This document shows positions 1 to 64,000 of a stretch of DNA of 64,000 nucleotides, piece by piece; position 1 is the stretch's first letter; each line of letters starts with the position of its first letter. The stretch is from the NCBI GenBank assembly GCA_031409275.1, contig JANNXA010000024.1:32001-96000 (forward strand), in the 5' to 3' direction. The DNA is from Planctomycetota bacterium. Lineage in GTDB: Bacteria > Planctomycetota > B15-G4 > SIAN01. The notes under the pieces were generated by a model. The model ran no database searches. It saw only the letters and a list, made by a program, of their open reading frames with translations, and was not told where the DNA came from. A program made the position numbers and the translations under genes.

Positions 1-854
1 CCCGCCGCCCGCTCCTCTCGTCGCCAACCGCCGCGCAGCCGACCGATCAGTCGCGCGGGCCAATCGGGCGCGAAGAAGAGGGTCGTCGCCGCGATGGCGA
101 GCCACGGAAAGATGCCGATGTCGAAGAGGGCGGCATTGGCGAGGTGGAACGCGGTCAGCGCCAGGAACATCGCCAACCGCGTGCGCCGCCAGCAGAGCAG
201 CGGCACCGCCAGCAGATCGAGCAGCAACCCCGACCAGCTCATCAGCCACGGCGCCAGCGGATGGAGCAGCAGCGAGCCGACGACGGGCAGCTCGCCGCGG
301 CTCTTCAGCCATTGGCGCAGCGGCTCGCCCTGCAGCCAATCGCTGTTGCACTTCGCCAACGCGGCGTAGCCGTAGACGATCGCCATCTGCGTCCGCAACA
401 GCAGCAGCGTGAGACGGGACGCGGGCCGCGAGCCGTGGCGCATCGCGCGCAACGACCACGCCCCATCGGTCGGCAGCCAGGCGAGCAGCAGCGCGAGGAG
501 CAGCACCAGATAGAGGTGGTTCAGGTAGCGCGCCTGCTCGAGCAGGAAGACGTAGCCGAACCCCGCGAAGAAGAGCAGCGCCGCCCACCGCGTCCACCAA
601 CCGATGGCGATCAGCGCTCCGCAAGCCGCGAGTCCAGCGAACAGTGCCTGCAGCCACGGTAGCGGAAGACGCTCGACCCACCCGAAGCCGAAGTAGTCGA
701 AGTGAAACGGGGGCGCGACGTAGTGCGACTCGATCCAGCCCGCGGTGAAGAAGCGCACCACTTCCCACACCATCAACCCGCCGAAGGCGATGCGGAAGAA
801 GGCGAGCGAGTGCGCCGGGATGGGTGCGGCGAGGCGCTCGCGCAGCCGTTCCAT
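1..854 (-). CDS. HTTM domain / vitamin K-dependent gamma-carboxylase-like membrane protein (runs off the window)
   Basis: Hand translation from ATG at 854 (absent from the ORF track): MERLRERLAAPIPAHSLAFFRIAFGGLM...FHFDYFGFGWV...FLLEQARYLNHLYL...QMAIVYGYAALAKCNSDWLQG...FHLANAALFDIGIFPW. These are HTTM motifs and the frame stays open to the window edge. Confidence 0.85.
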   Translation of the reverse strand, partial: MERLRERLAAPIPAHSLAFFRIAFGGLMVWEVVRFFTAGWIESHYVAPPFHFDYFGFGWVERLPLPWLQALFAGLAACGALIAIGWWTRWAALLFFAGFGYVFLLEQARYLNHLYLVLLLALLLAWLPTDGAWSLRAMRHGSRPASRLTLLLLRTQMAIVYGYAALAKCNSDWLQGEPLRQWLKSRGELPVVGSLLLHPLAPWLMSWSGLLLDLLAVPLLCWRRTRLAMFLALTAFHLANAALFDIGIFPWLAIAATTLFFAPDWPARLIGRLRGGWRREERAA

Positions 855-865
855 GAGGCGCCCCC

Positions 866-1471
866 TCAGCGGATCTTCGTGAGGTTCTGCACCTCGACCA
901 GCTTGCCGTGGAGGTCGAGCACGAAGGTCACCACCGCGCCCGGGACGATGCGCGCGACACCGTCGTCGCCCGGACGCTCCTGCACCCAGCGCGCGAGGAT
1001 GAAGTGCTGCTCGTGCTGGATCGTGTCGAAGCGCAGCGCACCGACGCCGTCGGGCAGCGCGAAGAGCGACGGATTCTTGTCGAGCAGCTGCTGCGTGAAG
1101 AGGCGAATCTGCGGATCGCCGAAGACGCCGGGGCCAAGCTTGCTCGACAGCGAGAAGCCCTTGATGGCGATCAAGCCGGCGATCGGCGCCGCGTCGGGAT
1201 CGTGCGACTCGATCTGCTGGAACTCGCGCAGGGTCCAGTCGACCGGCTGCCCATGGCGGCGGTCGCCGGCGGCGGCGAAGAAGCCGTCGTCATCGTCGTC
1301 GCAATCGTCGTCGTCATCGTCGAAGCCGTCATCGTCGTCGTCGAAGAAGTCATCATCGTCGCCATCGCAACCGCTGCGCACGCTGCAGCTCGCGCCGCCT
1401 AGCGCACCGGCCGCAAGCACCAGCACGGCGACCCTCCCGACCGTGCCGAACATCGCGCGCGCCGCGCTCAT
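866..1471 (-). CDS. Putative lipoprotein with poly-Asp tract and FTP (thermolysin propeptide)-like C-terminal domain
   Basis: 3' part of ORF 866..1690. Hydrophobic signal ending GGASC, then CDGDDDDFFDDDDDGFDDDDDDCDDDDDGFF, then a region resembling M4/M36 propeptides. Alternative start 1453. Confidence 0.7.
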   Translation of the reverse strand: MSAARAMFGTVGRVAVLVLAAGALGGASCSVRSGCDGDDDDFFDDDDDGFDDDDDDCDDDDDGFFAAAGDRRHGQPVDWTLREFQQIESHDPDAAPIAGLIAIKGFSLSSKLGPGVFGDPQIRLFTQQLLDKNPSLFALPDGVGALRFDTIQHEQHFILARWVQERPGDDGVARIVPGAVVTFVLDLHGKLVEVQNLTKIR

Positions 1472-1704
1472 GAGTCCGCTGCTGCCACGTTCCACGACTC
1501 GCTCCTCGCCTGCGCCTGCGCGCGAACGCCTCGCGAACGCGCGCTGCCCCCGCTCGTGTCGACGGCGATCAGAGCAAGGCGAGGGCCACCCCGTTGCAAC
1601 CTCCCCGCGTGAGCCGCCCCTGCCGCCACGGGCGGTTGCGATGCAAGATGGCGCGCTCGCAGCGCTCCGCCTGGCGCCGCACCAACGCAAGAGAGGGAAG
1701 AAGG

Positions 1705-4700
1705 ATGCGCACCGTCCTCGCGTTCGCGGCCATCGCCGCGTCGTCCGCTTCGCACCTCGCGGCGCAACAGCCGCCGCCGGCCTTCGCGACGCAGCAGCTT
1801 TCCGATCAGTTCCTGTGCGAAGGCGCTTCGTTCGGCGACTTCAACCGCGATGGCAAGGGCGACGTCGTATCGGGGCCCTACTGGTACGAGGGACCCGACT
1901 TCGCGAAGCGCCACGAGATCGCCGACCCCGTCGCCTACGACCCGCTCGGCTACTCGAAGAACTTCTTCGCCTTCCCGTTCGACTTCGACCGCGACGGCTG
2001 GCTCGACCTCTTCTTCGTCGGCTTTCCCGGCGAGCGCGCCTGGTGGGCGCAGAACCCGAAGGGCGAGGAGCGACGCTGGGTCGAGCACGACGTCTTCGCG
2101 ACCGTCGACAACGAGTCGCCCGCCTTCACCGACGTGACCGGCGACGGCCAGCCCGAGCTCGTCTGCATCAGCGGCGGCCGCTGGGGCTACGCGACGTTCG
2201 ACGCGAAGGAGCCCGCCAAGCCGTGGACTTTCCACGCGGCGTCGCCCGACCTCGGTCTGCAGCGATTCACGCACGGCCTGGGTCTCGGCGACCTGAATGG
2301 CGACGGCAAACCCGACCTGCTCGAGCGCACCGGCTGGTGGGAGCAGCCGAAGTCGCTGGCCGGCGATCCGCTCTGGACCCGGCACGACTTCCTCTTCTCC
2401 GCAGGCCACGGCGGCGCGCAGATGCTGGTGGACGACGTCGACGGCGATGGCGATGCCGACGTCATCTCGAGCCTGAACGCCCATGAGTGGGGCCTCTCCT
2501 GGTTCGAGCAGGTGAAGGACGCGAACGCGGCGATCACCTTCCTCGAACATCGCTTGATGAACTCGCCGACCGACCCGCATCCGAAGGACGTCTGCTTCTC
2601 CGAGCTGCACGCGTTGGCGCAGGCCGACATCGATGGCGATGGCCTGAAGGACTTCGTCACTGGCAAGCGCTTCTGGGCGCACGGCCCGACCGGCTCACCG
2701 GGTGCCGGCGATCCGGCGGTCCTCTACTGGTGGCAGCTGGTGCGCACGACGGCGGGCGGATCGGCCGGCCAGAGCGGCGCGGCGACGTTCGAACCGCATC
2801 TCATCGATGACGCGAGCGGCGTCGGCGTGCAGGTCGTCGCCGGCGACCTCAATGGCGACGGCAAGTGCGACGTCGTGGTCGGCAACAAGAAGGGGACGTT
2901 CGTCCACCTGCAGGTGACGGACTACGTCGATCGGGTCAAGCAGATCCTCGAGGAGAAGCGTCGCGAGCAGGAGAAGGCGCGCGGCGGGATCGTGCCGCAG
3001 GCGGCCACGACGCCGCGCCTCCACCCCGGCCGCGACGACGGCACGCTGCCGCTCGGGCTCGACGGCAAACCGCTCAACACCGACTTCGAGACGGGCGACC
3101 TGCGCGACTGGATCGCCGAGGGCGACGCCTTCGAAGGGCAGCCGATCCGCGGCGACTCACCCAAGGCACGCAGTCGCGAGTCGAGCCTCCACGACGGCGA
3201 CTGCTGGATCGGCGGCTACGAGAAGTTCGGTGACGATCGCCAGGGGACGCTGCTCTCGGCGCCGTTTCGCGTGACGCAGCCCTTCGCCAGCTTCCTGATC
3301 GGCGGCGGTCCGCACCCGACCACCGTCGCCGAGCTGCTGCGCTGCGACGCCGCAGGCGCGCCGCTCGACGCGCCGCCCTTCTTCCGCTGCTTTGGCGCGG
3401 GCTTCGAGTCGCTGCAGCCGATCGTCGTCGACCTTTCGCGCGAGCAAGGCAAGGTGATCCGCATCCGCCTCACCGACGCGCAGGGTGGCCATTGGGGGCA
3501 CGTCAACTTCGACGACTTCCGCGTGCACGCGAAGCGCCCGGAAGTGAAACGGCCGCCGGGCGTGCCGCTGATCCTCGAGCCTGATCCGCCGATCGCCAAT
3601 GGACTGGCACCGCAGGACGCGGCGAAGGCGATGAGCGTCGGGAACGGCTTCCACGTCGACCTCGTCGCCGCCGAGCCCGACCTCCATCAGCCGATCGCGC
3701 TGTGCGTCGACGCGAAGGGGCGCCTCTGGGTGGTCGAGGCGCACAGCTACCCGCAACGCGAGCCCGAAGGGCAAGGCAAGGACATCGTCCTGGTCTTCGA
3801 GGATCGCGACCTCGACGGGCGCTTCGAGACGCGCACCGAGTTCATGCAGGGGCTGAACCTCGTCTCCGGCCTCGAGGTCGGATTCGGCGGCGTCTTCATC
3901 GGCGCCTCGCCCTACCTCCTCTTCGTGCCGGACCGCAACGACGACCTCGTGCCTGACGGCGAGCCGGAAGTGCTGCTCGATGGCTGGCACTACGAGGACA
4001 CGCACGAGACGCTGAATGCCTTCGCGTGGGGCCCTGACGGCTGGCTCTACGGCTGCCACGGCGTGTTCACCCACTCGCGCGTCGGCAAGCCGGGCACACC
4101 CGACGCGCAACGCGTGCCGCTGAACGCCGCCGTCTGGCGCTACCACCCCCAGCGCCGCGATTTCGAGATCTTCGCGGAAGGGACCAGCAACCCTTGGGGG
4201 CTCGACTGGAACGACCAGGGCGAGGCGTTCATCAGCGCGTGCGTGATCCCGCACCTCTTCCATCTGGTGCCCGGCGGCCGCTACATCCGCCAGGCCGGCG
4301 GCCCGTTCAATCCCTACACCTACGTCGAGATCGACACGATCGCCGACCACCCGCACTATCCCGGCAACGATCCGTGGGGTGCCAACGGTCGCAGCCACGC
4401 GTTCGGTGGCGGCCACGCCCACTGCGGCGCGCTGATCTACCTCGCCGAGCAGTTCCCCGCCGAGTACCGCAACTCGATCTTCATGGGGAACATCCACGGC
4501 AACCGCGTGAATCGCGACCTGCTCGAACCCGACGGCTCCGGTTACGTCGGCCATCACGGCGCCGACTTCCTGCTGGCCAACGACAAGTGGTTCCGCCACA
4601 TCGCCAGCCGACTCGGCCCCGACGGCTCGATCTACATGATCGACTGGTACGACGCGCAGGCGTGCCACCACACCGACGACAAGATCTGGAATCGAACGAA

Positions 4701-7059
4701 CGGCCGCATGTACCGCGTGAGCTACGCGGCCGAAGGCGCGCCGGCGGCGGAACGACTGCCGGTCAACGTGCCGGCGATGGCCGAGAACGCGCTGCTGCGC
4801 GCGCAGGCCGACGCGAACGAGTTCTGGGTGCGCCGCAGCCGAGTCGAGCTGCAGCAACGCGGGCTCACTGCGAGTGGCGTCGCCACCGCCGAGCAGCTCT
4901 TCACGCTGCACGCCGATCCCACGCGTCGGCTGCGCGGACTGTGGCTGCTGCACGCGTGCGCGAAACTGCGGGACGAGCTGGCGCTCGCAGAGCTTCAGAA
5001 GGACAGCGACGCTCACGTCCGCGGCTGGATCGTCCGACTCCTGGCCGAAGACCACCAGGTGAGCGCGGAGGCGTTGGCGCAGTTCACGAAGCTGGCCAAG
5101 GACGATCCCTCGCCGATCGTGCGCCGCGAGATCGCCTCGGCACTGCAACGGCTGCCGCTCGAACAGCGCTGGGCCCCGCTCGCCGCGTTGCTCGCCCACG
5201 GCGAGGACAAGGACGACCGCAATCTGCCGGCGCTCTGCTGGTACGCGCTCGAGCCACTGGTGGGTGCCGACCCGGCGCGCGCGTTCGCACTGCTGCCCGG
5301 CATCGCGCACGAATCGCTGCACGAGCTGGTGATCCGCCGCGCCGCAGCCGATCCGCGCTGCCACGACGCGCTCATCCTCGCGCTCACGTTCCTGCCGGAG
5401 CCCGGCGCGCAGCGCTGGCTGCTCGACACGATGCACGGCGAACTCGAGGAGCAGCGCGGCCTCGCCACGCCAGCGGGCTGGCCGGCCGTCTACGCGAAGC
5501 TGAAGGCGCAGCCGGAGACTGCGCGCGCGGCCTTGCAGGTCGCGCTCGACTTCGGCGATCGCTCGGCGGTGCCGGAGCTGCGCGCCGCCGCCGCCGAGAA
5601 GGGCGCCGAGATCGAGTGGCGACGGCAGGCGATCGCGGCGCTCGCCCAGCTGAAGGACGGCGAGTCGGTCCGCGGCCTGATCGAGCTGATCGGCGAGCGC
5701 GAAGTGCGCCGCGACGCGCTGCGCGCGCTGGCGAGCTTCGACGACGGCACGATTCCGATGCTGGTGCTGCTCGGCTACGAGCAGTTCGACGCCACCGAGC
5801 GGCGCGAGGCGATCGACACGCTCACCGCGCGCGTCGAGTGGGCGAGGTTGCTGACCGTCGCCATCGGCGGCGGCAAGGTGGCGCGCGGCGAGTTGCACGC
5901 CACCGCGCTGCGCCGCATGCGCGATTTCAAGGACAAGGACCTCGACACGCTGATCGCCGCCAACATCGGCCTCGTCCGCGACACTCCCGAAGAGAAGCAG
6001 AAGCGGATCGCCGAGCTGAAAGCGGGACTGACCGCCGATGCGCTCGCCCGCGCCGACCTCGAGCACGGCCGCGCGCTCTTCGCCGCCACCTGCATGAAGT
6101 GCCACGCGCTGCTCGGCGTCGGCGGGAAGATCGCCCCCGACCTGACCGGCTCGAATCGCGCCGATCTCGATTACCTGCTGACCAACGTGATCGACCCGAA
6201 CCAGGTGATCGGCAAGGATTACCTGGTGACCAACGCCTTCCTGAAGGACGGCCGCATCGTCAGCGGCATCGTGCTGCGGGAGAACGACAGCGCCGTCACG
6301 TTGCAGGCGGAGAACGACGTCGTGACGGTCGCGCGCGCCGATCTGCAGTCGCTCAAGCCGAGCAAGGTGTCACTGATGCCGGAAGGGCAGCTCGACACCT
6401 TCGCGCCCGACGCGATCCGCGACCTCATCGCCTACCTGCAGAGCGGCTCGCAAGTGGCGATGCAGGCAACGGCGGCGACAGCCCCTTACCTCTTCGACGG
6501 CAAGAGCCTCGCGTTGTGGCGTGGCGACCTCGCGCTCTTCAGCGTGGAGAGCGGCGAGATCGTCGGTCGCACGACGACCGGCATCGACCACAACGCCTTC
6601 CTCCTCTCCGATCTCGTGGTGGGTGACTTCGCGCTCTCGCTCGAGGTTCGCCTCGTCGGCGACGCGGGCAACAGCGGGATCCAGTTCCGCAGCGTGCCGG
6701 TCGGCGACGATCCGTTGCGCTTCGAGATGAAGGGCTACCAGGCCGACATCGGGCCGGGCTGGTGGGGCAAGCTCTACGAGGAGCTCGGCCGCGCGATCCT
6801 CTCCGAGGTTTCGGGCGAACCGCACGTCGTGAAGGATGGCTGGAACCGCTACGAGATCGTCGCCACCGGCGGTCGCGTGCGCACCCGCATCAACGGCCAT
6901 GTGACCACCGACCTCGACGATCCGGAGGGTGCGCGGCGCGGGCAGATCGCGCTGCAGATCCATTCGGGCGGACCGACCGAGGTGCGCTTCCGGAAGCTCG
7001 AACTGGTGGTCGATCCGCCGGCGCTGCCGGCCGTGGGCGTCGACGCAGGAGCACGGTGA
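1705..7059 (+). CDS. PVC-type heme-binding CxxCH membrane-bound dehydrogenase-like protein (FG-GAP repeats, beta-propeller, HEAT repeats, cytochrome c, DUF1080)
   Basis: Signal peptide MRTVLAFAAIAA; DxNxDG repeats; LNAFAWGPDGWLYGCHG and GTSNPWGLDWN; HEAT-like repeats; CMKCH..GGKIAPDLT..SLMPEG; C-terminal GNSGIQFRS..GYQADIG..IALQIH. Confidence 0.9.
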   Translation: MRTVLAFAAIAASSASHLAAQQPPPAFATQQLSDQFLCEGASFGDFNRDGKGDVVSGPYWYEGPDFAKRHEIADPVAYDPLGYSKNFFAFPFDFDRDGWLDLFFVGFPGERAWWAQNPKGEERRWVEHDVFATVDNESPAFTDVTGDGQPELVCISGGRWGYATFDAKEPAKPWTFHAASPDLGLQRFTHGLGLGDLNGDGKPDLLERTGWWEQPKSLAGDPLWTRHDFLFSAGHGGAQMLVDDVDGDGDADVISSLNAHEWGLSWFEQVKDANAAITFLEHRLMNSPTDPHPKDVCFSELHALAQADIDGDGLKDFVTGKRFWAHGPTGSPGAGDPAVLYWWQLVRTTAGGSAGQSGAATFEPHLIDDASGVGVQVVAGDLNGDGKCDVVVGNKKGTFVHLQVTDYVDRVKQILEEKRREQEKARGGIVPQAATTPRLHPGRDDGTLPLGLDGKPLNTDFETGDLRDWIAEGDAFEGQPIRGDSPKARSRESSLHDGDCWIGGYEKFGDDRQGTLLSAPFRVTQPFASFLIGGGPHPTTVAELLRCDAAGAPLDAPPFFRCFGAGFESLQPIVVDLSREQGKVIRIRLTDAQGGHWGHVNFDDFRVHAKRPEVKRPPGVPLILEPDPPIANGLAPQDAAKAMSVGNGFHVDLVAAEPDLHQPIALCVDAKGRLWVVEAHSYPQREPEGQGKDIVLVFEDRDLDGRFETRTEFMQGLNLVSGLEVGFGGVFIGASPYLLFVPDRNDDLVPDGEPEVLLDGWHYEDTHETLNAFAWGPDGWLYGCHGVFTHSRVGKPGTPDAQRVPLNAAVWRYHPQRRDFEIFAEGTSNPWGLDWNDQGEAFISACVIPHLFHLVPGGRYIRQAGGPFNPYTYVEIDTIADHPHYPGNDPWGANGRSHAFGGGHAHCGALIYLAEQFPAEYRNSIFMGNIHGNRVNRDLLEPDGSGYVGHHGADFLLANDKWFRHIASRLGPDGSIYMIDWYDAQACHHTDDKIWNRTNGRMYRVSYAAEGAPAAERLPVNVPAMAENALLRAQADANEFWVRRSRVELQQRGLTASGVATAEQLFTLHADPTRRLRGLWLLHACAKLRDELALAELQKDSDAHVRGWIVRLLAEDHQVSAEALAQFTKLAKDDPSPIVRREIASALQRLPLEQRWAPLAALLAHGEDKDDRNLPALCWYALEPLVGADPARAFALLPGIAHESLHELVIRRAAADPRCHDALILALTFLPEPGAQRWLLDTMHGELEEQRGLATPAGWPAVYAKLKAQPETARAALQVALDFGDRSAVPELRAAAAEKGAEIEWRRQAIAALAQLKDGESVRGLIELIGEREVRRDALRALASFDDGTIPMLVLLGYEQFDATERREAIDTLTARVEWARLLTVAIGGGKVARGELHATALRRMRDFKDKDLDTLIAANIGLVRDTPEEKQKRIAELKAGLTADALARADLEHGRALFAATCMKCHALLGVGGKIAPDLTGSNRADLDYLLTNVIDPNQVIGKDYLVTNAFLKDGRIVSGIVLRENDSAVTLQAENDVVTVARADLQSLKPSKVSLMPEGQLDTFAPDAIRDLIAYLQSGSQVAMQATAATAPYLFDGKSLALWRGDLALFSVESGEIVGRTTTGIDHNAFLLSDLVVGDFALSLEVRLVGDAGNSGIQFRSVPVGDDPLRFEMKGYQADIGPGWWGKLYEELGRAILSEVSGEPHVVKDGWNRYEIVATGGRVRTRINGHVTTDLDDPEGARRGQIALQIHSGGPTEVRFRKLELVVDPPALPAVGVDAGAR

Positions 7060-7158
7060 GGCGGCGACCGAAACGGCGCTACACCGGTGCCGCAAGTGCG
7101 CTCGGGATAGGCTCCTGCCCTCGTTCCCGACTCGAACCCCCTTCTCGCGAGGCCCACG

Positions 7159-7467
7159 ATGATCGTCCACATGGTGCTGCTCAAGGTGAAGAAGAGCGTC
7201 CGCAAGCCGAAGATCGCGGCGGTCATGGACTCGATCGCGGCGCTGAGCGAAGTCGTGAAGGGGATGACGTCGTTCAGCTGGGGTCCCTACTCCTCGCCCG
7301 AAGGGCTGAACCAGGGCTTCACGCACGCTTTCTGTTCGACGTTCCGCAACGCCAAGGCGCGCGACGCCTATCTGGTCCATCCGGCCCACGAAGCGGTGAA
7401 GGCGGACGTCCTCGCCATCCTCGACGGCGGGCTCGACGCGGTGATCGCCTTCGACTACGAGGAGTGA
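7159..7467 (+). CDS. Dabb family (stress-responsive A/B barrel) protein
   Basis: MIVHMVLLK...SPEGLNQGFTHAF...RDAYLVHPAH...AFDY. Confidence 0.9.
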   Translation: MIVHMVLLKVKKSVRKPKIAAVMDSIAALSEVVKGMTSFSWGPYSSPEGLNQGFTHAFCSTFRNAKARDAYLVHPAHEAVKADVLAILDGGLDAVIAFDYEE

Positions 7468-7491
7468 ACGAGGGCGCGAGCCGCCGCGCCG

Positions 7492-8052
7492 TCACCCACC
7501 CGCGACCGTGTTCGGCGTCGCGCCGCCGCCGGTGGCGGGCGCCTGCGGGGTGATCCACTCCGCGACCAAGGCGATGCGACCGGACGCCCCGCCCGCTCCT
7601 TCGACGACCCAGCTCGAGCCGCCGCTGCCGCGCTCGAGTTCGAACAGCCGCGTGCAGCGATGGCTGCCGTCGGGCATCACGAGGCAGATGGTCGACGGCG
7701 CAGCCGGTGCCAACGTCGGCACGAAGCCAAGCTCCGTCTGCAGCTGCTGCGGGGTCGGGGCGCGCGCGAGCGCGGTGGTCACCAGGTTGCGCAGCGTCGC
7801 GAGGTCAGGGTCGCAGCAGTTGGGCCCGAGCGGCAGCGTCAACGCCTCCCAGCGCGTCTGCACCTCGGCGAGGCGCGCGGTCCGGAACGGCGCCAGCAGC
7901 TGCTCCTTCACCGCCTGCTGATCGAGCGGCGAGCGCGACTGAAACGGCGGTTGGCCGCTCGTCGGATCGACGGTCAACGAGAACGAGAGGCGGCAGGAAA
8001 CCGTCGTCGCGGGCATCGCGGGGTCCTCGCGGGCAGGCGGGGTCGTGGACAC
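7492..8052 (-). CDS. Hypothetical protein, 10 bp downstream of the kinase gene
   Basis: 186-aa ORF with plausible composition, tightly spaced behind the kinase on the same strand. Confidence 0.55.
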   Translation of the reverse strand: MSTTPPAREDPAMPATTVSCRLSFSLTVDPTSGQPPFQSRSPLDQQAVKEQLLAPFRTARLAEVQTRWEALTLPLGPNCCDPDLATLRNLVTTALARAPTPQQLQTELGFVPTLAPAAPSTICLVMPDGSHRCTRLFELERGSGGSSWVVEGAGGASGRIALVAEWITPQAPATGGGATPNTVAGG

Positions 8053-8062
8053 TGGCGCGAAA

Positions 8063-10315
8063 TCATGGCCGATCGCTGGTCGCGCAGCGAATCGTCGTTT
8101 CCATGACCGGTGCCAGCATCGTCAACGATGCCGTGATCGCGAGTCCCATTGAAGCGTCGGGTTGGCGCCGCATGGCCGCGGAAGTGCCCCCCTTCGCAAC
8201 GCGATGGCTCCAGTCGACATGCCACTCGCCCTCGACGCGCTCGACCGCGATCGACTCGGTCCACTCCTGCGCATTCCCCAGCGCATGCCGCAGCCCGAAC
8301 TCCGAGATCGCGTTCGCAGCGCAGTCGTCGACGCGCTGCAGGTTGGCGTAGTCGTAGCGGTAGAGCAGGCCGACCGCCTTCGCGTCGACCACCTCCGGAG
8401 CCGGTCCGGGCGGCGGGAAGAGCGTCGCAAGCGGCGCCGTCTCGTCGCCCCACGGATAGCGATGGCCCTTGGTCCCACGCGCCGCCTTCTCCCACTCGAA
8501 CATCGTCGGCAAGCGCTTGCCCGCCCACTCGGCGTAGGCGACCGCCTCCGCGAAGGTGAGTCCAACCACCGGCAGCCGCGCCCATTCGGGATCGAGGCCC
8601 CACTGCCAGGAACGGGGCCGTTCGAGCGGCCTGCCCTCCGCAGCGCTGTCGGCGAGGAAGCGCTCGTACTGCTCGCACGAAACCTCGTTCTCGTCGATCC
8701 AGAAAGTCGGCTCGTAACGCTCGGGGTCGTAGAAGCGCGCGCCATCGTCGGGAAGCGCGAAAACGAACGGCCCCGCGGCGACGTCGACCATGCCGCGGTG
8801 CACGACGGCGACCGGGCGAATCCACGCATGAACGGCCACGTCGCCACGCGCGAAGGCGCGCGTCAGTTCGGCGAAGCCGACCCCCTCCTTCTCGACGACG
8901 ATGCGCCAAAGTCCCGGTTCGACCTCGACGTCGGCGAGCGGCACCTTGCCGATGGCGATGGCCTGTTCGAATCGACCGGTGACGGGATCGATCTTGCGAA
9001 GCGAAACGCGCGCGCCTTGCGCCGCGGCGTTGCCGGTGATGGCGAGGTGCGCCTTCGCAGCCGCGACGACACGCCGCTCGCGCCAAAGGAACAACGCCGC
9101 CAGCAACGCGGCACCACCGACCGCCCCGAGCAGCCACTCGCGATGCTGGCGCGTCCAGAACGCCAATCGTCGCGTGAAAGGGGGCGGGCTGGCCTCGATC
9201 GCCTCGTAGCTCAGGAAGTGGCGCAGGTCGCGCGCGAGATCGCCGGCGCTGGCGTAGCGGTGCTCCGGTTTGCGTTCGAGCGCGCGCAGGCAGATGGTCT
9301 CGAGGTCGCGCGGCACGCGCGACTCGTCGTCGCGAATCGACGCCGGAACGGCCGAGGAGATCGCTTCGAGCACTTTGTCGCGATTGGGTCCGTCGAAGGG
9401 ACGACGCAGCGCCAGCATCTCGTAGAGGAGAACGCCCAGCGACCAGAGGTCGCTCGCTGGGCCGACGTCGTCGCGCCGGCCGCTGACCTGCTCGGGGCTC
9501 ATGTAGTGCGGCGTGCCGACGAGGTCGCCGTCCAGCGTGATGGTGTCGTCGGCGCGATCGATGGCGAGCCCGAAGTCGAGGAGCTTCGGCTGCCCGTCGG
9601 CATCGAGCAGCACGTTGTGGGGTTTCAGGTCGCGATGGATGACCCCGCGCTGATGAGCGTGGTCGAGCGCGTCCGCGAGTGCCGCAATCAGCTCGGCCAC
9701 GCGCCGGAACCATCCGCGATCGAGCATCGGTGAGCCGCCGGGACTCGCGCCGTGGCGGTCCTTCTGCTCCTGGATCAGCTCGCCCAGCGTGCGACCGGGA
9801 ACGAACTCCATCGCGTACCAGCGGAGATCGCCTTCCTGGTGGCTCTCCAGGATCTTCACGATGCCTGGATGGTCGAGCCGCGCGGGCGCGCGCGCCTCAC
9901 GTTCGAACCGTTCGTTGCGGCCGCGCCGTGACGATCCGGCCTGCGGGAGGACCTTGATGGCGACGTCGCGCGGCAGCGAGATCTGACGCGCGAAGTAGAC
10001 GCGCCCCATCCCGCCTTCACCAATCATGCGGACGACCTGGAAGTCGCCGAGCCGCTGCCCCACCAGCGCATCGCTGGCCTTGCCGGTCGCGTCGTCCTTC
10101 GCCCGCCCCAAAAGCGCGCGCACGTCGAGCAGTTCCTGCAATCCCTGGCGCAGCGCCGGACGGAGGCGCTCGGGTTGGCGCGCGACGAAGGCCTCGAGTC
10201 CGACGCTGTTCTCCTCGACCTGCCCGTCGTCGAGGGCGCGGGAGAAGGCCAGCACCAGCGGCTCGATCGCAGGATCGGAAGGCGGCGAGTCGTCGTTGGA
10301 GAAGGGCTCGGCCAC
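8063..10315 (-). CDS. Ser/Thr protein kinase fused to an FGE-sulfatase (SUMF1) domain
   Basis: IGEGGMGRVY, VAIK, HRDLKPHN, DFGLA, GTPHYMSPE; one TM helix; NEVS..Y, KRLPTMFEWEKAARG, LGNAQEW, RC. GTG start at 10315 inferred. Confidence 0.9.
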   Translation of the reverse strand: MAEPFSNDDSPPSDPAIEPLVLAFSRALDDGQVEENSVGLEAFVARQPERLRPALRQGLQELLDVRALLGRAKDDATGKASDALVGQRLGDFQVVRMIGEGGMGRVYFARQISLPRDVAIKVLPQAGSSRRGRNERFEREARAPARLDHPGIVKILESHQEGDLRWYAMEFVPGRTLGELIQEQKDRHGASPGGSPMLDRGWFRRVAELIAALADALDHAHQRGVIHRDLKPHNVLLDADGQPKLLDFGLAIDRADDTITLDGDLVGTPHYMSPEQVSGRRDDVGPASDLWSLGVLLYEMLALRRPFDGPNRDKVLEAISSAVPASIRDDESRVPRDLETICLRALERKPEHRYASAGDLARDLRHFLSYEAIEASPPPFTRRLAFWTRQHREWLLGAVGGAALLAALFLWRERRVVAAAKAHLAITGNAAAQGARVSLRKIDPVTGRFEQAIAIGKVPLADVEVEPGLWRIVVEKEGVGFAELTRAFARGDVAVHAWIRPVAVVHRGMVDVAAGPFVFALPDDGARFYDPERYEPTFWIDENEVSCEQYERFLADSAAEGRPLERPRSWQWGLDPEWARLPVVGLTFAEAVAYAEWAGKRLPTMFEWEKAARGTKGHRYPWGDETAPLATLFPPPGPAPEVVDAKAVGLLYRYDYANLQRVDDCAANAISEFGLRHALGNAQEWTESIAVERVEGEWHVDWSHRVAKGGTSAAMRRQPDASMGLAITASLTMLAPVMETTIRCATSDRP

Positions 10316-10473
10316 GTAAGGGGAAGATCCGCGGAACGGGGTGTCACGACCGGCGCAGGCGACGTCTAAGCGCAGCCGGCTGCCGGGCGCAACTTGGAGC
10401 TTTACCGCACGCCTGTCACGACCGAGGATCGCGATGACCACCGGAGCGCCGCCCCCGGGCGCCCATCGCCGGA

Positions 10474-11745
10474 GTGCCCATCGTGAGAAAAAGCGTCTTC
10501 CTCTTCGCGACCCTCGACACCAAGGGCCATGAGGCGGCCTTCGTGCGCGACGTCCTGCGCCGCCTGCGACTCTCCGTGAAGCTCGTCGACACCGGCTCGC
10601 TCGGCACGCCGACCGTGCGACCCGACGTGAAGCGCGAGGCACTTTTCGCAGCGGCCGGGACGACGCTGGCGGCCGTCGTGGCGCGTGGCGATCGCGGCGA
10701 GGCGGTCAACTTCGCGGCCGCCGGCGCGGCGGAGTTGGCGCGACGCGCCTTCGCGAAAGGTGAGCTGGCAGGAGTGATCGCGCTCGGCGGTTCAGCGGGC
10801 ACGACCATCGGCACGGCCGCGATGCGCACGCTGCCGATCGGAGTGCCGAAGCTGATGGTCAGCACGCTCGCGGGGACACCGCAGGCGGGCGACTACGTGG
10901 GCAGCTCCGACGTGCTCATGATGAACTCGGTGGTCGACGTGCTGGGCATCAACCGCATCAGCGCGACGGTCCTGACGCGCGCAGCGCAGGCGATGGCGGG
11001 CATGGCGCGCGGCAAGTTGCCGAAGGCGTCGAAGCGCGCGAAGCCGCTGGTCGCCGCGTCGATGTTCGGCGTGACGACTCCATGCGTCGAGCGGGCCAAA
11101 GCGCGCCTCGAGGCGGCCGGCTGCGAGGTGCTGGTCTTCCACGCGACCGGCAGCGGCGGCAAGACGCTCGAGCAGCTCGCGCGCGACGGGATGCTGGCGG
11201 GGGTGCTCGACGTGACGACGACCGAACTTGCCGACGAGCTCGTCGGCGGAATGCTCACCGCCGGCAAGTCGCGCCTCACCGCGGCCGGCGAACGCGGGAT
11301 CCCGCAAGTGGTGAGCGTCGGTGCGCTCGACATGGTCAACTTCTTCGCGGCCGAAACCGTCCCCGAGCGCTTCAAGGAGCGCAAGTTCCACCGCCACAAC
11401 GCCAACGTCACGCTGATGCGCACCACGGCCATGGAGAACGCCGAGCTCGGCGTCGAAGTCGGCCGCAAATGCGCCGCGGCAACCGGCCCATGCGCCATCT
11501 TCCTGCCGAAGCTCGGCGTCTCGGCACTCGATCGCGCCGGGCAGCCGTTCGACGATCCAGCCGCTCGCCACGTCCTCTACGACAACATCGAGGCCAACTG
11601 CGGCAGCGTCCCGGTCCACGAGCTCGACTGCCACTTGAACGACCCGGCGTTCGCCGACGCGATGGCCGATCAGCTGTTGGCGTTCATGAAGATGGGCGCG
11701 AAGTCGGCTGCGAAGCGGGCATCGCCTGCTCGACGCCGGCGCTGA
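10474..11745 (+). CDS. UPF0261 / Tm-1-like ATP-binding domain protein
   Basis: ATLDTKGHE, LGGSAGT, LPIGVPKLMVST, SMFGVTTPCV, FHATGSGG, GALDMVNF, HNANVTLMRTT. Confidence 0.92.
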   Translation: MPIVRKSVFLFATLDTKGHEAAFVRDVLRRLRLSVKLVDTGSLGTPTVRPDVKREALFAAAGTTLAAVVARGDRGEAVNFAAAGAAELARRAFAKGELAGVIALGGSAGTTIGTAAMRTLPIGVPKLMVSTLAGTPQAGDYVGSSDVLMMNSVVDVLGINRISATVLTRAAQAMAGMARGKLPKASKRAKPLVAASMFGVTTPCVERAKARLEAAGCEVLVFHATGSGGKTLEQLARDGMLAGVLDVTTTELADELVGGMLTAGKSRLTAAGERGIPQVVSVGALDMVNFFAAETVPERFKERKFHRHNANVTLMRTTAMENAELGVEVGRKCAAATGPCAIFLPKLGVSALDRAGQPFDDPAARHVLYDNIEANCGSVPVHELDCHLNDPAFADAMADQLLAFMKMGAKSAAKRASPARRRR

Positions 11746-11898
11746 CCGCCGCGATCGGAACGGCGCGATCGAGAGCTCGATCACGTTCGTCAGCGAGATC
11801 CCCTTCGACGCGCGCGGGTCGAGTGCGCGGCCGATCGAACGGAGCACCCGCAGCGCGTGGTGGCTCTCCCCCTCCGCCGGATCGGGGGCTCGCGCGGC

Positions 11899-12800
11899 TC
11901 ATCTCCGCTTGATGGGCGCCGGCGCGACGAACCAGTGGTAGCCGTAGACGTCGCTGAACTAGAGGCGCTCGCAACGCTGCGCGATCCAAGCGCGGAATGC
12001 CTCCGCCTCGCGCGGCGCATCGGCGGGCAGGTAACGCTCCATCCGCACTCGAGCGAGGTCGCCGTCGGGCACTTCGTCGGCGAGCGTCCGCTTCAGTGCG
12101 ACGAGGCCGGGCGCATCGCGCTTCTCGCGGAGCAGCCATTCGATCTGCTCGAAGAGCACCGGCTTGCGGTAACTGACCATCGAACTGCCACATCCAGATC
12201 AGCGTGTTGAGGAAGACCTGGCGCGCGCTGTCGGTCATCTGCGTCGGATCGCTGGCGAAGCCCCACATGAACCGGTTGCCGTGGCGGCCCCGCGCGCCCG
12301 AGTTGGGCCCCTTCGAGTTGGTGCCGCTGGAGATCACTTCGGCGTCGGGCGTGTCCTCGAAGCCCAGCGGATCGGAGACGAGGCCGTAGTCGACCGTCTT
12401 GCCGAGCTCGCCCTCCTGCACCTTCCCTGCGGTCAGCGTCGCGGGCAGATCGCGGCCAGCGTGCCAATCGCGGTAGCCCCCGGGCGTGGCCATCTCGGAC
12501 GTTTCGATCTTCGGCGCGAGCGGTGCATGAGGATCGGGTGGTCGAGGCGCATCCCGTGCGCCTCATGGCCGAGGCAGAGTCAGAGCCAATCGAGCTTGGT
12601 GTGGTGCTGCACGCCGCCCGCCATGGCGCCGAGCATCACGATCGGTTTGCGAAACTCGGGCCCGCGCTTGCAGTCGGCCTGGTCGATCGACGGGTTCTGC
12701 GCATCCATCGGGTAGAGGCGCTTGCCATCGCACACCACGACGTCGAACGACGCGGCGGCCGCGACGAGTTGATCGCGCCCGTCGGGGCCGCGGCGGCCCA
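11899..12800 (-). pseudogene. Disrupted gene, probable selenoprotein-family remnant (in-frame TGA, frameshifts, in-frame TAG)
   Basis: The pieces join into one protein: FDVVVCDG...KPIVMLG..KLDWL[TGA 12582-12580]LCLGHEAHGMRLDHPIL, frameshift near 12528, APLAPKIE...GFEDTPDAEVISSG..GRHGNRFMWGF..VFLNTLIWM, frameshift near 12175, RMERYL..WI..RL[TAG 11961-11959]FSDVYGYHWFV, stop at 11899. Confidence 0.7.
12544..12582 (-). promoter_or_regulatory. Candidate bacterial SECIS hairpin 3' of an in-frame UGA
   Basis: Minus strand reads UGA, 15 nt, GAGGCGCA-CGGGA-UGCGCCUC: a perfect 8-bp stem with a G-rich loop. Confidence 0.6.
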
Positions 12801-12815
12801 TGCACCGTTCGGGCA

Positions 12816-12938
12816 CGCGACGCGCAACAGCTCGGGGGCTGCGCGATCGAAGAGCTCGGCGAGCGCGGCGGGCGTGCCAGCGCGGCGGAACTCGACGAAG
12901 AGCGCTTCGAGCGAACGAGGGAGGGTCGGCTTCGACAT
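12816..12938 (-). pseudogene. Truncated N-terminus of an ECF-type sigma factor
   Basis: AGGAGG RBS, then MSKPTLPRSLEALFVEFRRAGTPAALAELFDRAAPELLRVA, which resembles the start of ECF sigma region 2 and breaks off into unrelated sequence. Confidence 0.55.
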
Positions 12939-12976
12939 TTCGCCCCTCCTTGCCGCCAACGCCGTCAGCGTTACAG

Positions 12977-13142
12977 CCGGCGCCAACCTGCCACCTGCCG
13001 CGTCCGGCCGACTCCGGAGGCCGGCGCCAACAAGTCCTCGGCCGACTCCGGAGGCCGGCGCCACCCATCGGCTGTCGCGACTCGCGCCCTCACTCCGGTG
13101 CCGCCGGGCCGCGTCCGGCCGACTCTGGAGGCCGGCGCCACC
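12977..13142. repeat. Cluster of REP-like 24-bp imperfect palindromic repeats
   Basis: GGCCGACTC(C/T)GGAGGCCGGCGCCA at 13006, 13040 and 13117, plus a partial copy at 12977, immediately after the ggt stop. Confidence 0.8.
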
Positions 13143-13145
13143 AGT

Positions 13146-14876
<1,731 letters not shown>

Positions 14877-14924
14877 GCGGCGGACGCTACGGCCGCCGCG
14901 TCGCGCCGAGAAGCACCCCCTCGT

Positions 14925-15527
14925 TCAGCGCGGGGCCGACTGACGCGCGGCAACGTACTCCTTCGCGCGCGCTTCGAATTCCGGCGTCTTCAGCCCGACC
15001 GACTTCGCCTCGGCCGTCGCCGCATCGAGCGCGAGGCCGCCATCGAGCGTCCGCCACGCGAGCCAGAGCGCGCCGACGCGGTTGGCGCTGGCGCAGTGGA
15101 CGAGCGCCGGTCGCTCGATGCCGTTCAACAGCTCGCGCGCGCGATCGAAGACGGCGTCGGTCAGCTCGTCCTTGTTGCTGAAGGGCAGCGTGACGTAGGT
15201 GAGGCCGAGCTGCTGCACGACCGCCGCCTCATCGAAGCCGATCGGCTCGCCCGGCTTGCGCAGGTTGAGGACCGTCTTGATGCCGTTGCTCTTCGCCTGC
15301 GCGAGGTCGTCGGCCGACGGCTGGCTCGCCAGAAAGAGGCCGTTCCAGGTGTGCAGTCGCTGGATCGTGCCGCAGGTGGCGGGCTCGAGCTTGTCGGTCG
15401 TGATGGCGTGGTGCTCGATCGCGGTTGCGGGAGAGGGCGGCGAAGCGGGCGTCGGTGATGGCGACTCGCAGGCGGACAGCAGCAGCGACGCAAACGCTCC
15501 GAGGCTGCGAACGGGTGGGCGGCTCAT
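14925..15527 (-). CDS. Lipoprotein with a DUF442 / tyrosine-phosphatase-like domain
   Basis: Lipobox LLLSAC; SQPS..DL..GIKTVLNLR..E; HCASANR (Cx5R) loop. Confidence 0.85.
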   Translation of the reverse strand: MSRPPVRSLGAFASLLLSACESPSPTPASPPSPATAIEHHAITTDKLEPATCGTIQRLHTWNGLFLASQPSADDLAQAKSNGIKTVLNLRKPGEPIGFDEAAVVQQLGLTYVTLPFSNKDELTDAVFDRARELLNGIERPALVHCASANRVGALWLAWRTLDGGLALDAATAEAKSVGLKTPEFEARAKEYVAARQSAPR

Positions 15528-15690
15528 CGGACCGTGCTCCTGGATTCGGGGGCGAGATGGGGAGAGCCGCGCACGCGACTCCTCCCCTCGCCAGGATGAA
15601 GCACATTTCGCGCCGGCGTCGCCACCCGCGCCCACCGCTCGCGCGGCTACACTCCCGCCCCTTGCACGCACCTGAAGGAGGGAGAACCCG

Positions 15691-17067
15691 ATGCAGACTC
15701 GCGCCTCGTTCCGACCGACCTTTCGCGCGGCCGCCGGCCTGGTGGCGCTGACCGCCACCCTCGCCCTGCCCGGCTGCGGCGACTCGCCCTCGAGCGGCGG
15801 CGGCAGTTCGGCCGCCGTCGACACCAAGCCGCTCACCATCTGGTGGTTCGAGTGGGCGCCGCCGAAGGGGCTGCGCGAACTCTCCAAGGAGTTCACCGCG
15901 CAGACCGGCATCGCCGTCGACGTGCAGGAGATCCCGCTCAAGAGCTACCAGGACAAGACGTTCCTCGAGTTCGGCAACGCGACGACGAGCCACCCGACGA
16001 CCTTCGACATCGTCATCGGCGACAGCCAGTGGATCGGCCGCGGCGCCAGCAAGGGGCTCTACGTCGACCTGACCGACTGGCTGCCGACGGTCGTCGACAT
16101 GAAGACGATCCACGACCGTGCGGCGAAGTACTTGTGCGAGTACCCCGAGGGGAGCGGACGCTGGTTCGCGGCGCCGGCCGAGACCGATGCCATCGGCCTC
16201 GCCTACCGCAAGGACTGGTTCGACGATCCGAAGGAGCAGGCCGCGTTCGCGGCGAAGTACGGCCGACCGCTGGCGGTGCCCGACAGCTGGGACGACTTCA
16301 AGCAGGTCGCCGAGTTCTTCCAGCGCCCCGATCAGAAGCGCTTCGGATGCACGCTGCTCTCCGGCCGCGGCTACGACGCGCTGACCATGGGGCTGCAGAA
16401 CCTGCTGTGGGCGTACGGCGGCGCGTGGCATGCCGAAGGCAGCAACGCCGTGAAGGGGACGCTCGACTCGCCCGGCACCGTCGCAGCGATCGAGATGTAC
16501 CGCGAGCTGTTGAAGCTCGGGCCGAAGGGCGCGGAGAACCTCGACTACGGCGAGTCGATTGCCAACTTCGAGAACGAGTCGACGGCGATCGCGCTCAACT
16601 ACTTCGCCTTCTTCCCCGGCCTGGCGCAGAAGTTCGGCGACCGCGTCGGATTCGCGGTGGTGCCGAAGGGTCCCAAGGGCCGCGTCGCCAGCCTCGGCGG
16701 CCAGGGCTTCAGCATCTCCACCAAGATCGCGGCCGCGCGCCAGGAGCAGGCGAAGAAGTTCATCGCCTGGTTCCTGCAGAAGAGCGTCCAGGAGCAGTGG
16801 ATCACCAAGCCGGGCGGCTTCACGGCGCACACCGAGATCCTGAAGAGCGACACCTTCCGCAAGGCGACCGCCTACAACGCGCCGTTCGCCGACTCGATCG
16901 ACTCGATGCGCGACTTCTGGAACGTCCCCTGCTTCAACGAGCTGCTGACGGAGACGCAGAAGTACGTCGGCCAGGCAATCGACGGCGAGATGGACCCGAT
17001 GGCCGCGATGCAGAAGCTCGCCGAAGAGAAAGAGCGCATCCTCAAAGAGAACGGCCTGCTGAAGTAG
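15691..17067 (+). CDS. Sugar ABC transporter substrate-binding lipoprotein
   Basis: Lipobox LPGC; FTAQTGIAV, DIVIGDSQWIG, LAYRKDWF, PDSWDDF, LGGQG. Confidence 0.9.
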   Translation: MQTRASFRPTFRAAAGLVALTATLALPGCGDSPSSGGGSSAAVDTKPLTIWWFEWAPPKGLRELSKEFTAQTGIAVDVQEIPLKSYQDKTFLEFGNATTSHPTTFDIVIGDSQWIGRGASKGLYVDLTDWLPTVVDMKTIHDRAAKYLCEYPEGSGRWFAAPAETDAIGLAYRKDWFDDPKEQAAFAAKYGRPLAVPDSWDDFKQVAEFFQRPDQKRFGCTLLSGRGYDALTMGLQNLLWAYGGAWHAEGSNAVKGTLDSPGTVAAIEMYRELLKLGPKGAENLDYGESIANFENESTAIALNYFAFFPGLAQKFGDRVGFAVVPKGPKGRVASLGGQGFSISTKIAAARQEQAKKFIAWFLQKSVQEQWITKPGGFTAHTEILKSDTFRKATAYNAPFADSIDSMRDFWNVPCFNELLTETQKYVGQAIDGEMDPMAAMQKLAEEKERILKENGLLK

Positions 17068-17118
17068 CGAGTCAAGCAGGGCGTCCCGCGAGAGGCGACG
17101 CCTGGCCCGACCGCTTAA

Positions 17119-17440
17119 GAGCGCCTAACAGCCCGTTGGAGCACTCCCCGTGTCGCCTGGCGGCGTCTTTCAAGCCGGTACTTCGTCGGAGTCTCTCGAC
17201 AACTCACCGGGGAGTTGGCTTCGAACCTCCTCCTCGTCCCGACTCGAAATTCGCTCGGCAGACTCGCGGTGACTTCTCCAACGGGCTGCTAACAGAATGT
17301 CCGCTGCGTTCGACCGGCTGCGGCCACCCAGGACTTCGTCGACCTCCATCGGCGACTCTTCAGAGTCGCCTGCTTCGGCCTCCTCGTCCTGCGCGGCCTC
17401 GCTCGGTCTCGGCGCGACAAGTCCATTCTGTTAGGCGCTC
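17119..17440. mobile_element. MITE type A (158 bp once the nested insert is removed), 17-bp TIR GAGCGCCTAACAGAATG, TAA target duplication
   Basis: TAA|GAGCGCCTAA[insert]CAGAATG ... CATTCTGTTAGGCGCTC|TAA; central palindrome GGCGACTCT-TC-AGAGTCGCC. Confidence 0.85.
17129..17288. mobile_element. MITE type B copy 1 (160 bp), nested in the left TIR of type A, CTAA duplication
   Basis: CTAA|CAGCCCGTTGGAG ... CTCCAACGGGCTG|CTAA; a closely similar inverted copy lies at 60008-60167. Confidence 0.9.
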
Positions 17441-17494
17441 TAAGGAGCGTGGGGCCAGGCGCGTCAACGTGCCGCGGTCGTGATCAGGACTCGA

Positions 17495-17746
17495 TCACGA
17501 CTCGTCGTCGAGCGTGAAGCCGATCTTCACCGTGACCTGCCAGTGGGCGATCTTGCCGTCCTCGAGAGAGCCGCGCGTCTCGGTGATCTGGAACCAGCGC
17601 AGGTTCCGCAGCGTCTTCGCAGCACGCATCACGGCGTTGTTCACGGCATCGTCACTCGACTTGCTCGACGAGCCCACCAGCTCGGCGATCTTGTAGACGT
17701 TGGCAGCGCTCTTCTGCGGGTCGTTCTTCTGCTTGCCGTTCTTCAT
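17495..17746 (-). CDS. Dodecin family protein
   Basis: [39 protein letters not shown]....[12 protein letters not shown]. Confidence 0.93.
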
Positions 17747-17881
17747 GCGAATCTCCTGGAATAGGCGGTCCCGCACGCAGAAATGCGCGCGCGGACGTTC
17801 GCACCCTAGCGACCTAGGACGCAGTCCCGCGCTGCCATCGCAGCGTCGATTCACGCGCAGATCGCGTGGATCGGCGCTCCC

Positions 17882-19822
17882 TCACTCTTCGCGCGGCGGC
17901 ACGACGCGACGTCGCTCGCCCGCGACCAGCGTCAATTGCTGGGTCCTCTTGCGGCCATCGTTGTCGATCCACTCGAGCGTGACGGCGCCGGCCGGCACGA
18001 ACAACTCGACCTCCGACCGAATGACGTTTTTCTTCGGATCCGCGTAGGCGCTCCCGCACTTCGCGAGGCAGACGCCCTCCGCGAGGACCCGCACGCCAAC
18101 GGCGTGGCTGACACCCGGGTTCTCCTCGCCGTCGAGCACGGCATCCGCGACCGGAGAGGGATCCACTTCAAGGATCGCCGCCTTGCCGACGCGTGCCGCA
18201 ATCGTCGAGGTGCCGCGCGCCTGTACGACGAAGCCGCGCACCAGCGCGACCTCGCTCTCGCCGGCGAAGACGAGGACGTCGTAGGTGCCGGGTTCGAAAC
18301 CCACTCGCTGAAGCTCGAGTCCGTTCTCGCGCTGCTCGAACCGCTCCGCGCGATCGAGCTGTGGCACCTGCGAGCCGTCCGGGCGAAAGAAGCGGACCTC
18401 GCGAACGGCCCGCTCCGCGCCGGCCTCGTCATGCGCTTGCACCACCACCCGCTGCTGCAGCTCGACACGGACCACCACCTCGCCGGAGCTGACTCGTGCC
18501 TTCACCGGTTCCCGTGTCGCCAGCGATTCGTCGAGCGACGTGCCGGCCAGTGTCAGCACCGTGCGATTCGTCGCACCCCGAAAGCGGAAGCGCCCCTCCT
18601 TGTCGGTGGCGACGCTGGCCATCCACTCGACCGTTCCATCCTTCTCGATGAAACGCGTTCCGACCGTCCCAACGACCGGAGCGTCGTCAGGCCCGACCAG
18701 CCGGCCAACGATCTCGAGGCCGCGCTCGACCACCAATTCGAGCCACGCGGAGCGCGCCCCTTCGCGCACTTCGACCCATCCGCTGGCCGGACCATGGCAG
18801 GCGCCCGCCGCAGCGCCGCGCTCCTCGGCATCGGCCGCGAAGATCGCGAATCCGCTGGCGACGTCGGGCCAGACGAAGCGGCCGTCGCCGTCGGTGACGA
18901 TCCTGGCCCCCGACCAGCGCATCGCCCCGTAGATCGGCTCGGCTTCGCGCGCGGCGCGATCGGCAGCGGCGGCCCCGAGTTCGAGCGGCACGCAGCGGTG
19001 CCAATCCACCGCCGTGTCGGGAACCGGCACCCCGTTCGAATCGACCACCCTTCCGCTCACGAGCGGGCCGCCGCGCAGCTTCCAGCGCTTCACGATCCCC
19101 TCGCCAGCCGTGAAACGCATCGTCACGACGTCGCAATCGAGCAGCGCAAGCCCTTCGGTCAGTTCGACCTCGAGTTCGCGGTCGGTCGGCACGTCGGCGA
19201 TCAACGCCTCGCCTCGCGCGTCGGTGGTCGCTTCCACCACGAAGCGCACCGCGCCGATCCGTTCGAGCAGCCGCACCGTGACGCCCGACGCGGGGCGGCC
19301 ATCCGCCTCCAGGACGGTGGCGCGCAGCCGCGCCGGTCGCGTGAGCTGGATCACGAGCGGTTCGACGTCGGTGCGGCCGAGTTCCTGGCTGGCGACGGCG
19401 CGCGGCGCGTAGCCCTCCGCCGCGATCACGAGCCAATCGTCCTCCGCCGCCGCGAGCGCGAAACGCCCGTCGTCGTCGCTGCGCCCTTCGACCCGCATCC
19501 GCTGCAGCGACCAGACGTCGCGGCGCAGCATCCCGCCGTTGGCGGACGCCGGCCAGCCGATCGGCGCCTCGGCCAGCGCGATGCCGGTCGCCGCATCCAT
19601 GACGCGACCGTATCGCTGCGTCGTCACGCGCGTCGCGGTGCGCGCGGCCTCGCTGCTCGCCGGCGTCGCGACTTCGTCCGGCGCCGCGTCGTACACCGGT
19701 GCCTGGCGAACGACCGGTTCGAGCGACGGCCTCTCACGCTGCCACCAGGCGACGAACGCAGCGATCCCGGCGGCAGTCACCACCACCGTCACGGCGATCG
19801 GCAGCAGTCGCACCGCTCGCAT
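17882..19822 (-). CDS. Membrane-anchored carboxypeptidase-regulatory-like repeat protein
   Basis: N-terminal TM helix; repeated GRV.D..G.P and TD..GRF motifs. Confidence 0.8.
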   Translation of the reverse strand: MRAVRLLPIAVTVVVTAAGIAAFVAWWQRERPSLEPVVRQAPVYDAAPDEVATPASSEAARTATRVTTQRYGRVMDAATGIALAEAPIGWPASANGGMLRRDVWSLQRMRVEGRSDDDGRFALAAAEDDWLVIAAEGYAPRAVASQELGRTDVEPLVIQLTRPARLRATVLEADGRPASGVTVRLLERIGAVRFVVEATTDARGEALIADVPTDRELEVELTEGLALLDCDVVTMRFTAGEGIVKRWKLRGGPLVSGRVVDSNGVPVPDTAVDWHRCVPLELGAAAADRAAREAEPIYGAMRWSGARIVTDGDGRFVWPDVASGFAIFAADAEERGAAAGACHGPASGWVEVREGARSAWLELVVERGLEIVGRLVGPDDAPVVGTVGTRFIEKDGTVEWMASVATDKEGRFRFRGATNRTVLTLAGTSLDESLATREPVKARVSSGEVVVRVELQQRVVVQAHDEAGAERAVREVRFFRPDGSQVPQLDRAERFEQRENGLELQRVGFEPGTYDVLVFAGESEVALVRGFVVQARGTSTIAARVGKAAILEVDPSPVADAVLDGEENPGVSHAVGVRVLAEGVCLAKCGSAYADPKKNVIRSEVELFVPAGAVTLEWIDNDGRKRTQQLTLVAGERRRVVPPREE

Positions 19823-19860
19823 CCTCGCTCCCGTTGCGCCTCGCCCCCGTCGCGCCTCGC

Positions 19861-20643
19861 TCAGCTCCCGCCATCGCGCAGCGCGCGCGCCGCGGCCGCG
19901 ACCGTCGCATTGGCGTAGCGCAGGACGAAGTGGCCGTCGCGCCGGTGCTCGGGATCGAGATCGCAGAGCACGACGTCGTAGCCGCAGTACTGCGCCAGCG
20001 CGCGGATCGCCTCAGGCGAGCTCCAATCGAAGCAACCCGTGGTCGGATCGCTGTTGGCCGCCAGCACGCGCGGCACGTCGCCGACCAGCTTGCGCAGACC
20101 GTTGGCGGACGTGCCGTCGGCGAAAGTGCCGATGAACCAGCCCCCCAATTGCAGCACTTCGGTCGCGCCAAGGAGCAGCGCCGCCAGCTGATGGGCGGTG
20201 AGGTGGACCAGCGTGTCGATCGAGAAGAGCGCGTCGACACGACCGCTCCAGCCTTGCTGCGTCGCTGCGCGACTCACCGCGTTGGCATCGCGCTCATCGA
20301 TCAGCGCGAGCACCACCCGCCCTTGCGTCACTTCCTTCGCGAAGCGCTGCCGGCAGAGCTTCTGGAACTGCTCCGAGACGTCGAGCGCCAGCAGCTCGAC
20401 GGCGGGCGCGGCGGCCAGCACGCGCGCGGTGTACTTGCCCGCCCCCGGCCCGACTTCGATGGCGTGCTTCCACGTCGCGACGCCGCACGGCTCGAAGAGG
20501 CGGCGAAACCACGCCGACCAGAGGCGCTCGTCGCCCCACTCGTCGCCCGGCCAACCACCCGGCGGCGGCTGCGAGCGCGCCGCGTAGTCATCCCACGCTG
20601 CGGCGAACTTGCCATCCGTGGCTGCCATCGCGTCCCTCGTCAC
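19861..20643 (-). CDS. Class I SAM-dependent methyltransferase
   Basis: IEVGPGAGKYT, ALDVS, DALFSIDTLVHL. Confidence 0.85.
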   Translation of the reverse strand: MTRDAMAATDGKFAAAWDDYAARSQPPPGGWPGDEWGDERLWSAWFRRLFEPCGVATWKHAIEVGPGAGKYTARVLAAAPAVELLALDVSEQFQKLCRQRFAKEVTQGRVVLALIDERDANAVSRAATQQGWSGRVDALFSIDTLVHLTAHQLAALLLGATEVLQLGGWFIGTFADGTSANGLRKLVGDVPRVLAANSDPTTGCFDWSSPEAIRALAQYCGYDVVLCDLDPEHRRDGHFVLRYANATVAAAARALRDGGS

Positions 20644-22664
20644 GGCTCATCGATCACCACTTCCTCGCGGCCACCCGCCACGAGTTCCAGATCGCGCACC
20701 ACCGTACCCGCGCCGAGGCCTACGCGCAGGCGCACCGGTCCCGCCGGTGCGGTGAAGCGCTGCGTCGAGCCGAGCGCGAGCTCGCCAGCGGCGATGACCA
20801 CCGCACCGCTCTGCAATGCGACTTGCGCGAGCGTCACCGGGCCGGCGCGGTAGCGCACCTCGACGGTGGCGCCGCGCTGCAACACCACGTCGACCGCACG
20901 CGTCTCTCCTTCGGCCAGCGTGACCCCCTCGAGGAAGCCGGCGAAGCCGTCGGTGGTCGTCGCTCCGAGCGTGAAGTTCCCGGCAGGCAGCCCGTCGAAG
21001 CGGTCATCGCTGCTCGGCGTCGCACCGCGACCGCCCGTCCACGCGATCGCGTCGCCGCCTTGCTGAACCAGCAGGAAGCTCGCGGCAACCGGTTCGCCGC
21101 GCCCGTCGAAGCGCGCCACCATCACCAGCGCCGCGGCATCGGCGACCTCGATGCGCAGATCGCGGCTGCCCGCGCGCGCGTTCAGCGGCGGCGCGGCGGC
21201 GTAGCGCAAATCGGACGGCAGGAAGCGCAGCTCGTAGTCGCCTTCGGAGAGCGGCCCGGCGCGGAAGTTCCCTTCGACGTCGGCGTAGCTCGGGACCTCG
21301 CCGGCGATCGCGTTCCCGAGCTCGCGGACGCGCAACGTTCCCGGCACCGGCCCACCGCGCCGATCGAGAGCGCGCCCCGTGACGAAGAGGCCGCGCTGCG
21401 CCTGCAGTTCCACCTCGCTCGAAACGCTGCCGGCCGGCAACGACAGCGGCTGCGCGAGCGGGACGAGATCGCCGCCGGCATGGCCGAGCCCGATCCGTGA
21501 CCACGCCGCCGGCCCGATCCAGTAGTCGCCCGCCGCCACCGCGCCCCAATCGAAGCGCCCCTCCTCGTCGGTGAAAGCGCGCGCGACGACGTGCGACTCG
21601 TCGCCGGGAGTGAAGAAGGCGCTCTCCGCGTTGCGGTCGAGCTGCGCGCCCTGCGTCGCCAACCAGATCAGCACGTCGGCGAGCGGCGCGCCGGTCTCAT
21701 CGAGGAGACGTCCGCGCAGCTTGATGCCGCCGCCCAGTTGCCACGTGCGCTCGACCGTCGCGCCCGGTTCCATGCGAAGCGCGGTCGCCTCCACGATCGC
21801 CAGCTGGCCCGGCATCGACTCGGGCGGCACCACCGTGAACGAAAGGGCGGAGGAGGCGGGCAGCCCGGCGATCGTCGCGCGGCCGTCGCGATCGGTGGTG
21901 GCGGCCAACACGATCGGGGGCCCGCGCAACACCCCTTCTCCTGACCGATCGGTGCCGCGAAGGACGACGTCGAACGCGTCGAGCGCGTGCAGCGAGGCCA
22001 CGACGTCGGCCCCCTCGATCGGCAGCTCACCCGCGCCCAGCACGCGCGCCTGAAGGCGGCACTCGACGTCGAGTTCGACTGGCGCCGGCAACGCCGCATC
22101 GATCGACAGCTCTTCCGTCGTGACCCAACGCAGTCCGAAGCCGGACGCGCGCACGAAGAGGAGCCCTGGATCGGACGCCTGCGCCGGCAGCGTGAAACGG
22201 CCATCAGCGTCGCTGATCGCCAGCGGTCGCGCCGCCGGAACGAAAAGCAATACAAACGGAATGCGCCACGGGTCGCCGCGCGGTTCCTCGCCAACGAGCT
22301 CCGCCCCCTCGATCGGCGTGCCGTTCGTGGCGGTGACGCGACCGTGCAGCGGCGGCGACGGCGGGTTCGCTCTCGGTGGCCAGGCGCTCGCGTCGTGTGG
22401 CTCGTCCGGACCTCGTGCTGGCTTGAGGTCGGAAGCCGTTGCTTGCGACGCTTCCGATCGCGGCGGCGGCACCGCGGAGCGCACCGGCGATGGCAGTGGC
22501 GCCGTCGCATCGCTCGCCTCGCGCTCCACTCGACCGTTCTGCACCAGCCGTGGGCCCGCCAAGCCAAGCCACCACCACGCCGCACCCGCGAGCGCCGCGA
22601 AGGCGACGAGGAGCGCCACCGCCGCCGCCAACGCGCGGCCGCTCGTCAAGCCTCGTCGCTGCAT
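20640..22664 (-). CDS. Membrane-anchored carboxypeptidase-regulatory-like repeat protein
   Basis: N-terminal TM helix; repeated GRV..G.PI.GA and TD..GRF motifs; stop overlaps the methyltransferase start. Start may be 22691. Confidence 0.8.
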   Translation of the reverse strand: MQRRGLTSGRALAAAVALLVAFAALAGAAWWWLGLAGPRLVQNGRVEREASDATAPLPSPVRSAVPPPRSEASQATASDLKPARGPDEPHDASAWPPRANPPSPPLHGRVTATNGTPIEGAELVGEEPRGDPWRIPFVLLFVPAARPLAISDADGRFTLPAQASDPGLLFVRASGFGLRWVTTEELSIDAALPAPVELDVECRLQARVLGAGELPIEGADVVASLHALDAFDVVLRGTDRSGEGVLRGPPIVLAATTDRDGRATIAGLPASSALSFTVVPPESMPGQLAIVEATALRMEPGATVERTWQLGGGIKLRGRLLDETGAPLADVLIWLATQGAQLDRNAESAFFTPGDESHVVARAFTDEEGRFDWGAVAAGDYWIGPAAWSRIGLGHAGGDLVPLAQPLSLPAGSVSSEVELQAQRGLFVTGRALDRRGGPVPGTLRVRELGNAIAGEVPSYADVEGNFRAGPLSEGDYELRFLPSDLRYAAAPPLNARAGSRDLRIEVADAAALVMVARFDGRGEPVAASFLLVQQGGDAIAWTGGRGATPSSDDRFDGLPAGNFTLGATTTDGFAGFLEGVTLAEGETRAVDVVLQRGATVEVRYRAGPVTLAQVALQSGAVVIAAGELALGSTQRFTAPAGPVRLRVGLGAGTVVRDLELVAGGREEVVIDEP

Positions 22665-22735
22665 CGCTTGCCTCCCGTTCGGGCTCGCCAACGTCCCGGC
22701 CCGTCGCGCCGCTCGCGCCCTACAATCGCGCCCCC

Positions 22736-23626
22736 ATGAAGATCCGCAAAGCGGTGATCACGGCGGCCGGTCCCGATCAGCGCGAGCTGCCGCTGCAGCG
22801 ACTCGTCGATCGCGACGGTTCGGCGAAGTCGGCGCTGCGCCTGCTGCTCGACGAGGCGGCGGCCGCCGGCATCGGCGAGGTGGCGATCATCGTCCACCCC
22901 GACGATGGCGAGCGCTACGCCGCCGCGACGGGGGCGCCAGGCGGGGCGCCGCGCGTCGCCGATGGCGTCGAGCCCAAGCTCCACTTCGTGCCACAGGCGG
23001 CTGCGCGCGGCTATGCCGATGCGCTGTTGCAGGCGCGCGACTTCGTTGGCGACGAGCCCTTCCTCCACTTGGTGGGCGACCATCTCTTCCTGCCGCGCGG
23101 CGAGTTGCGCCCCGCCGCTGAACTCGTCGCGGTGGCGCAGCGTGAAGGGGCCGCCGTCTCGGCGGTGCAGTCGACGCGCGAATCGCATCTGCGCGAGTAC
23201 GGCGTGGTCGGCGGGCCGCGCGTCGCCGGCCGCGAGCGCCTCTTCGCCATCGACGCGGTGCTGGAGAAGCCGACTCCGACCGAAGCGGAGCAGACGCTCT
23301 TCGTGCCGGGACTGCGCGCCGGCCACTACCTCTGCTTCTTCGGGATGCACGTGCTGCCGGCCGCGATCTTCGACGCCCTCGCACAGGCGCTGCGCGACGC
23401 CGCCGAACCGCGCCGCGTCTCGTTGACGCACGCGCTCGCCACCCTGCCGGGCCGCGCGCGCTGGCTCGCGCTCGAAGTCGCCGCCACCCGCTTCAATCTC
23501 GGCGAGAAGTACGGGCTGCTGATCGCGCAGCTCGCGCTGGGACTTTCTGGGCGCGATCGCGACGACGTGCTGGCGCAGGTGACGGAACTCCTGCTCGCTC
23601 GCGAAAAGGGTCGCGCCCAAAAATGA
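22736..23626 (+). CDS. Sugar-phosphate nucleotidyltransferase-like protein (GalU-like, degenerate N-terminal motif)
   Basis: [43 protein letters not shown]. Confidence 0.85.
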
Positions 23627-26600
23627 GCCGACCGCTGAGCCGACTCGTCGCGATCCTCGAAACCGCGGACGACGCGCTGCGCCACCGTTCGCTGGAGGCC
23701 GCGGTCGCCGGGCTCGATGTCGAAGCGCTGCTGCACGAGTGCCGGGCGCTCGACGCGTTCCGCGCGCGCACCGACAACCTCTACCAGCGCGTGCGCGCCC
23801 TCTTCTTCCTGCAGGCGATCCACCGCTACCACCTCGCCGCGCGCGCGCAGCGGCTCCCCGCCGCCGGCGGCCGCATCCCGTACGACGGCCAGCAGCTGCT
23901 GCTCGACCGCCGTTTCGAGGAGGCGATCGCCTGCTTCCGGCGCACGCTTGACGACGCGGGCGTGAGCGAAGCGCTCTGCTCCGCGCTGGCCGCCGCCTAC
24001 CGCGGGCTCGCGTTCCAGACGCTCGCCGATCAGGTGCGCCGCAGCGTGCGCAGCGTGCGCGGCAACCAATGGATGTTCCGCTGCGGCCATCCGCTCGATC
24101 AGCCGCTGCGGCTGCGTCCCGAACTGCTGGAACGCGATGTTGCCGGCCACTACCCGCTGCTGGTCGAACGCACGCCGGTGCGCATGGACCTCACCCATTG
24201 CGGCTGGAGCGACATCTTCTTCCTCGGCATGGACCATCCCGAGGGCGCGCGCGTGCTGAACGTCTCGATCGACCTCGGCGTGCATGGCCGTGATGCGGCA
24301 CCGGCGCCGCCGGTCGAGTGTTCGCTGCGCGTGATCGACGAGCCGCTGCTGCGCCTCACCAGCGTCGACCTCGGCGCCACCGCCGACGTCGCGGAACTGC
24401 CGCTGCTGTTCGACTTCGCGCGCGACTACCTCGGCCTGCTGAAGGCGGCGCTGCTCGCCGCCGGGCTCGTGCCGCCAGGTATCGAAGGATCGGGCACGAC
24501 GCTGCAGCAGTTGCTGGCGCAGCTGGTCGGTGAAGGACGCGGACTGGAGATCGTGGCGCACGTGCGCGGCATCCCGAAGGGCTCGCGCCTCGCCGTGTCG
24601 ACCACGCTGCTCGGCTCGCTGATCGCCTTGTGCATGCGCGCGACCGGACAGACGCGCGCGCTGACGGGCACGCTCGAGGAAGCGGAGCGGCGCACCTGCG
24701 CGGCGCGCGCGATCCTCGGCGAGTGGCTCGGCGGCTCGGGCGGCGGCTGGCAGGACTCGGGCGGGCTGTGGCCGGGCATCAAGCTGATCGAAGGGGTCGC
24801 GACGGCAGCGGGCGACCCGGAACACGGGACGAGCCGTGGCCGCCTGCTGCCGCGCCACACGTTGCTCGGCCGCGAACGCGTTCCCGACTCGACGCGCGCG
24901 CAGCTGACGCGCTCGCTCGTGCTGGTGCACGGAGGCATGGCGCAGAACGTCGGCCCCATCCTCGAGATGGTGACCGAGAAGTACCTGCTGCGCAGCGACC
25001 TTGAATGGCGGGCGCGCCAGGAGACCGGCGCCATCCTCGAGCAGCTGCTCGTCGCGCTGGCGCACGGCGACATGAAGTCGCTGGCCGAAGCGACCACGCG
25101 CAACTTCTTCGGGCCGTTGACCACGATCATTCCGCAGGCGACCAACGCCTTCACCGAGTCGGTGATCGAGCGGGTCAAGCAGCGCTTCGGCGCGCGCTTC
25201 CTCGGCTTCTGGATGCTGGGCGGCATGTCGGGCGGCGGGATGGGTTTCCTCTTCGAACCGGAGCCGATCACCGACGCGGCCCCCGACGCGGCCCGCACCG
25301 CCGATCCGCTGGCGGCGACCAAGCGCGAGCTGCAGCAGATCCTCTCCTCGGCGAAGCGCGAGCTGCAGGACGCGCTCCCCTTCGCGATGGAGCCGGTCGT
25401 CTACGACTTCGCCATCAATGACCACGGCACGCGGGCACAGTGGAGCGCGCCGCGAGTCGCCGTCGCGCCGCACCCCGCCAACGCGACCACGGCCGCGGCG
25501 AGCGACGCGCCGCTACCCGAGCTGCTGGCGCGGCTCGGCTTCGATCGCGTCGAGCACGAGCAGATCCGCGTTGATCTGAGGGCCGGCCGCATCGGGCTCG
25601 CGCAGAATCGGCTGCCCGCGCACAGCGTGCTGCGCGACGCCGAGCCAGGCGACGTCGCCGACCTGCGCGCCGGTGCTGGTGCCGAGGAGGTCGCGCGCGG
25701 CACGGCGGCGCTGCAGCGCGGCGAAGTGGCGGTGCTCACGCTCGCGGCCGGCGCCGGCAGTCGCTGGAGCGGCGGCGCGAACGTCGTGAAGGCGCTCTTC
25801 CCGTTCGCCAAGTTCGATGGCCGATTCCGCAGCTTCCTCGACGTGCATCTCGCCAAGAGCCGGCGCGTGGCACGCGCGGCCGGCGTGCCGCTGCCCCACT
25901 TCGTCGCCACCAGCTCCTTCACGCATGAAGCGATCGCACGCCAACTCGCGCTGCGCACCGGATCGGAACCGCGCGAGCGCGACGTCGAAGTCGAGCTGTC
26001 GCCCGGCCGCGCCGTCGGCCTGCGGCTGATCCCGATGGAGCGCGACCTGCGCTTCGCGTGGGAGGAGACGCGCCACCAGCGGCTCGACGTGCAGGCGCAG
26101 AAGGTGCGCGAAAGCCTGCATGCGGCGCTGATCGGGTGGGCGCGCGGTGCGGGCGAAGGCGACGACTACACCGACAACCTCGCGGTGCAGTGCCTCCATC
26201 CCGTCGGCCACTTCTACGAGCTGCCCAACCTGCTGAAAAACGGTCGCCTCGCCCGATTGCTGCGCGAGCGGCCGCAACTCTCGACGCTGCTGCTGCACAA
26301 CATCGACACGCTCGGCGCCGACGTCGACGCGGGCCTGCTCGGCCACCATCTGCGCCAGGTCGAGGATGGCGGCGCGCTCACCTTCGAGGTGATCGGCCGG
26401 CAGCTCGAGGATCGCGGCGGTGGTCTCGCGCGGGTCGATGGTCGGCTGCGGCTGGTTGAAGGGTTGGCGCTGCCGCGCGAGGAGCAGGAGCTCGAACTGC
26501 GCTGGTACAACACGATGACGACGTGGATCGACATCGACTCGCTGCTGGCGCGCTTCGGCCTCACGCGCGAGCTGCTCCTGCGCAGCGCCGAGCCGGACAC

Positions 26601-26904
26601 CGCCAGCGCCGAAGCGGCCGCTGCCGCGATCGCGACCGCGGTGCGCCGCGTCGCCGCCGAACTGCCCACCTACGTCACGCTGAAGGACGTGAAGAAGCGC
26701 TGGGGCCAGGCGCAGGAGGATGTCTTCCCCGTCACCCAGTTCGAGAAGTTGTGGAGCGACCTCACCGCGCTGCCGCAGCTCGACTGCCGCTACGTCGCCG
26801 TCCCGCGCGTGCGCGGCCAGCAGTTGAAGGAGCCCGCCCAGCTCGATCCGTGGCTGCGCGACGGCAGCGCCGCCGCCATCGCCGCGCGCTGCGACTTCCA
26901 CTGA
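23623..26904 (+). CDS. GHMP-family sugar kinase fused to a UDP-sugar pyrophosphorylase (UDPGP) domain
   Basis: [34 protein letters not shown]; then [32 protein letters not shown]. Confidence 0.85.
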
Positions 26905-26932
26905 CCGCGACGACGCGGCTCGCCCGGTCCGC

Positions 26933-28906
<1,974 letters not shown>

Positions 28907-29048
28907 GAACGGATCTCGACCGGCCCGACCAAGCCGCGCGCCGCGCAACAGGAGCAAAGGCGCGGCCGTCGCGATCGCGGCGGCCGAGAAACTGCGGGGT
29001 CAGGACCAGCGCGCTGAAGAGTAGCGCTGTCAGGGCCGGCGAGGCGGC

Positions 29049-29852
29049 TCAGAACCTCACCGACAGCGTCGCGAGCGGGCCGGAGAAGTCGAAGTCGCCG
29101 TCGTTGGTCGTCTCGTTGAAGTCCCAGACCATCCAGCGATAGCCCAAGCCGACGCGAATGGCGTCGGAGATGGGGTAGAGCAGCTCGGCGCCCCAGTCGT
29201 AGAGGCGGCGGTGGAACGAGTTGGCGGCCAGCGCGCCGTAGAGGTCGAGCGTCGCGCCGCTGCCGAAGTCGGTCGTCCATTGCGCGTGGGCGCCGGGGTA
29301 GACGCGGCTGAACTCCCGGTCCTCGTTCGCGCCGCTCGGCGCGGCCGTCACGTGAGTGTCGAGGTTCCACCACCAGGCGCCGAGCCCGACTCGGAATGCG
29401 TCCGCGGTGTCCTTCTCCTTCGAGAAGGCGTAGTCCCACTTGAGCGCCCAGGTGGTGAGGTCGAGGTCGCTCGAGACGCGATCCCCCTTGGGGTAGGAAG
29501 CGCCGTGGAACTGGTAGCCGCGCGTGATGTCGTTGCTGCCGCTGAAGCCGAGCGGGATGTACTCGATGCCGAAGCGGTGCTCGCCCATGTCGAGCGAGGC
29601 GTTCCACAGCAGCTCCCGATCGCTGTCGAGGCCGAGCTGGTCCGAGAGGCCGGCGTGGGTCGACGTCGCGGGCTGCGACCCCGCCTCGATGTCGAGGTGG
29701 CCGTCGGGTTTCGCCTGCCAGTACTTCGCGCCGAACTCGAAGCTCGATTCGCTCGGTCGCCCGGCCGGCGCCGGCAGCGGCAACGCGGAGCAGCCGGCCG
29801 CGGCGAGGGCCGCCCACAGCGCCGGAACGGACTTCAAGCGCCACGTCGTCAT
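29049..29852 (-). CDS. Putative outer-membrane beta-barrel protein
   Basis: Signal ending AAGC; alternating aromatic beta strands; C-terminal FSGPLATLSVRF with terminal Phe. Confidence 0.75.
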   Translation of the reverse strand: MTTWRLKSVPALWAALAAAGCSALPLPAPAGRPSESSFEFGAKYWQAKPDGHLDIEAGSQPATSTHAGLSDQLGLDSDRELLWNASLDMGEHRFGIEYIPLGFSGSNDITRGYQFHGASYPKGDRVSSDLDLTTWALKWDYAFSKEKDTADAFRVGLGAWWWNLDTHVTAAPSGANEDREFSRVYPGAHAQWTTDFGSGATLDLYGALAANSFHRRLYDWGAELLYPISDAIRVGLGYRWMVWDFNETTNDGDFDFSGPLATLSVRF

Positions 29853-29990
29853 CGTGAACTCCATCGCGGGGAGGAAACGGCGCGCCGCCGCGACATCGAT
29901 GCCGACGCGCACGGGCGCGGTCGCCGTTTTCAGCTGGCGACAGTACAGCGGCTTGGCGGGGTCGGTGCGACCGCGTATGAACGCGGCCCC

Positions 29991-30866
29991 ATGCAGGAAC
30001 GCGGAACCACCCGGCTCAAGTGGGCCTTCGTCGGCCCGACGCTGCTCTTTCTGCTGGCGTTCAACCTCTTCCCGCTCGTCTGGAGCATCGTGCTCGGGTT
30101 CCGGAACGACGAGCTGGTGGGCGGCGATTCGCGCTTCGTCGGCAGCGCCAACTACGCGCGCGTCTTCGCCGACCCTCGCTTCGCGGAAGCGGTGCGGCTC
30201 ACTGCGCGCTTCGTCGGGCTCGCCGTCCTGCTCGAGCTGCTGGTCGGCTTCACGCTGGCGCTGGCGCTTCAGCGCGACTTCAAGGGCAAGAGCGCGGTCC
30301 TCACCACGCTGCTGATCCCGATGATGCTGTCGCCGGCAGTGGTCGGCCTCTTCTGGAACCTGATCCTGAACGGCAACTACGGGATCCTGAACCAGCTGCT
30401 CGCCGCCGTCGGGCTGCCCGCGCCGCAATGGACCACCGATCGCGACTGGAAGTTCACCTCGATCCTGCTGGTCGACCTGTGGATGTGGACGCCGTTCATG
30501 CTGCTGATCTCGCTGGCGGCGCTGAACGCCATTCCGAAGTCGCTCTACGAAGCGGCGGAGATCGACCGCGCCGGCACGCTGACCGTGTTCCGCCGCATCA
30601 CGCTGCCGATGGTCGCGCCCCTGCTCGGGCTCGCCGTGCTGCTGCGCGCGACCGACGCGCTGAAGCAGTTCGACCTCGTCATGGCCATCACCGGTCCCAA
30701 CGACGCCAAGACGCAGACGCTCTCCACGCTGCTCTATCAGGTCGTCTTTCGCGACGGCAAGGTCGGCCTCGGGGCGAGCTTCGCGTGCGTCGTGCTGGTG
30801 GCGGTGATCGCCGTCGCGACGCTCTTCACGCGCTACATGGAACGGCTGCAGGAGCGGCCCTCATGA
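29991..30866 (+). CDS. Carbohydrate ABC transporter permease
   Basis: FVG.ANY, DLWMWTPF, EAA loop LYEAAEIDRAG. Confidence 0.92.
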   Translation: MQERGTTRLKWAFVGPTLLFLLAFNLFPLVWSIVLGFRNDELVGGDSRFVGSANYARVFADPRFAEAVRLTARFVGLAVLLELLVGFTLALALQRDFKGKSAVLTTLLIPMMLSPAVVGLFWNLILNGNYGILNQLLAAVGLPAPQWTTDRDWKFTSILLVDLWMWTPFMLLISLAALNAIPKSLYEAAEIDRAGTLTVFRRITLPMVAPLLGLAVLLRATDALKQFDLVMAITGPNDAKTQTLSTLLYQVVFRDGKVGLGASFACVVLVAVIAVATLFTRYMERLQERPS

Positions 30867-31738
30867 GGTGGCTCTCCCGGCTCCTGGTGGGCGGCTACCT
30901 GCTGCTGGCGACGCTGCCGCTGGTGTGGATGGCGGTGACGTCGTTCAAGGCGAAGCCCGACGCGATCAGCCTCCATCCGCGCTTCGTGCCGATTTTTACG
31001 GCGCCGGCCGAAGGCGCCGACGACGCGGAGCGCTCGACCTTCGTGGCCACGCGCGAGGCGTACGCCAAGCTCGGCGAAGTGCAGACCGGTGCGCGCGCGA
31101 GCTACTTCGAGCACCTCGGCAACAGCGCGCTGATCGGGCTGCTCTCCACGCTGCTCTCGGTGGCGCTCGGGACGCTGGCGGCCTACGGCTTCAGCCGCTT
31201 CGAGATCGCCGGCAGCAAGGACTGGCTCTTCTTCATCCTGTCGACACGCTTCCTGCCGGCGCTGGCCGTCGTCGTGCCGGTGCTGATCATGTACCGCGAG
31301 CTCGGACTGCTCGGCACCCACCTCGGCCTGGTGCTGCTCTACACGGCGTTCAACCTGTCGTTGGCGGTGTGGCTGATGAAGGGATTCATCGACGAGATCC
31401 CGCGCGCGTTCGAGGAGGCGGCGCTGGTCGACGGCTACTCGCGGCTGCAGGCGTTCTTCCGCGTGATCCTGCCGCAGGCGCGCACCGGGATGGCGGTGAC
31501 CGCGGTCTTCTGCCTGATCTCGGCGTGGAACGAGTACGGCTTCGCGATGACGCTGAACAGCTCGGGCGCGCTGACCGTGCCGGCCTACTTCGCCGGGCTG
31601 CAGGGCAACCTCGAGGGGATGCCGTGGCCGCAGGTCGCGGCCGGCGCGCTGATCTTCGTGGCGCCGATCGTCCTCTTCACCGTGCTGGTGCGCCGCCACC
31701 TGCTGCGCGGCATGACCTTCGGGACGATCAAGCAGTGA
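30863..31738 (+). CDS. Carbohydrate ABC transporter permease
   Basis: AAYGFSRF, EEAALVDG, AWNEY, LLRGMTFG; ATGA overlap with the previous gene. Confidence 0.92.
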   Translation: MRWLSRLLVGGYLLLATLPLVWMAVTSFKAKPDAISLHPRFVPIFTAPAEGADDAERSTFVATREAYAKLGEVQTGARASYFEHLGNSALIGLLSTLLSVALGTLAAYGFSRFEIAGSKDWLFFILSTRFLPALAVVVPVLIMYRELGLLGTHLGLVLLYTAFNLSLAVWLMKGFIDEIPRAFEEAALVDGYSRLQAFFRVILPQARTGMAVTAVFCLISAWNEYGFAMTLNSSGALTVPAYFAGLQGNLEGMPWPQVAAGALIFVAPIVLFTVLVRRHLLRGMTFGTIKQ

Positions 31739-31917
31739 TCTCTCGAGCGGCCCGCCGACTCTTCGACCGCGCCACGCTGGCCACGATGGTCGCCGGCCTC
31801 GCGCTGCTGCTGCAGCCGTGGTGGGATGGCGGCTTGCGCGTCGGCTTCTTCGTGACGCTGGCGGGCGTCGTGCTGCAGACCATCGCGGGCCATCTGCGCG
31901 ACGAGGGCGGCGCATGA
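31735..31917 (+). CDS. Small two-TM protein inside the ABC operon
   Basis: GTGA and ATGA overlaps at both ends; 60 aa ...MVAGLALLLQPWWDGGLRVGFFVTLAGVVLQTIAGHL... Confidence 0.7.
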   Translation: MISRAARRLFDRATLATMVAGLALLLQPWWDGGLRVGFFVTLAGVVLQTIAGHLRDEGGA

Positions 31918-32996
31918 GCGCCCACCTCGAGCTCGAGCGGCTCACGAAGACCTACCCCGACGGCACACGCGCCGTGAAGGGGATCGACTTCGCGGCGACG
32001 GCCGGCGAGTTCGTCGTGCTGCTCGGCCCGAGCGGCTGCGGCAAGACGACGACGCTGCGCATGACGGCGGGGCTCGAGCTGCCGACCGGCGGCACGATCC
32101 GGCTGGCCGGCGTCGACGTCTCGCAGCAGCGCCCATCGCGCCGCGACGTCGGCTTCGTCTTCCAGTTCTATGCGCTCTACCCCCATCTCACCGTCGCGCA
32201 GAACCTCGCCTTCCCGCTCGATTGCGTCGGCACGCCGCGCGCCACGCGCGACGCCGCCGTCGCCGACCTCGCGCGCCGCCTCGACCTCGAATCGCTGCTC
32301 TCCCGCAAGCCGCGCGAGCTGTCGGGCGGCGATCAGCAGCGGGTGGCGCTCGGCCGCGCGATGATCCGCCGCCCGCAGATCTGGCTGATGGACGAGCCGC
32401 TCGGCACGCTCGACGCCGACCGCCGCCTCGCGATGTGCGAGTTCCTGCGCGTGCAACAGCTCGACGCGAAGGTGACGACGCTCTACGTCACGCACGATCA
32501 GGAGGAGGCGATGCGGCTCGCCGACCGCATCGTCGTCATGCACGACGGCAAGATCGAGCAGGTCGGCGCGCCGATGGCGGTCTACGCCGAACCCGCCTCG
32601 CTCTTCGTCGCCCACTTCGTCGGCAGCCCGGGCATGAACTTCTTCGAGGGGCGGCTCGAACGCGATGCCGGAGGGTGGCGCTTCGTCACGGCGAATGGCG
32701 TCGAGCTGCCGCTGCCCGACGCGTTGACCCGCGCGTCGCTACGCGACGGCACGACGACGCTGGGCGTGCGACCCGAGTTCGTCCGCCTCGCCAAGGACGG
32801 CCCGTTGCGCGGCAGCGTGGTGCAGGACGAATACCTCGGCGCCAGCCGTTGCCTCCACCTCGACACGCCATGCGGGCCGCTCGTCGCGCGGGTCGCCGCC
32901 GATGCCGGCGCCGCGATCGGCGCCACCGTCGCGCTCGACTTCGCGCGCGAGCACGTGCGACTCTTCGATCCGGCCAGCGGAGCGCGACTGCGATGA
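31914..32996 (+). CDS. Sugar ABC transporter ATP-binding protein
   Basis: GPSGCGKT, VFQFYALYPH, LSGGDQQR, DEP, YVTHDQEEA. Confidence 0.93.
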   Translation: MSAHLELERLTKTYPDGTRAVKGIDFAATAGEFVVLLGPSGCGKTTTLRMTAGLELPTGGTIRLAGVDVSQQRPSRRDVGFVFQFYALYPHLTVAQNLAFPLDCVGTPRATRDAAVADLARRLDLESLLSRKPRELSGGDQQRVALGRAMIRRPQIWLMDEPLGTLDADRRLAMCEFLRVQQLDAKVTTLYVTHDQEEAMRLADRIVVMHDGKIEQVGAPMAVYAEPASLFVAHFVGSPGMNFFEGRLERDAGGWRFVTANGVELPLPDALTRASLRDGTTTLGVRPEFVRLAKDGPLRGSVVQDEYLGASRCLHLDTPCGPLVARVAADAGAAIGATVALDFAREHVRLFDPASGARLR

Positions 32997-34102
32997 GTCC
33001 CGCCGCGCAAGACGTCCCCGCGCTCCATCTCGACGGGGTCACCAAGCGCTTCGGTCGCGGCCAGCGCGCCGTCGTCGCATTGTCCGACGTCAGCTTCGAC
33101 GTCGGCGCCAACGAACGAGTGGTGGTGCTTGGCGCGACCGGCGCCGGCAAGACGACGCTGCTGCGCGTCATCGCCGGCCTCGAAACTCCCGACGGCGGCC
33201 GCCTCGCGCTCGCAGGCCGCGACGCCGCACCGCTCGAACCGGCGCAGCGCGACGTCGCGCTGGTCTTCCAGAACTTCTCGCTCTACCCGCACTTGAGCGT
33301 GCGCGACAACCTCGCCTTCCCGCTTCGCGCTCCGGGTCGCGCGCTGGCCACCAGCGAAGTGACGAAACGCGTCGACGAAGCGGCGGCGCTGCTGCGCATC
33401 ACGCGGCTGCTCGATCGGCCGGCGAAGAACCTCTCGGGCGGCGAGATGCAGCGCGTCGCCATCGGCCGCGCCATCGTCCGCCGACCGCGCCTCTTCCTGC
33501 TCGACGAGCCGCTGACCAACCTCGACGCGAAACTGCGCGAGTCGCTGCGCCTCGAGCTCGTGAAGCTCTTCCGCGAGCTCGCGGTGCCGGTGGTCTACGT
33601 GACGCACGATCAGGCCGAAGCGCTGTCGATGGCGGACCGCATCGTCGTGCTGGCGCATGGCCGCGTGCTGCAAAGCGGAACGCCGCGCGAGATCTACCTG
33701 GCGCCAGCGACGCCCGCGGTCGCGCGACAGCTCGGCCAGCCAACCATCAACCTGATCGACGTCGAACGGCGTGGCGCGGCGTGGTGCGCGCTCGACGGCA
33801 CGCCGCTGCTGCGCGCCGATGCGGAGGCGGCGCGCGGCGCGGGCGGGGCGACGCGCGCGCTGCTGGGCGTACGCCCCGAGCAAGGGCGCCTGCATGCCAG
33901 CGCCACGCCGGGCACTTTCGCGGGGCGAGTCGAGCTGGTCGAGGAGTGCGGGCCGCATCGCATCGTGGCCGTCCACGCGCTCGGCCAGACGCTGCGCTTC
34001 GCGGTCGCCAACGATCGATCGTTCGCGCCGGGCGCACCGCTGCAGATCGAGTTGCCGCCGGAGCAACTGCTGCTCTGGCCCGCCGATCCGTCCGCCCGCT
34101 GA
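32993..34102 (+). CDS. Sugar ABC transporter ATP-binding protein (second)
   Basis: GATGAGKT, LSGGEMQR, DEPLTNLDAKLR, YVTHDQ. Confidence 0.93.
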   Translation: MSPAAQDVPALHLDGVTKRFGRGQRAVVALSDVSFDVGANERVVVLGATGAGKTTLLRVIAGLETPDGGRLALAGRDAAPLEPAQRDVALVFQNFSLYPHLSVRDNLAFPLRAPGRALATSEVTKRVDEAAALLRITRLLDRPAKNLSGGEMQRVAIGRAIVRRPRLFLLDEPLTNLDAKLRESLRLELVKLFRELAVPVVYVTHDQAEALSMADRIVVLAHGRVLQSGTPREIYLAPATPAVARQLGQPTINLIDVERRGAAWCALDGTPLLRADAEAARGAGGATRALLGVRPEQGRLHASATPGTFAGRVELVEECGPHRIVAVHALGQTLRFAVANDRSFAPGAPLQIELPPEQLLLWPADPSAR

Positions 34103-34279
34103 CGAGCGCGCACCGAGGCCGCGGCGACTCGGGGGATCTCCCCACTCGCGCGCCGGAACCCGGGGCGACTACGATCCGTCGGAGCGCGACTCGCCGGCTC
34201 GGGAAATCCGGCGAGCCACCGTTCGCCCGGCGTGTGCCGGCGCGGACCGCTCGATCCAAGGAAGAAGAAGGAGAAGCGC

Positions 34280-35611
34280 ATGGACCGCCGACAGGGTCTT
34301 CGTTTGGCGCTCGGGCTGCTGGCCGCCTCCGGGCTGTTCGCATTCGCAGGAGAGGAGCCGGCGCGGCGCAACTACTTGGTGCAGCCCGCGTTCGTCCCGC
34401 CGGCCGACGCGCCGGAGTTCGCGCCCGATCGCGTGCTGGTGAAGTGGAAGATCGACATCGATCCGCTGCAGATCGACGCACGGCTCGGGCCACTCGGCGC
34501 GCGCTGGATCCATCGCGGCGTCGACGGTGCGTTCGACGTGCTGCAGGTCGCGCCCGGCCGCGTCCTCGAGTGGGTGCGCTACCTCTCGCAGCTCGACGAG
34601 ATCGAGTACGCCGAGCCCGACTACGTGGCGTGGAAGTCGGGTGCCGCGAACGACACCTACTACAACCCCTACCAGTGGAACTTCTTCAACTGGGGGCAGA
34701 CCTCGAACGGCGTGGTGTCGAACTACGGCGTGCAGGGTGACGCGGCGTGGAACACGACCAGCGGCACCGGCGTCATCGTCGCGGTGGTCGACACCGGCGT
34801 CGCCTACGAGAATTTCGGCGCCTTCGCGCAGGCGCCCGACCTCGCCGGGACGACCTTCGTCGCCGGCTGGGACTACGTGAACGGCGACGCCCACCCGAAC
34901 GATGACGAGGGGCACGGCACCCACGTCGCCGGCACCATCGCGCAGACCACCAACAACTCGAGTGGCTGCGCCGGCCTCGCTTACGGGGCCAGCATCATGC
35001 CGGTGAAGGTGCTCGACAGCGCCGGCTCCGGTTACCACAGCTGGATCGCCGACGGCATTCGCTACGCCGCCAACAACGGCGCCTTCGTCATCAACCTGAG
35101 CCTCGGCTCGCGCAGCGGCTCCTCCACGCTGCAGAGCGCGGTCGACTACGCCTGGAGCACCAAGGGCGTGGTCGTCTGCGCGGCGACCGGCAACGGCGGC
35201 AAGAACGGCATCGACTATCCGGCGAAGTACACCAACACCATCGCGGTCGGCGCCACCCGATTCGACGGCGCGCGCTGCAGCTATTCGAACTGGGGCACCG
35301 GCATCGACATCGTCGCGCCGGGCGGTGACACCGGCGTCGACCAGAACGGCGACGGCTACGGCGACGGCATCCTGCAGCAGACCTTCAGCGGGGGCGTCAC
35401 CAACTTCGGCTACTACTTCTTCTCCGGCACCTCGATGGCGACGCCGCACGTCGCCGCGACCGCCGCGCTGGTGAAGGCGAACAAGCCGGCGTACACCAAC
35501 AACCAGGTCCGCAGCGCCATCCAGACCAAGGCGAAGGATCTCGGCTCCTCCGGCTACGACACCAAGTTCGGCAACGGCCTCGTGAGCGCGAAGGATGCGC
35601 TGACCTACTGA
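34280..35611 (+). CDS. S8 subtilisin-like secreted serine protease
   Basis: Catalytic triad motifs VDTG, HGTHVAG, GTSMATPHV; signal peptide and propeptide. Confidence 0.95.
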   Translation: MDRRQGLRLALGLLAASGLFAFAGEEPARRNYLVQPAFVPPADAPEFAPDRVLVKWKIDIDPLQIDARLGPLGARWIHRGVDGAFDVLQVAPGRVLEWVRYLSQLDEIEYAEPDYVAWKSGAANDTYYNPYQWNFFNWGQTSNGVVSNYGVQGDAAWNTTSGTGVIVAVVDTGVAYENFGAFAQAPDLAGTTFVAGWDYVNGDAHPNDDEGHGTHVAGTIAQTTNNSSGCAGLAYGASIMPVKVLDSAGSGYHSWIADGIRYAANNGAFVINLSLGSRSGSSTLQSAVDYAWSTKGVVVCAATGNGGKNGIDYPAKYTNTIAVGATRFDGARCSYSNWGTGIDIVAPGGDTGVDQNGDGYGDGILQQTFSGGVTNFGYYFFSGTSMATPHVAATAALVKANKPAYTNNQVRSAIQTKAKDLGSSGYDTKFGNGLVSAKDALTY

Positions 35612-35792
35612 CCGCGATCGACGTCGCATCGTGACGCGCTCCGCCTCGCGGACGGCGGCGAGCGCAGGATGTCCGGGGCGTGCGCAGCGATGCGCACGCC
35701 CCGGTTCTTTCGGAGCCGAGGCGCCGCACAGGCCGCCGGCGCCATCGACTACCATCCCGCCTTCGATCGGTACTGAACGCACGGAGCGAACG

Positions 35793-36542
35793 ATGGCCAG
35801 CCACTCGCGCATCGAACTCTTCCATCGCCTGCTGGCGAGCGGCCTCCTGCCGACGCTGCCCGCCGAGCGCGCCGAGGAGACGCTGGCCGGTGCGAACGGG
35901 CTGCTGGCGGGCGGCGCCGTCGCCGTAGAGCTGCTCGCGCGTGGCGACCACGCCTACGAGACGTTTCGCACCGTGCTCCCGCAGCTTCGCCGCGACCATC
36001 CCGACGCGATCGTCGGCGTCGGCTCGATCGTCGACGCGCCGACCGCGGCGCTCTACCTCGCGAGCGGCGCCGACTTCGTGGTGGGCCCCGATTGCAACGA
36101 GGCGGTGGCGCGCGTCTGCAATCGACGCAAAGTCGCGTGGATCCCCGGCTGCGGCACCGTGACCGAGATCGGCCGCGCCGAGGAGCTCGGCGCCGAAGTG
36201 GTGAAGCTCTTCCCCGCCGCCGCATTCGACGGTCCCGAGTTCGTCCGCTCGCTGCGCGGACCGCAACCGTGGAGCCGCGTGATGGCGACCGGGAATGCGG
36301 TGCCGTTCGACGAAGCGGTGATCACGCGCTGGATCGAGGCGGGCGCATGCGCGCTCAGCATGGGCCCGTCGCTCGCCGAGCCGCGCCTGCTGGCGGCACG
36401 CGATGCGGATGGAATCGCCGCGCGCACCGTGTCGGTGCTGGCGTGGATCGCGGCGGCGCGCCAACGCGGCACCCGACGCGCCGTCACTTCTCCGAAGGCG
36501 GCGGCCGCAGCGCGGCGACCGCCGGCGCGCCGCTCGCGCTGA
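35793..36542 (+). CDS. eda: KHG/KDPG aldolase family protein
   Basis: VGVGSIVD, GADFVVGP, PGCGTVTEI, VVKLFPA. Confidence 0.8.
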   Translation: MASHSRIELFHRLLASGLLPTLPAERAEETLAGANGLLAGGAVAVELLARGDHAYETFRTVLPQLRRDHPDAIVGVGSIVDAPTAALYLASGADFVVGPDCNEAVARVCNRRKVAWIPGCGTVTEIGRAEELGAEVVKLFPAAAFDGPEFVRSLRGPQPWSRVMATGNAVPFDEAVITRWIEAGACALSMGPSLAEPRLLAARDADGIAARTVSVLAWIAAARQRGTRRAVTSPKAAAAARRPPARRSR

Positions 36543-37233
36543 TCTGGTCGAGCAGCATCAGCTTCTGCCAGATCTTGCGTGAGAGGCCGTTGGTGAGGTC
36601 CTCGATCTCGTTCACCGCAGCGAGCACGACCTCGTCCTGGAAGCTCGCGACGTCGTAGGCGGCGATCTTGCCGACCAGCGCCAGCAGGTCGCTGCAGTAG
36701 TGGAGGTAGCGGCCGAGCTCGAAGGAGTTGAGCACGGTCTGCGGTGACGATTCGGTCGCGGTGTAGTCGACCTGCAGCCGCTCCGGGTCCTTCGCCAGCT
36801 GGTGCATGTCGATCACGTGCGCCAGCACGCGCAGTTCCTGCAGCGCGTCCAGCACGCCGCGTCGCTTGCGCCGCGCTTCGAGCGTCATGGCGAACAGCAC
36901 CGCGACGCCCAGCAGCGCCAGCGCCGAAAGGGTCGATTCGATTCCCTGGACCAGGTCGAGCGCATCGAGCGTGCCGGGTGGCGGCCGTGCGTGGGTGACC
37001 GCGAACCAGAGCAGCCAACCCATCGCCGCCAGCAGCAGCGCGCTGACCAGTCGCAACCGCAGCCGCGGCTTGCGGATGGTCGCGCCACGCGCCGCGGCCG
37101 CCGCGGCGACGTCGGTGAGCTGCCTGGCGACGTGCAGCAGCCCCGAGTCGGGGAAGCGCTCGCCGATGCGCCGCACCAACGCGCGCAGCGTCTCGACGAT
37201 CTTCGCGGGATCGAGCACGATCGGATCGGGCAT
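36484..37233 (-). CDS. Hypothetical membrane protein
   Basis: RIGERFPDSGL, two TM helices, LRVLAHVIDMHQLAKDP, RYLHYCSDLL, EDLTNGLSRKIWQK. Confidence 0.8.
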   Translation of the reverse strand: MPDPIVLDPAKIVETLRALVRRIGERFPDSGLLHVARQLTDVAAAAAARGATIRKPRLRLRLVSALLLAAMGWLLWFAVTHARPPPGTLDALDLVQGIESTLSALALLGVAVLFAMTLEARRKRRGVLDALQELRVLAHVIDMHQLAKDPERLQVDYTATESSPQTVLNSFELGRYLHYCSDLLALVGKIAAYDVASFQDEVVLAAVNEIEDLTNGLSRKIWQKLMLLDQISASGAPAVAALRPPPSEK

Positions 37234-37257
37234 GGGCGGGAGATATACCCACGCGCC

Positions 37258-38874
37258 ATGTTCCGTGTCCTCATCGCCGATCCGATCGAAGCCGAGGGAG
37301 TCGCGCTGCTGCAGGCGGCGGGGCTCGAGGTCGTGCAGCGTCGCGGCCTGTCCGAGGCGGAACTGCTCCTCGAGCTGCCCGCCTTCGATGCGCTGCTGGT
37401 CCGCAGCAAGACCGTGGTGACGGCGCGCGCGCTGGAAGCGACGCGGCGACTTCGGATCGTGACGCGAGCCGGGATCGGCGTCGACAACGTCGACCTCGCC
37501 GCCGCCTCGCGTCGCGGCGTCATCGTGACCAACGTCCCCGATGCGAGCACCACGACCACCGCCGAACACGCCATCGCGCTGCTCCTGTCGCTGGCGCGCC
37601 GGATCCCCGCCGCCGATCGCCACCTGCGAGCCGGCGGCTTCGAGCGCGCGAAGTTCGTCGGCAGCGAGATCTGCGGCAAGACGCTCGGCGTGATCGGGCT
37701 CGGCCGCATCGGCAAGGTCGTCGCCGACCGCGCGCTCGGGCTGAAGATGCGCGTCGTCGCGCACGACCCGTTCCTGCCAGCGGGCGCCGCGGGCATGGCC
37801 GGCGTCACCTGCGTGCCGCTGCCGGAGCTGATGGCGCAGGTGCACGCGCTGACGGTCCACGTGCCGCTCACCGACGCGACCCGCGGAATGATCGGCGCCG
37901 CGCAGTTCGCGCAGGCGAAACGGGGTCTCCTGGTCGTGAACGCCGCGCGCGGCGGGATCGTCGATGAAGCGGCGCTGGTCGCGGCGCTTGAAAGCGGCCA
38001 GGTCGCCGGCGCCGCGCTCGACGTCTTCGTCGAGGAGCCGCCGCCGGCCGACTCGCCGCTGCGCCGTTTCGAGCAGCTGATCCTGACGCCGCACCTCGGC
38101 GCCTCGACGGCCGAAGCGCAGCTGCGCGTCGCGCTCGAAGCGGCGGCGCAGATCGTCGACTTCGCGCGCACCGGCGTCGCCCGCAGCGCCGTCAACTACG
38201 CGGCGCTGCCCGAGGATCTGCGCGAGGAGCTCGCGCCGTGCGTCGAGCTCGCGACCCGTCTGGGCCTGCTGGCGGGCGCGGCGTGCGACGGTCGGATGGC
38301 TCGCGTTGCGGTGACCTTCCGCGGCGAGCGTTTCGAGGCGGCAGGCGAGCGCGCCACTGCCCCGCTGCGCGCCGCGCTGCTGGCCGGCCTGCTGCAACGG
38401 ACGCTGGGCGAGGGAGTGAGCGCCGTGAACGCCGCGCTCTTCGCCCGCGATCGGCAGATCGAGATCCTCGAAGCGCGCGCGCCTCGCGATCGCGACTTCG
38501 TCCTGCGCATCGTGGTGGAGGTCGAATTCGCGACCCCCGCCGGTCCGCGCACGCTCTGCGTCGAAGGCACCTGCTTCGGGCGGCGACCGCGGTTGATCGC
38601 ATTCGACGGCGTACCGCTCGACGCGCCGCTCGAAGGGGTGCTGCTGGTGACGCGCCATCGCGACCGACCGGGCCAGGTCGGCCGCATCGGGACGCTGCTC
38701 GGACAGCACGGCGTGAACTTGACCAGCGTCGACGTCGGCACGCTCCCAAGCGGTGCGCAGGCGGTCGGCGTGCTGGGCATCGGCGGCGAGCTGCCGACGG
38801 CGGCGCTCTCCGAGCTGGCGCAGGTCGAAGGCATCGAGGAGACCTTCGCCGTGCGACTGCCGGCCGCGCCATGA
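37258..38874 (+). CDS. serA: D-3-phosphoglycerate dehydrogenase
   Basis: RAGIGVDNVD, GLGRIG, NAARGG, LDVF.EEP, PHLGAST.EAQ; C-terminal ACT domain (DRPG). Confidence 0.95.
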   Translation: MFRVLIADPIEAEGVALLQAAGLEVVQRRGLSEAELLLELPAFDALLVRSKTVVTARALEATRRLRIVTRAGIGVDNVDLAAASRRGVIVTNVPDASTTTTAEHAIALLLSLARRIPAADRHLRAGGFERAKFVGSEICGKTLGVIGLGRIGKVVADRALGLKMRVVAHDPFLPAGAAGMAGVTCVPLPELMAQVHALTVHVPLTDATRGMIGAAQFAQAKRGLLVVNAARGGIVDEAALVAALESGQVAGAALDVFVEEPPPADSPLRRFEQLILTPHLGASTAEAQLRVALEAAAQIVDFARTGVARSAVNYAALPEDLREELAPCVELATRLGLLAGAACDGRMARVAVTFRGERFEAAGERATAPLRAALLAGLLQRTLGEGVSAVNAALFARDRQIEILEARAPRDRDFVLRIVVEVEFATPAGPRTLCVEGTCFGRRPRLIAFDGVPLDAPLEGVLLVTRHRDRPGQVGRIGTLLGQHGVNLTSVDVGTLPSGAQAVGVLGIGGELPTAALSELAQVEGIEETFAVRLPAAP

Positions 38875-39539
38875 CGCTGGCACGCGTCCGGCCACGCTTC
38901 GCACGCGTGATCTTCGATGTCGACTCGACGCTGTGCGCGATCGAAGGGATCGACGAGCTGGCGCGCTGGCGCGGCATCGACGTCACCGCGCTCACCGAGC
39001 GCGCCATGCGCGGCGAGCTCGCGCTCGAGCAGGTCTACGCGAAGCGACTCGCGCTGGCGCGCCCCGACGCGGCGCTGCTCGCGCGACTCGGCCGCCTCTA
39101 CGTGCGACGGCTGCTGCCCGGCATGCGCGCGCTGATCGCAGGCCTGCAGCGCGCGCGCATCGAGGTCGTGCTGATCTCCGGCGGACTGCGACCGGCGCTG
39201 CTGCCGCTGCTCGATGTGCTGGAACTTCCTGGATCGCACCTCTTCGCCGTCGACGTGCGGCTCGACTCGCGCGGCCGCTATGCCGGATTCGACGAGCGCT
39301 CGCCGCTGGTGCGCGCCGACGGCAAGCGCGAAGTCGTCGCGCGCCTCGCGCCACCCCGCGGCGCACGAGTCGGGAAGGTCTTGCTGGTTGGCGACGGATC
39401 CACCGACCTCGCCGCGCGCCCGGCCGTCGACGCCTTCTGCGCCTTCACTGGCGTTGCCGTGCGGCCGAAGGTCGTCGCGAAAGCGGACCATGTCGCACAC
39501 GACGCCGCGGCCTTGCGTACACTGCTCCGCCTTGCGTGA
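38871..39539 (+). CDS. serB: HAD-IB phosphoserine phosphatase
   Basis: FDVDSTL..EGIDELA, T.RAM.GE, LISGG, GK, VGDGSTD. Confidence 0.88.
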   Translation: MTLARVRPRFARVIFDVDSTLCAIEGIDELARWRGIDVTALTERAMRGELALEQVYAKRLALARPDAALLARLGRLYVRRLLPGMRALIAGLQRARIEVVLISGGLRPALLPLLDVLELPGSHLFAVDVRLDSRGRYAGFDERSPLVRADGKREVVARLAPPRGARVGKVLLVGDGSTDLAARPAVDAFCAFTGVAVRPKVVAKADHVAHDAAALRTLLRLA

Positions 39540-39569
39540 ACGGTCGGTCGGCGAACGGTCCGAGATTGG

Positions 39570-40676
39570 ATGCGAACGATGAGCTTTCCTGGTGAATTCC
39601 CGCCTCGCATGTGGATCCCCGGGCCGACGTACGTGCGGCCCGAGATCCTCGCCGCATGCGCGCGCCCGACCGTCGGCCATCGCACGTCGATCATGAAGGA
39701 GCTCGTCCTCTCGATCGACCCGAAGCTGCGCCGCCTGTTCAACACCAGGCAGCATGCGCTCGTCATCTCCGCGTCGGGCAGCGCCGCGTGGGAAGGGGCG
39801 ATCCGCTGCGGTGTCGAGAAGCGCTGGGCCTGCATCACCAACGGCAGCTTCTCCGAAGGTTGGGCGCGCACCGGCGAGAGCTGCGGGCGCGACACCGTGA
39901 AGGTCACGTTCGAGTGGGGCGACGGGCTCGATCCCGATCGCATCCATGACGAGCTCAAGCGAGCGGGCCCGGTCGAAGCGGTCGGCTTCGTCAGCAATGA
40001 GACGTCGACCGGCGCGTTCAGCGACGTGCCGGCCGTCATCGCCGCGATCCGCCGCGCGCAGCCCGACGCGATGCTCTTCGTCGATGCGGTCAGCACGCTC
40101 GGCGGCGCCGCCTTCGAGTTCGACCGCTGGGACGTCGACCTCGCGCTCGCCTCGTCGCAGAAGTGCCTCGCGCTGCCGCCCGGCATCGCCGTCGTCGCGC
40201 TCTCCGACCGCTTCCTCGCCAAGGCGAAGACGGTGAAGGGGCGCGGCTACTACATGGACTTCGTCCACCTCGCCAGCGACTGGGACATCCACCAGACGCC
40301 GGCGACCCCGGCCGTGAACCTCTTCTACGCGCTCGACGATCAGCTCACCGCGATGGAGCGCGAGACCTACGACGCGCGCTTCGCCCGCCACCGCGCCATG
40401 GCCGAACGCGTCCATCGCTGGGCCGATGCCAAGGGTTTCCCGAGCTTCGTCGCCGAGAAGTTCCGCTCCCCCACCACCGCCAATCGCGCCGTGAACGGCT
40501 TCGACGTCGGCACCTTCATCGCGCGCATGATCGCGCGCGGCCACGAGCTCTCGAACGGCTACGGCAAGCTGAAGGGCCAGGCCTTCCGCATCGGCCACTT
40601 CGGCGACCACAGCATGGTCGAGCTCGACAACATGCTGGCGATCGCCGACGACGTGCTGAAGAGCATGGGTCGGTAG
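39570..40676 (+). CDS. Class V PLP aminotransferase (serine-pyruvate / alanine-glyoxylate type)
   Basis: IPGPT, GHR, NETSTG, VDAVS, SSQK(PLP)CLALPPG, QTPATP, FRIGH. Confidence 0.9.
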   Translation: MRTMSFPGEFPPRMWIPGPTYVRPEILAACARPTVGHRTSIMKELVLSIDPKLRRLFNTRQHALVISASGSAAWEGAIRCGVEKRWACITNGSFSEGWARTGESCGRDTVKVTFEWGDGLDPDRIHDELKRAGPVEAVGFVSNETSTGAFSDVPAVIAAIRRAQPDAMLFVDAVSTLGGAAFEFDRWDVDLALASSQKCLALPPGIAVVALSDRFLAKAKTVKGRGYYMDFVHLASDWDIHQTPATPAVNLFYALDDQLTAMERETYDARFARHRAMAERVHRWADAKGFPSFVAEKFRSPTTANRAVNGFDVGTFIARMIARGHELSNGYGKLKGQAFRIGHFGDHSMVELDNMLAIADDVLKSMGR

Positions 40677-40736
40677 CGGAAGGCGGCGGAGTTCGGAGCG
40701 CGGCCGTCGCGAGGTCGCGGCGAGGTCGCCGCGACG

Positions 40737-41657
40737 TCACCCCGCCACCGTCCGCAGCTTCCTGAAGAGCTCGTCGAGCGCGCGCCGCAGCTCCGCGAAC
40801 TCGCCGGGGGCGAGGTCGTGCTGATCGCTGCCGCCGCGCCGTGGCTGGCGCACGACGTGCGAGTCATCACGGTCGATGGACAGCTCGAAGAGCACCTCGC
40901 CGTCTCCGCGCGCATCGAAGCCGTGCGCCTCGCAGAGGAACTCGAAGCGGCCGTCCGAGCAGTTCAGTAGCTGCATCGTGACCACGCCCGCCAGCGGCCC
41001 GCCGTTCCAGCCCGGCGCCGAATTCGCGAGCTGCAAGGTGGCGGTCACCTCGATCGACTCGCACTCACGCGTCGATTCCGAAGAGCCGCGCACGACCTTG
41101 TCGCTCCACGTGGCGCACGCGATCCGCAGCCGGCTCTCCGGTGCGCCGGGCTCCGGGCCGATCTGGCGTGCGCCCTCGATCCACGGCGCGTTCGCGAGCC
41201 CCGTCGCGTCGATCAGCGCGAGCAGCGGGGCGAAGAGCTGCGTCGGATCCTCGGCCACCTGCTCGCCGTCGAGCAGGACCTCGGCAAGGTCGCGCCAGAG
41301 GATCGCGTGGACGAGTTCGTTGGCCGCGAAGTGGTCGGCGAGCTGGCGCCGCCGCGGATCGCCCGCGCGCGCCTCATCACGCGCCGCAGCGAGCTCGCCA
41401 CGCAACCGTTCGATCTCCGTTTGCAGACGGGCGTTCTCCTCCTCGAGCAGCGAGTTCGCGTCGGCTCGACGCGCCGCGGGCGCCGAACCGGAGCGTTCGG
41501 GGCGCTCCGCCGCGACGGCCGCATCCCGCTGACGCTCCGCGCGCCATCTCGCTTCGTGAGCGGCACGCAGCTCCTGTTGCGATCGGTTCCTCATGGCGAG
41601 GCCGACGACGACGAAAAGCACCACGAGGAGTGCTGCTGCTTTGCTCCCGTTGCTCAT
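40737..41657 (-). CDS. Hypothetical protein (N-terminal TM helix plus coiled coil)
   Basis: 306-aa ORF filling the gap between the aminotransferase and tgt genes. Confidence 0.7.
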   Translation of the reverse strand: MSNGSKAAALLVVLFVVVGLAMRNRSQQELRAAHEARWRAERQRDAAVAAERPERSGSAPAARRADANSLLEEENARLQTEIERLRGELAAARDEARAGDPRRRQLADHFAANELVHAILWRDLAEVLLDGEQVAEDPTQLFAPLLALIDATGLANAPWIEGARQIGPEPGAPESRLRIACATWSDKVVRGSSESTRECESIEVTATLQLANSAPGWNGGPLAGVVTMQLLNCSDGRFEFLCEAHGFDARGDGEVLFELSIDRDDSHVVRQPRRGGSDQHDLAPGEFAELRRALDELFRKLRTVAG

Positions 41658-41710
41658 TCCAGGCTCCCCGATCCCGCGGCGGCGTCGCTTCGCCGCTACA
41701 TTGCCGCGCC

Positions 41711-42811
41711 ATGATCTCGCTGCCCACTCCGCACGGCACGCTCGCGCTGCCCGCTTTCCTGCCCGATGCGACGCGCGGCGTGGTGCGGACCGTCGATGGC
41801 GCCGACCTGCGCGCCGTCGGCATCGAGGCGCTGTGCGTCAACACGTGGCATCTCGCCAAGGAGCCAGGCCCGCGCGCGATCGAGAAGCTCGGCGGGATCC
41901 ATCGCTTCATGGGGTTCGACGGGCCGGTCCTCTCCGACTCGGGCGGCTTCCAGGTGTTGTCGTTGCTGGCGAGCGGCGCGCTCGACGGCTCGGCCAGCAA
42001 CAAAGGGATTCGCTGGAAGGAGAAGGGCGCCGAGGGGGAGCTGCTCACGCCCGAGAAGTGCATCCGCTGGCAGGCGAAGCTCGGCGCCGACCTGCTGGTC
42101 TGCCTCGACCACTGCACGCGACCGGAAGAGGCGCCTGAAGCGCAGCGCGCGAGCGTCGACCACACGGTGCGCTGGGCGGAGGAGTGCAAGGCGACGCGCG
42201 ATCGGATCGCGCAGGAGAGCGGCGTGCGCCGGCCGCTGCTGGCCGTGATCCAGGGCGGCGACGACGTCGCGCTGCGACGCGAGTGCGCGCAGCGGCTCTT
42301 CGAGATGGACTTCGACGGCTACGCGTTCGGCGGCTGGCCGGTGCGCAGCGACGGGACGCTGGTGGCGAGCGTCGCGCAAGTGGCCGCGATGGCGCCGCAC
42401 GATCGGCCGCTGTGGGGGCTGGGCATCGGCAAGCCGGAGAACCTCGTCGCCGCGGCGGCGCTCGGCTACTCGCTCTTCGACTGCGTGCTGCCGACCCGTG
42501 ACGCGCGCCAAGGCCGGATCTGCATCCGACTCGGCGGGCCGGCGCGCGCCGACAACTCGCCGCGCTGGTGGGACTACCTCTACCTCGCCGACACCAAGCA
42601 CGCGGTCGACGATGCGCCGCTCGAAGAGGGTTGTCCGTGCCCGACCTGCGCGCGCTGCTCGCGCGGCTACCTCCACCACCTCGCGACCGTGAACGAGTCG
42701 CTGGTGCTGCGGCTCGCGACGCTGCACAACCTCTCCTTCTACGCACGGCTGATGCGCGAGCTGCAAGCGGCGCGCGTGGAGCCGACCGCGCGCGAGATCG
42801 CGACGCCGTGA
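41711..42811 (+). CDS. tgt: tRNA-guanine transglycosylase family protein (atypical pocket)
   Basis: DSGGFQ, LDHC, IQGG, FDCVLPTR.AR.G, Zn site CPCPTC...HN. Confidence 0.88.
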   Translation: MISLPTPHGTLALPAFLPDATRGVVRTVDGADLRAVGIEALCVNTWHLAKEPGPRAIEKLGGIHRFMGFDGPVLSDSGGFQVLSLLASGALDGSASNKGIRWKEKGAEGELLTPEKCIRWQAKLGADLLVCLDHCTRPEEAPEAQRASVDHTVRWAEECKATRDRIAQESGVRRPLLAVIQGGDDVALRRECAQRLFEMDFDGYAFGGWPVRSDGTLVASVAQVAAMAPHDRPLWGLGIGKPENLVAAAALGYSLFDCVLPTRDARQGRICIRLGGPARADNSPRWWDYLYLADTKHAVDDAPLEEGCPCPTCARCSRGYLHHLATVNESLVLRLATLHNLSFYARLMRELQAARVEPTAREIATP

Positions 42812-43692
42812 CGTCGATGCCAGCGCCACCGTCGCTGGTCGCGGCGCTGCGCCAGTCGCGCAAATACAAGGACGTCGCGGAGGCGGTGCTCCAGCGCGTC
42901 GCGGCGGAAGCGTGGGCGATCGAGGGGCGCGAGGCGGACGCGGTGAAGCGCGCCAAACGGGCGCTCCACCAGCTCCACTCCGCGTTCGTGCAGGAGCGCG
43001 AACTCGACGACGCCGAGGCCGCCGTCGCGGCGCTCGAACACGAACGCGCAGCGGCGCGCGCCGCCGGCAGCGACCTCCCTGCGGAGCGACTCGAGGCGAC
43101 CTGCCGCACGGTGCTGGCCTGCCACGCGTCGACGCGCGAGCGGCTGACGCAGCTCGCCGCGCTCGGCCGCGAGCTCACGGCACGGATCGGCCCGCCGCAA
43201 AGCCTCCTCGATCTCGGCTGCGGTTTGCATCCCTTCGCGCTGCCGTGGATGGCGCTGCCGCGCGAGATGCCCTACCACGCCCGCGAAGCGGACGCGCGGA
43301 TGGCAGGACTCGTCGGCCGCTTCTTCGCGAGCGTCGGCCAGGCGGGCAGCGCGGCGCCGCTCGATGTCGTGGCCGCCGCCGTCGGAGAGAGCGAGCTGCC
43401 GCGTGCCGACGTGGCGTGGCTCTTCAAGCTGCTGCCGACGCTCGAACGGCAACGAGCCGGAACCTCCGCTCGACTGCTGACGCGGCTCGAACGGCTCGAC
43501 GTGCGCGCGGTCGTCGTCTCGTTCCCGACGCGATCGCTCGGCGCGCGCGCGAAGGGGATGGACGAAGCGTACGGCCGCTTCGCCGACGAACTCTTCGCCG
43601 GCACCGCGTGGCGCACGACCCGCTTTGAACTCGGCGACGAGCTCTTCGTCGTCGGCCAACGGGCGCGCAGCGAAGAGAAGACCGCAGACTGA
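42808..43692 (+). CDS. ArmA/Rmt/Sgm (FmrO)-like 16S rRNA m7G1405 methyltransferase homolog
   Basis: KY, K.ALHQ..SAF, HASTRERL, LDLGCGLHP, FKLLPTLERQ, VSFPTRSLG.R.KGM...Y, EL; GTGA overlap with tgt. Confidence 0.85.
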   Translation: MTSMPAPPSLVAALRQSRKYKDVAEAVLQRVAAEAWAIEGREADAVKRAKRALHQLHSAFVQERELDDAEAAVAALEHERAAARAAGSDLPAERLEATCRTVLACHASTRERLTQLAALGRELTARIGPPQSLLDLGCGLHPFALPWMALPREMPYHAREADARMAGLVGRFFASVGQAGSAAPLDVVAAAVGESELPRADVAWLFKLLPTLERQRAGTSARLLTRLERLDVRAVVVSFPTRSLGARAKGMDEAYGRFADELFAGTAWRTTRFELGDELFVVGQRARSEEKTAD

Positions 43693-43720
43693 TCCGCCGC
43701 GACGCGACGGCGCCTAGCGC

Positions 43721-46700
43721 TCACTCGAAGCGTGCGAGCTCGAGCGTCGTGGTGGCGCCGGCAGGGAGAGCGAGCTCACCCGTGGCGATGCGCTTCGCAG
43801 CGGGAAAGCCGCTCGCCGCGGTCCATGTCGCGCGCCAGCGCAGCCGCCCCGCCGGTCGCGTCGACTCGGCGACGACGCTGCCCATGCGATCGGTCGCCAC
43901 CTCCGTCTCGCGCGCGAGCGGTTCGTCGCCGTTCGCCAGTTCGATCAGAAGCCGGCCCGGCGCGAGCGCCTCGCCGATCCGCCACTCGATCCGCGCCGAC
44001 GGCTGCAGTTCGAGCGGCAGTTCGCGCCGCTCGCCCGATTGCAGGACCACCGTCGCCGAAGCGTGCTCGCCGTCCCCTTCGACGTAGAGGCAGATCGGCA
44101 AGCCGACCGGCAATCGCCCCAACAGGAACCGTCCCTCGTCATCGATGTGCGCGCAACCGTCGGTGACGTCGCTCTGCGGACGTCCGCTCGCATCGATCTG
44201 GTGACCACCGTCCTGGGGGTTGTTCGTGTCGGGCCGGACCCACAGGAACCAATGCACCTCGCCACGGACCGGCTGCCCGCCGCGCATCAGCTGGCCGGCG
44301 ATCTGCGCCGGCTCCCCCACCGTCCAGTCGAGCGCCAGCTGCTGATCGGGCTGCTCGATTCGGAAGCGCAGGACCGCGCGTCGGCCGTCGCTGAAGTCGC
44401 CGCGCAGCTCCCAATCGCCAGGAAAGAGCGCGTCAACGACGATCTTCCCGCTCGAGAGCTGCGCACCCGGCCGCGAGTGGACGTAGTTGGAGCGCGGCCA
44501 GGCGAACGCGCGCACCGGCGTCAGCGCCGCGCCGCTCGCGCCGTCACGCACCGTGATGACGGCGCGCGCCGTGGTCGCCGGAAGGCGCTGCAGCACCACC
44601 ACGACGTCGTCGCCGGCGCGCACTCGCTGCGGGAAGGGGGCGATGCAGCCGTCGACCGGTTCTGCGAAGAGCGTGAAGCGCAGGTCGCTCACCCCTTCGA
44701 CGACGAAGCGCCCCTGCGCGTCGGTCGGCTGCGTCGCGCGCAGCTGGACGTAGTTCTGTTGCTGCGGATCGAGCGCCTCGACGTGGACGACCACCCCCGC
44801 CTGCGGCGCCCCGCCGTCGTCGATGACTCGCCCGCGCACCTGCCCCGCGCGCATCAACGTGAAGTCGAGCGGCAGCTCCTCGCGCACGCGCGCCACACCA
44901 TCGGCGCCGACGACTCCCGATGAGTCCGCGTCGATCGTCGTGATCCGCCCGCGCACCCAGTCGCCGGTCGCACCGAAGTCGCCGGGCGCGAAACCGTCGG
45001 CCGTCGCCTTGCCGTCGAGGTCGCCGATCGGCCCCTCGCGATCGCTCGTCGCATAGTGCCCTTCGGCGTCGCTGGTCGTCGGCTCGAATCCCGCGATCGC
45101 CACCGTCGCGCCGGCGATCCCGCCGCCGCGCTCGTCGACCACGCGCCCGACCACGCGATGGACGGTCGGCGGCCGCAGCTCGACGATCACCTCGTCCTCG
45201 CGGCCGCGTGCGACGCCAAGCGACCGCACGACCGGCCGCCACCCCTCCGCCATGACGTACAGCCGATAGCCTCTCGAACTGCTGGAGAGGTTCTCGAGCA
45301 GCGGCTCGTCGCGCCCTTCGATCAGCGAGTCGAAGACGACCGAGCCCGCCTCGTCGGTCACGCCGCGGAAGAGCGCCTTCCACGGCTCGCGCGCGATGGA
45401 GGGGAGTGGCGGCTCGTCGTTCCCGAAGTGGCGCTGCCCGAAGGGCGGGAAGGTCGGGTAGGCAACCACTTCGGCGTCGGAAACCGGTTCGCCAGCAGGC
45501 GTCACGACGCGCACACGCAACCGCGCCGGCGGCTCGAGCGCGACCTCGACGTCGACCTGCTCTGCCTCGCCGGCAACCCGGAAGAGGGCGTAACCGATGC
45601 GACCGGCGCCCAGCGCGAAGAGCACGGCGGCCGAGTGTTCCGTCGTCACCGGTTCGCTCAGCTCGAACCGGCCATCGCCATCGCTGGTGGCGACCGGGCG
45701 AGCGCTGTCGGGACCGAAACGATCCGAGCCGACGTAGCTGTTCGCGCGCAGATGGAGCGTCGCTCCCGCCACCGGCGTGCGCTCCGGCAACTGCACGACG
45801 CGACCCACGACACGCGCCCCGACCGACAGCTCGATGCGGCCGAGATCGACGATCGGCACGTTGTCACGCTGCGTGGAACGGCGTCCGTCGAGTTCCAGGT
45901 GGACCCGCTGCGGCGCATCGACCGAGCCGTCGAACCAGTCGCGCGCCACGCGTTCGAGCGTCGCCGCAACGCGGCCATCCGCTCCGCTCACGAGCTCCGT
46001 CACGCGCTGCTCGAGCGTCGCGCCCTCCGCCGCGGAACCGGCGAACCACCGGAGCTCCACCGTCGCATCGCGAAGCGGCGCCCCGCCGCGTGCATCGACC
46101 ACGACCCCGACCACGGCGATCCGCTCGAAGAGCGCAGCCGCGCCGCGACCCTCCGCACTCGCTTCGCGCCGCTGCGCCTGCGGGGCATCGGCCGGCGCCG
46201 GCACCGGTGATGCCGGCATGCCATCGCTAGCGCCGCTCGAAGAGGCGTCGGCTGGGAGCGCGGCGTTCGCCACCGAATCGGCGTTCGGCGACGGCGCCCG
46301 CCGCGGCTCGACGACGAAGTGCCAGGTCGCGAGCACTGCGACCAGCACTCCCGCCGCCACTGCGCTCTTGGTTGCCGTCCCCATCGCCGTCGCTCCCATC
46401 GCCAACGCAAGCCCGCCCCATTGGTCGCGCGTGCCGTAGCGTGAATCGAGGTCGCCGCGCAACCGCGCGAGCCCGCGCTTCAGCCGCGTGCGCACCGTCT
46501 CGACCGGGAGCCCGAGCTGCACCGCGATGGTCCGCGGCGGCTGCCCGTCGAAGTAACGCAGGAGCACGACGCGGCGGTGCGGCTCATCGAGCCGGAGCAG
46601 CGCCTCGGCCAGCGCACGCTGCAGCTCGACCTGTGCCACCAGGTGGTCGGCGGCCGGCTGCGCCTCGCGGCGGGCGACGCTGCGCTCGCGAGCGACACGG

Positions 46701-46933
46701 GCGGCGCGCCGCACGCGACGCCGCGCGGCGAGGTTCTGCGCGATGCGCCGCAACCAGCCACCGGCGCGCGTCGCATCGCCGGGTGGATGGAGCCACGCGG
46801 CGAGCTGCGTCTCCTGAACCAGGTCCTCGGCGTCGCCGTCGTCCGCAAGCGAGCGCGCCAACGCCAGCAACTCGCGGCGGTCGCCGAGCAGCTGATCGAC
46901 GTCGAGAGGTGCATCGGAATCGGGAGGGGTCAT
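43721..46933 (-). CDS. ECF sigma-70 factor fused via a TM helix to carboxypeptidase-regulatory-like repeats
   Basis: AEDLVQET, WLRRIAQN, VLLRYFDG..IA..LG.PVETVRTRLKRG, TM helix, then repeated GRVVD / TD..GRF. Confidence 0.88.
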   Translation of the reverse strand: MTPPDSDAPLDVDQLLGDRRELLALARSLADDGDAEDLVQETQLAAWLHPPGDATRAGGWLRRIAQNLAARRRVRRAARVARERSVARREAQPAADHLVAQVELQRALAEALLRLDEPHRRVVLLRYFDGQPPRTIAVQLGLPVETVRTRLKRGLARLRGDLDSRYGTRDQWGGLALAMGATAMGTATKSAVAAGVLVAVLATWHFVVEPRRAPSPNADSVANAALPADASSSGASDGMPASPVPAPADAPQAQRREASAEGRGAAALFERIAVVGVVVDARGGAPLRDATVELRWFAGSAAEGATLEQRVTELVSGADGRVAATLERVARDWFDGSVDAPQRVHLELDGRRSTQRDNVPIVDLGRIELSVGARVVGRVVQLPERTPVAGATLHLRANSYVGSDRFGPDSARPVATSDGDGRFELSEPVTTEHSAAVLFALGAGRIGYALFRVAGEAEQVDVEVALEPPARLRVRVVTPAGEPVSDAEVVAYPTFPPFGQRHFGNDEPPLPSIAREPWKALFRGVTDEAGSVVFDSLIEGRDEPLLENLSSSSRGYRLYVMAEGWRPVVRSLGVARGREDEVIVELRPPTVHRVVGRVVDERGGGIAGATVAIAGFEPTTSDAEGHYATSDREGPIGDLDGKATADGFAPGDFGATGDWVRGRITTIDADSSGVVGADGVARVREELPLDFTLMRAGQVRGRVIDDGGAPQAGVVVHVEALDPQQQNYVQLRATQPTDAQGRFVVEGVSDLRFTLFAEPVDGCIAPFPQRVRAGDDVVVVLQRLPATTARAVITVRDGASGAALTPVRAFAWPRSNYVHSRPGAQLSSGKIVVDALFPGDWELRGDFSDGRRAVLRFRIEQPDQQLALDWTVGEPAQIAGQLMRGGQPVRGEVHWFLWVRPDTNNPQDGGHQIDASGRPQSDVTDGCAHIDDEGRFLLGRLPVGLPICLYVEGDGEHASATVVLQSGERRELPLELQPSARIEWRIGEALAPGRLLIELANGDEPLARETEVATDRMGSVVAESTRPAGRLRWRATWTAASGFPAAKRIATGELALPAGATTTLELARFE

Positions 46934-47011
46934 CGCCACCACGCTACGGCCGGGATCTGGGGTCGATCCGTCGACGCCCAACCACTCCACGCCGCCGGTG
47001 GCGAATCGGGT

Positions 47012-47458
47012 TCAGCTCGCTACGACGGGAGCGGCGGGCTTCTGCGCAACGGGACGTGCAGACCCGGCGACGCCCCAGCCACCGGACCGAAACGTCGCCA
47101 GCCACCAGAACTGGAAGAGGACCACGTGTGAAGCACGGCCAGGTTCGTCGAACTGCCAGAAGCCGAATGCGATCGCGCCCCACATCGCCACCACGAGCAG
47201 CAGGCTGATCCGACGCGCCGCAGCGGCCCAGCGCGGCCTCGCCTGCACGCGCGGCAGGAGCCACGCGGAGATCCACCAGATGGAGAGCATGAGCGCCGCG
47301 ACGATCGCGACCGGGAGCGTGATCCAGCGCACGAGCCGCAACGATCGCGTGAAGAGCGCCGTGAGCAGGAGCCCGATCATGATCGGGACGGAGATCGCGA
47401 CGCTGATCGCGATGCCGGGATTGCGCTCGAACCAACCGGAGGAACGCGAGCGGCTCAT
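47012..47458 (-). CDS. Small hypothetical membrane protein
   Basis: Three hydrophobic segments; ATGA overlap with the upstream ORF. Confidence 0.6.
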   Translation of the reverse strand: MSRSRSSGWFERNPGIAISVAISVPIMIGLLLTALFTRSLRLVRWITLPVAIVAALMLSIWWISAWLLPRVQARPRWAAAARRISLLLVVAMWGAIAFGFWQFDEPGRASHVVLFQFWWLATFRSGGWGVAGSARPVAQKPAAPVVAS

Positions 47459-47991
47459 CGCGGCGCCTCCATGCTCTGCCGCAGCCAGCGCCCTTGTCCC
47501 GCCGCCCCCACCCAACGCACCTGCTCGACGCGAACTCGATGGAGCGACGTCAACGCGAGGAGATCGACCACGAGGGCGCCCTCGCCGGCGTTCGGCGGCG
47601 CGACGAGGCGGCGCGTTCGATGGTCCACGAGCGCCTCGCCGAACTGCGGGACCGTCGCGAGGCCGACATAGAGCGCTAGGCAATAGAGGCCGCCGCGCTG
47701 CGCGATCGGCAAGAACCAGGCGTCATCGCCCTCCGGTGGTGGCGCGCGCCAGTGGCGGAGCAGCTGAACGAAGAGCAGCGAAGCGATCGCGCCCGCGACG
47801 ACGGCAATGATCGGACCACGCGGGAGGAAGAGCGAGTCGATGCCCTCCCAACGCGGCGAGGCGGGATCGATGCAGATCCAGTACGCGAGCCACGGAACCA
47901 CGGCGATCGCGACGGCCGCGACGGCCCGCGCGGGCAGTCGTCGCCGTCGAGTCGTCGCCGGGGCATTCGGCGCGGAAACGGTTGCATCCAT
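47455..47991 (-). CDS. Hypothetical membrane protein
   Basis: Three hydrophobic segments in ORF 47455..48099; start at MDATV chosen. Confidence 0.55.
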   Translation of the reverse strand: MDATVSAPNAPATTRRRRLPARAVAAVAIAVVPWLAYWICIDPASPRWEGIDSLFLPRGPIIAVVAGAIASLLFVQLLRHWRAPPPEGDDAWFLPIAQRGGLYCLALYVGLATVPQFGEALVDHRTRRLVAPPNAGEGALVVDLLALTSLHRVRVEQVRWVGAAGQGRWLRQSMEAPR

Positions 47992-48038
47992 GCCGTCGCA
48001 GGATCGCAGTGCCCGCCCGAACTCACAAGCGCTGACGC

Positions 48039-48147
48039 ACCTCGCCGGTAGCGACCTCGCCGGTAGCGACCTCGCCGGTGGCGGGGATCTTTCCACCACC
48101 TCGGTGCGCCGATGGCCGGTGCGCAGGTGGCGGGGATCTTTCCACCA
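48039..48147. repeat. Three 15-bp tandem repeats plus two 22-bp direct repeats
   Basis: ACCTCGCCGGT(A/G)GCG x3 at 48039-48083; GGTGGCGGGGATCTTTCCACCA at 48077 and 48126. Confidence 0.85.
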
Positions 48148-48180
48148 GCGATCGATCCCCGTCCATCGGCCGCGCGCTCC

Positions 48181-49668
48181 TCAGGGCAGCACGACCAGCT
48201 TCACGGCGTTGCTGAGCGCGACGCCCTTCGGCTGCGCCGCGTCGAGGATCAGCGCCTGCACGTAGATGTCGACGGGGCCACCACCGCCTTCGAGATCGTC
48301 GAGGAGGAGCGAGCCGGAGGCGTCGGTCGCAAACGGCAGGAAGAGCTCGAGGCCCACTGGCACCAGGAAGCCGCCCTTGAACGGCGTCGGCGCGAAGGTC
48401 AGCGACGCCGCGATCCAGGCCGGCCGATTGGCGGCGGCGCCGGTGACCAGGAGATCGGCGAAATTGCCGCTGGCGAATGGCTCGCCGCAAATGGTGAGGT
48501 GCGCATGGCCGGGCCCGCCGTAGCCGAGATCCTGCTGGCAAACGCGGACGTTGTTCTCGAGCACGGAGATGTCGTCGCTGCCTTCGTTGAAGGTGATCAG
48601 CTCGACGTCACCGTCGCCGTCGAGATCGACCGCCAGCATCTCCGGGCACTCGGGATTGCTGCCGACCGGGTACTCGATGCCGCGGTTGAAGATGCCGATG
48701 CCGGCGTTGCGCATCACCGAGACATCGTTCGATCCGGCGTTGCAGGTCGCCATGTCGATGATGCCGTCGAGGTCGAAGTCGCCAGAGCAGCAGCCGGTGG
48801 TGTCGACCCCCTTGAATGCGCCGTTGATCGGCCCGATCCACGGGTTGCCGCCGTTGTAGCGCAGGTACACCTGCGGCGCCTCGAAGACGCTGCCGCGCGA
48901 CACGGAATAGAAGTCGAGGAATCCGTCGCGATCCATGTCGGCCATGCCCAGCCCATGCGGCTTGAGCTGCGTGCCGTAACCGAGGTCGATCAGGAACTGG
49001 AACGTCCCATCGCCGCGATTCTCGTAGACGCGAACGAGATGGTCGTCGCGCGACGTCGCCGCCAGATCGGGGATGCCGTCGCCCGTGACATCGCCCGCCG
49101 TCACATCGCGCGTCTCGGTCCCGATGGCATAGAAATCAGCGGCCAGGAAGCCACCCGCTCCATCGCTGAGGAGCACGGCGACGTCGCCGGCGCCGCGCTC
49201 GTTGATGGCGAGGTCGAGCCAACCGTTGCCATCGAAGTCGATGGCGACGACCATGCTCGGCTCGAAGCCGAGCGGGAAGGTCGCACCCGGCGTGAAGGTC
49301 CCGTCCCCATTCGCGAGGACGAGCTGCAGCTCTTCGGCGCCGAAGAGGACGACCGCAAGGTCGACGTCGCCGTCATGGTCGAAGTCCCCGATGGTGACGC
49401 CTTCGGGATTGCTGTCGCTGGCCAACGCGAGGAGGAGCGGCGGTGCGAAGGTGCCGTCGCCGAGGTTGCGCAGGAAGGCGAGCTCGTCGTCGCCGCGACC
49501 GGAAACGATCACATCGAGGAAGCCGTCCTCGTCGTAGTCGAGCGCTGCGCCGCCGGACGGCCGGCTGAGCGCTGGGTAGTGAACGGCCGGCGCGAAGTCG
49601 ATCTGAGCGGAGGCTGTGGCCGCGAGGCCCAACAGCAGCAACGGCAATCCGGCAACAACACGCTTCAT
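48181..49668 (-). CDS. Secreted FG-GAP/VCBS repeat protein
   Basis: Signal MKRVVAGLPLLLLGLAATASA; about seven D.D.DG..D repeats; C-terminal YVQALILD..ALSNAV domain. Confidence 0.9.
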   Translation of the reverse strand: MKRVVAGLPLLLLGLAATASAQIDFAPAVHYPALSRPSGGAALDYDEDGFLDVIVSGRGDDELAFLRNLGDGTFAPPLLLALASDSNPEGVTIGDFDHDGDVDLAVVLFGAEELQLVLANGDGTFTPGATFPLGFEPSMVVAIDFDGNGWLDLAINERGAGDVAVLLSDGAGGFLAADFYAIGTETRDVTAGDVTGDGIPDLAATSRDDHLVRVYENRGDGTFQFLIDLGYGTQLKPHGLGMADMDRDGFLDFYSVSRGSVFEAPQVYLRYNGGNPWIGPINGAFKGVDTTGCCSGDFDLDGIIDMATCNAGSNDVSVMRNAGIGIFNRGIEYPVGSNPECPEMLAVDLDGDGDVELITFNEGSDDISVLENNVRVCQQDLGYGGPGHAHLTICGEPFASGNFADLLVTGAAANRPAWIAASLTFAPTPFKGGFLVPVGLELFLPFATDASGSLLLDDLEGGGGPVDIYVQALILDAAQPKGVALSNAVKLVVLP

Positions 49669-49898
49669 CGAGGATCTCCAGGAATCGAGCAGCAGTGCAG
49701 ACGCGCGGCGGCGCCGTTCGACAACGGCCGCCGTGCGATCGCGGAGCCGTCGCAACGTCAGTGCCGGGGCCGATTCCCCGTCCGACGCCCCGGAGCCGCT
49801 CGCGCCGCTTTGTGCCGAGCGCCCCGTCGCTCCCGCTTCCATCCACGATCTGGACCGTTCTGTCCAAAGCGGCGTGGGATCGGGCTCGCCGTGGTGTC

Positions 49899-50417
49899 AT
49901 GGTGCGCGTGGACCTCGAATCGACACTGCTCGCCACGTTTCGCGCGACTCTGCCCGACCTCTACGCCTTCGTGGCGCGACGCGTCGGCGGCGAGCGAGCG
50001 TTGGCGGAGGACCTCGTCCAGGAGACGTGGCTGCGCGCCGTCGACACGTGGCGCAAGCGAGGGGCGCCGCGCGAGCCGATCGCGTGGCTCAAAACGACCG
50101 CGCGCCACCTCCTGCTGAACCACCTGCGAACGCAGAGTCGCCGGCCGACCGTCGCGCTCGACCGCGATCCGCTGGCCGGCGATCCAACGGGAGCCGCAAA
50201 CGTCTGGTCGAGCGATGACGCGGCGCGAGTGCAGTGGGGTCTCGCCCGACTCGGCAGCGGCGACGCTGAACTGATCGAAGCGTTCCACCTGGAGGGCCAC
50301 TCGACGCGCGAACTGGCGCAACAGCGCGGCCTGAGCGAGCGGGCCATCGAAGGACGATTGCATCGAGCGCGCGCCAAGCTGCGGCGCCTGTTGGGCACGA
50401 ACGGAGCGACGACATGA
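49899..50417 (+). CDS. ECF RNA polymerase sigma factor
   Basis: LYAFVARR, AEDLVQETWLRA, WL, ELA...GLSERAIEGRLHRAR. Confidence 0.9.
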   Translation: MVRVDLESTLLATFRATLPDLYAFVARRVGGERALAEDLVQETWLRAVDTWRKRGAPREPIAWLKTTARHLLLNHLRTQSRRPTVALDRDPLAGDPTGAANVWSSDDAARVQWGLARLGSGDAELIEAFHLEGHSTRELAQQRGLSERAIEGRLHRARAKLRRLLGTNGATT

Positions 50418-51394
50418 CGACCGACCACACCCCTCTTCCGGTCGACGCATTGCTTCCCGACCCGCGTTTCGCGGAGTTCCTGGAATGGCAGCTGCGGAGC
50501 TCGCTGCGACGCGCCACGCGTTTCTCGACGTCGGCGACGACCGCGACGCCGACGAGTGCGCGCTCGCGCTTCGTACGCCTCGCTCTTGCTGCCGCCGCGT
50601 TGCTGGTGGCGCTGACGCTTGGCGCCTGCGGCGTGCTGGCGGTGCAGGAGGCGGAGCGGCGTGAGGAAGGGCAGCTCCTCGCCGCGCAATACGACGTGAA
50701 GCTCGAGCTGGCGAGGGGCCGCGAGGCGCGGGCCAAGGAGGAGTGTGGCCGGCGCGAGCAACAGCTCCGGGCCGGCTTGCTCCCGAAGGAGGAGTTCGAC
50801 GAGGCCGGTTCGCGACTCGCGCGGCTGCGGTTCGAGCGGCAGCTCCTCGAGCTCGATGCCGCCGAGGTCGCAGCACGCGGCCGAGAACCAGATCGGCGGC
50901 TCGGCGCGGAACGGGTCGGCGGCCGCGACTTCGTCGACGAGCGGCTGGCGTTGGAGCAAGCTGCGGATCGCTTCGAGTCGAGGCTCGTCCTCGAACGGTA
51001 CCAGCGCGCGGAGCTGCTGCAGGCGCAGGGCCTGGTGCCCGCTGCGCAATTCGAGGAGGCGTCGGTCGCCATGGCCGCGGCGATCGCGCGCCAACACTCG
51101 CTCGTCAGTCGTCGCGAAACGCGCCGGCGCTTCCTCGCCGGCGATTTCAGCGCGTTCGACGCCGAGTGGGCTGGACTGCGCGCGATCGCCGAAGCGGAGC
51201 GCTCCACTGCCACGGCACTCCTCACCGTGGCCACGATTCAGCGCGACCGCCTCGCGGCGCTGCATCAGGTGGATCGCATCCCCGCTGCGGAACTCTCGGC
51301 GGCCGAGCAGGCGCTCGCCGACGCGCAGGCTCGCCTCGACCTCGCCGAGCTCGAGTTGGCGACGATCAAGGCGCGCCGTCGCGAGGCGAAGTGA
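50414..51394 (+). CDS. Single-TM helical protein, candidate anti-sigma factor
   Basis: ATGA-coupled to the ECF gene; one TM helix followed by helical repeats. Confidence 0.7.
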   Translation: MTTDHTPLPVDALLPDPRFAEFLEWQLRSSLRRATRFSTSATTATPTSARSRFVRLALAAAALLVALTLGACGVLAVQEAERREEGQLLAAQYDVKLELARGREARAKEECGRREQQLRAGLLPKEEFDEAGSRLARLRFERQLLELDAAEVAARGREPDRRLGAERVGGRDFVDERLALEQAADRFESRLVLERYQRAELLQAQGLVPAAQFEEASVAMAAAIARQHSLVSRRETRRRFLAGDFSAFDAEWAGLRAIAEAERSTATALLTVATIQRDRLAALHQVDRIPAAELSAAEQALADAQARLDLAELELATIKARRREAK

Positions 51395-51413
51395 AGGCAG
51401 CCGCTGGCGCGGA

Positions 51414-52199
51414 GTGTCGTGGAACGCCACCATCCGCGGCGTGCGACTCCACTGGACACGACCGCGCTCGCTGCTGGTCGGCGCGCTGATCACCGCGCTG
51501 CCGTTGGCGGTGCGCGCATGCGATCCGCCGCCGCGCCACCACGGCCACGACTACGGTGCCGCGCTCGACGCTGCGGCGCAGGACGGTCGGCTGTTGCTCG
51601 TCCATCTGCGTCATCCGCAGCGCGACGCGGGGGGCCGGCTCGACCTCTTCACGCTGCTCGACCATGACGTCGCGGCGCTGATCGAGAAGCGCTTCCATCA
51701 GGTGACCGTCGACGTCCTGCGTGAGTCGAAGCTGGCGGAGCGGCTCGCGGGCAGCGGAACCGCGGTCGCGACGCTCGTCCTCGCTGGCGACGGTCGGGTG
51801 CTCGCGCGCCAGGACGGCTACGTCGAGGCGACCCCCTTCCGCGCCTGGCTCGAGCGCGTGCTCCGCGAACGGCCGCGCCTCATGGCGCTGGAGCAGCAGC
51901 TCGTCGGCGCGCCGCTCGACGTCGACGCTCGGCTCGAGTTCGCCGAATTGCTCCACGCGCTTGGCGCGGACGCTCGCGCGGACTTGCAGCTCGCCGAGGC
52001 GCGGTCGGCCCTTGGCGCCGTCGCGCCGGAAGCGATGCGCGTCGCACGCGTCCGGGCCCGCGGCCTCGACGTCGAGCTGCTGCGTGGTCGCGGGCAGGAC
52101 GAAGCGGCGCAGCAGCTGCAGAAGCTTCCGATCGAGCGCTATCCTCCGCCCCCTTCTGCGGCGGAGGCGGACGTCGAGCGTCCGCGCGAGCCGCGCTGA
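51414..52199 (+). CDS. Thioredoxin-like fold protein lacking CxxC, with a TPR-like C-terminus
   Basis: DYGAALDAAAQDGRLLLV...F..VTVDV...TLVL..DG.VL.R.DGY; start uncertain. Confidence 0.6.
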   Translation: MSWNATIRGVRLHWTRPRSLLVGALITALPLAVRACDPPPRHHGHDYGAALDAAAQDGRLLLVHLRHPQRDAGGRLDLFTLLDHDVAALIEKRFHQVTVDVLRESKLAERLAGSGTAVATLVLAGDGRVLARQDGYVEATPFRAWLERVLRERPRLMALEQQLVGAPLDVDARLEFAELLHALGADARADLQLAEARSALGAVAPEAMRVARVRARGLDVELLRGRGQDEAAQQLQKLPIERYPPPPSAAEADVERPREPR

Positions 52200-52202
52200 G
52201 TA

Positions 52203-52363
52203 GTGTCCTGATCCCGAAGTGCGCATCACCATTCGGGGCGCCCTTCGCGCATGGCTTCGTCGGACCTCCTCATCGACTTCCCGCGAAGTCGATGTCGTCG
52301 GCCCTCCTTGCCGTGCACGAAGCTCGCCTCCGACTGCTCTCCCGAACTTCGGAATCAGGACAC
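52203..52363. mobile_element. MITE type C (161 bp), 18-bp TIR GTGTCCTGAT(C/T)CCGAAGT
   Basis: TA|GTGTCCTGATCCCGAAGT ... ACTTCGGAATCAGGACAC|CA; central palindrome CATCGACTTC-CCGC-GAAGTCGATG. Confidence 0.8.
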
Positions 52364-52377
52364 CAGGAGATCGCTCG

Positions 52378-53388
52378 ATGCCACGCCTCTTCGCCACACT
52401 CGCGCTCGCCGTCACTTCGATCTCGACTCCCGCACAGGAGAGCCCGATGGTGCTCGGCAGCGGTCGCCACACCTACCAGTGGGTGAAGGATTGGGCGAAG
52501 TTGCCGGCCGGCATGGCGGAACTCGGCAGCACGCACGGTGGCATCGTCGTCGACAAGGCCAACCGCATCTACGTCACGACCGACACGGCGAACTCGCTGT
52601 GTGTCTTCGAGCAGGATGGTCGCTTCGTCGGAGCGGTCGGGCAGGAGTTGAACGGCGGACTGCATGGCGTCGTGCTACGTGAAGAGAACGGCACCGAGTT
52701 CATCTACGCAGCGCACCTCTCTGCGCACGAGGCGGTGAAGCTCAAGCTCGACGGCAGCGTGGTGTGGCGCATCGGCTACCCGAAGGAGTCGGGGATCTAC
52801 CAGGACGCGGGCGGCTACGCGCCGACCGGTATCGCGGTGCTGCCCGATGGTGCGGTGGTCGTGGCCGATGGCTACGGCACGTCGTGGCTCCACCTCTTCG
52901 ACAAGGATCAGAAGTACGTCAAGTCGTTCGGCGGGCCGGGCACCGAAGCGGGCAAGTTCCAGACCAGCCACGGGCTGTGCCTCGACACGCGCGGGGAGAA
53001 GCCGCTGCTGCTGATCGCCGATCGCGCGAACCACCGGCTCCAGCACTTCGACCTCGAGTGCAACTTCGTGAAGCTCTACGACCAGGAGCTGCGCCTGCCC
53101 TGCTTCACGACGATCGCCAACGGCGGCGGCGACGTCGCCGTGCCCGACCTGCAGGGGCGCGTGACGATCTTCGACCGCGAGATGAAGCTGGTCTGCCACC
53201 TCGGCGACAACCAGGAAGAGGGGCTGCGCGGCAACTTCGACGTGCGCCACGACCGCCTGAAGGAGGGCCAGTTCACCTCGCCGCACGGCTGCGCGTGGGA
53301 TCACGACGGCAACCTCTACGTGCAGGATTGGAACGTGCTCGGCCGCGTCACCAAGCTGCTGCGAGTGAAGCCCGCCGCCGGAAAGTGA
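52378..53388 (+). CDS. NHL-repeat beta-propeller protein
   Basis: VADGYG, FGGPG...GKF..SHG, IADRANHRLQ.F, F.SPHG..WD.DGNLYV.DW. Confidence 0.88.
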   Translation: MPRLFATLALAVTSISTPAQESPMVLGSGRHTYQWVKDWAKLPAGMAELGSTHGGIVVDKANRIYVTTDTANSLCVFEQDGRFVGAVGQELNGGLHGVVLREENGTEFIYAAHLSAHEAVKLKLDGSVVWRIGYPKESGIYQDAGGYAPTGIAVLPDGAVVVADGYGTSWLHLFDKDQKYVKSFGGPGTEAGKFQTSHGLCLDTRGEKPLLLIADRANHRLQHFDLECNFVKLYDQELRLPCFTTIANGGGDVAVPDLQGRVTIFDREMKLVCHLGDNQEEGLRGNFDVRHDRLKEGQFTSPHGCAWDHDGNLYVQDWNVLGRVTKLLRVKPAAGK

Positions 53389-53461
53389 TCGCGCACGGCG
53401 GGAACTCGGCGGTGGTGGGCAGCGTACGCTGCGCCTTCCCCTGCCGCCGAGGAGCCGCCGC

Positions 53462-56400
53462 ATGTCCACTCGCGTCCCCCATCGCCCGTTCCGCCCGTTC
53501 GTCGCGCTGACCGTCGTCGGCAGCACGCTCGCCTGCGCCGCCGCTGCGGCTCCGCTGGCGCCATCCCCGCTCGCCGCGCCGCGCCCGCCGCCTGCGGCGC
53601 AAGCGAGCGAAGGCCTGAGCACGACCGACACGCGCCTGCTCGAGCAGCCGGCGATGAGCGCCACCCACCTCGCATTCGTCTACGCGGGCGATCTGTGGGT
53701 GGCGAATCGAGATGGCAGCGGCGCGCGCCGCATGACGTCGCATCCCGGCCAGGAGTCGCGGCCGCGCTTCTCACCCGATGGCCAGTGGCTCGCCTTCTCC
53801 GGCGAGTACGACGGCAACGTCGACCTCTTCGTGATGCCGGTCACCGGCGGCGAGCCGCGTCGCCTCACCACCCATCCGGGCGCCGACGTCGTGCAAGGCT
53901 TCACCGCCGATGGTCGCGAGCTCCTCTTCACGTCGCAACGCGATGTCCATTCGGGACGCTTCCACCACCTCTTCAAGGTAAGCGTTGAGGGCGGTTGGCC
54001 GACGCGCCTGCCGCTACCGAGCTGCAGCAAGGCGACGCTCTCGCCGGACGGGAAGAAGGTCGCCTACCTGCCGCTCTCCGAGCCGTTCCAGCAGTGGAAG
54101 AACTACCGCGGCGGTCGCGCGAGCCGGATCTGGATCTGCGACCTCGCCGACCTCTCGGTCGAGCAGGTGCCGCAACCGGCGGGGCGCTGCAACGACACCG
54201 ACCCGATGTGGCTGGCCGGCCCGCATTCGAATCAGCTCTTCTTCCGCAGCGACCGCGCCGGCGAGTTCAACCTCTTCGCCTATGACTTCGCCAGCAAGGC
54301 CGTGCAGCAGAAGACGACGCACGCCGACTTGCCGGTGGTGAACGCTTCCGCGGCTCCGGACGCAATCGTCTACGAGCAGGCCGGTTGGCTGCACCGCTTC
54401 GATCCCAAGAGCGGCGTGGCGCAACGGCTCATCGTCGGCGTCGCCGCCGACCTCGTCGAGACGCGGCCGCGTTTCGTGAAGGGCGCGCAGTACCTGCGCA
54501 GCGCGAGCCTCTCGCCGAGCGGCACTCGCGTCGCCGTCGGCTTCCGCGGCGAGATCGTGACGCTGCCCGCCGAGAAGGGCGATCCGCGCAACCTGACGCA
54601 GTCGCCCGGTGTGAACGAGCGCGACCCGGCCTGGTCGCCCGACGGCAAGACGATCGCCTGGACGTCGGATGAAGGCGGCGCGCACCACCTCGTGCTGGCG
54701 CCGCAGGACGGACGCGGCGAACGGCGCACGCTGACGATTCCGGGCGCCGGCTTCTACGAGCCGGCCGGCTGGTCGCCCGACAGCCGCAAGCTGGCGGTCA
54801 TCGACAACGCGCGCGCGCTCTGGCTCGTCGATGTGGAGAGCGGCGAGTCGAAGCGGATCGATGCGGAACCGGTCTATGGCGTGCTTTCCAGCATCGCGAT
54901 CGCCTGGTCTCCCGACTCGAAGTGGCTCGCCTACACGCTGGCCGTCCGCACCGGCTTCCGTCGCCTCTACCTGCGCGACGTTGCCGCCGAACGCTCGACC
55001 GCCGTGACCGACGGCCTTGCCGACGTCGCCGAACCGGCGTTCGACGCCAGCGGCAAGTACCTCTGGTTCGCGGCGTCCACCGACGCCGGGCCGCTGCTCA
55101 ACTGGTTCTCGCTGACCAGCAGCGACCTCGCGCAGACCAACGCCCTCTACGTCGTCTGCCTGCAGAAGGGGACGCCGTCCCCGTTCGCGCCCGAAAGCGA
55201 TGAGGAAGCCGGTGTCGTCGCGGCCGCAGCGAAGCCGGCCGACGCGACGCCTGCCGACGCGACGAAAGCCGATCCCGCTGCCGCCGACGCGGTGGTGACG
55301 CCGTCGATCGACCTCGATGGCCTTGCGGAGCGCATGCTGGCGCTGCCGTTGCCAACGGCCGCGTACAGCAACCTCGTCGGTGGCAGCGATGGACAACTTT
55401 GGTACGTGAAGTCGGAGCGCGCGCCGTTCTCCGGGCCGGCGCAAAAGCCGACGTTGGCGCGGTTCGACCTCGCGACGCGCAAGGAGAAGGTGATCCAGGA
55501 AGGGGTCGACGGCTTCGAGCTGTCGGCCGACAAGAAGAAGCTCCTGATCGGCGGCGGCGACGGGCGCTTCGTGGTCGCGGCTGGCGACGCGCTCGACAAG
55601 AGCAAGGGGCGCCTCGCCGTCGATGCCATCGAGGTGCGCATCGAGCCGCGCACCGAGTGGGCGCAGATCCTCGACGAAGTGTGGCGCATCAACCGCGACT
55701 GGTTCTACGACCCAGGGATGCACGGCGCCGATTGGCCGGCGATGCGCGCGCGCTACTTCCAGTTCCTCCCCCACCTCGCGACGCGCGGCGACCTGAATCG
55801 CGTGATCCAGTGGCTCTGCTCGGAACTGGCCGTCGGCCACAGCTACTCGGGCGGCGGCGACACACTGATCAGCGGCAAGCCGATCGCTGGCGGACTGCTC
55901 GGCGCCGACTACGAAGTCGTCGATGGACGCTATCGCTTCGCCAAGGTCTTCGGGGGCCAGCCGTTCGCACCGGAACTGCGCGCTCCGCTCGCGGCACCCG
56001 GCGTCGCGGTGCAGGCGGGCGAGTTCCTGCTCGCGGTCGACGGCGTGCCGCTGCTGGCCAGCGAAGAACTCTTCGCGCGATTCGAAGGCAGAGCGGGCAA
56101 GCAGGTCGAGCTGACCGTCGGGCCGAACGCGGACGGCAGCGGCTCGCGCACGGTGAAGGTGGTGCCCGTCGAGAACGAGGCGGCATTGCGCAACCGCGAC
56201 TGGGTCGAAGGCAACTTGCGCCGTGTCACTGAGGCGACGGCTGGCCGAGTCGGCTACGTCTACGTGCCGAACACGTCGGATGCCGGCTTCACCTACTTCA
56301 AGCGCTGGTTCTTCCCGCAGACCGATCGCGAGGCGTTGATCGTCGACGAGCGGATGAACGGCGGCGGCTCGTTCGCCGACTACGTCATCGACCTGCTGCG

Positions 56401-56851
56401 CCGACCCTACACCGCTCATTGGGCAACGCGCTACGGCGAGAGCTTCATCACGCCGCAAGGCGCGCTGTTCGGACCGACCGCGATGTTGATCGACGAGACG
56501 GCCGGCTCGGGCGGCGATCTGCTGCCGTGGATGTTCCGCAAGTTCGGACTCGGCAAGTTGATCGGCCGGCCGACCTGGGGCGGACTGGTCGGCATCCTCG
56601 GCTTCCCGGAACTGATGGATGGCGGCAGCGTGACGGCGCCCAACCTCGCGATCTGGACCGAAGCGGATGGCTTCTGCGTCGAGAACGTCGGGGTCCCTCC
56701 CGACCTCGAGGTGGAGATGGCGCCAGCCGACTGCGTCGGTGGCCGCGATCCGCAGCTCGAGCGGGCCATCGCGGAACTGCTTGCGGAGCTCGACAAGAAC
56801 CCGCGGCGTCCGGCGGTCCAGCCGCCCTTCCCCGTGCGCGCGCGGCGCTGA
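53462..56851 (+). CDS. Tricorn-like S41 protease
   Basis: PD40 repeats (PRFSPDG, WSPDG), SELAVGHSY, PDZ domain, DERMNGGG, AGSGGD, TWGGLVG, ENVGVPPD, DPQLERAI. Confidence 0.95.
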   Translation: MSTRVPHRPFRPFVALTVVGSTLACAAAAAPLAPSPLAAPRPPPAAQASEGLSTTDTRLLEQPAMSATHLAFVYAGDLWVANRDGSGARRMTSHPGQESRPRFSPDGQWLAFSGEYDGNVDLFVMPVTGGEPRRLTTHPGADVVQGFTADGRELLFTSQRDVHSGRFHHLFKVSVEGGWPTRLPLPSCSKATLSPDGKKVAYLPLSEPFQQWKNYRGGRASRIWICDLADLSVEQVPQPAGRCNDTDPMWLAGPHSNQLFFRSDRAGEFNLFAYDFASKAVQQKTTHADLPVVNASAAPDAIVYEQAGWLHRFDPKSGVAQRLIVGVAADLVETRPRFVKGAQYLRSASLSPSGTRVAVGFRGEIVTLPAEKGDPRNLTQSPGVNERDPAWSPDGKTIAWTSDEGGAHHLVLAPQDGRGERRTLTIPGAGFYEPAGWSPDSRKLAVIDNARALWLVDVESGESKRIDAEPVYGVLSSIAIAWSPDSKWLAYTLAVRTGFRRLYLRDVAAERSTAVTDGLADVAEPAFDASGKYLWFAASTDAGPLLNWFSLTSSDLAQTNALYVVCLQKGTPSPFAPESDEEAGVVAAAAKPADATPADATKADPAAADAVVTPSIDLDGLAERMLALPLPTAAYSNLVGGSDGQLWYVKSERAPFSGPAQKPTLARFDLATRKEKVIQEGVDGFELSADKKKLLIGGGDGRFVVAAGDALDKSKGRLAVDAIEVRIEPRTEWAQILDEVWRINRDWFYDPGMHGADWPAMRARYFQFLPHLATRGDLNRVIQWLCSELAVGHSYSGGGDTLISGKPIAGGLLGADYEVVDGRYRFAKVFGGQPFAPELRAPLAAPGVAVQAGEFLLAVDGVPLLASEELFARFEGRAGKQVELTVGPNADGSGSRTVKVVPVENEAALRNRDWVEGNLRRVTEATAGRVGYVYVPNTSDAGFTYFKRWFFPQTDREALIVDERMNGGGSFADYVIDLLRRPYTAHWATRYGESFITPQGALFGPTAMLIDETAGSGGDLLPWMFRKFGLGKLIGRPTWGGLVGILGFPELMDGGSVTAPNLAIWTEADGFCVENVGVPPDLEVEMAPADCVGGRDPQLERAIAELLAELDKNPRRPAVQPPFPVRARR

Positions 56852-56996
56852 CCGAAGGCGCGCCGGCGCCGAGTACGAATTCCCGATTGCAGGAAGATCA
56901 CCCCTGCGCAGCGACCCTGCGCGGGGGCGATCGCGCGATTCCTCCCGGGGTCGCGGGGCGCGCGGCCAGCGGCAGCGCCGTTGCGTCCTCCCCGGC

Positions 56997-57857
56997 ATGG
57001 CGACGACTCCCTCGCAACGTCTCGGACTCCTGCGCGTCCTGCTGCCGCGTCCTCATCGCTACCGCGCGTGGCGCAGCAAGATCGCGCTGCTGTCGCTGAT
57101 CGTCGTCGCCGCGCCGCCGTTGTCGGGGCTTGGTCGCATCGACTTGTGGCGCGGCCACCATTTGCTGCTGGGCGAGCCGGTCGGCTTCGGCAAGGCGCTC
57201 TTCGGTGGACTCCTGTTCGGGACCGCGAGCTACCTCATCACCTTCGTGGTGAACGCCTTCGGGGGTCGGCTCTTCTGCGGCTTCGGCTGCCCGCTGTCGC
57301 AAGCCAATCGCCTGGTCGAGGAGGTCGACACCCAGCGCGGCAAGCCGGGCCGCGCGGCCGCGATCGCGCGCAGCTGGCTCTTCGCCGTCGCCTTCGCCGC
57401 CGCGATCCTCCACTGGTGGATCAATCCGCGGCTGTGGCTCGAGGGAAGCATCGGCGCGCGCGCCGCCGCACTCGGTGCGCTGGCGATCGGCGCCGCGCTG
57501 ATCCAGGGCCACGCGCGCTGGTGGCATTGGGCCTTCTGTCGCGGATGGTGCCCGGTCGGCCTCTACTACTCGGTGGTGTCGCCGAGCACCGCACTCGGCA
57601 TCCACTTCGACGCCGCCACCTGCGTCAACTGCAACGCGTGCGATCGCGTCTGCCCGGTCGGCCTCGCGCCGCGCAACCTGCCCGGCGAGATCGAGCGCGA
57701 CGAAGGGCTCGCCATCGCCAGCACGACCGGCGTCCACCACTGCTTGAGCTGCGGCGACTGCGTCGAAGCGTGCGAGTACATCTTGGAGAAGCGCGGCGTG
57801 ACGCCCATCGCGTTGACGCTGACCGCGCATCCGTTCCGCCCGAAGACGCCGGCGTGA
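56997..57857 (+). CDS. Membrane 4Fe-4S protein (NapH/CcoG-like)
   Basis: GRLFCGFGCP, FCRGWCP, CVNCNACDRVCP, CLSCGDCVEAC. Confidence 0.88.
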   Translation: MATTPSQRLGLLRVLLPRPHRYRAWRSKIALLSLIVVAAPPLSGLGRIDLWRGHHLLLGEPVGFGKALFGGLLFGTASYLITFVVNAFGGRLFCGFGCPLSQANRLVEEVDTQRGKPGRAAAIARSWLFAVAFAAAILHWWINPRLWLEGSIGARAAALGALAIGAALIQGHARWWHWAFCRGWCPVGLYYSVVSPSTALGIHFDAATCVNCNACDRVCPVGLAPRNLPGEIERDEGLAIASTTGVHHCLSCGDCVEACEYILEKRGVTPIALTLTAHPFRPKTPA

Positions 57858-59140
57858 CCGCGCAAAGCGACGGGCGCGGCGGAGTCTGGCTGACGGCCTA
57901 CGTCGCGCTGGCGCTGTTGCCGATGGCAGCGGCGGGGGTCGCGCGCGCCGACAGCGAGCCGCTGCGATTCGCGTCCGAGCTGGCCGTCACGACCGGCTTC
58001 GTCGCGTTCGCGTTGCTGATGCTCGAGCTGCCGCCGATCTCTCGACTGCGCCACCTCTCCGACCGCTTCGGCATCGACCGGCTGATGCGCTTCCATCGTG
58101 CGATGGGAGTGGTGGCGCTGGTGTTCGTCGCCGCGCACATCTGGCTCGCGGGCGGGCGATGGACGCGCAGCGGCGCGATCGCCTTCGGGAGCACGCTGCT
58201 GCTGGTGGCGACTTCGATCGGTCGGCGGACCTTGCACCTGCCCTACGAAGCGTGGCACCTGCTTCACGTGCTGCTTTCACTGACGCTGGTGCCGGCGCTG
58301 CTGGTCCACCTCTTCACGGCGCGCGGAACGCCTCCGCCACGAGCGCTCGCGCTCGTGATCGGCGCGTACGGAGTCGCCTTCGTGCTGCTGATGGTGCGCG
58401 ATCGCATCGCGCGACCGCTGTGGCTCGCGCGCCGACCGTGGGAGGTCGTCGCGAACCGCGCGGAAGGGGGCGACACGCAGACGCTGGTGGTGCGGCCGCT
58501 CGGCCATCGCGGCTTCGACTTCGGGCCGGGACAGTTCGCATGGGTGCTGACCGGCCGCCATCCGCTCCTCGCCGAGCAGCACCCGATCACCTTCTCCTCC
58601 TCCGCCGAACGTCCGCCGGACGGCTCGATCGAACTTGCGATCAAGGCGCTCGGCGACTGGAGCGGCACCATCGTCCCGGCGCTCCGCCCCGGCGCGCGCC
58701 TCTGGCTCGATGGACCTTACGGCTCGCTCACGACCGATCGCATCGCGGCCCAAGGCTTCGTGCTGATCGCCGGTGGAATCGGCATCACGCCAATGCTCTC
58801 GATCCTGCGAACGATGCGTGATCGCGGCGATCGCCGGCGGGTGGTGCTGTTCCATGCCGCGCGCAACCGTCAGCGGATGGTCTTCGCAGCGGAGCTCGCC
58901 GCGCTGCGCCGCACGCTCGACCTGCGCATCGTCGAGCTCTTCGAAGAGGCGCAGGCCGGCGCCGAGGAGGGGTTCATTCGCGCCGAGCTGCTGCGACGCC
59001 ACTTGCCGCCGGACGTGCGCCACGATGCGTTCCTCGCGTGCGGCCCGGCGCCGATGCTCGACGCCGTCGGGCGAGCGCTGGCCGATGTCGGCGTCTCACC
59101 CCATCAGCTCCACACCGAACGGTTCGACCTGATGTCATGA
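57854..59140 (+). CDS. Ferric-reductase-like TM domain plus FAD/NAD(P)-binding reductase
   Basis: FHR..G..AH, YEAWHLLH..H, FGPGQF, HPITFSS, DGPYG, IAGGIGITP, CGP. Confidence 0.9.
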   Translation: MTAQSDGRGGVWLTAYVALALLPMAAAGVARADSEPLRFASELAVTTGFVAFALLMLELPPISRLRHLSDRFGIDRLMRFHRAMGVVALVFVAAHIWLAGGRWTRSGAIAFGSTLLLVATSIGRRTLHLPYEAWHLLHVLLSLTLVPALLVHLFTARGTPPPRALALVIGAYGVAFVLLMVRDRIARPLWLARRPWEVVANRAEGGDTQTLVVRPLGHRGFDFGPGQFAWVLTGRHPLLAEQHPITFSSSAERPPDGSIELAIKALGDWSGTIVPALRPGARLWLDGPYGSLTTDRIAAQGFVLIAGGIGITPMLSILRTMRDRGDRRRVVLFHAARNRQRMVFAAELAALRRTLDLRIVELFEEAQAGAEEGFIRAELLRRHLPPDVRHDAFLACGPAPMLDAVGRALADVGVSPHQLHTERFDLMS

Positions 59141-59451
59141 ACTTCCTGCGCGACCCCATCGACCGACTCGCGATCGCGCTCGGGCTGCTGCTCGCGGCCG
59201 CGGCGAGCGCAGCGGCATGGCGTGCCAGCGTCCCCCACCCGGCCGCGCTCGCGCCGCCGACGGCGGCACAGCTCTGGCAACGCCACTGCGCACACTGTCA
59301 CGAGCGAGCCGAGTTGCTGTCGACGCTGCGTTCCAGTGTCGCCTTCGACCAGGCCGAGAAGCTCACGGAGTTCCTCGCAACGCACGGTCGCGCCAACGCC
59401 ATCGAAGATCGCATCATCGCCGAGGAGCTATCCCTCGAGATTCACCGCTGA
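59137..59451 (+). CDS. Small c-type cytochrome
   Basis: Signal or TM segment, CAHCH; ATGA-coupled. Confidence 0.75.
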   Translation: MNFLRDPIDRLAIALGLLLAAAASAAAWRASVPHPAALAPPTAAQLWQRHCAHCHERAELLSTLRSSVAFDQAEKLTEFLATHGRANAIEDRIIAEELSLEIHR

Positions 59452-59500
59452 CCGTGTCCGCTCCTACGATCCAGAACCTCCTTGGAGCCTCGAACCCCAC

Positions 59501-60007
59501 ATGGGCACCCAGTACCGACCCCCGAAGTCCCCCGAACAGCGCGACCGCAATCGTGCCGTTGCGGTACGTGTCGACGACCTGATGGTGGACCACGTGATGA
59601 CCGCGACCCCGCATCAGTCGGTCGAGCACGTCCGTGCGCTGATGGCGCAGCACCGCATCCATGCGCTGCCGGTCATCGACGCCGAGGGCCATCCGATCGG
59701 GATCGTCACCTCGAGCGACCTGATCGAGGAGCTGCCCGCCGCGAAGCCGATCGGCCAGCTCATGACGCGCGCGGTCTACAGCGTGCCGCGCTACGAGGAC
59801 CCCTCGATCGCGGCGCGCATCATGCGCAACCATCGCATCCACCACGTGGTCGTGACGCACGAGGGACGCATCGCCGGGATCTTGAGCTCGCTCGATCTGC
59901 TGGCGCTCGTCGAAGAACGCCGCTACGTCTCGAAGCAACGTCCCGACACCACCCAGCGCGGCGTCGGTGACCGCAAGAAAGGCGAAGGCAAGGGCAAGAA
60001 GCCGTAG
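59501..60007 (+). CDS. CBS domain pair protein
   Basis: V.DLM..V, IHALPVID..G.PIGIVTSSDL, IHHVVV..G.I.GILS.LDL; start uncertain. Confidence 0.88.
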   Translation: MGTQYRPPKSPEQRDRNRAVAVRVDDLMVDHVMTATPHQSVEHVRALMAQHRIHALPVIDAEGHPIGIVTSSDLIEELPAAKPIGQLMTRAVYSVPRYEDPSIAARIMRNHRIHHVVVTHEGRIAGILSSLDLLALVEERRYVSKQRPDTTQRGVGDRKKGEGKGKKP

Positions 60008-60167
60008 CAGCCCGTTGGAGAAGTCACCGCGAGTCCGGCGAGCGGATTTCGAGTCGGGACGAGGAGGAGGTTCGAAGCCAATTCCCCGGTGAGTTGTCGA
60101 GAACGTCCGACGAAGTACCGGCTTGAAAGACGCCGCCGGGCGACACGGGGAGTTGTCCAACGGGCTG
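60008..60167. mobile_element. MITE type B copy 2 (160 bp), GTAG duplication
   Basis: GTAG|CAGCCCGTTGGA ... TCCAACGGGCTG|GTAG; inverted relative to 17129-17288. Confidence 0.9.
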
Positions 60168-60178
60168 GTAGCGCTCGT

Positions 60179-61468
60179 CTACAAGTCGGCGCGCGCCGCG
60201 AAGAGATGCTCGGCATCGAGGCGCGGCGCGTTGTGCAGGAGCGTGGTCAGCCGCCGCTGCGGCTGCGTCGCGAACTTCGAGTCGCCGTCGACCGTGATCA
60301 CGACCAGGGCATCGAGGTCGACGAGGCGCGGATCGAGATGGACCGCGAGCCCCTTCGCGCCCTGCGCGCCGGTGATCTCGATGCGATCGCGCGCCACGAC
60401 CTCGGCCGTGATCGTCGCGCCGAACGGCACCTCGTCGCAGTGGAGCCAATAGAGGTCGCGCTTGGCGGGACGCGACGGCTGCCAGATCACCTTCTTCGGG
60501 CACGGCTCGCGCGCGAAGTTCATCGCCCACGCGACGCCCGGCCCCGGCCCCGCTTCAGGGAAGTCGTGTCCGCGCCCTTCGACGCGCTCCCATCGGTGGT
60601 GCCAGCCGGCGCCGTTGCACCCCTTCGCCAGCGCATCGAGCTCGGCCACCGCGAAGTCGTTCGGTGCCGGCGGCACGTTGGGGTCGTCGCCGCTCTGGTA
60701 GACCGAGATCGGGAGGTTGTAGAGGCACGGCAACACTCCCTCTTCGATGCCGATCACCTTGGTGCGCTCGGTCTTGGAGAAGTAGGGCGTCGGCGCGCCG
60801 GCGAACGCGGCGAGCCCGCCGAAGAGGTCGGCGTGGCGCGAGCCGAGCGTCCACGTCCCGAAGCCGCCCATCGAGTGGCCGGTGAGGTAGATGCGATTGG
60901 GGTCGATCGGATGGGTGCGTTTGGCGGCGGCGATCAGGTCGAAGACGAACGCCTCGGTGTCCGTTTCGGTCCACCCCTTCTCCGTCTTGTGCAGCACCTC
61001 GGGATAGATGACGACCGTGTTCTTCAACTTGCCGAGCGCCGCCCCGAAGCCGCTGACCGCGCCCTCCGCTTCACCTGACCCGGCACCGCCACCGTGCAGG
61101 CAGACGATCAGCTGCTTCGCCTTGCGATCGCCTTGCACGATGTACTTGCCGACCTTCTCCTTCTGGTCGATCCAGTAGTTGGTGCCGCCGCTCTCGAGCT
61201 TCTTCCCCTTCCGTGCCAGCTCGAGCAACGTCGGCGCCCACTTCTTCACATCGGCCGCGGTCAGGACGTCGATGGGTGCCAGCGTCGTCTCGATCTCGAG
61301 ACGGCGCGAAGCTGGCGCGGTGAACCACTCGGTGACCAGCTCCTTCTGCCGGGTCGGCGAGAGCTTGATCGGCGGCGCAACCTGCGCGCCCGCAATGGCG
61401 ACGACGGAAACCGCCAGACAGGCGCACCTGACGGCCGCGCCGAACGCGCGCTCGATGCCGTACCTCAT
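60179..61468 (-). CDS. Secreted alpha/beta hydrolase (esterase/peptidase-like)
   Basis: LHGGG, IDPNRIYLTGHSMGG, DDPNV, GHDF. Confidence 0.85.
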   Translation of the reverse strand: MRYGIERAFGAAVRCACLAVSVVAIAGAQVAPPIKLSPTRQKELVTEWFTAPASRRLEIETTLAPIDVLTAADVKKWAPTLLELARKGKKLESGGTNYWIDQKEKVGKYIVQGDRKAKQLIVCLHGGGAGSGEAEGAVSGFGAALGKLKNTVVIYPEVLHKTEKGWTETDTEAFVFDLIAAAKRTHPIDPNRIYLTGHSMGGFGTWTLGSRHADLFGGLAAFAGAPTPYFSKTERTKVIGIEEGVLPCLYNLPISVYQSGDDPNVPPAPNDFAVAELDALAKGCNGAGWHHRWERVEGRGHDFPEAGPGPGVAWAMNFAREPCPKKVIWQPSRPAKRDLYWLHCDEVPFGATITAEVVARDRIEITGAQGAKGLAVHLDPRLVDLDALVVITVDGDSKFATQPQRRLTTLLHNAPRLDAEHLFAARADL

Positions 61469-61523
61469 TTCACCCCCTTGCTGCACTTGAACCTCGGGCA
61501 GGGCGCCTCGATCATTCCCTGCC

Positions 61524-62882
61524 ATGCCCCATCACCGCAAGCTCGCCCGTGCCGTCGCCTGGCTTTGTTGGATTGCGCCGCTCGCCTGCGGCGAGTTGCA
61601 TGCGCAAGCGAAGCTCTCGCTTCCGCGCGCCAAGGTCGCGGAGATCGAGAAGCTCGCCGATGCGTGGTTCGCCGCGCGGCCGCCATCGCGGTTCGTCGAG
61701 TGGGATGGGCCGACGCGCGCCACTCTCGAAACGCAGGCGCGCGCCATCGGCGAGGTCGGCGAGGGCGATCTTGCGCCGCTCGTCGAGCTGCTGTGGAAAG
61801 CGGCGCGCAATCACGCGCCCGACTGGAAGAAGGGCGAGCTGCCGACGCCGTACGGTCCGGCGACCTACCTCGAGAAGGGCAAGGGCGGCCGCAAACAGGG
61901 CTTCGCACTGGCGCTGCACGGTGGCGGCGAAGGAGCCGGCGATGCCGCGGAAGCGGCCGGCAATTGGAACCCGCCGGGTTGCGTCATCGCGGCACCGCAG
62001 GGCATCCGCCTCGTGCACGACACCTGGAACACCGTGCATGGCGAGCGCTTCGCGCTCTCGCTGATCGAGTGGGCGAAGTGGCATCACGACGTCGACCCCG
62101 ATCGCGTCTACACCATGGGCTTCAGCATGGGCGGCACCGGCTCGTTCTTCCTCGCCGGCCGCCATCCCGACCTCTTCGCGGGCGCGATTCCTGCGCACGG
62201 TGTGCTGATGGCGGAACCGAAGAGCCAGGTCGCGACGAAGGAGGAGGTCGTGCAGGTGCAGCACGGGCTGCTGCCCAACCTCCGTAACCTCGCGATGTAC
62301 TGGTACACCGGAAGCGTCGACCAGAACTGCAAGCCCGGCACCTACCTCTTCGCGTGGGATCGCCTGCTCGAACTGAAAGCGGCCGATCCGGGCGGCTACG
62401 CGAAGCTCTCCTTCTACTGCCAGCCGAACCTCGCCCACTCCTTCCCGACGGGCGAGCCGCAGAAGGGTTTCGACGTCGTCCTGAAGGAGCGCCGCGACAC
62501 CTTCCCGACGAAAGTGGTTTGGGAGCACGCGAGCAGTCCCTTCCCGCAACCCGACGACGACGAGCCGTTGCCACGCTTCGTCCCGACCTGGCACTACTGG
62601 CTGCACTGCCTCGCGCCGCAGGATCGGATGCGCGTCGTCGCCGAGCGCCACGGCAACACGTTCGAAGTGAAGACGAGAGGCGTGGCCGCCGACCAACTCG
62701 AACTGCTGCTCCAGCCCGCGCTCTACGATCCGAAGCAGCCGCTGGTGGTGACCGTCGACGGGCGCAAGGTGGTCGACGGCGTCGTGCTGCCCGACTTCTG
62801 GACCGTGCTCGAGACGCTCGACGCACGCATGGACCGGACGCTCGTCTTCGACCGCCGCGTGCGCCTGTCGGCGTCGCGCTGA
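61524..62882 (+). CDS. Secreted alpha/beta hydrolase (paralog of the divergent gene)
   Basis: LHGGG, VDPDRVYTMGFSMGG, VDQNC, AHSF. Confidence 0.85.
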   Translation: MPHHRKLARAVAWLCWIAPLACGELHAQAKLSLPRAKVAEIEKLADAWFAARPPSRFVEWDGPTRATLETQARAIGEVGEGDLAPLVELLWKAARNHAPDWKKGELPTPYGPATYLEKGKGGRKQGFALALHGGGEGAGDAAEAAGNWNPPGCVIAAPQGIRLVHDTWNTVHGERFALSLIEWAKWHHDVDPDRVYTMGFSMGGTGSFFLAGRHPDLFAGAIPAHGVLMAEPKSQVATKEEVVQVQHGLLPNLRNLAMYWYTGSVDQNCKPGTYLFAWDRLLELKAADPGGYAKLSFYCQPNLAHSFPTGEPQKGFDVVLKERRDTFPTKVVWEHASSPFPQPDDDEPLPRFVPTWHYWLHCLAPQDRMRVVAERHGNTFEVKTRGVAADQLELLLQPALYDPKQPLVVTVDGRKVVDGVVLPDFWTVLETLDARMDRTLVFDRRVRLSASR

Positions 62883-63463
62883 GGCACGCTACTCACGATC
62901 CAGGCGAGCGCGCCCGCCAGCGCGCCGACGGCGTGGGCAAGCGGCACGCTCGCGAAACCGGCCGCCGCGTCGTCGACGAACCAGCGTGCATCGAAGGCAA
63001 GCTCGCCGACCAGCTTCGCCGCGAAGAGCACCAGCGCCAGCGCGACGAGGGCGCGTCCGACGCGATCCCGGCGGCTGCGCCACGTGCCAAGCAGCGCGAC
63101 CGTGAACCATGCCGAAGCGAGGCCGGAAGCGCCGCGGTAGGAGTGGAGCTCGGGCGCGAAGATCGCGATCGCCAGCGGGATCAGCGGGAGCGCCAACAGC
63201 GTCGCCAGCCGCAGCGCGCGCCGATCGACCCGTTCGGCCACGAGGCCGGTCAACAGCAACGCCAGTGCGTTCCACGCCGCATGCGCGACTCCGTAGTGGA
63301 CGAAGTGGCAGGTGAGCCGCGCGAGCGGCCGCGGGTCCCCGCGCGACCACTCGCCCCACTCGGCGCCGCCGGCGACCGCGCTGATCGCCGCCGCCAACAC
63401 CACCGCGACCAGCGCTGCTCCGGTGAGCCAGGGCTGCTCGCCGTCGCGTCGAGTTCGTTCCAT
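62723..63463 (-). CDS. Rhombosortase-like rhomboid protease
   Basis: LTCHFVH....HAAWN, YRGASG (catalytic Ser), PLAHAVG (catalytic His); multi-TM. Confidence 0.82.
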   Translation of the reverse strand: MERTRRDGEQPWLTGAALVAVVLAAAISAVAGGAEWGEWSRGDPRPLARLTCHFVHYGVAHAAWNALALLLTGLVAERVDRRALRLATLLALPLIPLAIAIFAPELHSYRGASGLASAWFTVALLGTWRSRRDRVGRALVALALVLFAAKLVGELAFDARWFVDDAAAGFASVPLAHAVGALAGALAWIVSSVPQRDADRRTRRSKTSVRSMRASSVSSTVQKSGSTTPSTTLRPSTVTTSGCFGS

Positions 63464-63570
63464 CGCGAAGTCCATGCTGGAGGTCCGTGCAGGAGATCTG
63501 GGTCGAAGGTCCGGGCACGACGCGGTCGATCCGGCCGGCGCCGCCGTGTGCGACGCCGGCCGCGACTCCC

Positions 63571-64000
63571 TCAGCGCGCGGCCGATTCGCGCCGCCGCGC
63601 GGGTCGAAGCGCCAGTGCCGCAAGCAGGCCGGCCAGCGTCACGACGCTCCAGTCCATCGCGCCGCCGCCCTTGCCGTTGTTGCCACCCGTCGACGGCGCC
63701 GTGGTCGGGAACGCCGGCTGCGCCTCATCGACGCGGTAGCTCTTCACCGGCTGCGCGGCGCGAACCTGCTGCGCCTGCTGTTCGTTCGCGACGCGATCGC
63801 GGTTGTTGCGCGCGATGCCGTGCCGCTCGAACGCGGCGTCCTCGGCGACGACCATCGAGGTCTCGTCGGTGACCAGCTGGCACAGCAGCCCGAGCTCACC
63901 GACGCGCTTCGCCGCCGCGGCGCCATCGACCGCACCGCGATCGCGCTGCAGCTCGACCTCCTCGATCTGGTTCATCGCCCACAGCCGTTCGAGTTCGGGG
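63571..64000 (-). CDS. C-terminal part of a VIT/VWA-type protein ending in a GlyGly-CTERM sorting signal (5' end outside the window)
   Basis: PELERLWAM..I...LVTDETSMVV, then GGNNGKGGGAMDW, a TM helix and RPARRR. Confidence 0.78.
   Translation of the reverse strand, partial: PELERLWAMNQIEEVELQRDRGAVDGAAAAKRVGELGLLCQLVTDETSMVVAEDAAFERHGIARNNRDRVANEQQAQQVRAAQPVKSYRVDEAQPAFPTTAPSTGGNNGKGGGAMDWSVVTLAGLLAALALRPARRRESAAR

Follow-up and report, generated by a model that had tools for sequence, protein, structure and literature searches.

Intact members of a protein family represented in our window by a gene relic almost certainly recode an in-frame UGA as selenocysteine (Sec), as judged from the behavior of the codon and of the adjoining hairpin across relatives, and they very likely constitute an uncatalogued selenoprotein family in Planctomycetota. 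The window, a stretch of 64,000 nucleotides from a Planctomycetota genome (G000), carries a decayed pseudogene of this family that is unable to make a selenoprotein. The initial annotation had interpreted the site as a selenoprotein gene. This interpretation stands for the family, where TGA is replaced by Cys in homologs, the hairpin accompanies TGA and the sel genes are present, and fails for the window copy itself. Intact members are probably exported envelope selenol/thiol reductases that would be recharged via DsbD-N-like and TlpA-like partners, with the window gene as a pseudogene of this family.

The UGA site and the decayed window copy

The reading frame around the UGA lies on the minus strand, which the initial annotation had not specified, and reads K-L-D-W-L-[TGA 12582-12580]-L-C-L-G-H-E-A-H-G-M-R-L-D-H-P-I, with protein-like sequence on both sides of the KLDWL-TGA junction as had been described. 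Coding sequence continues downstream of the UGA for about 18 codons, after which the frame is broken by a 1-nt frameshift that had gone unmentioned. The perfect stem reported to start 15 nt after the UGA, closed by a CGGGA loop, is present at 12564-12544. The features of the site and of the surrounding relic, in which the lesions are defined relative to the intact 481-codon gene of a genome from the same genus (G004), are the following:

12580..12582, minus strand: in-frame TGA at the position where the U-x-C motif would have Sec (homologs have Cys here)
12574..12576, minus strand: TGC codon for the other Cys of U-x-C (conserved in 96/102 aligned proteins)
12544..12564, minus strand: SECIS-type hairpin with an 8-bp stem and a CGGGA loop (loop G invariant in TGA forms)
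11899..12762, minus strand: family-gene relic (pseudogene) in two blocks, with 86% and 81% DNA identity to the intact G004 gene
12524..12530 (near 12527), minus strand: 1-nt frameshift some 55 nt past the UGA (relative to G004; identical in contigs of runs X1-X3)
12160..12170 (near 12165), minus strand: breakpoint of an out-of-frame loss of 293 nt that are present in G004 (shared without change by the contigs of runs X1, X2 and X4)
11959..11961, minus strand: premature TAG at a position occupied by a Tyr codon in G004 (compared with G004 and the run contigs)
12819..12938, minus strand: 5'-terminal piece of a gene for an ECF-type sigma factor in place of the relic's 5' end (from the comparison with G004)

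The hairpin stem consists of eight perfect base pairs (12564-12557 with 12551-12544), and its loop begins at a distance of 23 nt from the UGA. This geometry agrees with the bacterial SECIS (bSECIS) model as set out in the legend to Fig. 2 of PMC13188914 (loop of 3-9 nt, G within the first two positions of the loop, a distance of 16-37 nt to the UGA, <= -7.5 kcal/mol), which was scored with a purpose-written script and not with bSECISearch. Taken alone, the window hairpin is modest to weak evidence for Sec, since the 81-nt hairpin region folds no better than its shuffles (z -0.05) and since 233 of 1500 random TGA sites of the window genome, which has a GC content of 69%, pass the fixed-position test at <= -7.5 kcal/mol (30/1500 at <= -13.5 kcal/mol). 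It is the comparison with homologs, which have TGA or Cys at the site and the hairpin with TGA, that lifts the window hairpin above chance.

Relative to the G004 gene, the relic is missing approximately the first 85 codons, signal peptide included. This 5' loss, together with the frameshift, the 293-nt deletion and the TAG, contradicts the earlier reading of the window gene as a functional selenoprotein. Because the G004 counterpart of the sigma factor gene is located downstream of the family gene, the sigma fragment found at the missing 5' end of the relic suggests a rearrangement. It could be argued that the gene is intact in the cell and that the lesions are assembly errors, considering that the genome assembly comprises 55 contigs and that runs X1-X4 all derive from one study, X1 and X2 possibly being the assembly's own source. 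However, the run contigs showed no differences or gaps relative to the window across 11700-13026 (X1 and X2), 12249-13026 (X3) and 11700-12267 (X4), and the four kinds of lesion are joined by a Trp-to-Gly replacement at a position where 125 of 136 proteins have Trp. The assembly-error reading is therefore largely refuted, and we assign it a negligible probability. The window copy being a pseudogene, its value is that of a marker only. A profile search detected no intact family paralogue in the window genome, the only other trace being a small remnant (G000:C17:9644-9838) that corresponds to the C-terminal end of the family and contains stops. A single-protein scan of the genome contigs returned the query's own locus as the sole match.

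The surroundings of the relic include three copies of a ~30-nt GC-rich repeat at 12997-13143, to which this repeat is nearly restricted within the genome, between the relic and the stop of a gamma-glutamyltransferase gene. The latter gene (gamma-glutamyltranspeptidase, 13146-14876, minus strand) shares the strand of the relic, is located upstream of it, and is not among the recurring neighbors of the family. On the other side, a UPF0261 gene (10474-11745, plus strand) is convergent with the relic and also flanks intact family genes at three other loci (L014, L019 and L093).

The UGA column, the hairpin and the Sec machinery

A metagenome scan confirmed 414 relatives, the best 80 of which were retained and yielded 79 loci. 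The addition of seven genome loci, that of the window among them, brought the total to 86 loci, which were reduced to 77 distinct sites after duplicates and fragments missing the site were dropped. Across these 77 sites, drawn from the best 80 of the 414 metagenome relatives and from the genomes, the UGA column contained TGA in 45 cases, Cys (TGC or TGT) in 26 and Ser, Ala or Glu in 6; neither Trp nor Arg occurred, and the Cys/TGA alignment is the one that the initial annotation had proposed to look for. Six intact homologues from four related genomes (G004, G005, G008 and G009), one of them from a Planctomycetota of the same order as the window genome, have one in-frame TGA each, at the position U-L/T-C. 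Further Planctomycetota genome loci were also examined (26 in total), and TGA was found in 25/25 of those that span the site.

The proposal that the hairpin should be conserved in TGA-bearing homologs was also borne out. At +23/24, a hairpin whose loop contains G was present at 45/45 TGA sites (44 of them at <= -7.5 kcal/mol), at 0/26 Cys sites and at 1/6 of the others. With the threshold of <= -7.5 kcal/mol applied at the fixed position, the contrast was 44/45 TGA versus 0/26 Cys sites, and an open scan under the bSECIS criteria gave 44/45 versus 2/27. The loop G was found at all TGA sites (45/45) and at 4/26 Cys sites, and at all 45 TGA sites the hairpin exceeded the average stability of 25 synonymous recodings. 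When the 25 further genome loci with TGA were subjected to the hairpin test, 22 passed, two were weak and one had no hairpin. The scarcity of hairpins at Cys loci may in part reflect their lower GC content (0.48 versus 0.61), which lowers chance folding, a concern that is partly answered by the synonymous control. Stem sequence and register differ between clades, with one pair being G-C in 17 sequences and C-G in 15. Covariation within one register gives no clean signal: six of eight pairs change on both sides, but slid controls score about equal because the clades shift the stem register.

A quick, unrooted tree with the site masked placed Sec and Cys forms in an interleaved arrangement (5 changes over 79 rows), and grouped the forms without either Cys as one clade among the Sec forms. 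In this clade (L020, L022, L023, L024, L025, L030 and L042) the U/C-x-C pair has been lost as a unit while the frames are intact, and L025 retains the hairpin. Since intact members persist without either Cys, the scaffold has some function apart from redox chemistry, and the clade is possibly a non-catalytic binding variant.

Protein databases provided a further view of the family. A total of 759 clusters at 50% identity match it in the protein library. Among the best 150 of these, 79 contain C-x-C and 62 start downstream of the UGA position, 19 of the latter at the very next codon. Judging from protein starts, these 62 relatives fit the prediction that gene callers would split the gene at the UGA, and the relatives that the initial annotation had described, with Cys at the TGA position and the exact motifs, do exist in databases. 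No family match was found in plasmids. In L111 (from genome G147) and P0123 (Sec-form/post-UGA), the frame ends at the W-G-F-W of a TlpA-like domain, where there may be a second UGA/Sec.

The four genes required for Sec insertion that had been proposed as a check were all found in the window genome, namely selA, selB, a TGA-bearing selD and the tRNA-Sec (selC). The selD gene (L004; G000:C40:252211-253134) has its in-frame TGA as part of a U-x-x-K motif; the gene adjoins selA. Among 30 carrier genomes, selA was detected in 29 and selB in 29, and tRNA-Sec was present in 5/5 genomes checked, including both of those missing one sel gene. From a sample of 401 Planctomycetota genomes, 33 matched the family, a few of them weakly, and 295 had selA above the curated cut-off. 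All 33 fall within the 295 genomes with selA and none within the 106 without it, an association to be read with the non-independence of kin and the high baseline in mind. Because selA is so widespread in this sample, the Sec trait appears to be very common across the phylum, and more uncatalogued families may exist. Five metagenome family loci adjoin selB (L046, L047, L048, L053 and L055), their Sec-form genes being convergent with it. Tandem Sec copies also occur, three in L053 and two in L052. Named or clustered Cys forms point to Bacteroidota, for example the cultured Flavivirga.

The many database entries that begin just past the UGA, 19 of the best 150 at the next codon, could also mean that the UGA is a genuine stop within a split two-gene form, all the more as ATG is the next codon in some TGA forms; or else the UGA could be read as Trp or another residue. 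However, one clade excepted, the column is TGA or Cys only and never Trp, and both the hairpin and the loop G track TGA. A stop would moreover break the protein in the middle of a predicted domain and leave the larger half devoid of a signal peptide, carriers are absent from the 106 sampled genomes without selA, and the window genome encodes a CCA tRNA-Trp distinct from its UCA tRNA-Sec. We consider a true stop or a different residue very improbable, and retain Sec as the reading of the UGA in intact members. Two specific candidates were rejected: a lone nonsense mutation, on account of TGA at 45/77 sites and 25/25 further loci and of the hairpin tied to TGA, and decoding as Trp, on account of the same separate tRNAs and a column without Trp.

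Predicted fold and redox partners

Intact relatives are about 420-540 aa long and have predicted signal peptides. A hydrophobic N-terminus was scored in 71/82 full-length proteins versus 4/82 for an internal control, on the basis of hydropathy and not of a signal-peptide predictor. Export of the intact protein is predicted, with high confidence. The AlphaFold2 model of one relative (P0005, with Cys in place of Sec) had a pLDDT of 93.5. Its residues 26-262 resemble the class-I glutamine-amidotransferase/ThuA-like fold, and a helical domain follows. The best structural match was the ThuA-like 4jqs (Z 12.4, rmsd 3.6, 186 aligned residues), tied with 4gud (HisH), 1t0b and 3rht, and Foldseek comparisons of the model with GMP synthase-type domains gave E values from 3e-5 to 1e-2. 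With these E values and Z of 11-12 for the structural matches, the predicted model can be classified as GATase1-like. A ThuA profile comparison based on only four ThuA sequences from the window genome returned a probability of 0.1, and the ThuA-like Atlas score of 0.83-0.88 is taken as a lead only. The C-terminal helical part (model pLDDT 86.7) had no Foldseek match at E 0.001 or better, the best Z being 4.4, an absence that does not establish a new fold.

The positions of the nucleophile elbow and of the catalytic triad were derived from the secondary structure of the model, with no residue-level superposition. No conserved Cys was found at the inferred elbow (columns 105-121), and His-x-Glu is absent from the inferred triad position, where W-G-F-x-x-x-P follows the last strand. 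With no Cys at the elbow and the triad His replaced by W-G-F, U/C127 and C129 are the only conserved sulfur/selenium residues, being kept in 81/86 and 96/102 cases, respectively. The U-x-C motif is placed some 15 residues after the inferred elbow. His135, six residues past the second Cys, is present in 81/104 aligned proteins, and 20/104 have Tyr, Leu or Phe instead. Invariant polar residues are Glu208, Arg226, Lys217 and Asn252.

Many members are proteins of predicted export that combine the Cys pair with DsbD-N or TlpA by fusion or adjacency. An nDsbD-type C-x4/5-C motif was found in 59 of the best 150 relatives, and Pfam searches of 50 hand-picked relatives, enriched in long ones, identified DsbD_N in 26 (18 above the cut-off) and thioredoxin domains in 5. 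The DsbD-N part alone was matched in a sequence search of the PDB. DsbD_N is fused C-terminally in many relatives and N-terminally in two Sec forms (L116 and L117). Over the 79 metagenome loci, DsbD-N was fused or adjacent at 32/35 Cys, 11/37 Sec and 0/7 pair-less loci. TlpA was found at 24/35 Cys loci and at 0/37 metagenomic Sec loci, the contigs of which are often short (>= 4 kb in only 14/37), and SusC/SusD at 13/35 Cys loci. The closest relatives (those of G004, G005 and L009 of G009) are unfused and DsbD-N was not seen beside them; furthermore, DsbD_N was not found in the window genome (93% complete) or in G005 (86% complete). These observations count against an obligate link with DsbD-N. 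The DsbD membrane domain is present in G000, G004, G009 and G345.

Proposed function, alternatives and known systems

In the cycle that we propose for intact members, SelB would bind the hairpin and Sec would be inserted, after which the protein would be exported to the cell envelope. There, U (or C) of the U/C-x-C motif would attack an oxidized envelope substrate, for which a peptide or small molecule in its disulfide or S-oxide form is the most likely candidate. Resolution of the intermediate by the second Cys would give a selenenylsulfide or disulfide. The DsbD-N-like domain, in which C-x4-C is kept, and TlpA-type thioredoxins would then re-reduce the pair, fed by a DsbD-type membrane protein. 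At Bacteroidota-type loci, the substrate would be an import of the adjacent SusC/SusD pair. Fusions and gene neighborhoods make this redox cycle with DsbD-N/TlpA fairly likely, and any particular identity of the reductase substrate is doubtful. Thioredoxin-MsrAB fusions are another arrangement of an envelope reducing pathway. A precedent is the route from the DsbD-class ScsB through TlpA to the periplasmic enzyme PprX, in the account given in PMC3322552.

Two other chemistries for a selenoprotein of this kind have to be weighed. On the one hand, the U/C-x-C motif and the nearby His could bind a soft metal or metalloid (Cu, Hg or As) in the envelope, with DsbD-N/TlpA keeping the ligands reduced. 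The frequency of His135 six residues past the second Cys (81/104) speaks for such a site, one UxC selenoprotein catalogued in Table 1 of PMC13188914 is a Cu/Zn efflux transporter, and the SusC/D neighbors could import a metal complex. Nevertheless, metal-resistance or metal-transport genes are lacking among the annotated recurring neighbors, Tyr, Leu or Phe takes the place of His135 in 20/104 proteins, and a two-domain protein of 430 aa appears large for a chaperone, so that metal binding is unlikely. On the other hand, the protein could be a hydrolase or transferase with a selenol/thiol nucleophile, i.e., an amidotransferase-like peptidase with a relocated nucleophile that acts on imported peptides and whose partners repair the nucleophile once oxidized. 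The superfamily of the fold consists of Cys-nucleophile hydrolases, and both the invariant Glu208, Arg226, Lys217 and Asn252 and the SusC/D genes at 13/35 Cys loci would suit such an enzyme. We consider it rather unlikely, given an inferred elbow without Cys and an inferred triad site without His-x-Glu. In addition, the two Cys/Sec residues are retained or lost jointly, and a redox pair therefore fits better than a single nucleophile, which leaves the envelope reductase as our preferred reading.

The core of the family matched no Pfam or NCBIfam 20.0 model, and the 119-family table of 2026 (PMC13188914 Table 1) lists no matching name, domain or motif. No description of the family emerged from a literature search that stopped short of the BSepDB family table and of two papers in which it could be listed, Haft and Tolstoy 2025 and Deng et al. 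2026 (with candidate selenoproteins from groundwater genomes). Judged by model, the family is a member of no catalogued selenoprotein family. With the UxC selenoproteins of the same Table 1, namely the thioredoxin-like Sec.2 (PF13192) and the SO_0444 Cu/Zn efflux transporter (NF033936), it shares the in-frame UGA, a downstream bSECIS, Cys homologs and the U-x-C spacing, but its core matches neither Pfam nor NCBIfam, its predicted fold is not thioredoxin-like and it is not a membrane transporter. By fold, the nearest catalogued selenoprotein is the GxUxG amidotransferase type, which has a different motif: the CTP synthase C-terminal-related (glutamine amidotransferase) selenoprotein NF004836, as listed by deep-Sep (PMC12013277), likewise has a Sec-bearing class-I amidotransferase-like scaffold. 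Unlike it, our family has U-x-C about 15 residues past the inferred elbow, a predicted signal peptide and DsbD-N/TlpA partners, and does not match the NF004836 model. The ThuA-like/GATase1-like proteins (4jqs, 1t0b and 3rht; PF06283) are the best structural matches (Z 11.6-12.4, tied with true amidotransferases), yet identity is 11-13%, there is no Pfam ThuA match, and the family has the conserved U/C-x-C and an extra helical domain of ~170 aa without a clear structural match. What is shared with DsbD/ScsB, TlpA and PprX, as these are presented in PMC3322552, is the association of an exported enzyme bearing Cys or Sec with domains that resemble DsbD-N and TlpA. In contrast to that system, neither sequence nor fold places the enzyme among the peroxiredoxins or Msr, and its DsbD-N-like domain either stands alone or is joined to the enzyme instead of residing on a membrane carrier.

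With 759 clusters at 50% identity and a presence in 33/401 Planctomycetota genomes, this would be a sizeable addition to the known selenoprotein families. Standard annotation cuts its genes at the UGA and current HMM libraries have no model for it, and the Sec codon marks the likely active site in an otherwise anonymous family of "hypothetical proteins". A wider reading, which we put forward tentatively, is that of a widespread class of envelope selenoenzymes in which an amidotransferase-like fold has been converted into a U-x-C oxidoreductase that has a DsbD-N electron shuttle of its own. In Bacteroidota, gut-metagenome contigs included, the Cys form and TlpA would stand behind SusC/SusD importers and reduce imported sulfur-linked nutrients. 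The DsbD-N/TlpA/SusC-D context offers a direct connection, amenable to testing, of nutrient import in Bacteroidota with the redox supply of the envelope, and since Cys forms are carried by cultured organisms (Flavivirga), functional assays can do without selenium biochemistry. If true, the wider reading would mean a redox chemistry uncatalogued for the amidotransferase-like fold and a reductive step undescribed for SusC/D loci.

Follow-up and report, generated by a model that had tools for sequence, protein, structure and literature searches.

Introduction

ERIC repeats, also called IRU or RU-1, have been known since about 1990, and to our knowledge the conservation of their interior has so far received no explanation. 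Bacterial MITEs are generally regarded as leftovers of insertion sequences (IS) and are defined by their ends; they are usually taken to be IS deletion derivatives with family-specific interiors. As far as the accessible descriptions go, Correia/NEMIS, RUP, YPAL, Nezha and Chunjie are intergenic elements of 100-200 bp with IS-like TIRs, target duplications and long stem-loops, all features shared by the elements reported here. What sets the latter apart is an interior that the matching IS lack and that stays conserved from one IS family to another. We analysed these elements in a window of 64,000 nucleotides (the whole stretch of Planctomycetota DNA under study) and followed their core through other genomes.

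Results

Elements of the window

Table 1. Elements and cores in the window (positions count from its first letter)
Feature	Positions	Strand	Description
MITE family A	17119..17440	(-)	17-bp TIR, TAA/TAA duplication, IS5-type ends
MITE family B, copy 1 (B1)	17129..17288	(-)	160 bp, nested in the TIR of A, CTAA/CTAA
MITE family B, copy 2 (B2)	60008..60167	(+)	160 bp, GTAG/GTAG, IS1182-like ends
MITE family C, subfamily C1	52203..52363	(-)	161 bp, TA/CA flanks; weakly IS630-like ends
Core of A	17324..17396	(-)	GAGGA 17385-17381, GACGAA 17340-17335
Core of B1	17171..17246	(-)	GAGGA 17235-17231, GACGAA 17187-17182
Core of B2	60050..60125	(+)	GAGGA 60061-60065, GACGAA 60109-60114
Core of C	52245..52320	(-)	AAGGA 52309-52305, GACGAA 52261-52256

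The coordinates, lengths, flanks and loop and stem strings quoted in an earlier note on this DNA are all present in the sequence. Element A measures 158 bp once the B insert and one of the CTAA copies are taken out; B1 entered it at a CTAA inside the TIR and has the same orientation. The stop codon of the CBS-domain gene upstream of B2 falls within the GTAG/GTAG duplication, and both genes next to the family C copy are antisense to it. The earlier statement that the window holds no transposase stands for the genes flanking the elements, to which the scan extended and among which none was recognised, and a position just downstream of a gene, true within the window, is not the rule genome-wide. 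The ends were correctly described as unrelated, their first 15 nt being identical at 9/15 (A-B), 5/15 (A-C) and 4/15 (B-C) positions, and global identity among A, B and C is 54-56%.

Folded as DNA and compared with shuffles, the strand carrying the purine loop gave z-scores of -6.8, -3.8 and -3.4, versus -4.7, -0.4 and -1.2 for the opposite strand. Under a covariance model that had A, B2 and C among its training sequences, all four copies in the window scored 59-67 bits, and the next-best match there reached 18.8 bits. In the core of C, a flipped second module (GACGAC/GAGGA) lies beneath the apical hairpin; such a flipped module, often accompanied by a third nearer the TIR, was absent from the earlier description.

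Families, ends and matching insertion sequences

A, B and C are multicopy families spread across the genome, and the same core occurs in the further families D, E/F, H, K and L. TIRs are 14-22 bp long in A, B, C and D, and family K has the core and no clear TIR. There are 127 near-full copies; among the 110 that have called neighbours, a single one is intragenic. Exact target duplications flank 9 of 16 A copies (3 bp, TNA-like) and 13 of 22 B copies (4 bp, NTAG/CTAA-like), and TA/TA flanks occur in 3/6 C2 and 0/4 C1 copies. The elements combine the defining traits of MITEs: TIRs, target duplications, a short, multicopy and intergenic sequence devoid of transposase, and, for A, B and D, ends matching autonomous IS.

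For family A, these are the IS5 elements L185, L186 and L189, with TAA/TTA duplications, the transposase of L186 scoring over the NF033580 cut-off. B ends match the IS1182-like L178, which has a TTAG duplication and a transposase encoded by a split gene (best match NF033551, below cut-off), and D ends match the IS1380 element L001 (NF033539), located in the host genome itself. The deduction of IS5-like ends from TAA, and of IS1182- or IS5-like ends from the 4-bp duplications, agrees with these matches, as does the idea of several IS families. The assignment of C to IS630, deduced from TA, is weakly supported by the TA flanks and by one truncated locus (L196) where C ends accompany a 31-aa C-terminus, presumably IS630-like, that has no NCBIfam match; PF13358 was not found in the host genome, and C ends searched across the class returned MITE copies or chance matches only. 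In the 93%-complete host genome, searches by paired TIRs and by PF13358, PF05598 and PF13586 brought up no intact transposase of the A, B or C type; a broken IS1182-like remnant (L002) is present. The core is absent from all five end-matching IS, where the only match of covariance model R1 is a separate B copy in L001.

Structure and covariation of the core

Stem covariation exceeded that of shuffles. Seventeen representatives yielded 63 compensatory cells against 24.4 after shuffling, and 31 matches from 27 genomes outside the training set yielded 118 against 39.1 (0/500 shuffles in both cases); because family representatives are related, these counts overstate independence. The anchored count covers the families other than G, whose 3' loop strand is indistinct. 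The loop pairs covary non-canonically: in the 31 out-of-training matches, one position is A·G in 17, C·A in 14 and nothing else (p=4e-9), and the second is G·A in 12, A·C in 14 and other in 5 (26/31 G·A↔A·C), the two changes being independent of each other. Another 28 matches gave 12 A·G, 16 C·A and no other pair at the first position. Across phyla, AGG/ACG is invariant, the 5x6 loop geometry is fixed and the spacing is 39-47 nt (62 in D and ERIC). The strands are asymmetric, with 65 G·T versus 24 A·C and 215 A·G versus 18 C·T in 23 representatives.

From this pattern the loop is predicted to have a single G-C pair between two tandem sheared blocks, and a bulge, in the putative geometry 5'-C GA G GA G-3' against 5'-C GA C GA A G-3' with the last A bulged. 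The accessible texts of two studies describe tSH G·A, A·C and U·A as isosteric on RNA data (PMC8450098) and sheared CGAG blocks as forming in DNA (PMC10085684). Sheared G·A, the G·T bias and isostericity are equally compatible with RNA. A kink-turn of Kt-7 type, tempting if only the window is considered and formally matched by GGA/GACGAA (a 3-nt bulge, then G·A, A·G and A·G), was rejected on the loop covariation: the would-be bulge base L1 covaries with 1n, C stands in place of the invariant A of a k-turn at 1n in 14/31 and at the 2b position in 16/31 matches, and L3 belongs to an invariant C-G pair, against the unpaired bulge of a k-turn. The A1nC change abolishes k-turn function, according to the accessible part of PMC5061560, and a search for an L7Ae-family gene found none.

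Neither the window nor 14 loci gave a match at or above an Rfam gathering threshold, and the best match in 17000-17600 had E=7. The shared core is described neither in Rfam nor in the literature searched; subscription papers, ISfinder and preprint supplements, outside that search, may cover parts of it. A scan of genome contigs with the exact pattern found at least 120 loci; among the matches listed, 21 passed a loose filter and eight were true elements by eye, seven Planctomycetota-titled and one Clostridiales-titled. Model R2 gave 0/81 in the phylum of genome G043, at a threshold that also misses G043's own copies. A loose motif descriptor drowned in background and was discarded for counts: it returned 490 matches in the host genome, 263 once that genome was reversed and 57-349 when the loops were scrambled.

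Orientation, neighbourhood and decay

In 69/101 copies the strand that folds is the C-rich one (p=3e-4), leading and lagging being inferred from the GC skew of draft assemblies. The relative G021 points the same way in 15/20 confident calls (p=0.04; 21 vs 11 over all 32 copies, p=0.11). The split is 32 vs 22 in non-tandem contexts (p=0.22) and 9 vs 5 for E. coli ERIC (p=0.42); a core-less repeat family also appears skewed (8 vs 2), and part of the bias tracks transcription (antisense in 24/27 between leading-strand genes). The preference of the folded strand for the inferred leading-strand template hints at single-stranded DNA. The bias is moderate and could be a by-product of hairpin loss on the lagging template rather than serve a purpose.

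Sites between divergent genes hold 27/110 copies, in line with background (p=0.82), and convergent intergenic sites are enriched (32/109 copies against 337/2498 regions, p=3e-5). At tandem sites the folded strand is sense in only 17 of 50 cases, and at stop-adjacent sites in 17 of 42. Many copies touch stop codons because their targets contain TAA, TGA or TAG. Private substitutions, counted in families other than K, are as frequent in the core (32/1049) as in the body (244/7869; OR 0.98). Inserted copies decay neutrally, with no purifying selection on the core, though a functional minority would escape notice.

Exchange of ends

The one chimera found, between A and B and situated elsewhere in the host genome (G000:C47:3890-4076), has its junction in the core. 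It agrees with A at 56/62 positions up to GGACGAGGAGG, continues as B, and ends with the last 10 nt of A bearing one change, within a TTC/TTC duplication. The nesting of B1 in A would represent the precursor state of such a chimera, and ends are probably swapped in this way, by insertion of one element into another and subsequent deletion between their cores. Several families have homologous arms, and common descent explains part of the core sharing. The earlier view of a conserved module under structural selection, captured by several IS ends, holds for the strand-specific module and for the variety of ends; its independent capture gives way, at least in part, to descent with end-swapping.

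Discussion

We tentatively propose, with a probability of about 0.48 for the whole, that these elements are non-autonomous MITEs with ends matching different DDE insertion-sequence families, whose core acts as folded single-stranded DNA that aids mobilisation and passes between end types. The shared centre, whose purine loop covaries, would form a strand-specific hairpin, probably as DNA rather than RNA, and would be recognised by a putative partner, either a host factor or a transposase. Fold-back might, for example, pair both TIRs at the replication fork or while the element moves from one cell to another. Selection would act on transposing lineages and not on inserted copies, and the core would reach new ends through nested insertion and deletion between cores.

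A core that benefits the element as RNA, its rod and sheared loops binding a protein, escaping or directing RNase cleavage, or templating cDNA like UG27, seems unlikely. The covariation obeys RNA isostericity, the strand bias is of G·U type, the host genome has four RT genes and, in the accessible texts, RNase E/III act on ERIC and Correia transcripts (reviews) and UG27 hairpins of about 149 and 167 nt template cDNA (bioRxiv 10.64898/2026.09.22.753630). However, the four RT genes have no core-bearing copy within 5 kb, UG27 motifs differ and UG27 units are arrayed beside their RT, TIRs and duplications are typical of DDE transposition, the apical loops lack the RNA tetraloop signature (UNCG 0/66, GNRA 1/66), and the folded strand, judged by gene orientation, is not preferentially transcribed. 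Less likely still is an inherited imperfect palindrome with no partner, whose purine mismatches permit a one-strand fold and avoid a two-strand cruciform and perfect-palindrome toxicity. The intrinsic stability of G·A tandems, the poor folding of the opposite strand, the homologous arms and the neutral decay would all suit it, but stability alone leaves unexplained the invariant AGG/ACG, the fixed loop geometry, the pair-specific non-canonical covariation and the near-constant spacing across phyla. Maintenance for an effect on neighbouring mRNAs, as the mobile 3'-UTR of the earlier note or another regulatory RNA module, is improbable: despite the convergent sites, the frequent contact with stop codons and such effects of ERIC in Yersinia (in the accessible part of a review), copies occur between divergent genes at background rate, their folded strand is mostly antisense, stop adjacency follows from the target sequence, and the core of inserted copies escapes purifying selection.

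The structure is kept across IS5, IS1182-like, IS1380 and probably IS630 ends and in several phyla, which points to a so far unknown step or factor in the spread of miniature elements. The nested copy and the C47 chimera offer a concrete route for the birth of new MITE families, and the covariation defines exact disrupt-and-rescue mutants, making the question directly testable, E. coli included. It is rather doubtful, though conceivable, that a pan-bacterial mobility cassette independent of the transposase family exists, in which a sheared-purine motif of folded single-stranded DNA (or RNA), read by a conserved host factor, would make a successful MITE of any pair of IS ends and form the hidden functional heart of ERIC.

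Recombination of integron attC sites is the work of the tyrosine integrase IntI, which acts through their boxes and extrahelical bases. Our elements have DDE-type TIRs and duplications instead, so the likeness is an analogy only. In the accessible text of PMC5371416, attC forms a strand-specific imperfect hairpin, as here, and in mobile integrons the strand that folds is rich in purines. Sedentary integrons have it mostly on the leading-strand template, similar to our folded strand, with attC bottom strands in the same direction in 25/30 of them. UG27 ncRNA units resemble our elements as sequence-diverse hairpins of ~150-167 nt whose asymmetric internal loop holds conserved motifs, and differ in the motifs themselves (AUCN7UANAG/UUYA) and in forming arrays, within prophages, next to a three-gene RT system; the accessible description mentions neither TIRs nor target duplications (bioRxiv 10.64898/2026.09.22.753630).

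ERIC is among the closest systems. The accessible parts of reviews on ERIC and its kin describe no core common to different end types, unlike the at least four end types found here. Full-length similarity to the ~127-bp ERIC/IRU consensus was not found, ends and centre length being different: ERIC ends in TA and has a centre of 62 nt versus ~44 nt here, and the duplications of A, B and D span 3-4 bp, C alone being TA-like. Model R2 recovered 1/8 E. coli ERIC loci at E<=0.01 (E=0.003, 22.9 bits), R1 reached 12.2 bits at best, and the ERIC pattern gave 0 in 401 genomes of the class of G044. The resemblance of the loops stated in the earlier note was confirmed, since ERIC of E. coli K-12 carries AAGGC/AACGCA in the same 5x6 geometry and intermediates towards it are present in the host phylum. 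Like our elements, ERIC is a non-coding, TIR-bounded rod that also repeats a 2x3 RA/GMA unit and GA/GA tandems. All four covarying variants of the loop described here occur, and the ERIC loop corresponds to the one with both A·C and C·A; kinship between the whole elements is partial.

Core-bearing elements in the window and the genome

The four window elements described in the earlier note were borne out in lengths, flanks and quoted strings. Elements A and B1 (the first B copy) neighbour convergent genes, sugar ABC binding protein-like and dodecin; B2 neighbours convergent CBS-domain and esterase-like genes, and C two co-directional genes to which its core is antisense. Their purine-loop strand folds far above dinucleotide shuffles, and also above the opposite strand.

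The host genome comprises 5.59 Mb in 55 contigs (69% GC, 93% complete). A motif-blind search yielded 1304 TIR-bounded candidates, 88 of them multicopy, in 51 clusters. The core, a strand-specific hairpin with an asymmetric purine loop, is present in the four largest non-coding clusters (families B, A, D and C) and in the small families E/F and H, while G has only part of it and the REP-like family I lacks it; families K and L were added through pattern searches. Fifteen seeds gave 155 matches, 127 of which span at least 60% of a seed. Exact target duplications flank 9/16 copies of A and 13/22 of B, and C is flanked by TA/TA in 3/10. GCGAAGC, present in a longer B subfamily (Table), is a sequence known as an unusually stable DNA mini-hairpin. 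Tandem units resembling family K were seen in another phylum (L324, L328, L332, L333).

Table. Locations of elements and related features (C-numbers, contigs of the host genome G000; L-numbers, individual loci).
Feature	Location	Description
B1	window 17129-17288	same orientation as A; nested at CTAA within A's terminal repeat
Possibly REP-like repeat (family D19)	window 12997-13143	~36-nt repeat x3, internal inverted repeat; just downstream of ORF ending 13146
A/B chimera	G000:C47:3890-4076	TTC/TTC flanks
IS1380-family element	L001:958-2645 (G000:C34)	intact, 476 aa, NF033539; B copy at CTAG adjoining right end
Broken IS1182-like transposase remnant	L002:1615-2625 (own genome)	resembles B-ended IS of L178
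B subfamily	G000:C16:200790-200964 and about 6 more copies	175 bp; 15-nt insertion with GCGAAGC
Family G	G000:C55:8819-9006 (L281)	188 bp; 7 near-full copies, distant from genes; 5' loop strand present, centre branched, strand asymmetry slight
Family I	e.g. G000:C44:92498-92638; C16:5561-5678	~31 matches of REP-like end sequence; inverted pairs, variable interiors
Family K	G000:C50:228142-228368; C20:20610-21414; C10:77635-77857 (L275)	~110-bp core-bearing units; head-to-tail tandems without clear TIRs

Covariation and predicted structure of the loop

Among 22 family representatives, 186/220 stem cells were paired; sliding the strands lowered this to 66-83, and swapping the 3' halves to 126 +/- 6. 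The count of 186 is lenient because the anchors were partly selected by pairing. A MAFFT alignment of 17 cores had 84.9% of cells paired and 63 compensatory, against 61.2% and 24.4 in shuffles (0/500). The covariance model built on it (R1) matches in 35/121 genomes of the host phylum, including G000. In a second set, 27 of 30 fetched loci, from genomes outside the training, gave 31 matches, with 86.9% of cells paired and 118 compensatory cells versus 39.1 in an alignment fitted to the model. Modelling of this kind had been proposed in the earlier note, and the stems covary in both sets. Core-bearing elements are real, under selection and widespread.

R1 contains no base pairs within the loop. 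Across the 31 matches, the base that closes the 5' loop strand and the one that opens the 3' strand read either A·G (17 matches) or C·A (14), with no other combination (p=4e-9). The opening base of the 5' strand, taken with position 5 of the 3' strand, reads G·A in 12 matches and A·C in 14, the remaining 5 showing something else. These two covariations are mutually independent, which argues against a two-lineage artefact. The A·G/C·A covariation is kept in 28/28 further matches found with a second model (R2), which matches in 5/101 and 10/61 genomes of the phyla of two other genomes, G044 and G045, respectively. The available part of PMC8450098 lists tSH G·A, A·C, U·A and A·A as isosteric, and the TA/AAC variant of many family K units is consistent with that list. 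The loop is predicted to form two tandem sheared blocks, one on either side of a G-C pair that never varies, plus a single bulged base. Many elements repeat a 2x3 unit, C-RA-G/C-GMA-G, two to four times, and loops lie 39-47 nt apart, or 62 nt apart in the case of D and ERIC. In 23 representatives, all of which fold better on the loop strand, arm-versus-arm mismatches are G·T in 65 versus A·C in 24 and A·G in 215 versus C·T in 18. A k-turn register was excluded by the loop covariation and by a search that found no L7Ae-family gene.

Element ends and their likely exchange

On viral contigs, A-type ends bound elements of 850-900 bp that encode an IS5 transposase and are flanked by TAA/TTA duplications (3 complete among 11 loci), and NF033580 matched both A-ended IS5 elements scanned. 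B-type ends bound a single element of 1513 bp, seen in 2/8 viral-contig loci, which has a TTAG duplication and a split transposase of IS1182-like type, and D ends resemble those of the intact IS1380 element of the same genome. In 1/3 loci the C-type end lies behind a 31-aa C-terminus that looks IS630-like; this fragment had no model match. The core is absent from all five complete IS with matching ends, so the MITE interior is not an IS remnant. On viral contigs, B-type ends also surround other interiors (L175, L177), one with an AAGGC-type strand; neither scored at the element with the core models.

In the chimera on contig C47, the left arm of A as far as GGACGAGGAGG (56/62 identity to the A copy in the window) is followed by the body and right end of B, and these by the final 10 nt of A, which carry a single change. 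It is what would be left by a deletion between two cores in a window-like nest: nested insertion followed by such a deletion would create a new combination of ends and core. B's end would supply the CTG of A's TIR, so that the chimera keeps near-complete A ends. More than one family is held by 7/136 clusters, and in relatives A-like arms occur within at least four other end types. On the basis of one chimera, ends may be exchanged by nest deletion, or by other possible routes.

Selection, folded DNA or RNA, and genomic placement

Across five families, K left out, with 70 copies aligned, private substitutions occurred at equal rates in core (32/1049) and body (244/7869). Private changes creating G·T or A·C were balanced (63 vs 53), while the shared ones tended towards G·T (29 vs 17, p=0.10). 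Inserted copies show neutral decay, and the core is therefore most likely conserved by selection on lineages that spread.

The best-supported mechanism, to which we give a probability just under one half (about 0.48), is a self-serving folded module that would act as DNA. From 127 copies, 103 were retained after dropping tandem duplicates and contig-end copies; the folded (purine-loop) strand was the C-rich strand in 69 of the 101 with usable skew (p=3e-4), in 13 versus 7 of those between genes on the C-rich strand, and in 32 versus 22 at non-tandem sites (p=0.22). In G021, a relative, the counts were 15 versus 5 among confident calls and 21 versus 11 overall; for E. coli ERIC they were 9 versus 5, computed with assumed ori/ter positions. 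With the G-rich strand taken as leading, as is generally established, the strong hairpin lies preferentially away from the lagging-strand template. Apical loops held the RNA tetraloops UNCG in 0/66 and GNRA in 1/66. A core-less repeat family likewise looked skewed (8 vs 2). Orientation and apical loops are no more than hints at DNA, and the bias may be a by-product.

The same self-serving module acting as RNA is given about half the probability of DNA. Sheared pairs form in RNA. They form in DNA too, according to the part of PMC10085684 available. Four reverse-transcriptase genes (L335-L338) were seen in the host genome. A mobile 3'-UTR role, raised in the earlier note, fits poorly as a general function: among 110 copies with neighbours called by a custom script, 50 lay between tandem genes, 32 between convergent and 27 between divergent ones, and 1 inside a gene, and the folded strand was sense in 17/50 tandem and 17/42 stop-adjacent sites.

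Comparison with known systems

The elements had no match in Rfam. A core common to several end types is not described in the available parts of three MITE reviews (PMC10969869, PMC3184786, PMC2229807) and of a 183,232-genome MITE survey (PMC11602168). Full-text searches aimed at the core found no describing paper, and a look-up on the reading by sheared pairs and replication orientation found no match. The UG27 ncRNA is, from the available part of bioRxiv 10.64898/2026.09.22.753630, an architectural analogue whose motifs differ. Bottom strands of attC sites, like the core hairpin, avoid the lagging-strand template, with the same direction in 25/30 sedentary integrons (PMC5371416, available part).

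The closest likeness, raised in the earlier note, is to ERIC, the enterobacterial ~127-bp repeat. E. coli K-12 copies carry AAGGC/AACGCA with the geometry of the core loop, plus further RA/GMA and GA/GA units; the ERIC loop is a double variant of the core loop, and all four combinations are present in the host phylum. The likeness holds for the loop, but whole-element similarity is weak (1/8 ERIC loci at E=0.003), and the elements thus share ERIC's loop without being ERIC. We regard them as MITEs with an ERIC-type loop, containing a structural motif that is apparently undescribed.

Follow-up and report, generated by a model that had tools for sequence, protein, structure and literature searches.

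A Tgt paralogue paired with G1405-type 16S rRNA methyltransferases in several bacterial phyla

The closest described relatives of the gene pair reported here are the Tgt enzymes of Z. mobilis and E. coli (PDB 1efz, 1ozm) and the methyltransferases Sgm, RmtB, RmtC, RmtF and ArmA (3lcu, 3frh, 8ghu, 6pi9, 3fzg). In Z. mobilis Tgt, the amide of Ala232 contacts guanine N7 through a water molecule, and the Leu231/Ala232 peptide turns over together with Glu235 so that its carbonyl faces preQ1 (PMC3660597); Val45 forms part of the ribose-34/phosphate-35 floor (PMC5395182). Among the methyltransferases, RmtC can reach the buried G1405 only by distorting helix 44 and flipping the base out (PMC10288597). 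Its product, m7G1405, is so far known as an aminoglycoside-resistance mark, and a 2026 review casts it as a trait of actinomycetes and plasmids (PMC13602947). Archaeal TgtA, which acts on G15 of tRNA, and DpdA, which acts on DNA, provide precedents for a Tgt paralogue changing its nucleic-acid target; for DpdA the shift was first predicted from gene clustering (PMC5699537). The adjacency of tgt and rmtG is also in print (PMC9311965, section 3.8; PMC3904158), in passages that treat tgt like any other gene and are silent on its subfamily, distribution and mechanism. In the openly accessible papers searched, we found nothing on the pair or the subfamily beyond this adjacency and no account of a pathway; PMC11570991 makes no mention of paralog, CPR or Chloroflex.

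The pair studied here lies in a window of 64,000 nucleotides, the whole stretch of planctomycetotal DNA that was analysed (Table 1). The first gene encodes a Tgt paralogue, here called TGT-X, which shares with the bacterial enzymes the TIM-barrel, Asp102/Asp280, Asp156, Gln203, Gly229-230, Arg286/Arg289, the Zn site and Tyr330/His333 (Z. mobilis numbering). It departs from them in the changes V45D, L231W, A232P, Y258W/H, M260L and S/N287D, in the loss of G234-E235, in an altered hairpin and a 14-residue insertion, and in being an extra copy found near FmrO or rsmI instead of queA. In comparison with TgtA and DpdA, TGT-X has no PUA extension, and its neighbours are rRNA methylases rather than DNA-modification genes; its match to the archaeal TgtA profile TIGR00432 is 91.6 bits against a cut-off of 350. 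The second protein, of the Rmt/FmrO family (FmrO below), resembles Sgm, the Rmt enzymes and ArmA in its two-domain sequence, its SAM motifs and 11 RmtC residues. It is unlike them in falling below the NF000466 equivalog cut-off (185 against 250 bits), in leaving RmtC R39 unmatched, in being chromosomal and in its coupling to a Tgt paralogue.

Sequence, fold and active sites of the two proteins

The first-pass annotation had described the two genes as overlapping by GTGA, and the overlap is confirmed. The methylase probably starts within it, since the relatives P0123 (MTS..), P0129 (VT..) and P0134 (MTR..) begin at this position; an alternative ATG at 42817, nine bases downstream, is used by the database protein (291 aa). 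One public contig, which may be the source itself, covers the whole stretch with 0 differences, and another sample from the same study has sequence running across the overlap (42306-43462), again with 0 differences. The GC3 of the methylase gene, 0.87, is host-like, no mobile or biosynthetic genes occur among the flanking ORFs inspected in the window, and a search for a sigma-70 promoter found none. The nearest named homologues come from Planctomycetes records.

Table 1. Features of the gene pair, in window positions
Feature	Position	Strand	Remark
TGT-X, Tgt paralogue, 366 aa	41711..42811	+	catalytic Asp76/Asp257, guanine-face Asp133/Gln181 and Zn site intact
Pocket segment of TGT-X	41762..41773	+	pocket role as described in PMC5395182
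Beta-hairpin lacking the Asp-Gly turn of canonical Tgts	42011..42037	+	sequence comparison
GGWPVRS, Trp-Pro for the Leu231-Ala232 switch peptide, Gly234-Glu235 lost	42329..42349	+	switch as described in PMC3660597
GLGIG, Leu for Met260, with Trp for Tyr258 just upstream	42416..42430	+	alignment
Insertion of ~14 residues past the Arg286/Arg289 equivalents, typical of derived TGT-X	42527..42583	+	alignment
GTGA start/stop overlap	42808..42811	+	likely translational coupling
Rmt/FmrO-family methyltransferase, 294 aa	42808..43692	+	predicted 16S rRNA G1405 N7-methylase

TGT-X belongs to the TGT superfamily by profile (PF01702, 299 bits; TIGR00449, 279 bits), by fold and by its catalytic Asp residues. 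An AlphaFold2 model (mean pLDDT 91.6, pTM 0.90) matches Z. mobilis Tgt 1efz with a TM score of 0.87. The canonical-Tgt equivalog TIGR00430 is matched at 276.5 bits, below its cut-off of 306.75; some relatives pass narrowly (306.5-319), and canonical copies exceed 400. Alignment to Z. mobilis Tgt upheld the initial description, both for the retained catalytic Asp motifs and Zn site and for all three motif changes (PDAT, GGWP and GLGIG). Residues D76 and D257 correspond to D102 and D280, and D133 and Q181 to D156 and Q203. Also kept are Cys158 (C135), Val233 (V211), Arg286/Arg289 (R263, R266), the Zn ligands C308, C310, C313 and H339, and the dimer residues Tyr330/His333 (Y320, H323). D19 stands in place of V45 and L237 in place of M260. 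The Leu231-Ala/Ser232 switch peptide with its Glu235 is replaced by W209-P210 (for L231 and A232), with R212/S213 at the positions of G234/E235. Since a proline at 232 offers no amide hydrogen and Glu235 has been lost, we infer that the pocket is locked in a form for a 7-substituted base, with either preQ1 entering or m7G leaving. The retained valine argues against queuine as the substrate: the queuine-inserting Tgts of eukaryote/Chlamydia type carry Gly233 (PMC3660597), where TGT-X has V211 and its relatives L, V or I.

Among the nearest 120 homologues of TGT-X, D45 and P232 each occur in 120/120 and W231 in 98%, so the motif changes are traits of a subfamily and not quirks of the window gene. 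The 173 canonical Tgts compared have V/I45 in 98%, E235 in 96% and M260 in 91%. A DG-type hairpin turn is present in 149/173 canonical Tgts versus 13/52 and 22/120 TGT-X proteins, and the segment carrying the insertion has a median length of 36 aa versus 22 in canonical Tgts. Derived TGT-X proteins are also altered at the positions of Tyr258, Met260 and Asp267. We take the altered hairpin to be an RNA-contact element, and the insertion and these three sites presumably touch RNA as well. The catalytic and guanine-face residues are invariant, and the changes cluster at the 7-position and at RNA-contact sites.

The methylase falls within the Rmt/Arm family by PF07091 (148 bits; cut-off 27), and its best solved relative is Sgm (E 4.5e-39). 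Residues K19, Y20, K47, K50, H54 and F60 align with RmtC K20, Y21, K47, R50, H54 and Y60, and K207, R214, R242, R247 and M251 with RmtC K204, R211, K236, R241 and M245. These 11 RmtC residues, which serve docking, helix distortion or G1405 positioning, are thereby identical or conservatively replaced; R39 has no aligned counterpart, and the R68/K72 region is not confidently alignable. Because the G1405-specific residues are kept and clinical G1405 methylases have the same Tgt partner, N7-methylation of G1405 is the likely activity. From its sequence, the protein very probably binds the 30S subunit, flips out G1405 and adds the methyl group, and its target is probably not exotic.

Conservation and genomic setting of the pair

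The first-pass annotation had proposed a two-gene module rather than a chance neighbourhood, and had named a pairing absent from other genomes as the outcome that would speak against it. Our surveys found the pairing conserved. Tgt-directed scans, using patterns common to canonical Tgt, listed 160 loci, 30 of them of PDAT/GGWP type; among these listed loci, FmrO lies directly downstream in 14/30 of the PDAT/GGWP type versus 0/130 of the canonical type. Of the 16 listed PDAT/GGWP loci without it, 3 stop at a contig edge, one neighbours RsmF-like and RsmI genes while its FmrO lies at a different locus, and the remainder group with Patescibacteria. The Chloroflexota sample (151 genomes) has TGT-X in 30/151 and FmrO in 32/151; FmrO is present in 30/30 TGT-X genomes and lies within ~1.3 kb in 28/30. 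The other two FmrO genes are immediately preceded by pieces of TGT-X, in one case truncated by a contig end and in the other broken. The FmrO count suggests that roughly one in five of the sampled Chloroflexota may methylate G1405 as a housekeeping trait.

In a sample of the phylum of G310 (a Firmicutes record), FmrO occurs in 5/251 genomes, in 5/5 directly behind TGT-X and with rsmI adjoining. The window's own phylum (301 genomes) has FmrO above the cut-off in 10/301 and TGT-X in 10/301, one copy being cut by a contig end. Eight genomes share both genes, adjacent in 6 and separated by gaps of 4-6 kb in 2 (G162 and G289); one gene occurs without the other in G210, G057, G241 and G244. A single FmrO exceeded the cut-off in 261 genomes of an Actinomycetota sample, adjoining an N-terminal piece of a Tgt-like frame (57 bits). 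We know of no Tgt partner for producer-type G1405 methylase genes, which that sample did not take in.

Both gene orders occur, and the two proteins are sometimes fused. One search found no longer FmrO protein among 7991 candidates, a result overturned by the fusions P0381 (667 aa; two near-identical partial records) and P0322 (628 aa), which are 36% identical to each other. The predicted fold of P0322 has two confident domains (mean pLDDT 92.6) joined by a low-confidence linker (362-367); its pTM of 0.65 is uninformative on docking. Since a RecN-FmrO read-through frame also exists (P0257), such fusions can be accidental read-through. Across 26 genomes, tree distances of FmrO correlate with those of TGT-X at r=0.72 and with those of canonical Tgt at 0.42 (partial r=0.66, permutation p=0.0005, kin not being independent), so the two genes likely move as a unit. 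The co-occurrence in Chloroflexota and in the phylum of G310, the fusions and the shared tree together bear out a conserved two-gene module. The pair spans several bacterial phyla, and TGT-X is a real, widespread Tgt subfamily functionally tied to G1405-type methylases.

Neighbouring genes, with names checked against NCBIfam, differ between the two kinds of Tgt. Within 1.3 kb, canonical non-CPR tgt loci have queA in 44/100 and neither rsmI (0) nor FmrO (0), and derived TGT-X loci have queA in 0/53, rsmI in 13, rsmH in 2 and an RsmF-like gene in 1; the FmrO count there, 31/53, is an overestimate, many loci having been retrieved by way of FmrO. Five Chloroflexota loci (L006, L011, L012, L013, L016) have RsmF-like, RsmE and queuosine-precursor transporter genes within 5 kb. 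RsmI and RsmH act on C1402 and RsmF on C1407 (PMC3923132), and the NCBIfam check gives U1498 as the RsmE target; all targets of the recurring neighbours fall at 16S positions 1402-1407 and 1498. We found no host 16S helix 44 signature tied to the module, CCCGUCA being kept in 18/18 full-match loci.

Canonical tgt is kept beside TGT-X in 34/38 genomes, partial in 3 and absent in 1, and is present in 5/5 further genomes. The first-pass annotation had pointed to a separate canonical tgt in the host as worth looking for, and two were found: the genome has three Tgt genes, TGT-X and two canonical copies reading PVGT/GGVSVGE/LMGVG and PVAT/GGIAVGE/LMGVG, and one FmrO. It also carries QueC, QueF and QueA; their genes sit on other contigs, consistent with the earlier remark that the window holds no que genes. 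Ordinary queuosine synthesis in this host therefore does not depend on TGT-X, and preQ1 is likely to be available, judging from the gene content. RsmI had no match in the host genome, which is 92.9% complete.

An intact PDAT Tgt (GGWP or GGFP) also lies upstream of the clinical genes rmtB2, rmtD2 and rmtG, and a broken copy precedes rmtE2. The plasmid orders are rsmH-tgt-rmtG-truncated rsmI-like, tgt-rmtD2, tgt-(phosphoesterase)-rmtB2 and delta-tgt-rmtE2. These regions have the same Tgt type and gene order as the window pair, and their Tgts fall on the same tree branch as TGT-X; unlike the window protein, they keep Met260 and have Glu287. Clinical Rmts function without a Tgt partner, the rmtE2 copy being broken and an intact partner occurring in only 12 plasmid records.

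Patescibacteria present a different arrangement. In our sample (151 genomes), Tgt is nearly always single copy and FmrO occurs in 3 genomes, in two of them away from any TGT-X. Derived TGT-X is the sole Tgt in 14/151; 13/14 have no FmrO, so the enzyme does not always need the methylase, and intact QueA is present in 3 and adjacent rsmI in 6. Of 10 Patescibacteria with a basal PDAT Tgt, QueA occurs in 9, and four have queA-tgt operons. QueA is present in all 4 basal-branch Patescibacteria with GGWP. The PDAT and GGWP motifs by themselves therefore do not imply a new target, and an enzyme with the Trp-Pro pocket seems able to serve normal preQ1-tRNA synthesis. QueA accompanies a derived sole TGT-X in 3/14 versus 63/116 other Tgt-bearing Patescibacteria (Fisher p=0.024), a comparison of little weight as kin are not independent.

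The final tree (72 rows, motif and insertion columns removed, L282 and L285 left out, bootstrap not settled at 0.975) has one PDAT clade (100/99), one derived clade (98/95) and a non-Patescibacteria group (94/54). Patescibacteria branch at the base of the PDAT clade, and the FmrO-linked group lies inside it. As this inner branch is weak, we do not claim a Patescibacteria origin.

Predicted function and rival readings

The pocket, the remodelled surfaces and the neighbours make a non-canonical base or RNA target plausible for TGT-X, a case weakened by the Patescibacteria in which such an enzyme is the sole Tgt. In the mechanism we propose, the methylase would flip G1405 in the 30S subunit and methylate its N7. 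TGT-X would then act on the same decoding-site RNA, not on tRNA, exchanging the base at or beside G1405; it might remove m7G1405 and put in its place preQ1 or a related 7-deazaguanine supplied by the host Que enzymes. That the methylase makes m7G1405 and TGT-X works at that position of the rRNA, perhaps with preQ1 as the incoming base, is the reading we tentatively favour, at a little under even confidence. A base exchange by TGT-X at or next to G1405 is likewise quite possible, falling just short of probable. The most specific version, in which m7G1405 is an intermediate in many environmental bacteria that TGT-X exchanges for a 7-deazaguanine, most specifically preQ1, is distinctly doubtful. 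Action at the decoding site is supported by genes that are intact, overlapping, co-travelling and sometimes fused, that lie beside helix-44 modifiers, and that leave a canonical tgt elsewhere. Against a base exchange at G1405, this nucleotide sits in C-G-U within a helix, paired with C1496 and buried (PMC10288597), whereas bacterial Tgt requires U-G-U in a 7-base loop (PMC4425180); early work related in the latter paper found E. coli Tgt inactive on eukaryotic rRNA. TGT-X also keeps the R286/R289 equivalents and the dimer residues, as in tRNA enzymes, which speaks against an rRNA target, and the openly accessible papers searched described no deazaguanine in rRNA. The clinical Rmts that function without a partner, the possibility of accidental fusions and the lack of an RsmI match in the host count against this reading as well.

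The retained catalytic and dimer residues would equally suit a second tRNA G34 preQ1 transglycosylase, whose added queuosine would compensate for the decoding cost of m7G1405 or raise tolerance to aminoglycosides. This is a serious contender, if on balance unlikely. It draws on the sole-copy GGWP/PDAT Tgts of Patescibacteria that coexist with QueA, basal and derived, on the fitness cost, RsmI block and altered accuracy attributed to ArmA (PMC3923132), and on the lowered fitness of tgt loss under sub-MIC aminoglycosides (PMC13602947; PMC11703503). However, hosts already have a canonical tgt, so a dosage effect would need neither strict one-to-one coupling nor two fusions; derived TGT-X is never beside queA; and its hairpin, insertion and D267, Y258 and M260 positions are remodelled. 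An eraser or repair enzyme, returning N7-methylguanine to guanine at G1405 or at mis-methylated sites and so limiting the cost of the methylase, is quite improbable. The pocket, having no hydrogen-bond donor for N7, suits an N7-methyl leaving base, and m7G1405 is costly (PMC3923132), but the same pocket would be poorly suited to accepting plain guanine back, a writer and an eraser coupled or fused to each other would run a futile cycle, and the FmrO-less Patescibacteria copies are not accounted for.

Target shifts within the family, to DNA in DpdA (PMC5699537) and to virF mRNA in vitro (PMC4425180), lend some weight to a TGT-X that modifies another RNA or position (an mRNA, another rRNA helix or a different tRNA site). 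Inhibition of Tgt by 7-methylguanine (PMC9299380) does so for one that merely resists the free base; in either case the link to Rmt would be regulatory. We regard both as improbable: the recurrent association with modifiers of 16S positions 1402-1407 and 1498 argues against them, as do the sources of m7G other than Rmt that are present in most cells. The genomes with one gene only, and the two Patescibacteria with FmrO away from TGT-X, are what a chance neighbourhood, or a tgt passively hitch-hiking with a resistance gene, would predict; the 30/30 co-occurrence, both gene orders, the wider gaps in G162 and G289, the fusions and the shared tree at ~45-50% identity make this extremely improbable, and the genome surveys contradict a chance neighbourhood.

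If TGT-X does act on rRNA, deazaguanine chemistry would extend from tRNA and DNA to the ribosome decoding site, and an exchange of m7G1405 for a 7-deazaguanine would be the first base-exchange modification of ribosomal RNA. The clinical rmtB2, rmtD, rmtE and rmtG would in that case be the captured first half of a housekeeping pathway. Either way, the pair points to the type of chromosomal operon that was the source of several clinical 16S methylase genes before their capture. Annotation pipelines currently label the TGT-X subfamily as ordinary Tgt.

Surroundings of the pair and complement of its own genome

Upstream of the altered Tgt paralogue TGT-X and its partner methyltransferase FmrO lie genes for a SerA-like protein, a HAD phosphatase and a class V aminotransferase. 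In G231, a genome of the same genus, the aminotransferase gene leads directly into tgtX, whereas in the window a 306-aa minus-strand ORF, for which no Pfam match was found, is interposed. On the other side, the gene for an ECF sigma factor fusion is convergent with the pair. Elsewhere in the genome are two canonical-type tgt genes, as in several genomes of the same order. For the 16S rRNA methylases, a search of the genome returned two RsmH-like matches and no match for RsmI.

Locations of the features described
Feature	Location	Strand	Remarks
SerA-like, HAD phosphatase, class V aminotransferase genes	window 37264-40676	+	upstream of pair
306-aa ORF	window 40737-41657	-	between aminotransferase gene and tgtX
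Fusion of an ECF sigma factor and carboxypeptidase-regulatory-like repeats, 1089 aa	window 43721-46990	-	
Canonical-type tgt, first	G000:C51:329846-330910		own genome
Canonical-type tgt, second	G000:C22:38684-39718		own genome
Second FmrO copy, example	L012:9825-10676		
Gene cluster	L012:7177-14428		rsmI, tgtX, fmrO, fmrO2, rsmF-like, rsmE, queuosine-precursor transporter, second rsmI
Alphaproteobacterial TGT-X case	L014:5522-9059 and G303:C7:136528-137216		

Second FmrO copy and a cluster rich in rsm genes

A tandem second FmrO copy occurs at eight loci (L006, L011, L012, L013, L016, L098, L314 and L317), in all of which it reads KEAHR instead of K-x-L-P-x-L-E and lacks the GGR-x-KGM loop. 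This copy represents a distinct subfamily, which occurs in Anaerolineae-type genomes. The cluster at L012 carries RsmI twice inside 7 kb. In the alphaproteobacterial case, TGT-X adjoins RsmF-like and RsmI genes, and FmrO is split and located on a different contig.

Variant proteins and 16S rRNA in other genomes

PDAT-type Tgts at L010, L015, L091 and L130 have GARP in place of GGWP and lack the Zn ligands; such a protein is the only Tgt of G302. Among Patescibacteria with derived TGT-X, 16S position 1400, read in this group only, is U rather than C in seven genomes (G304, G305, G311, G340, G367, G393 and G456), and many members of the same group have Phe at Tgt position 158. A 16-base stretch similar to the 16S motif is found at ~14 places in G545, mostly close to contig ends; it is likely a repeat element. 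Lastly, in P0257 RecN and FmrO share one frame of 907 aa, which probably reflects a read-through or a frameshift.
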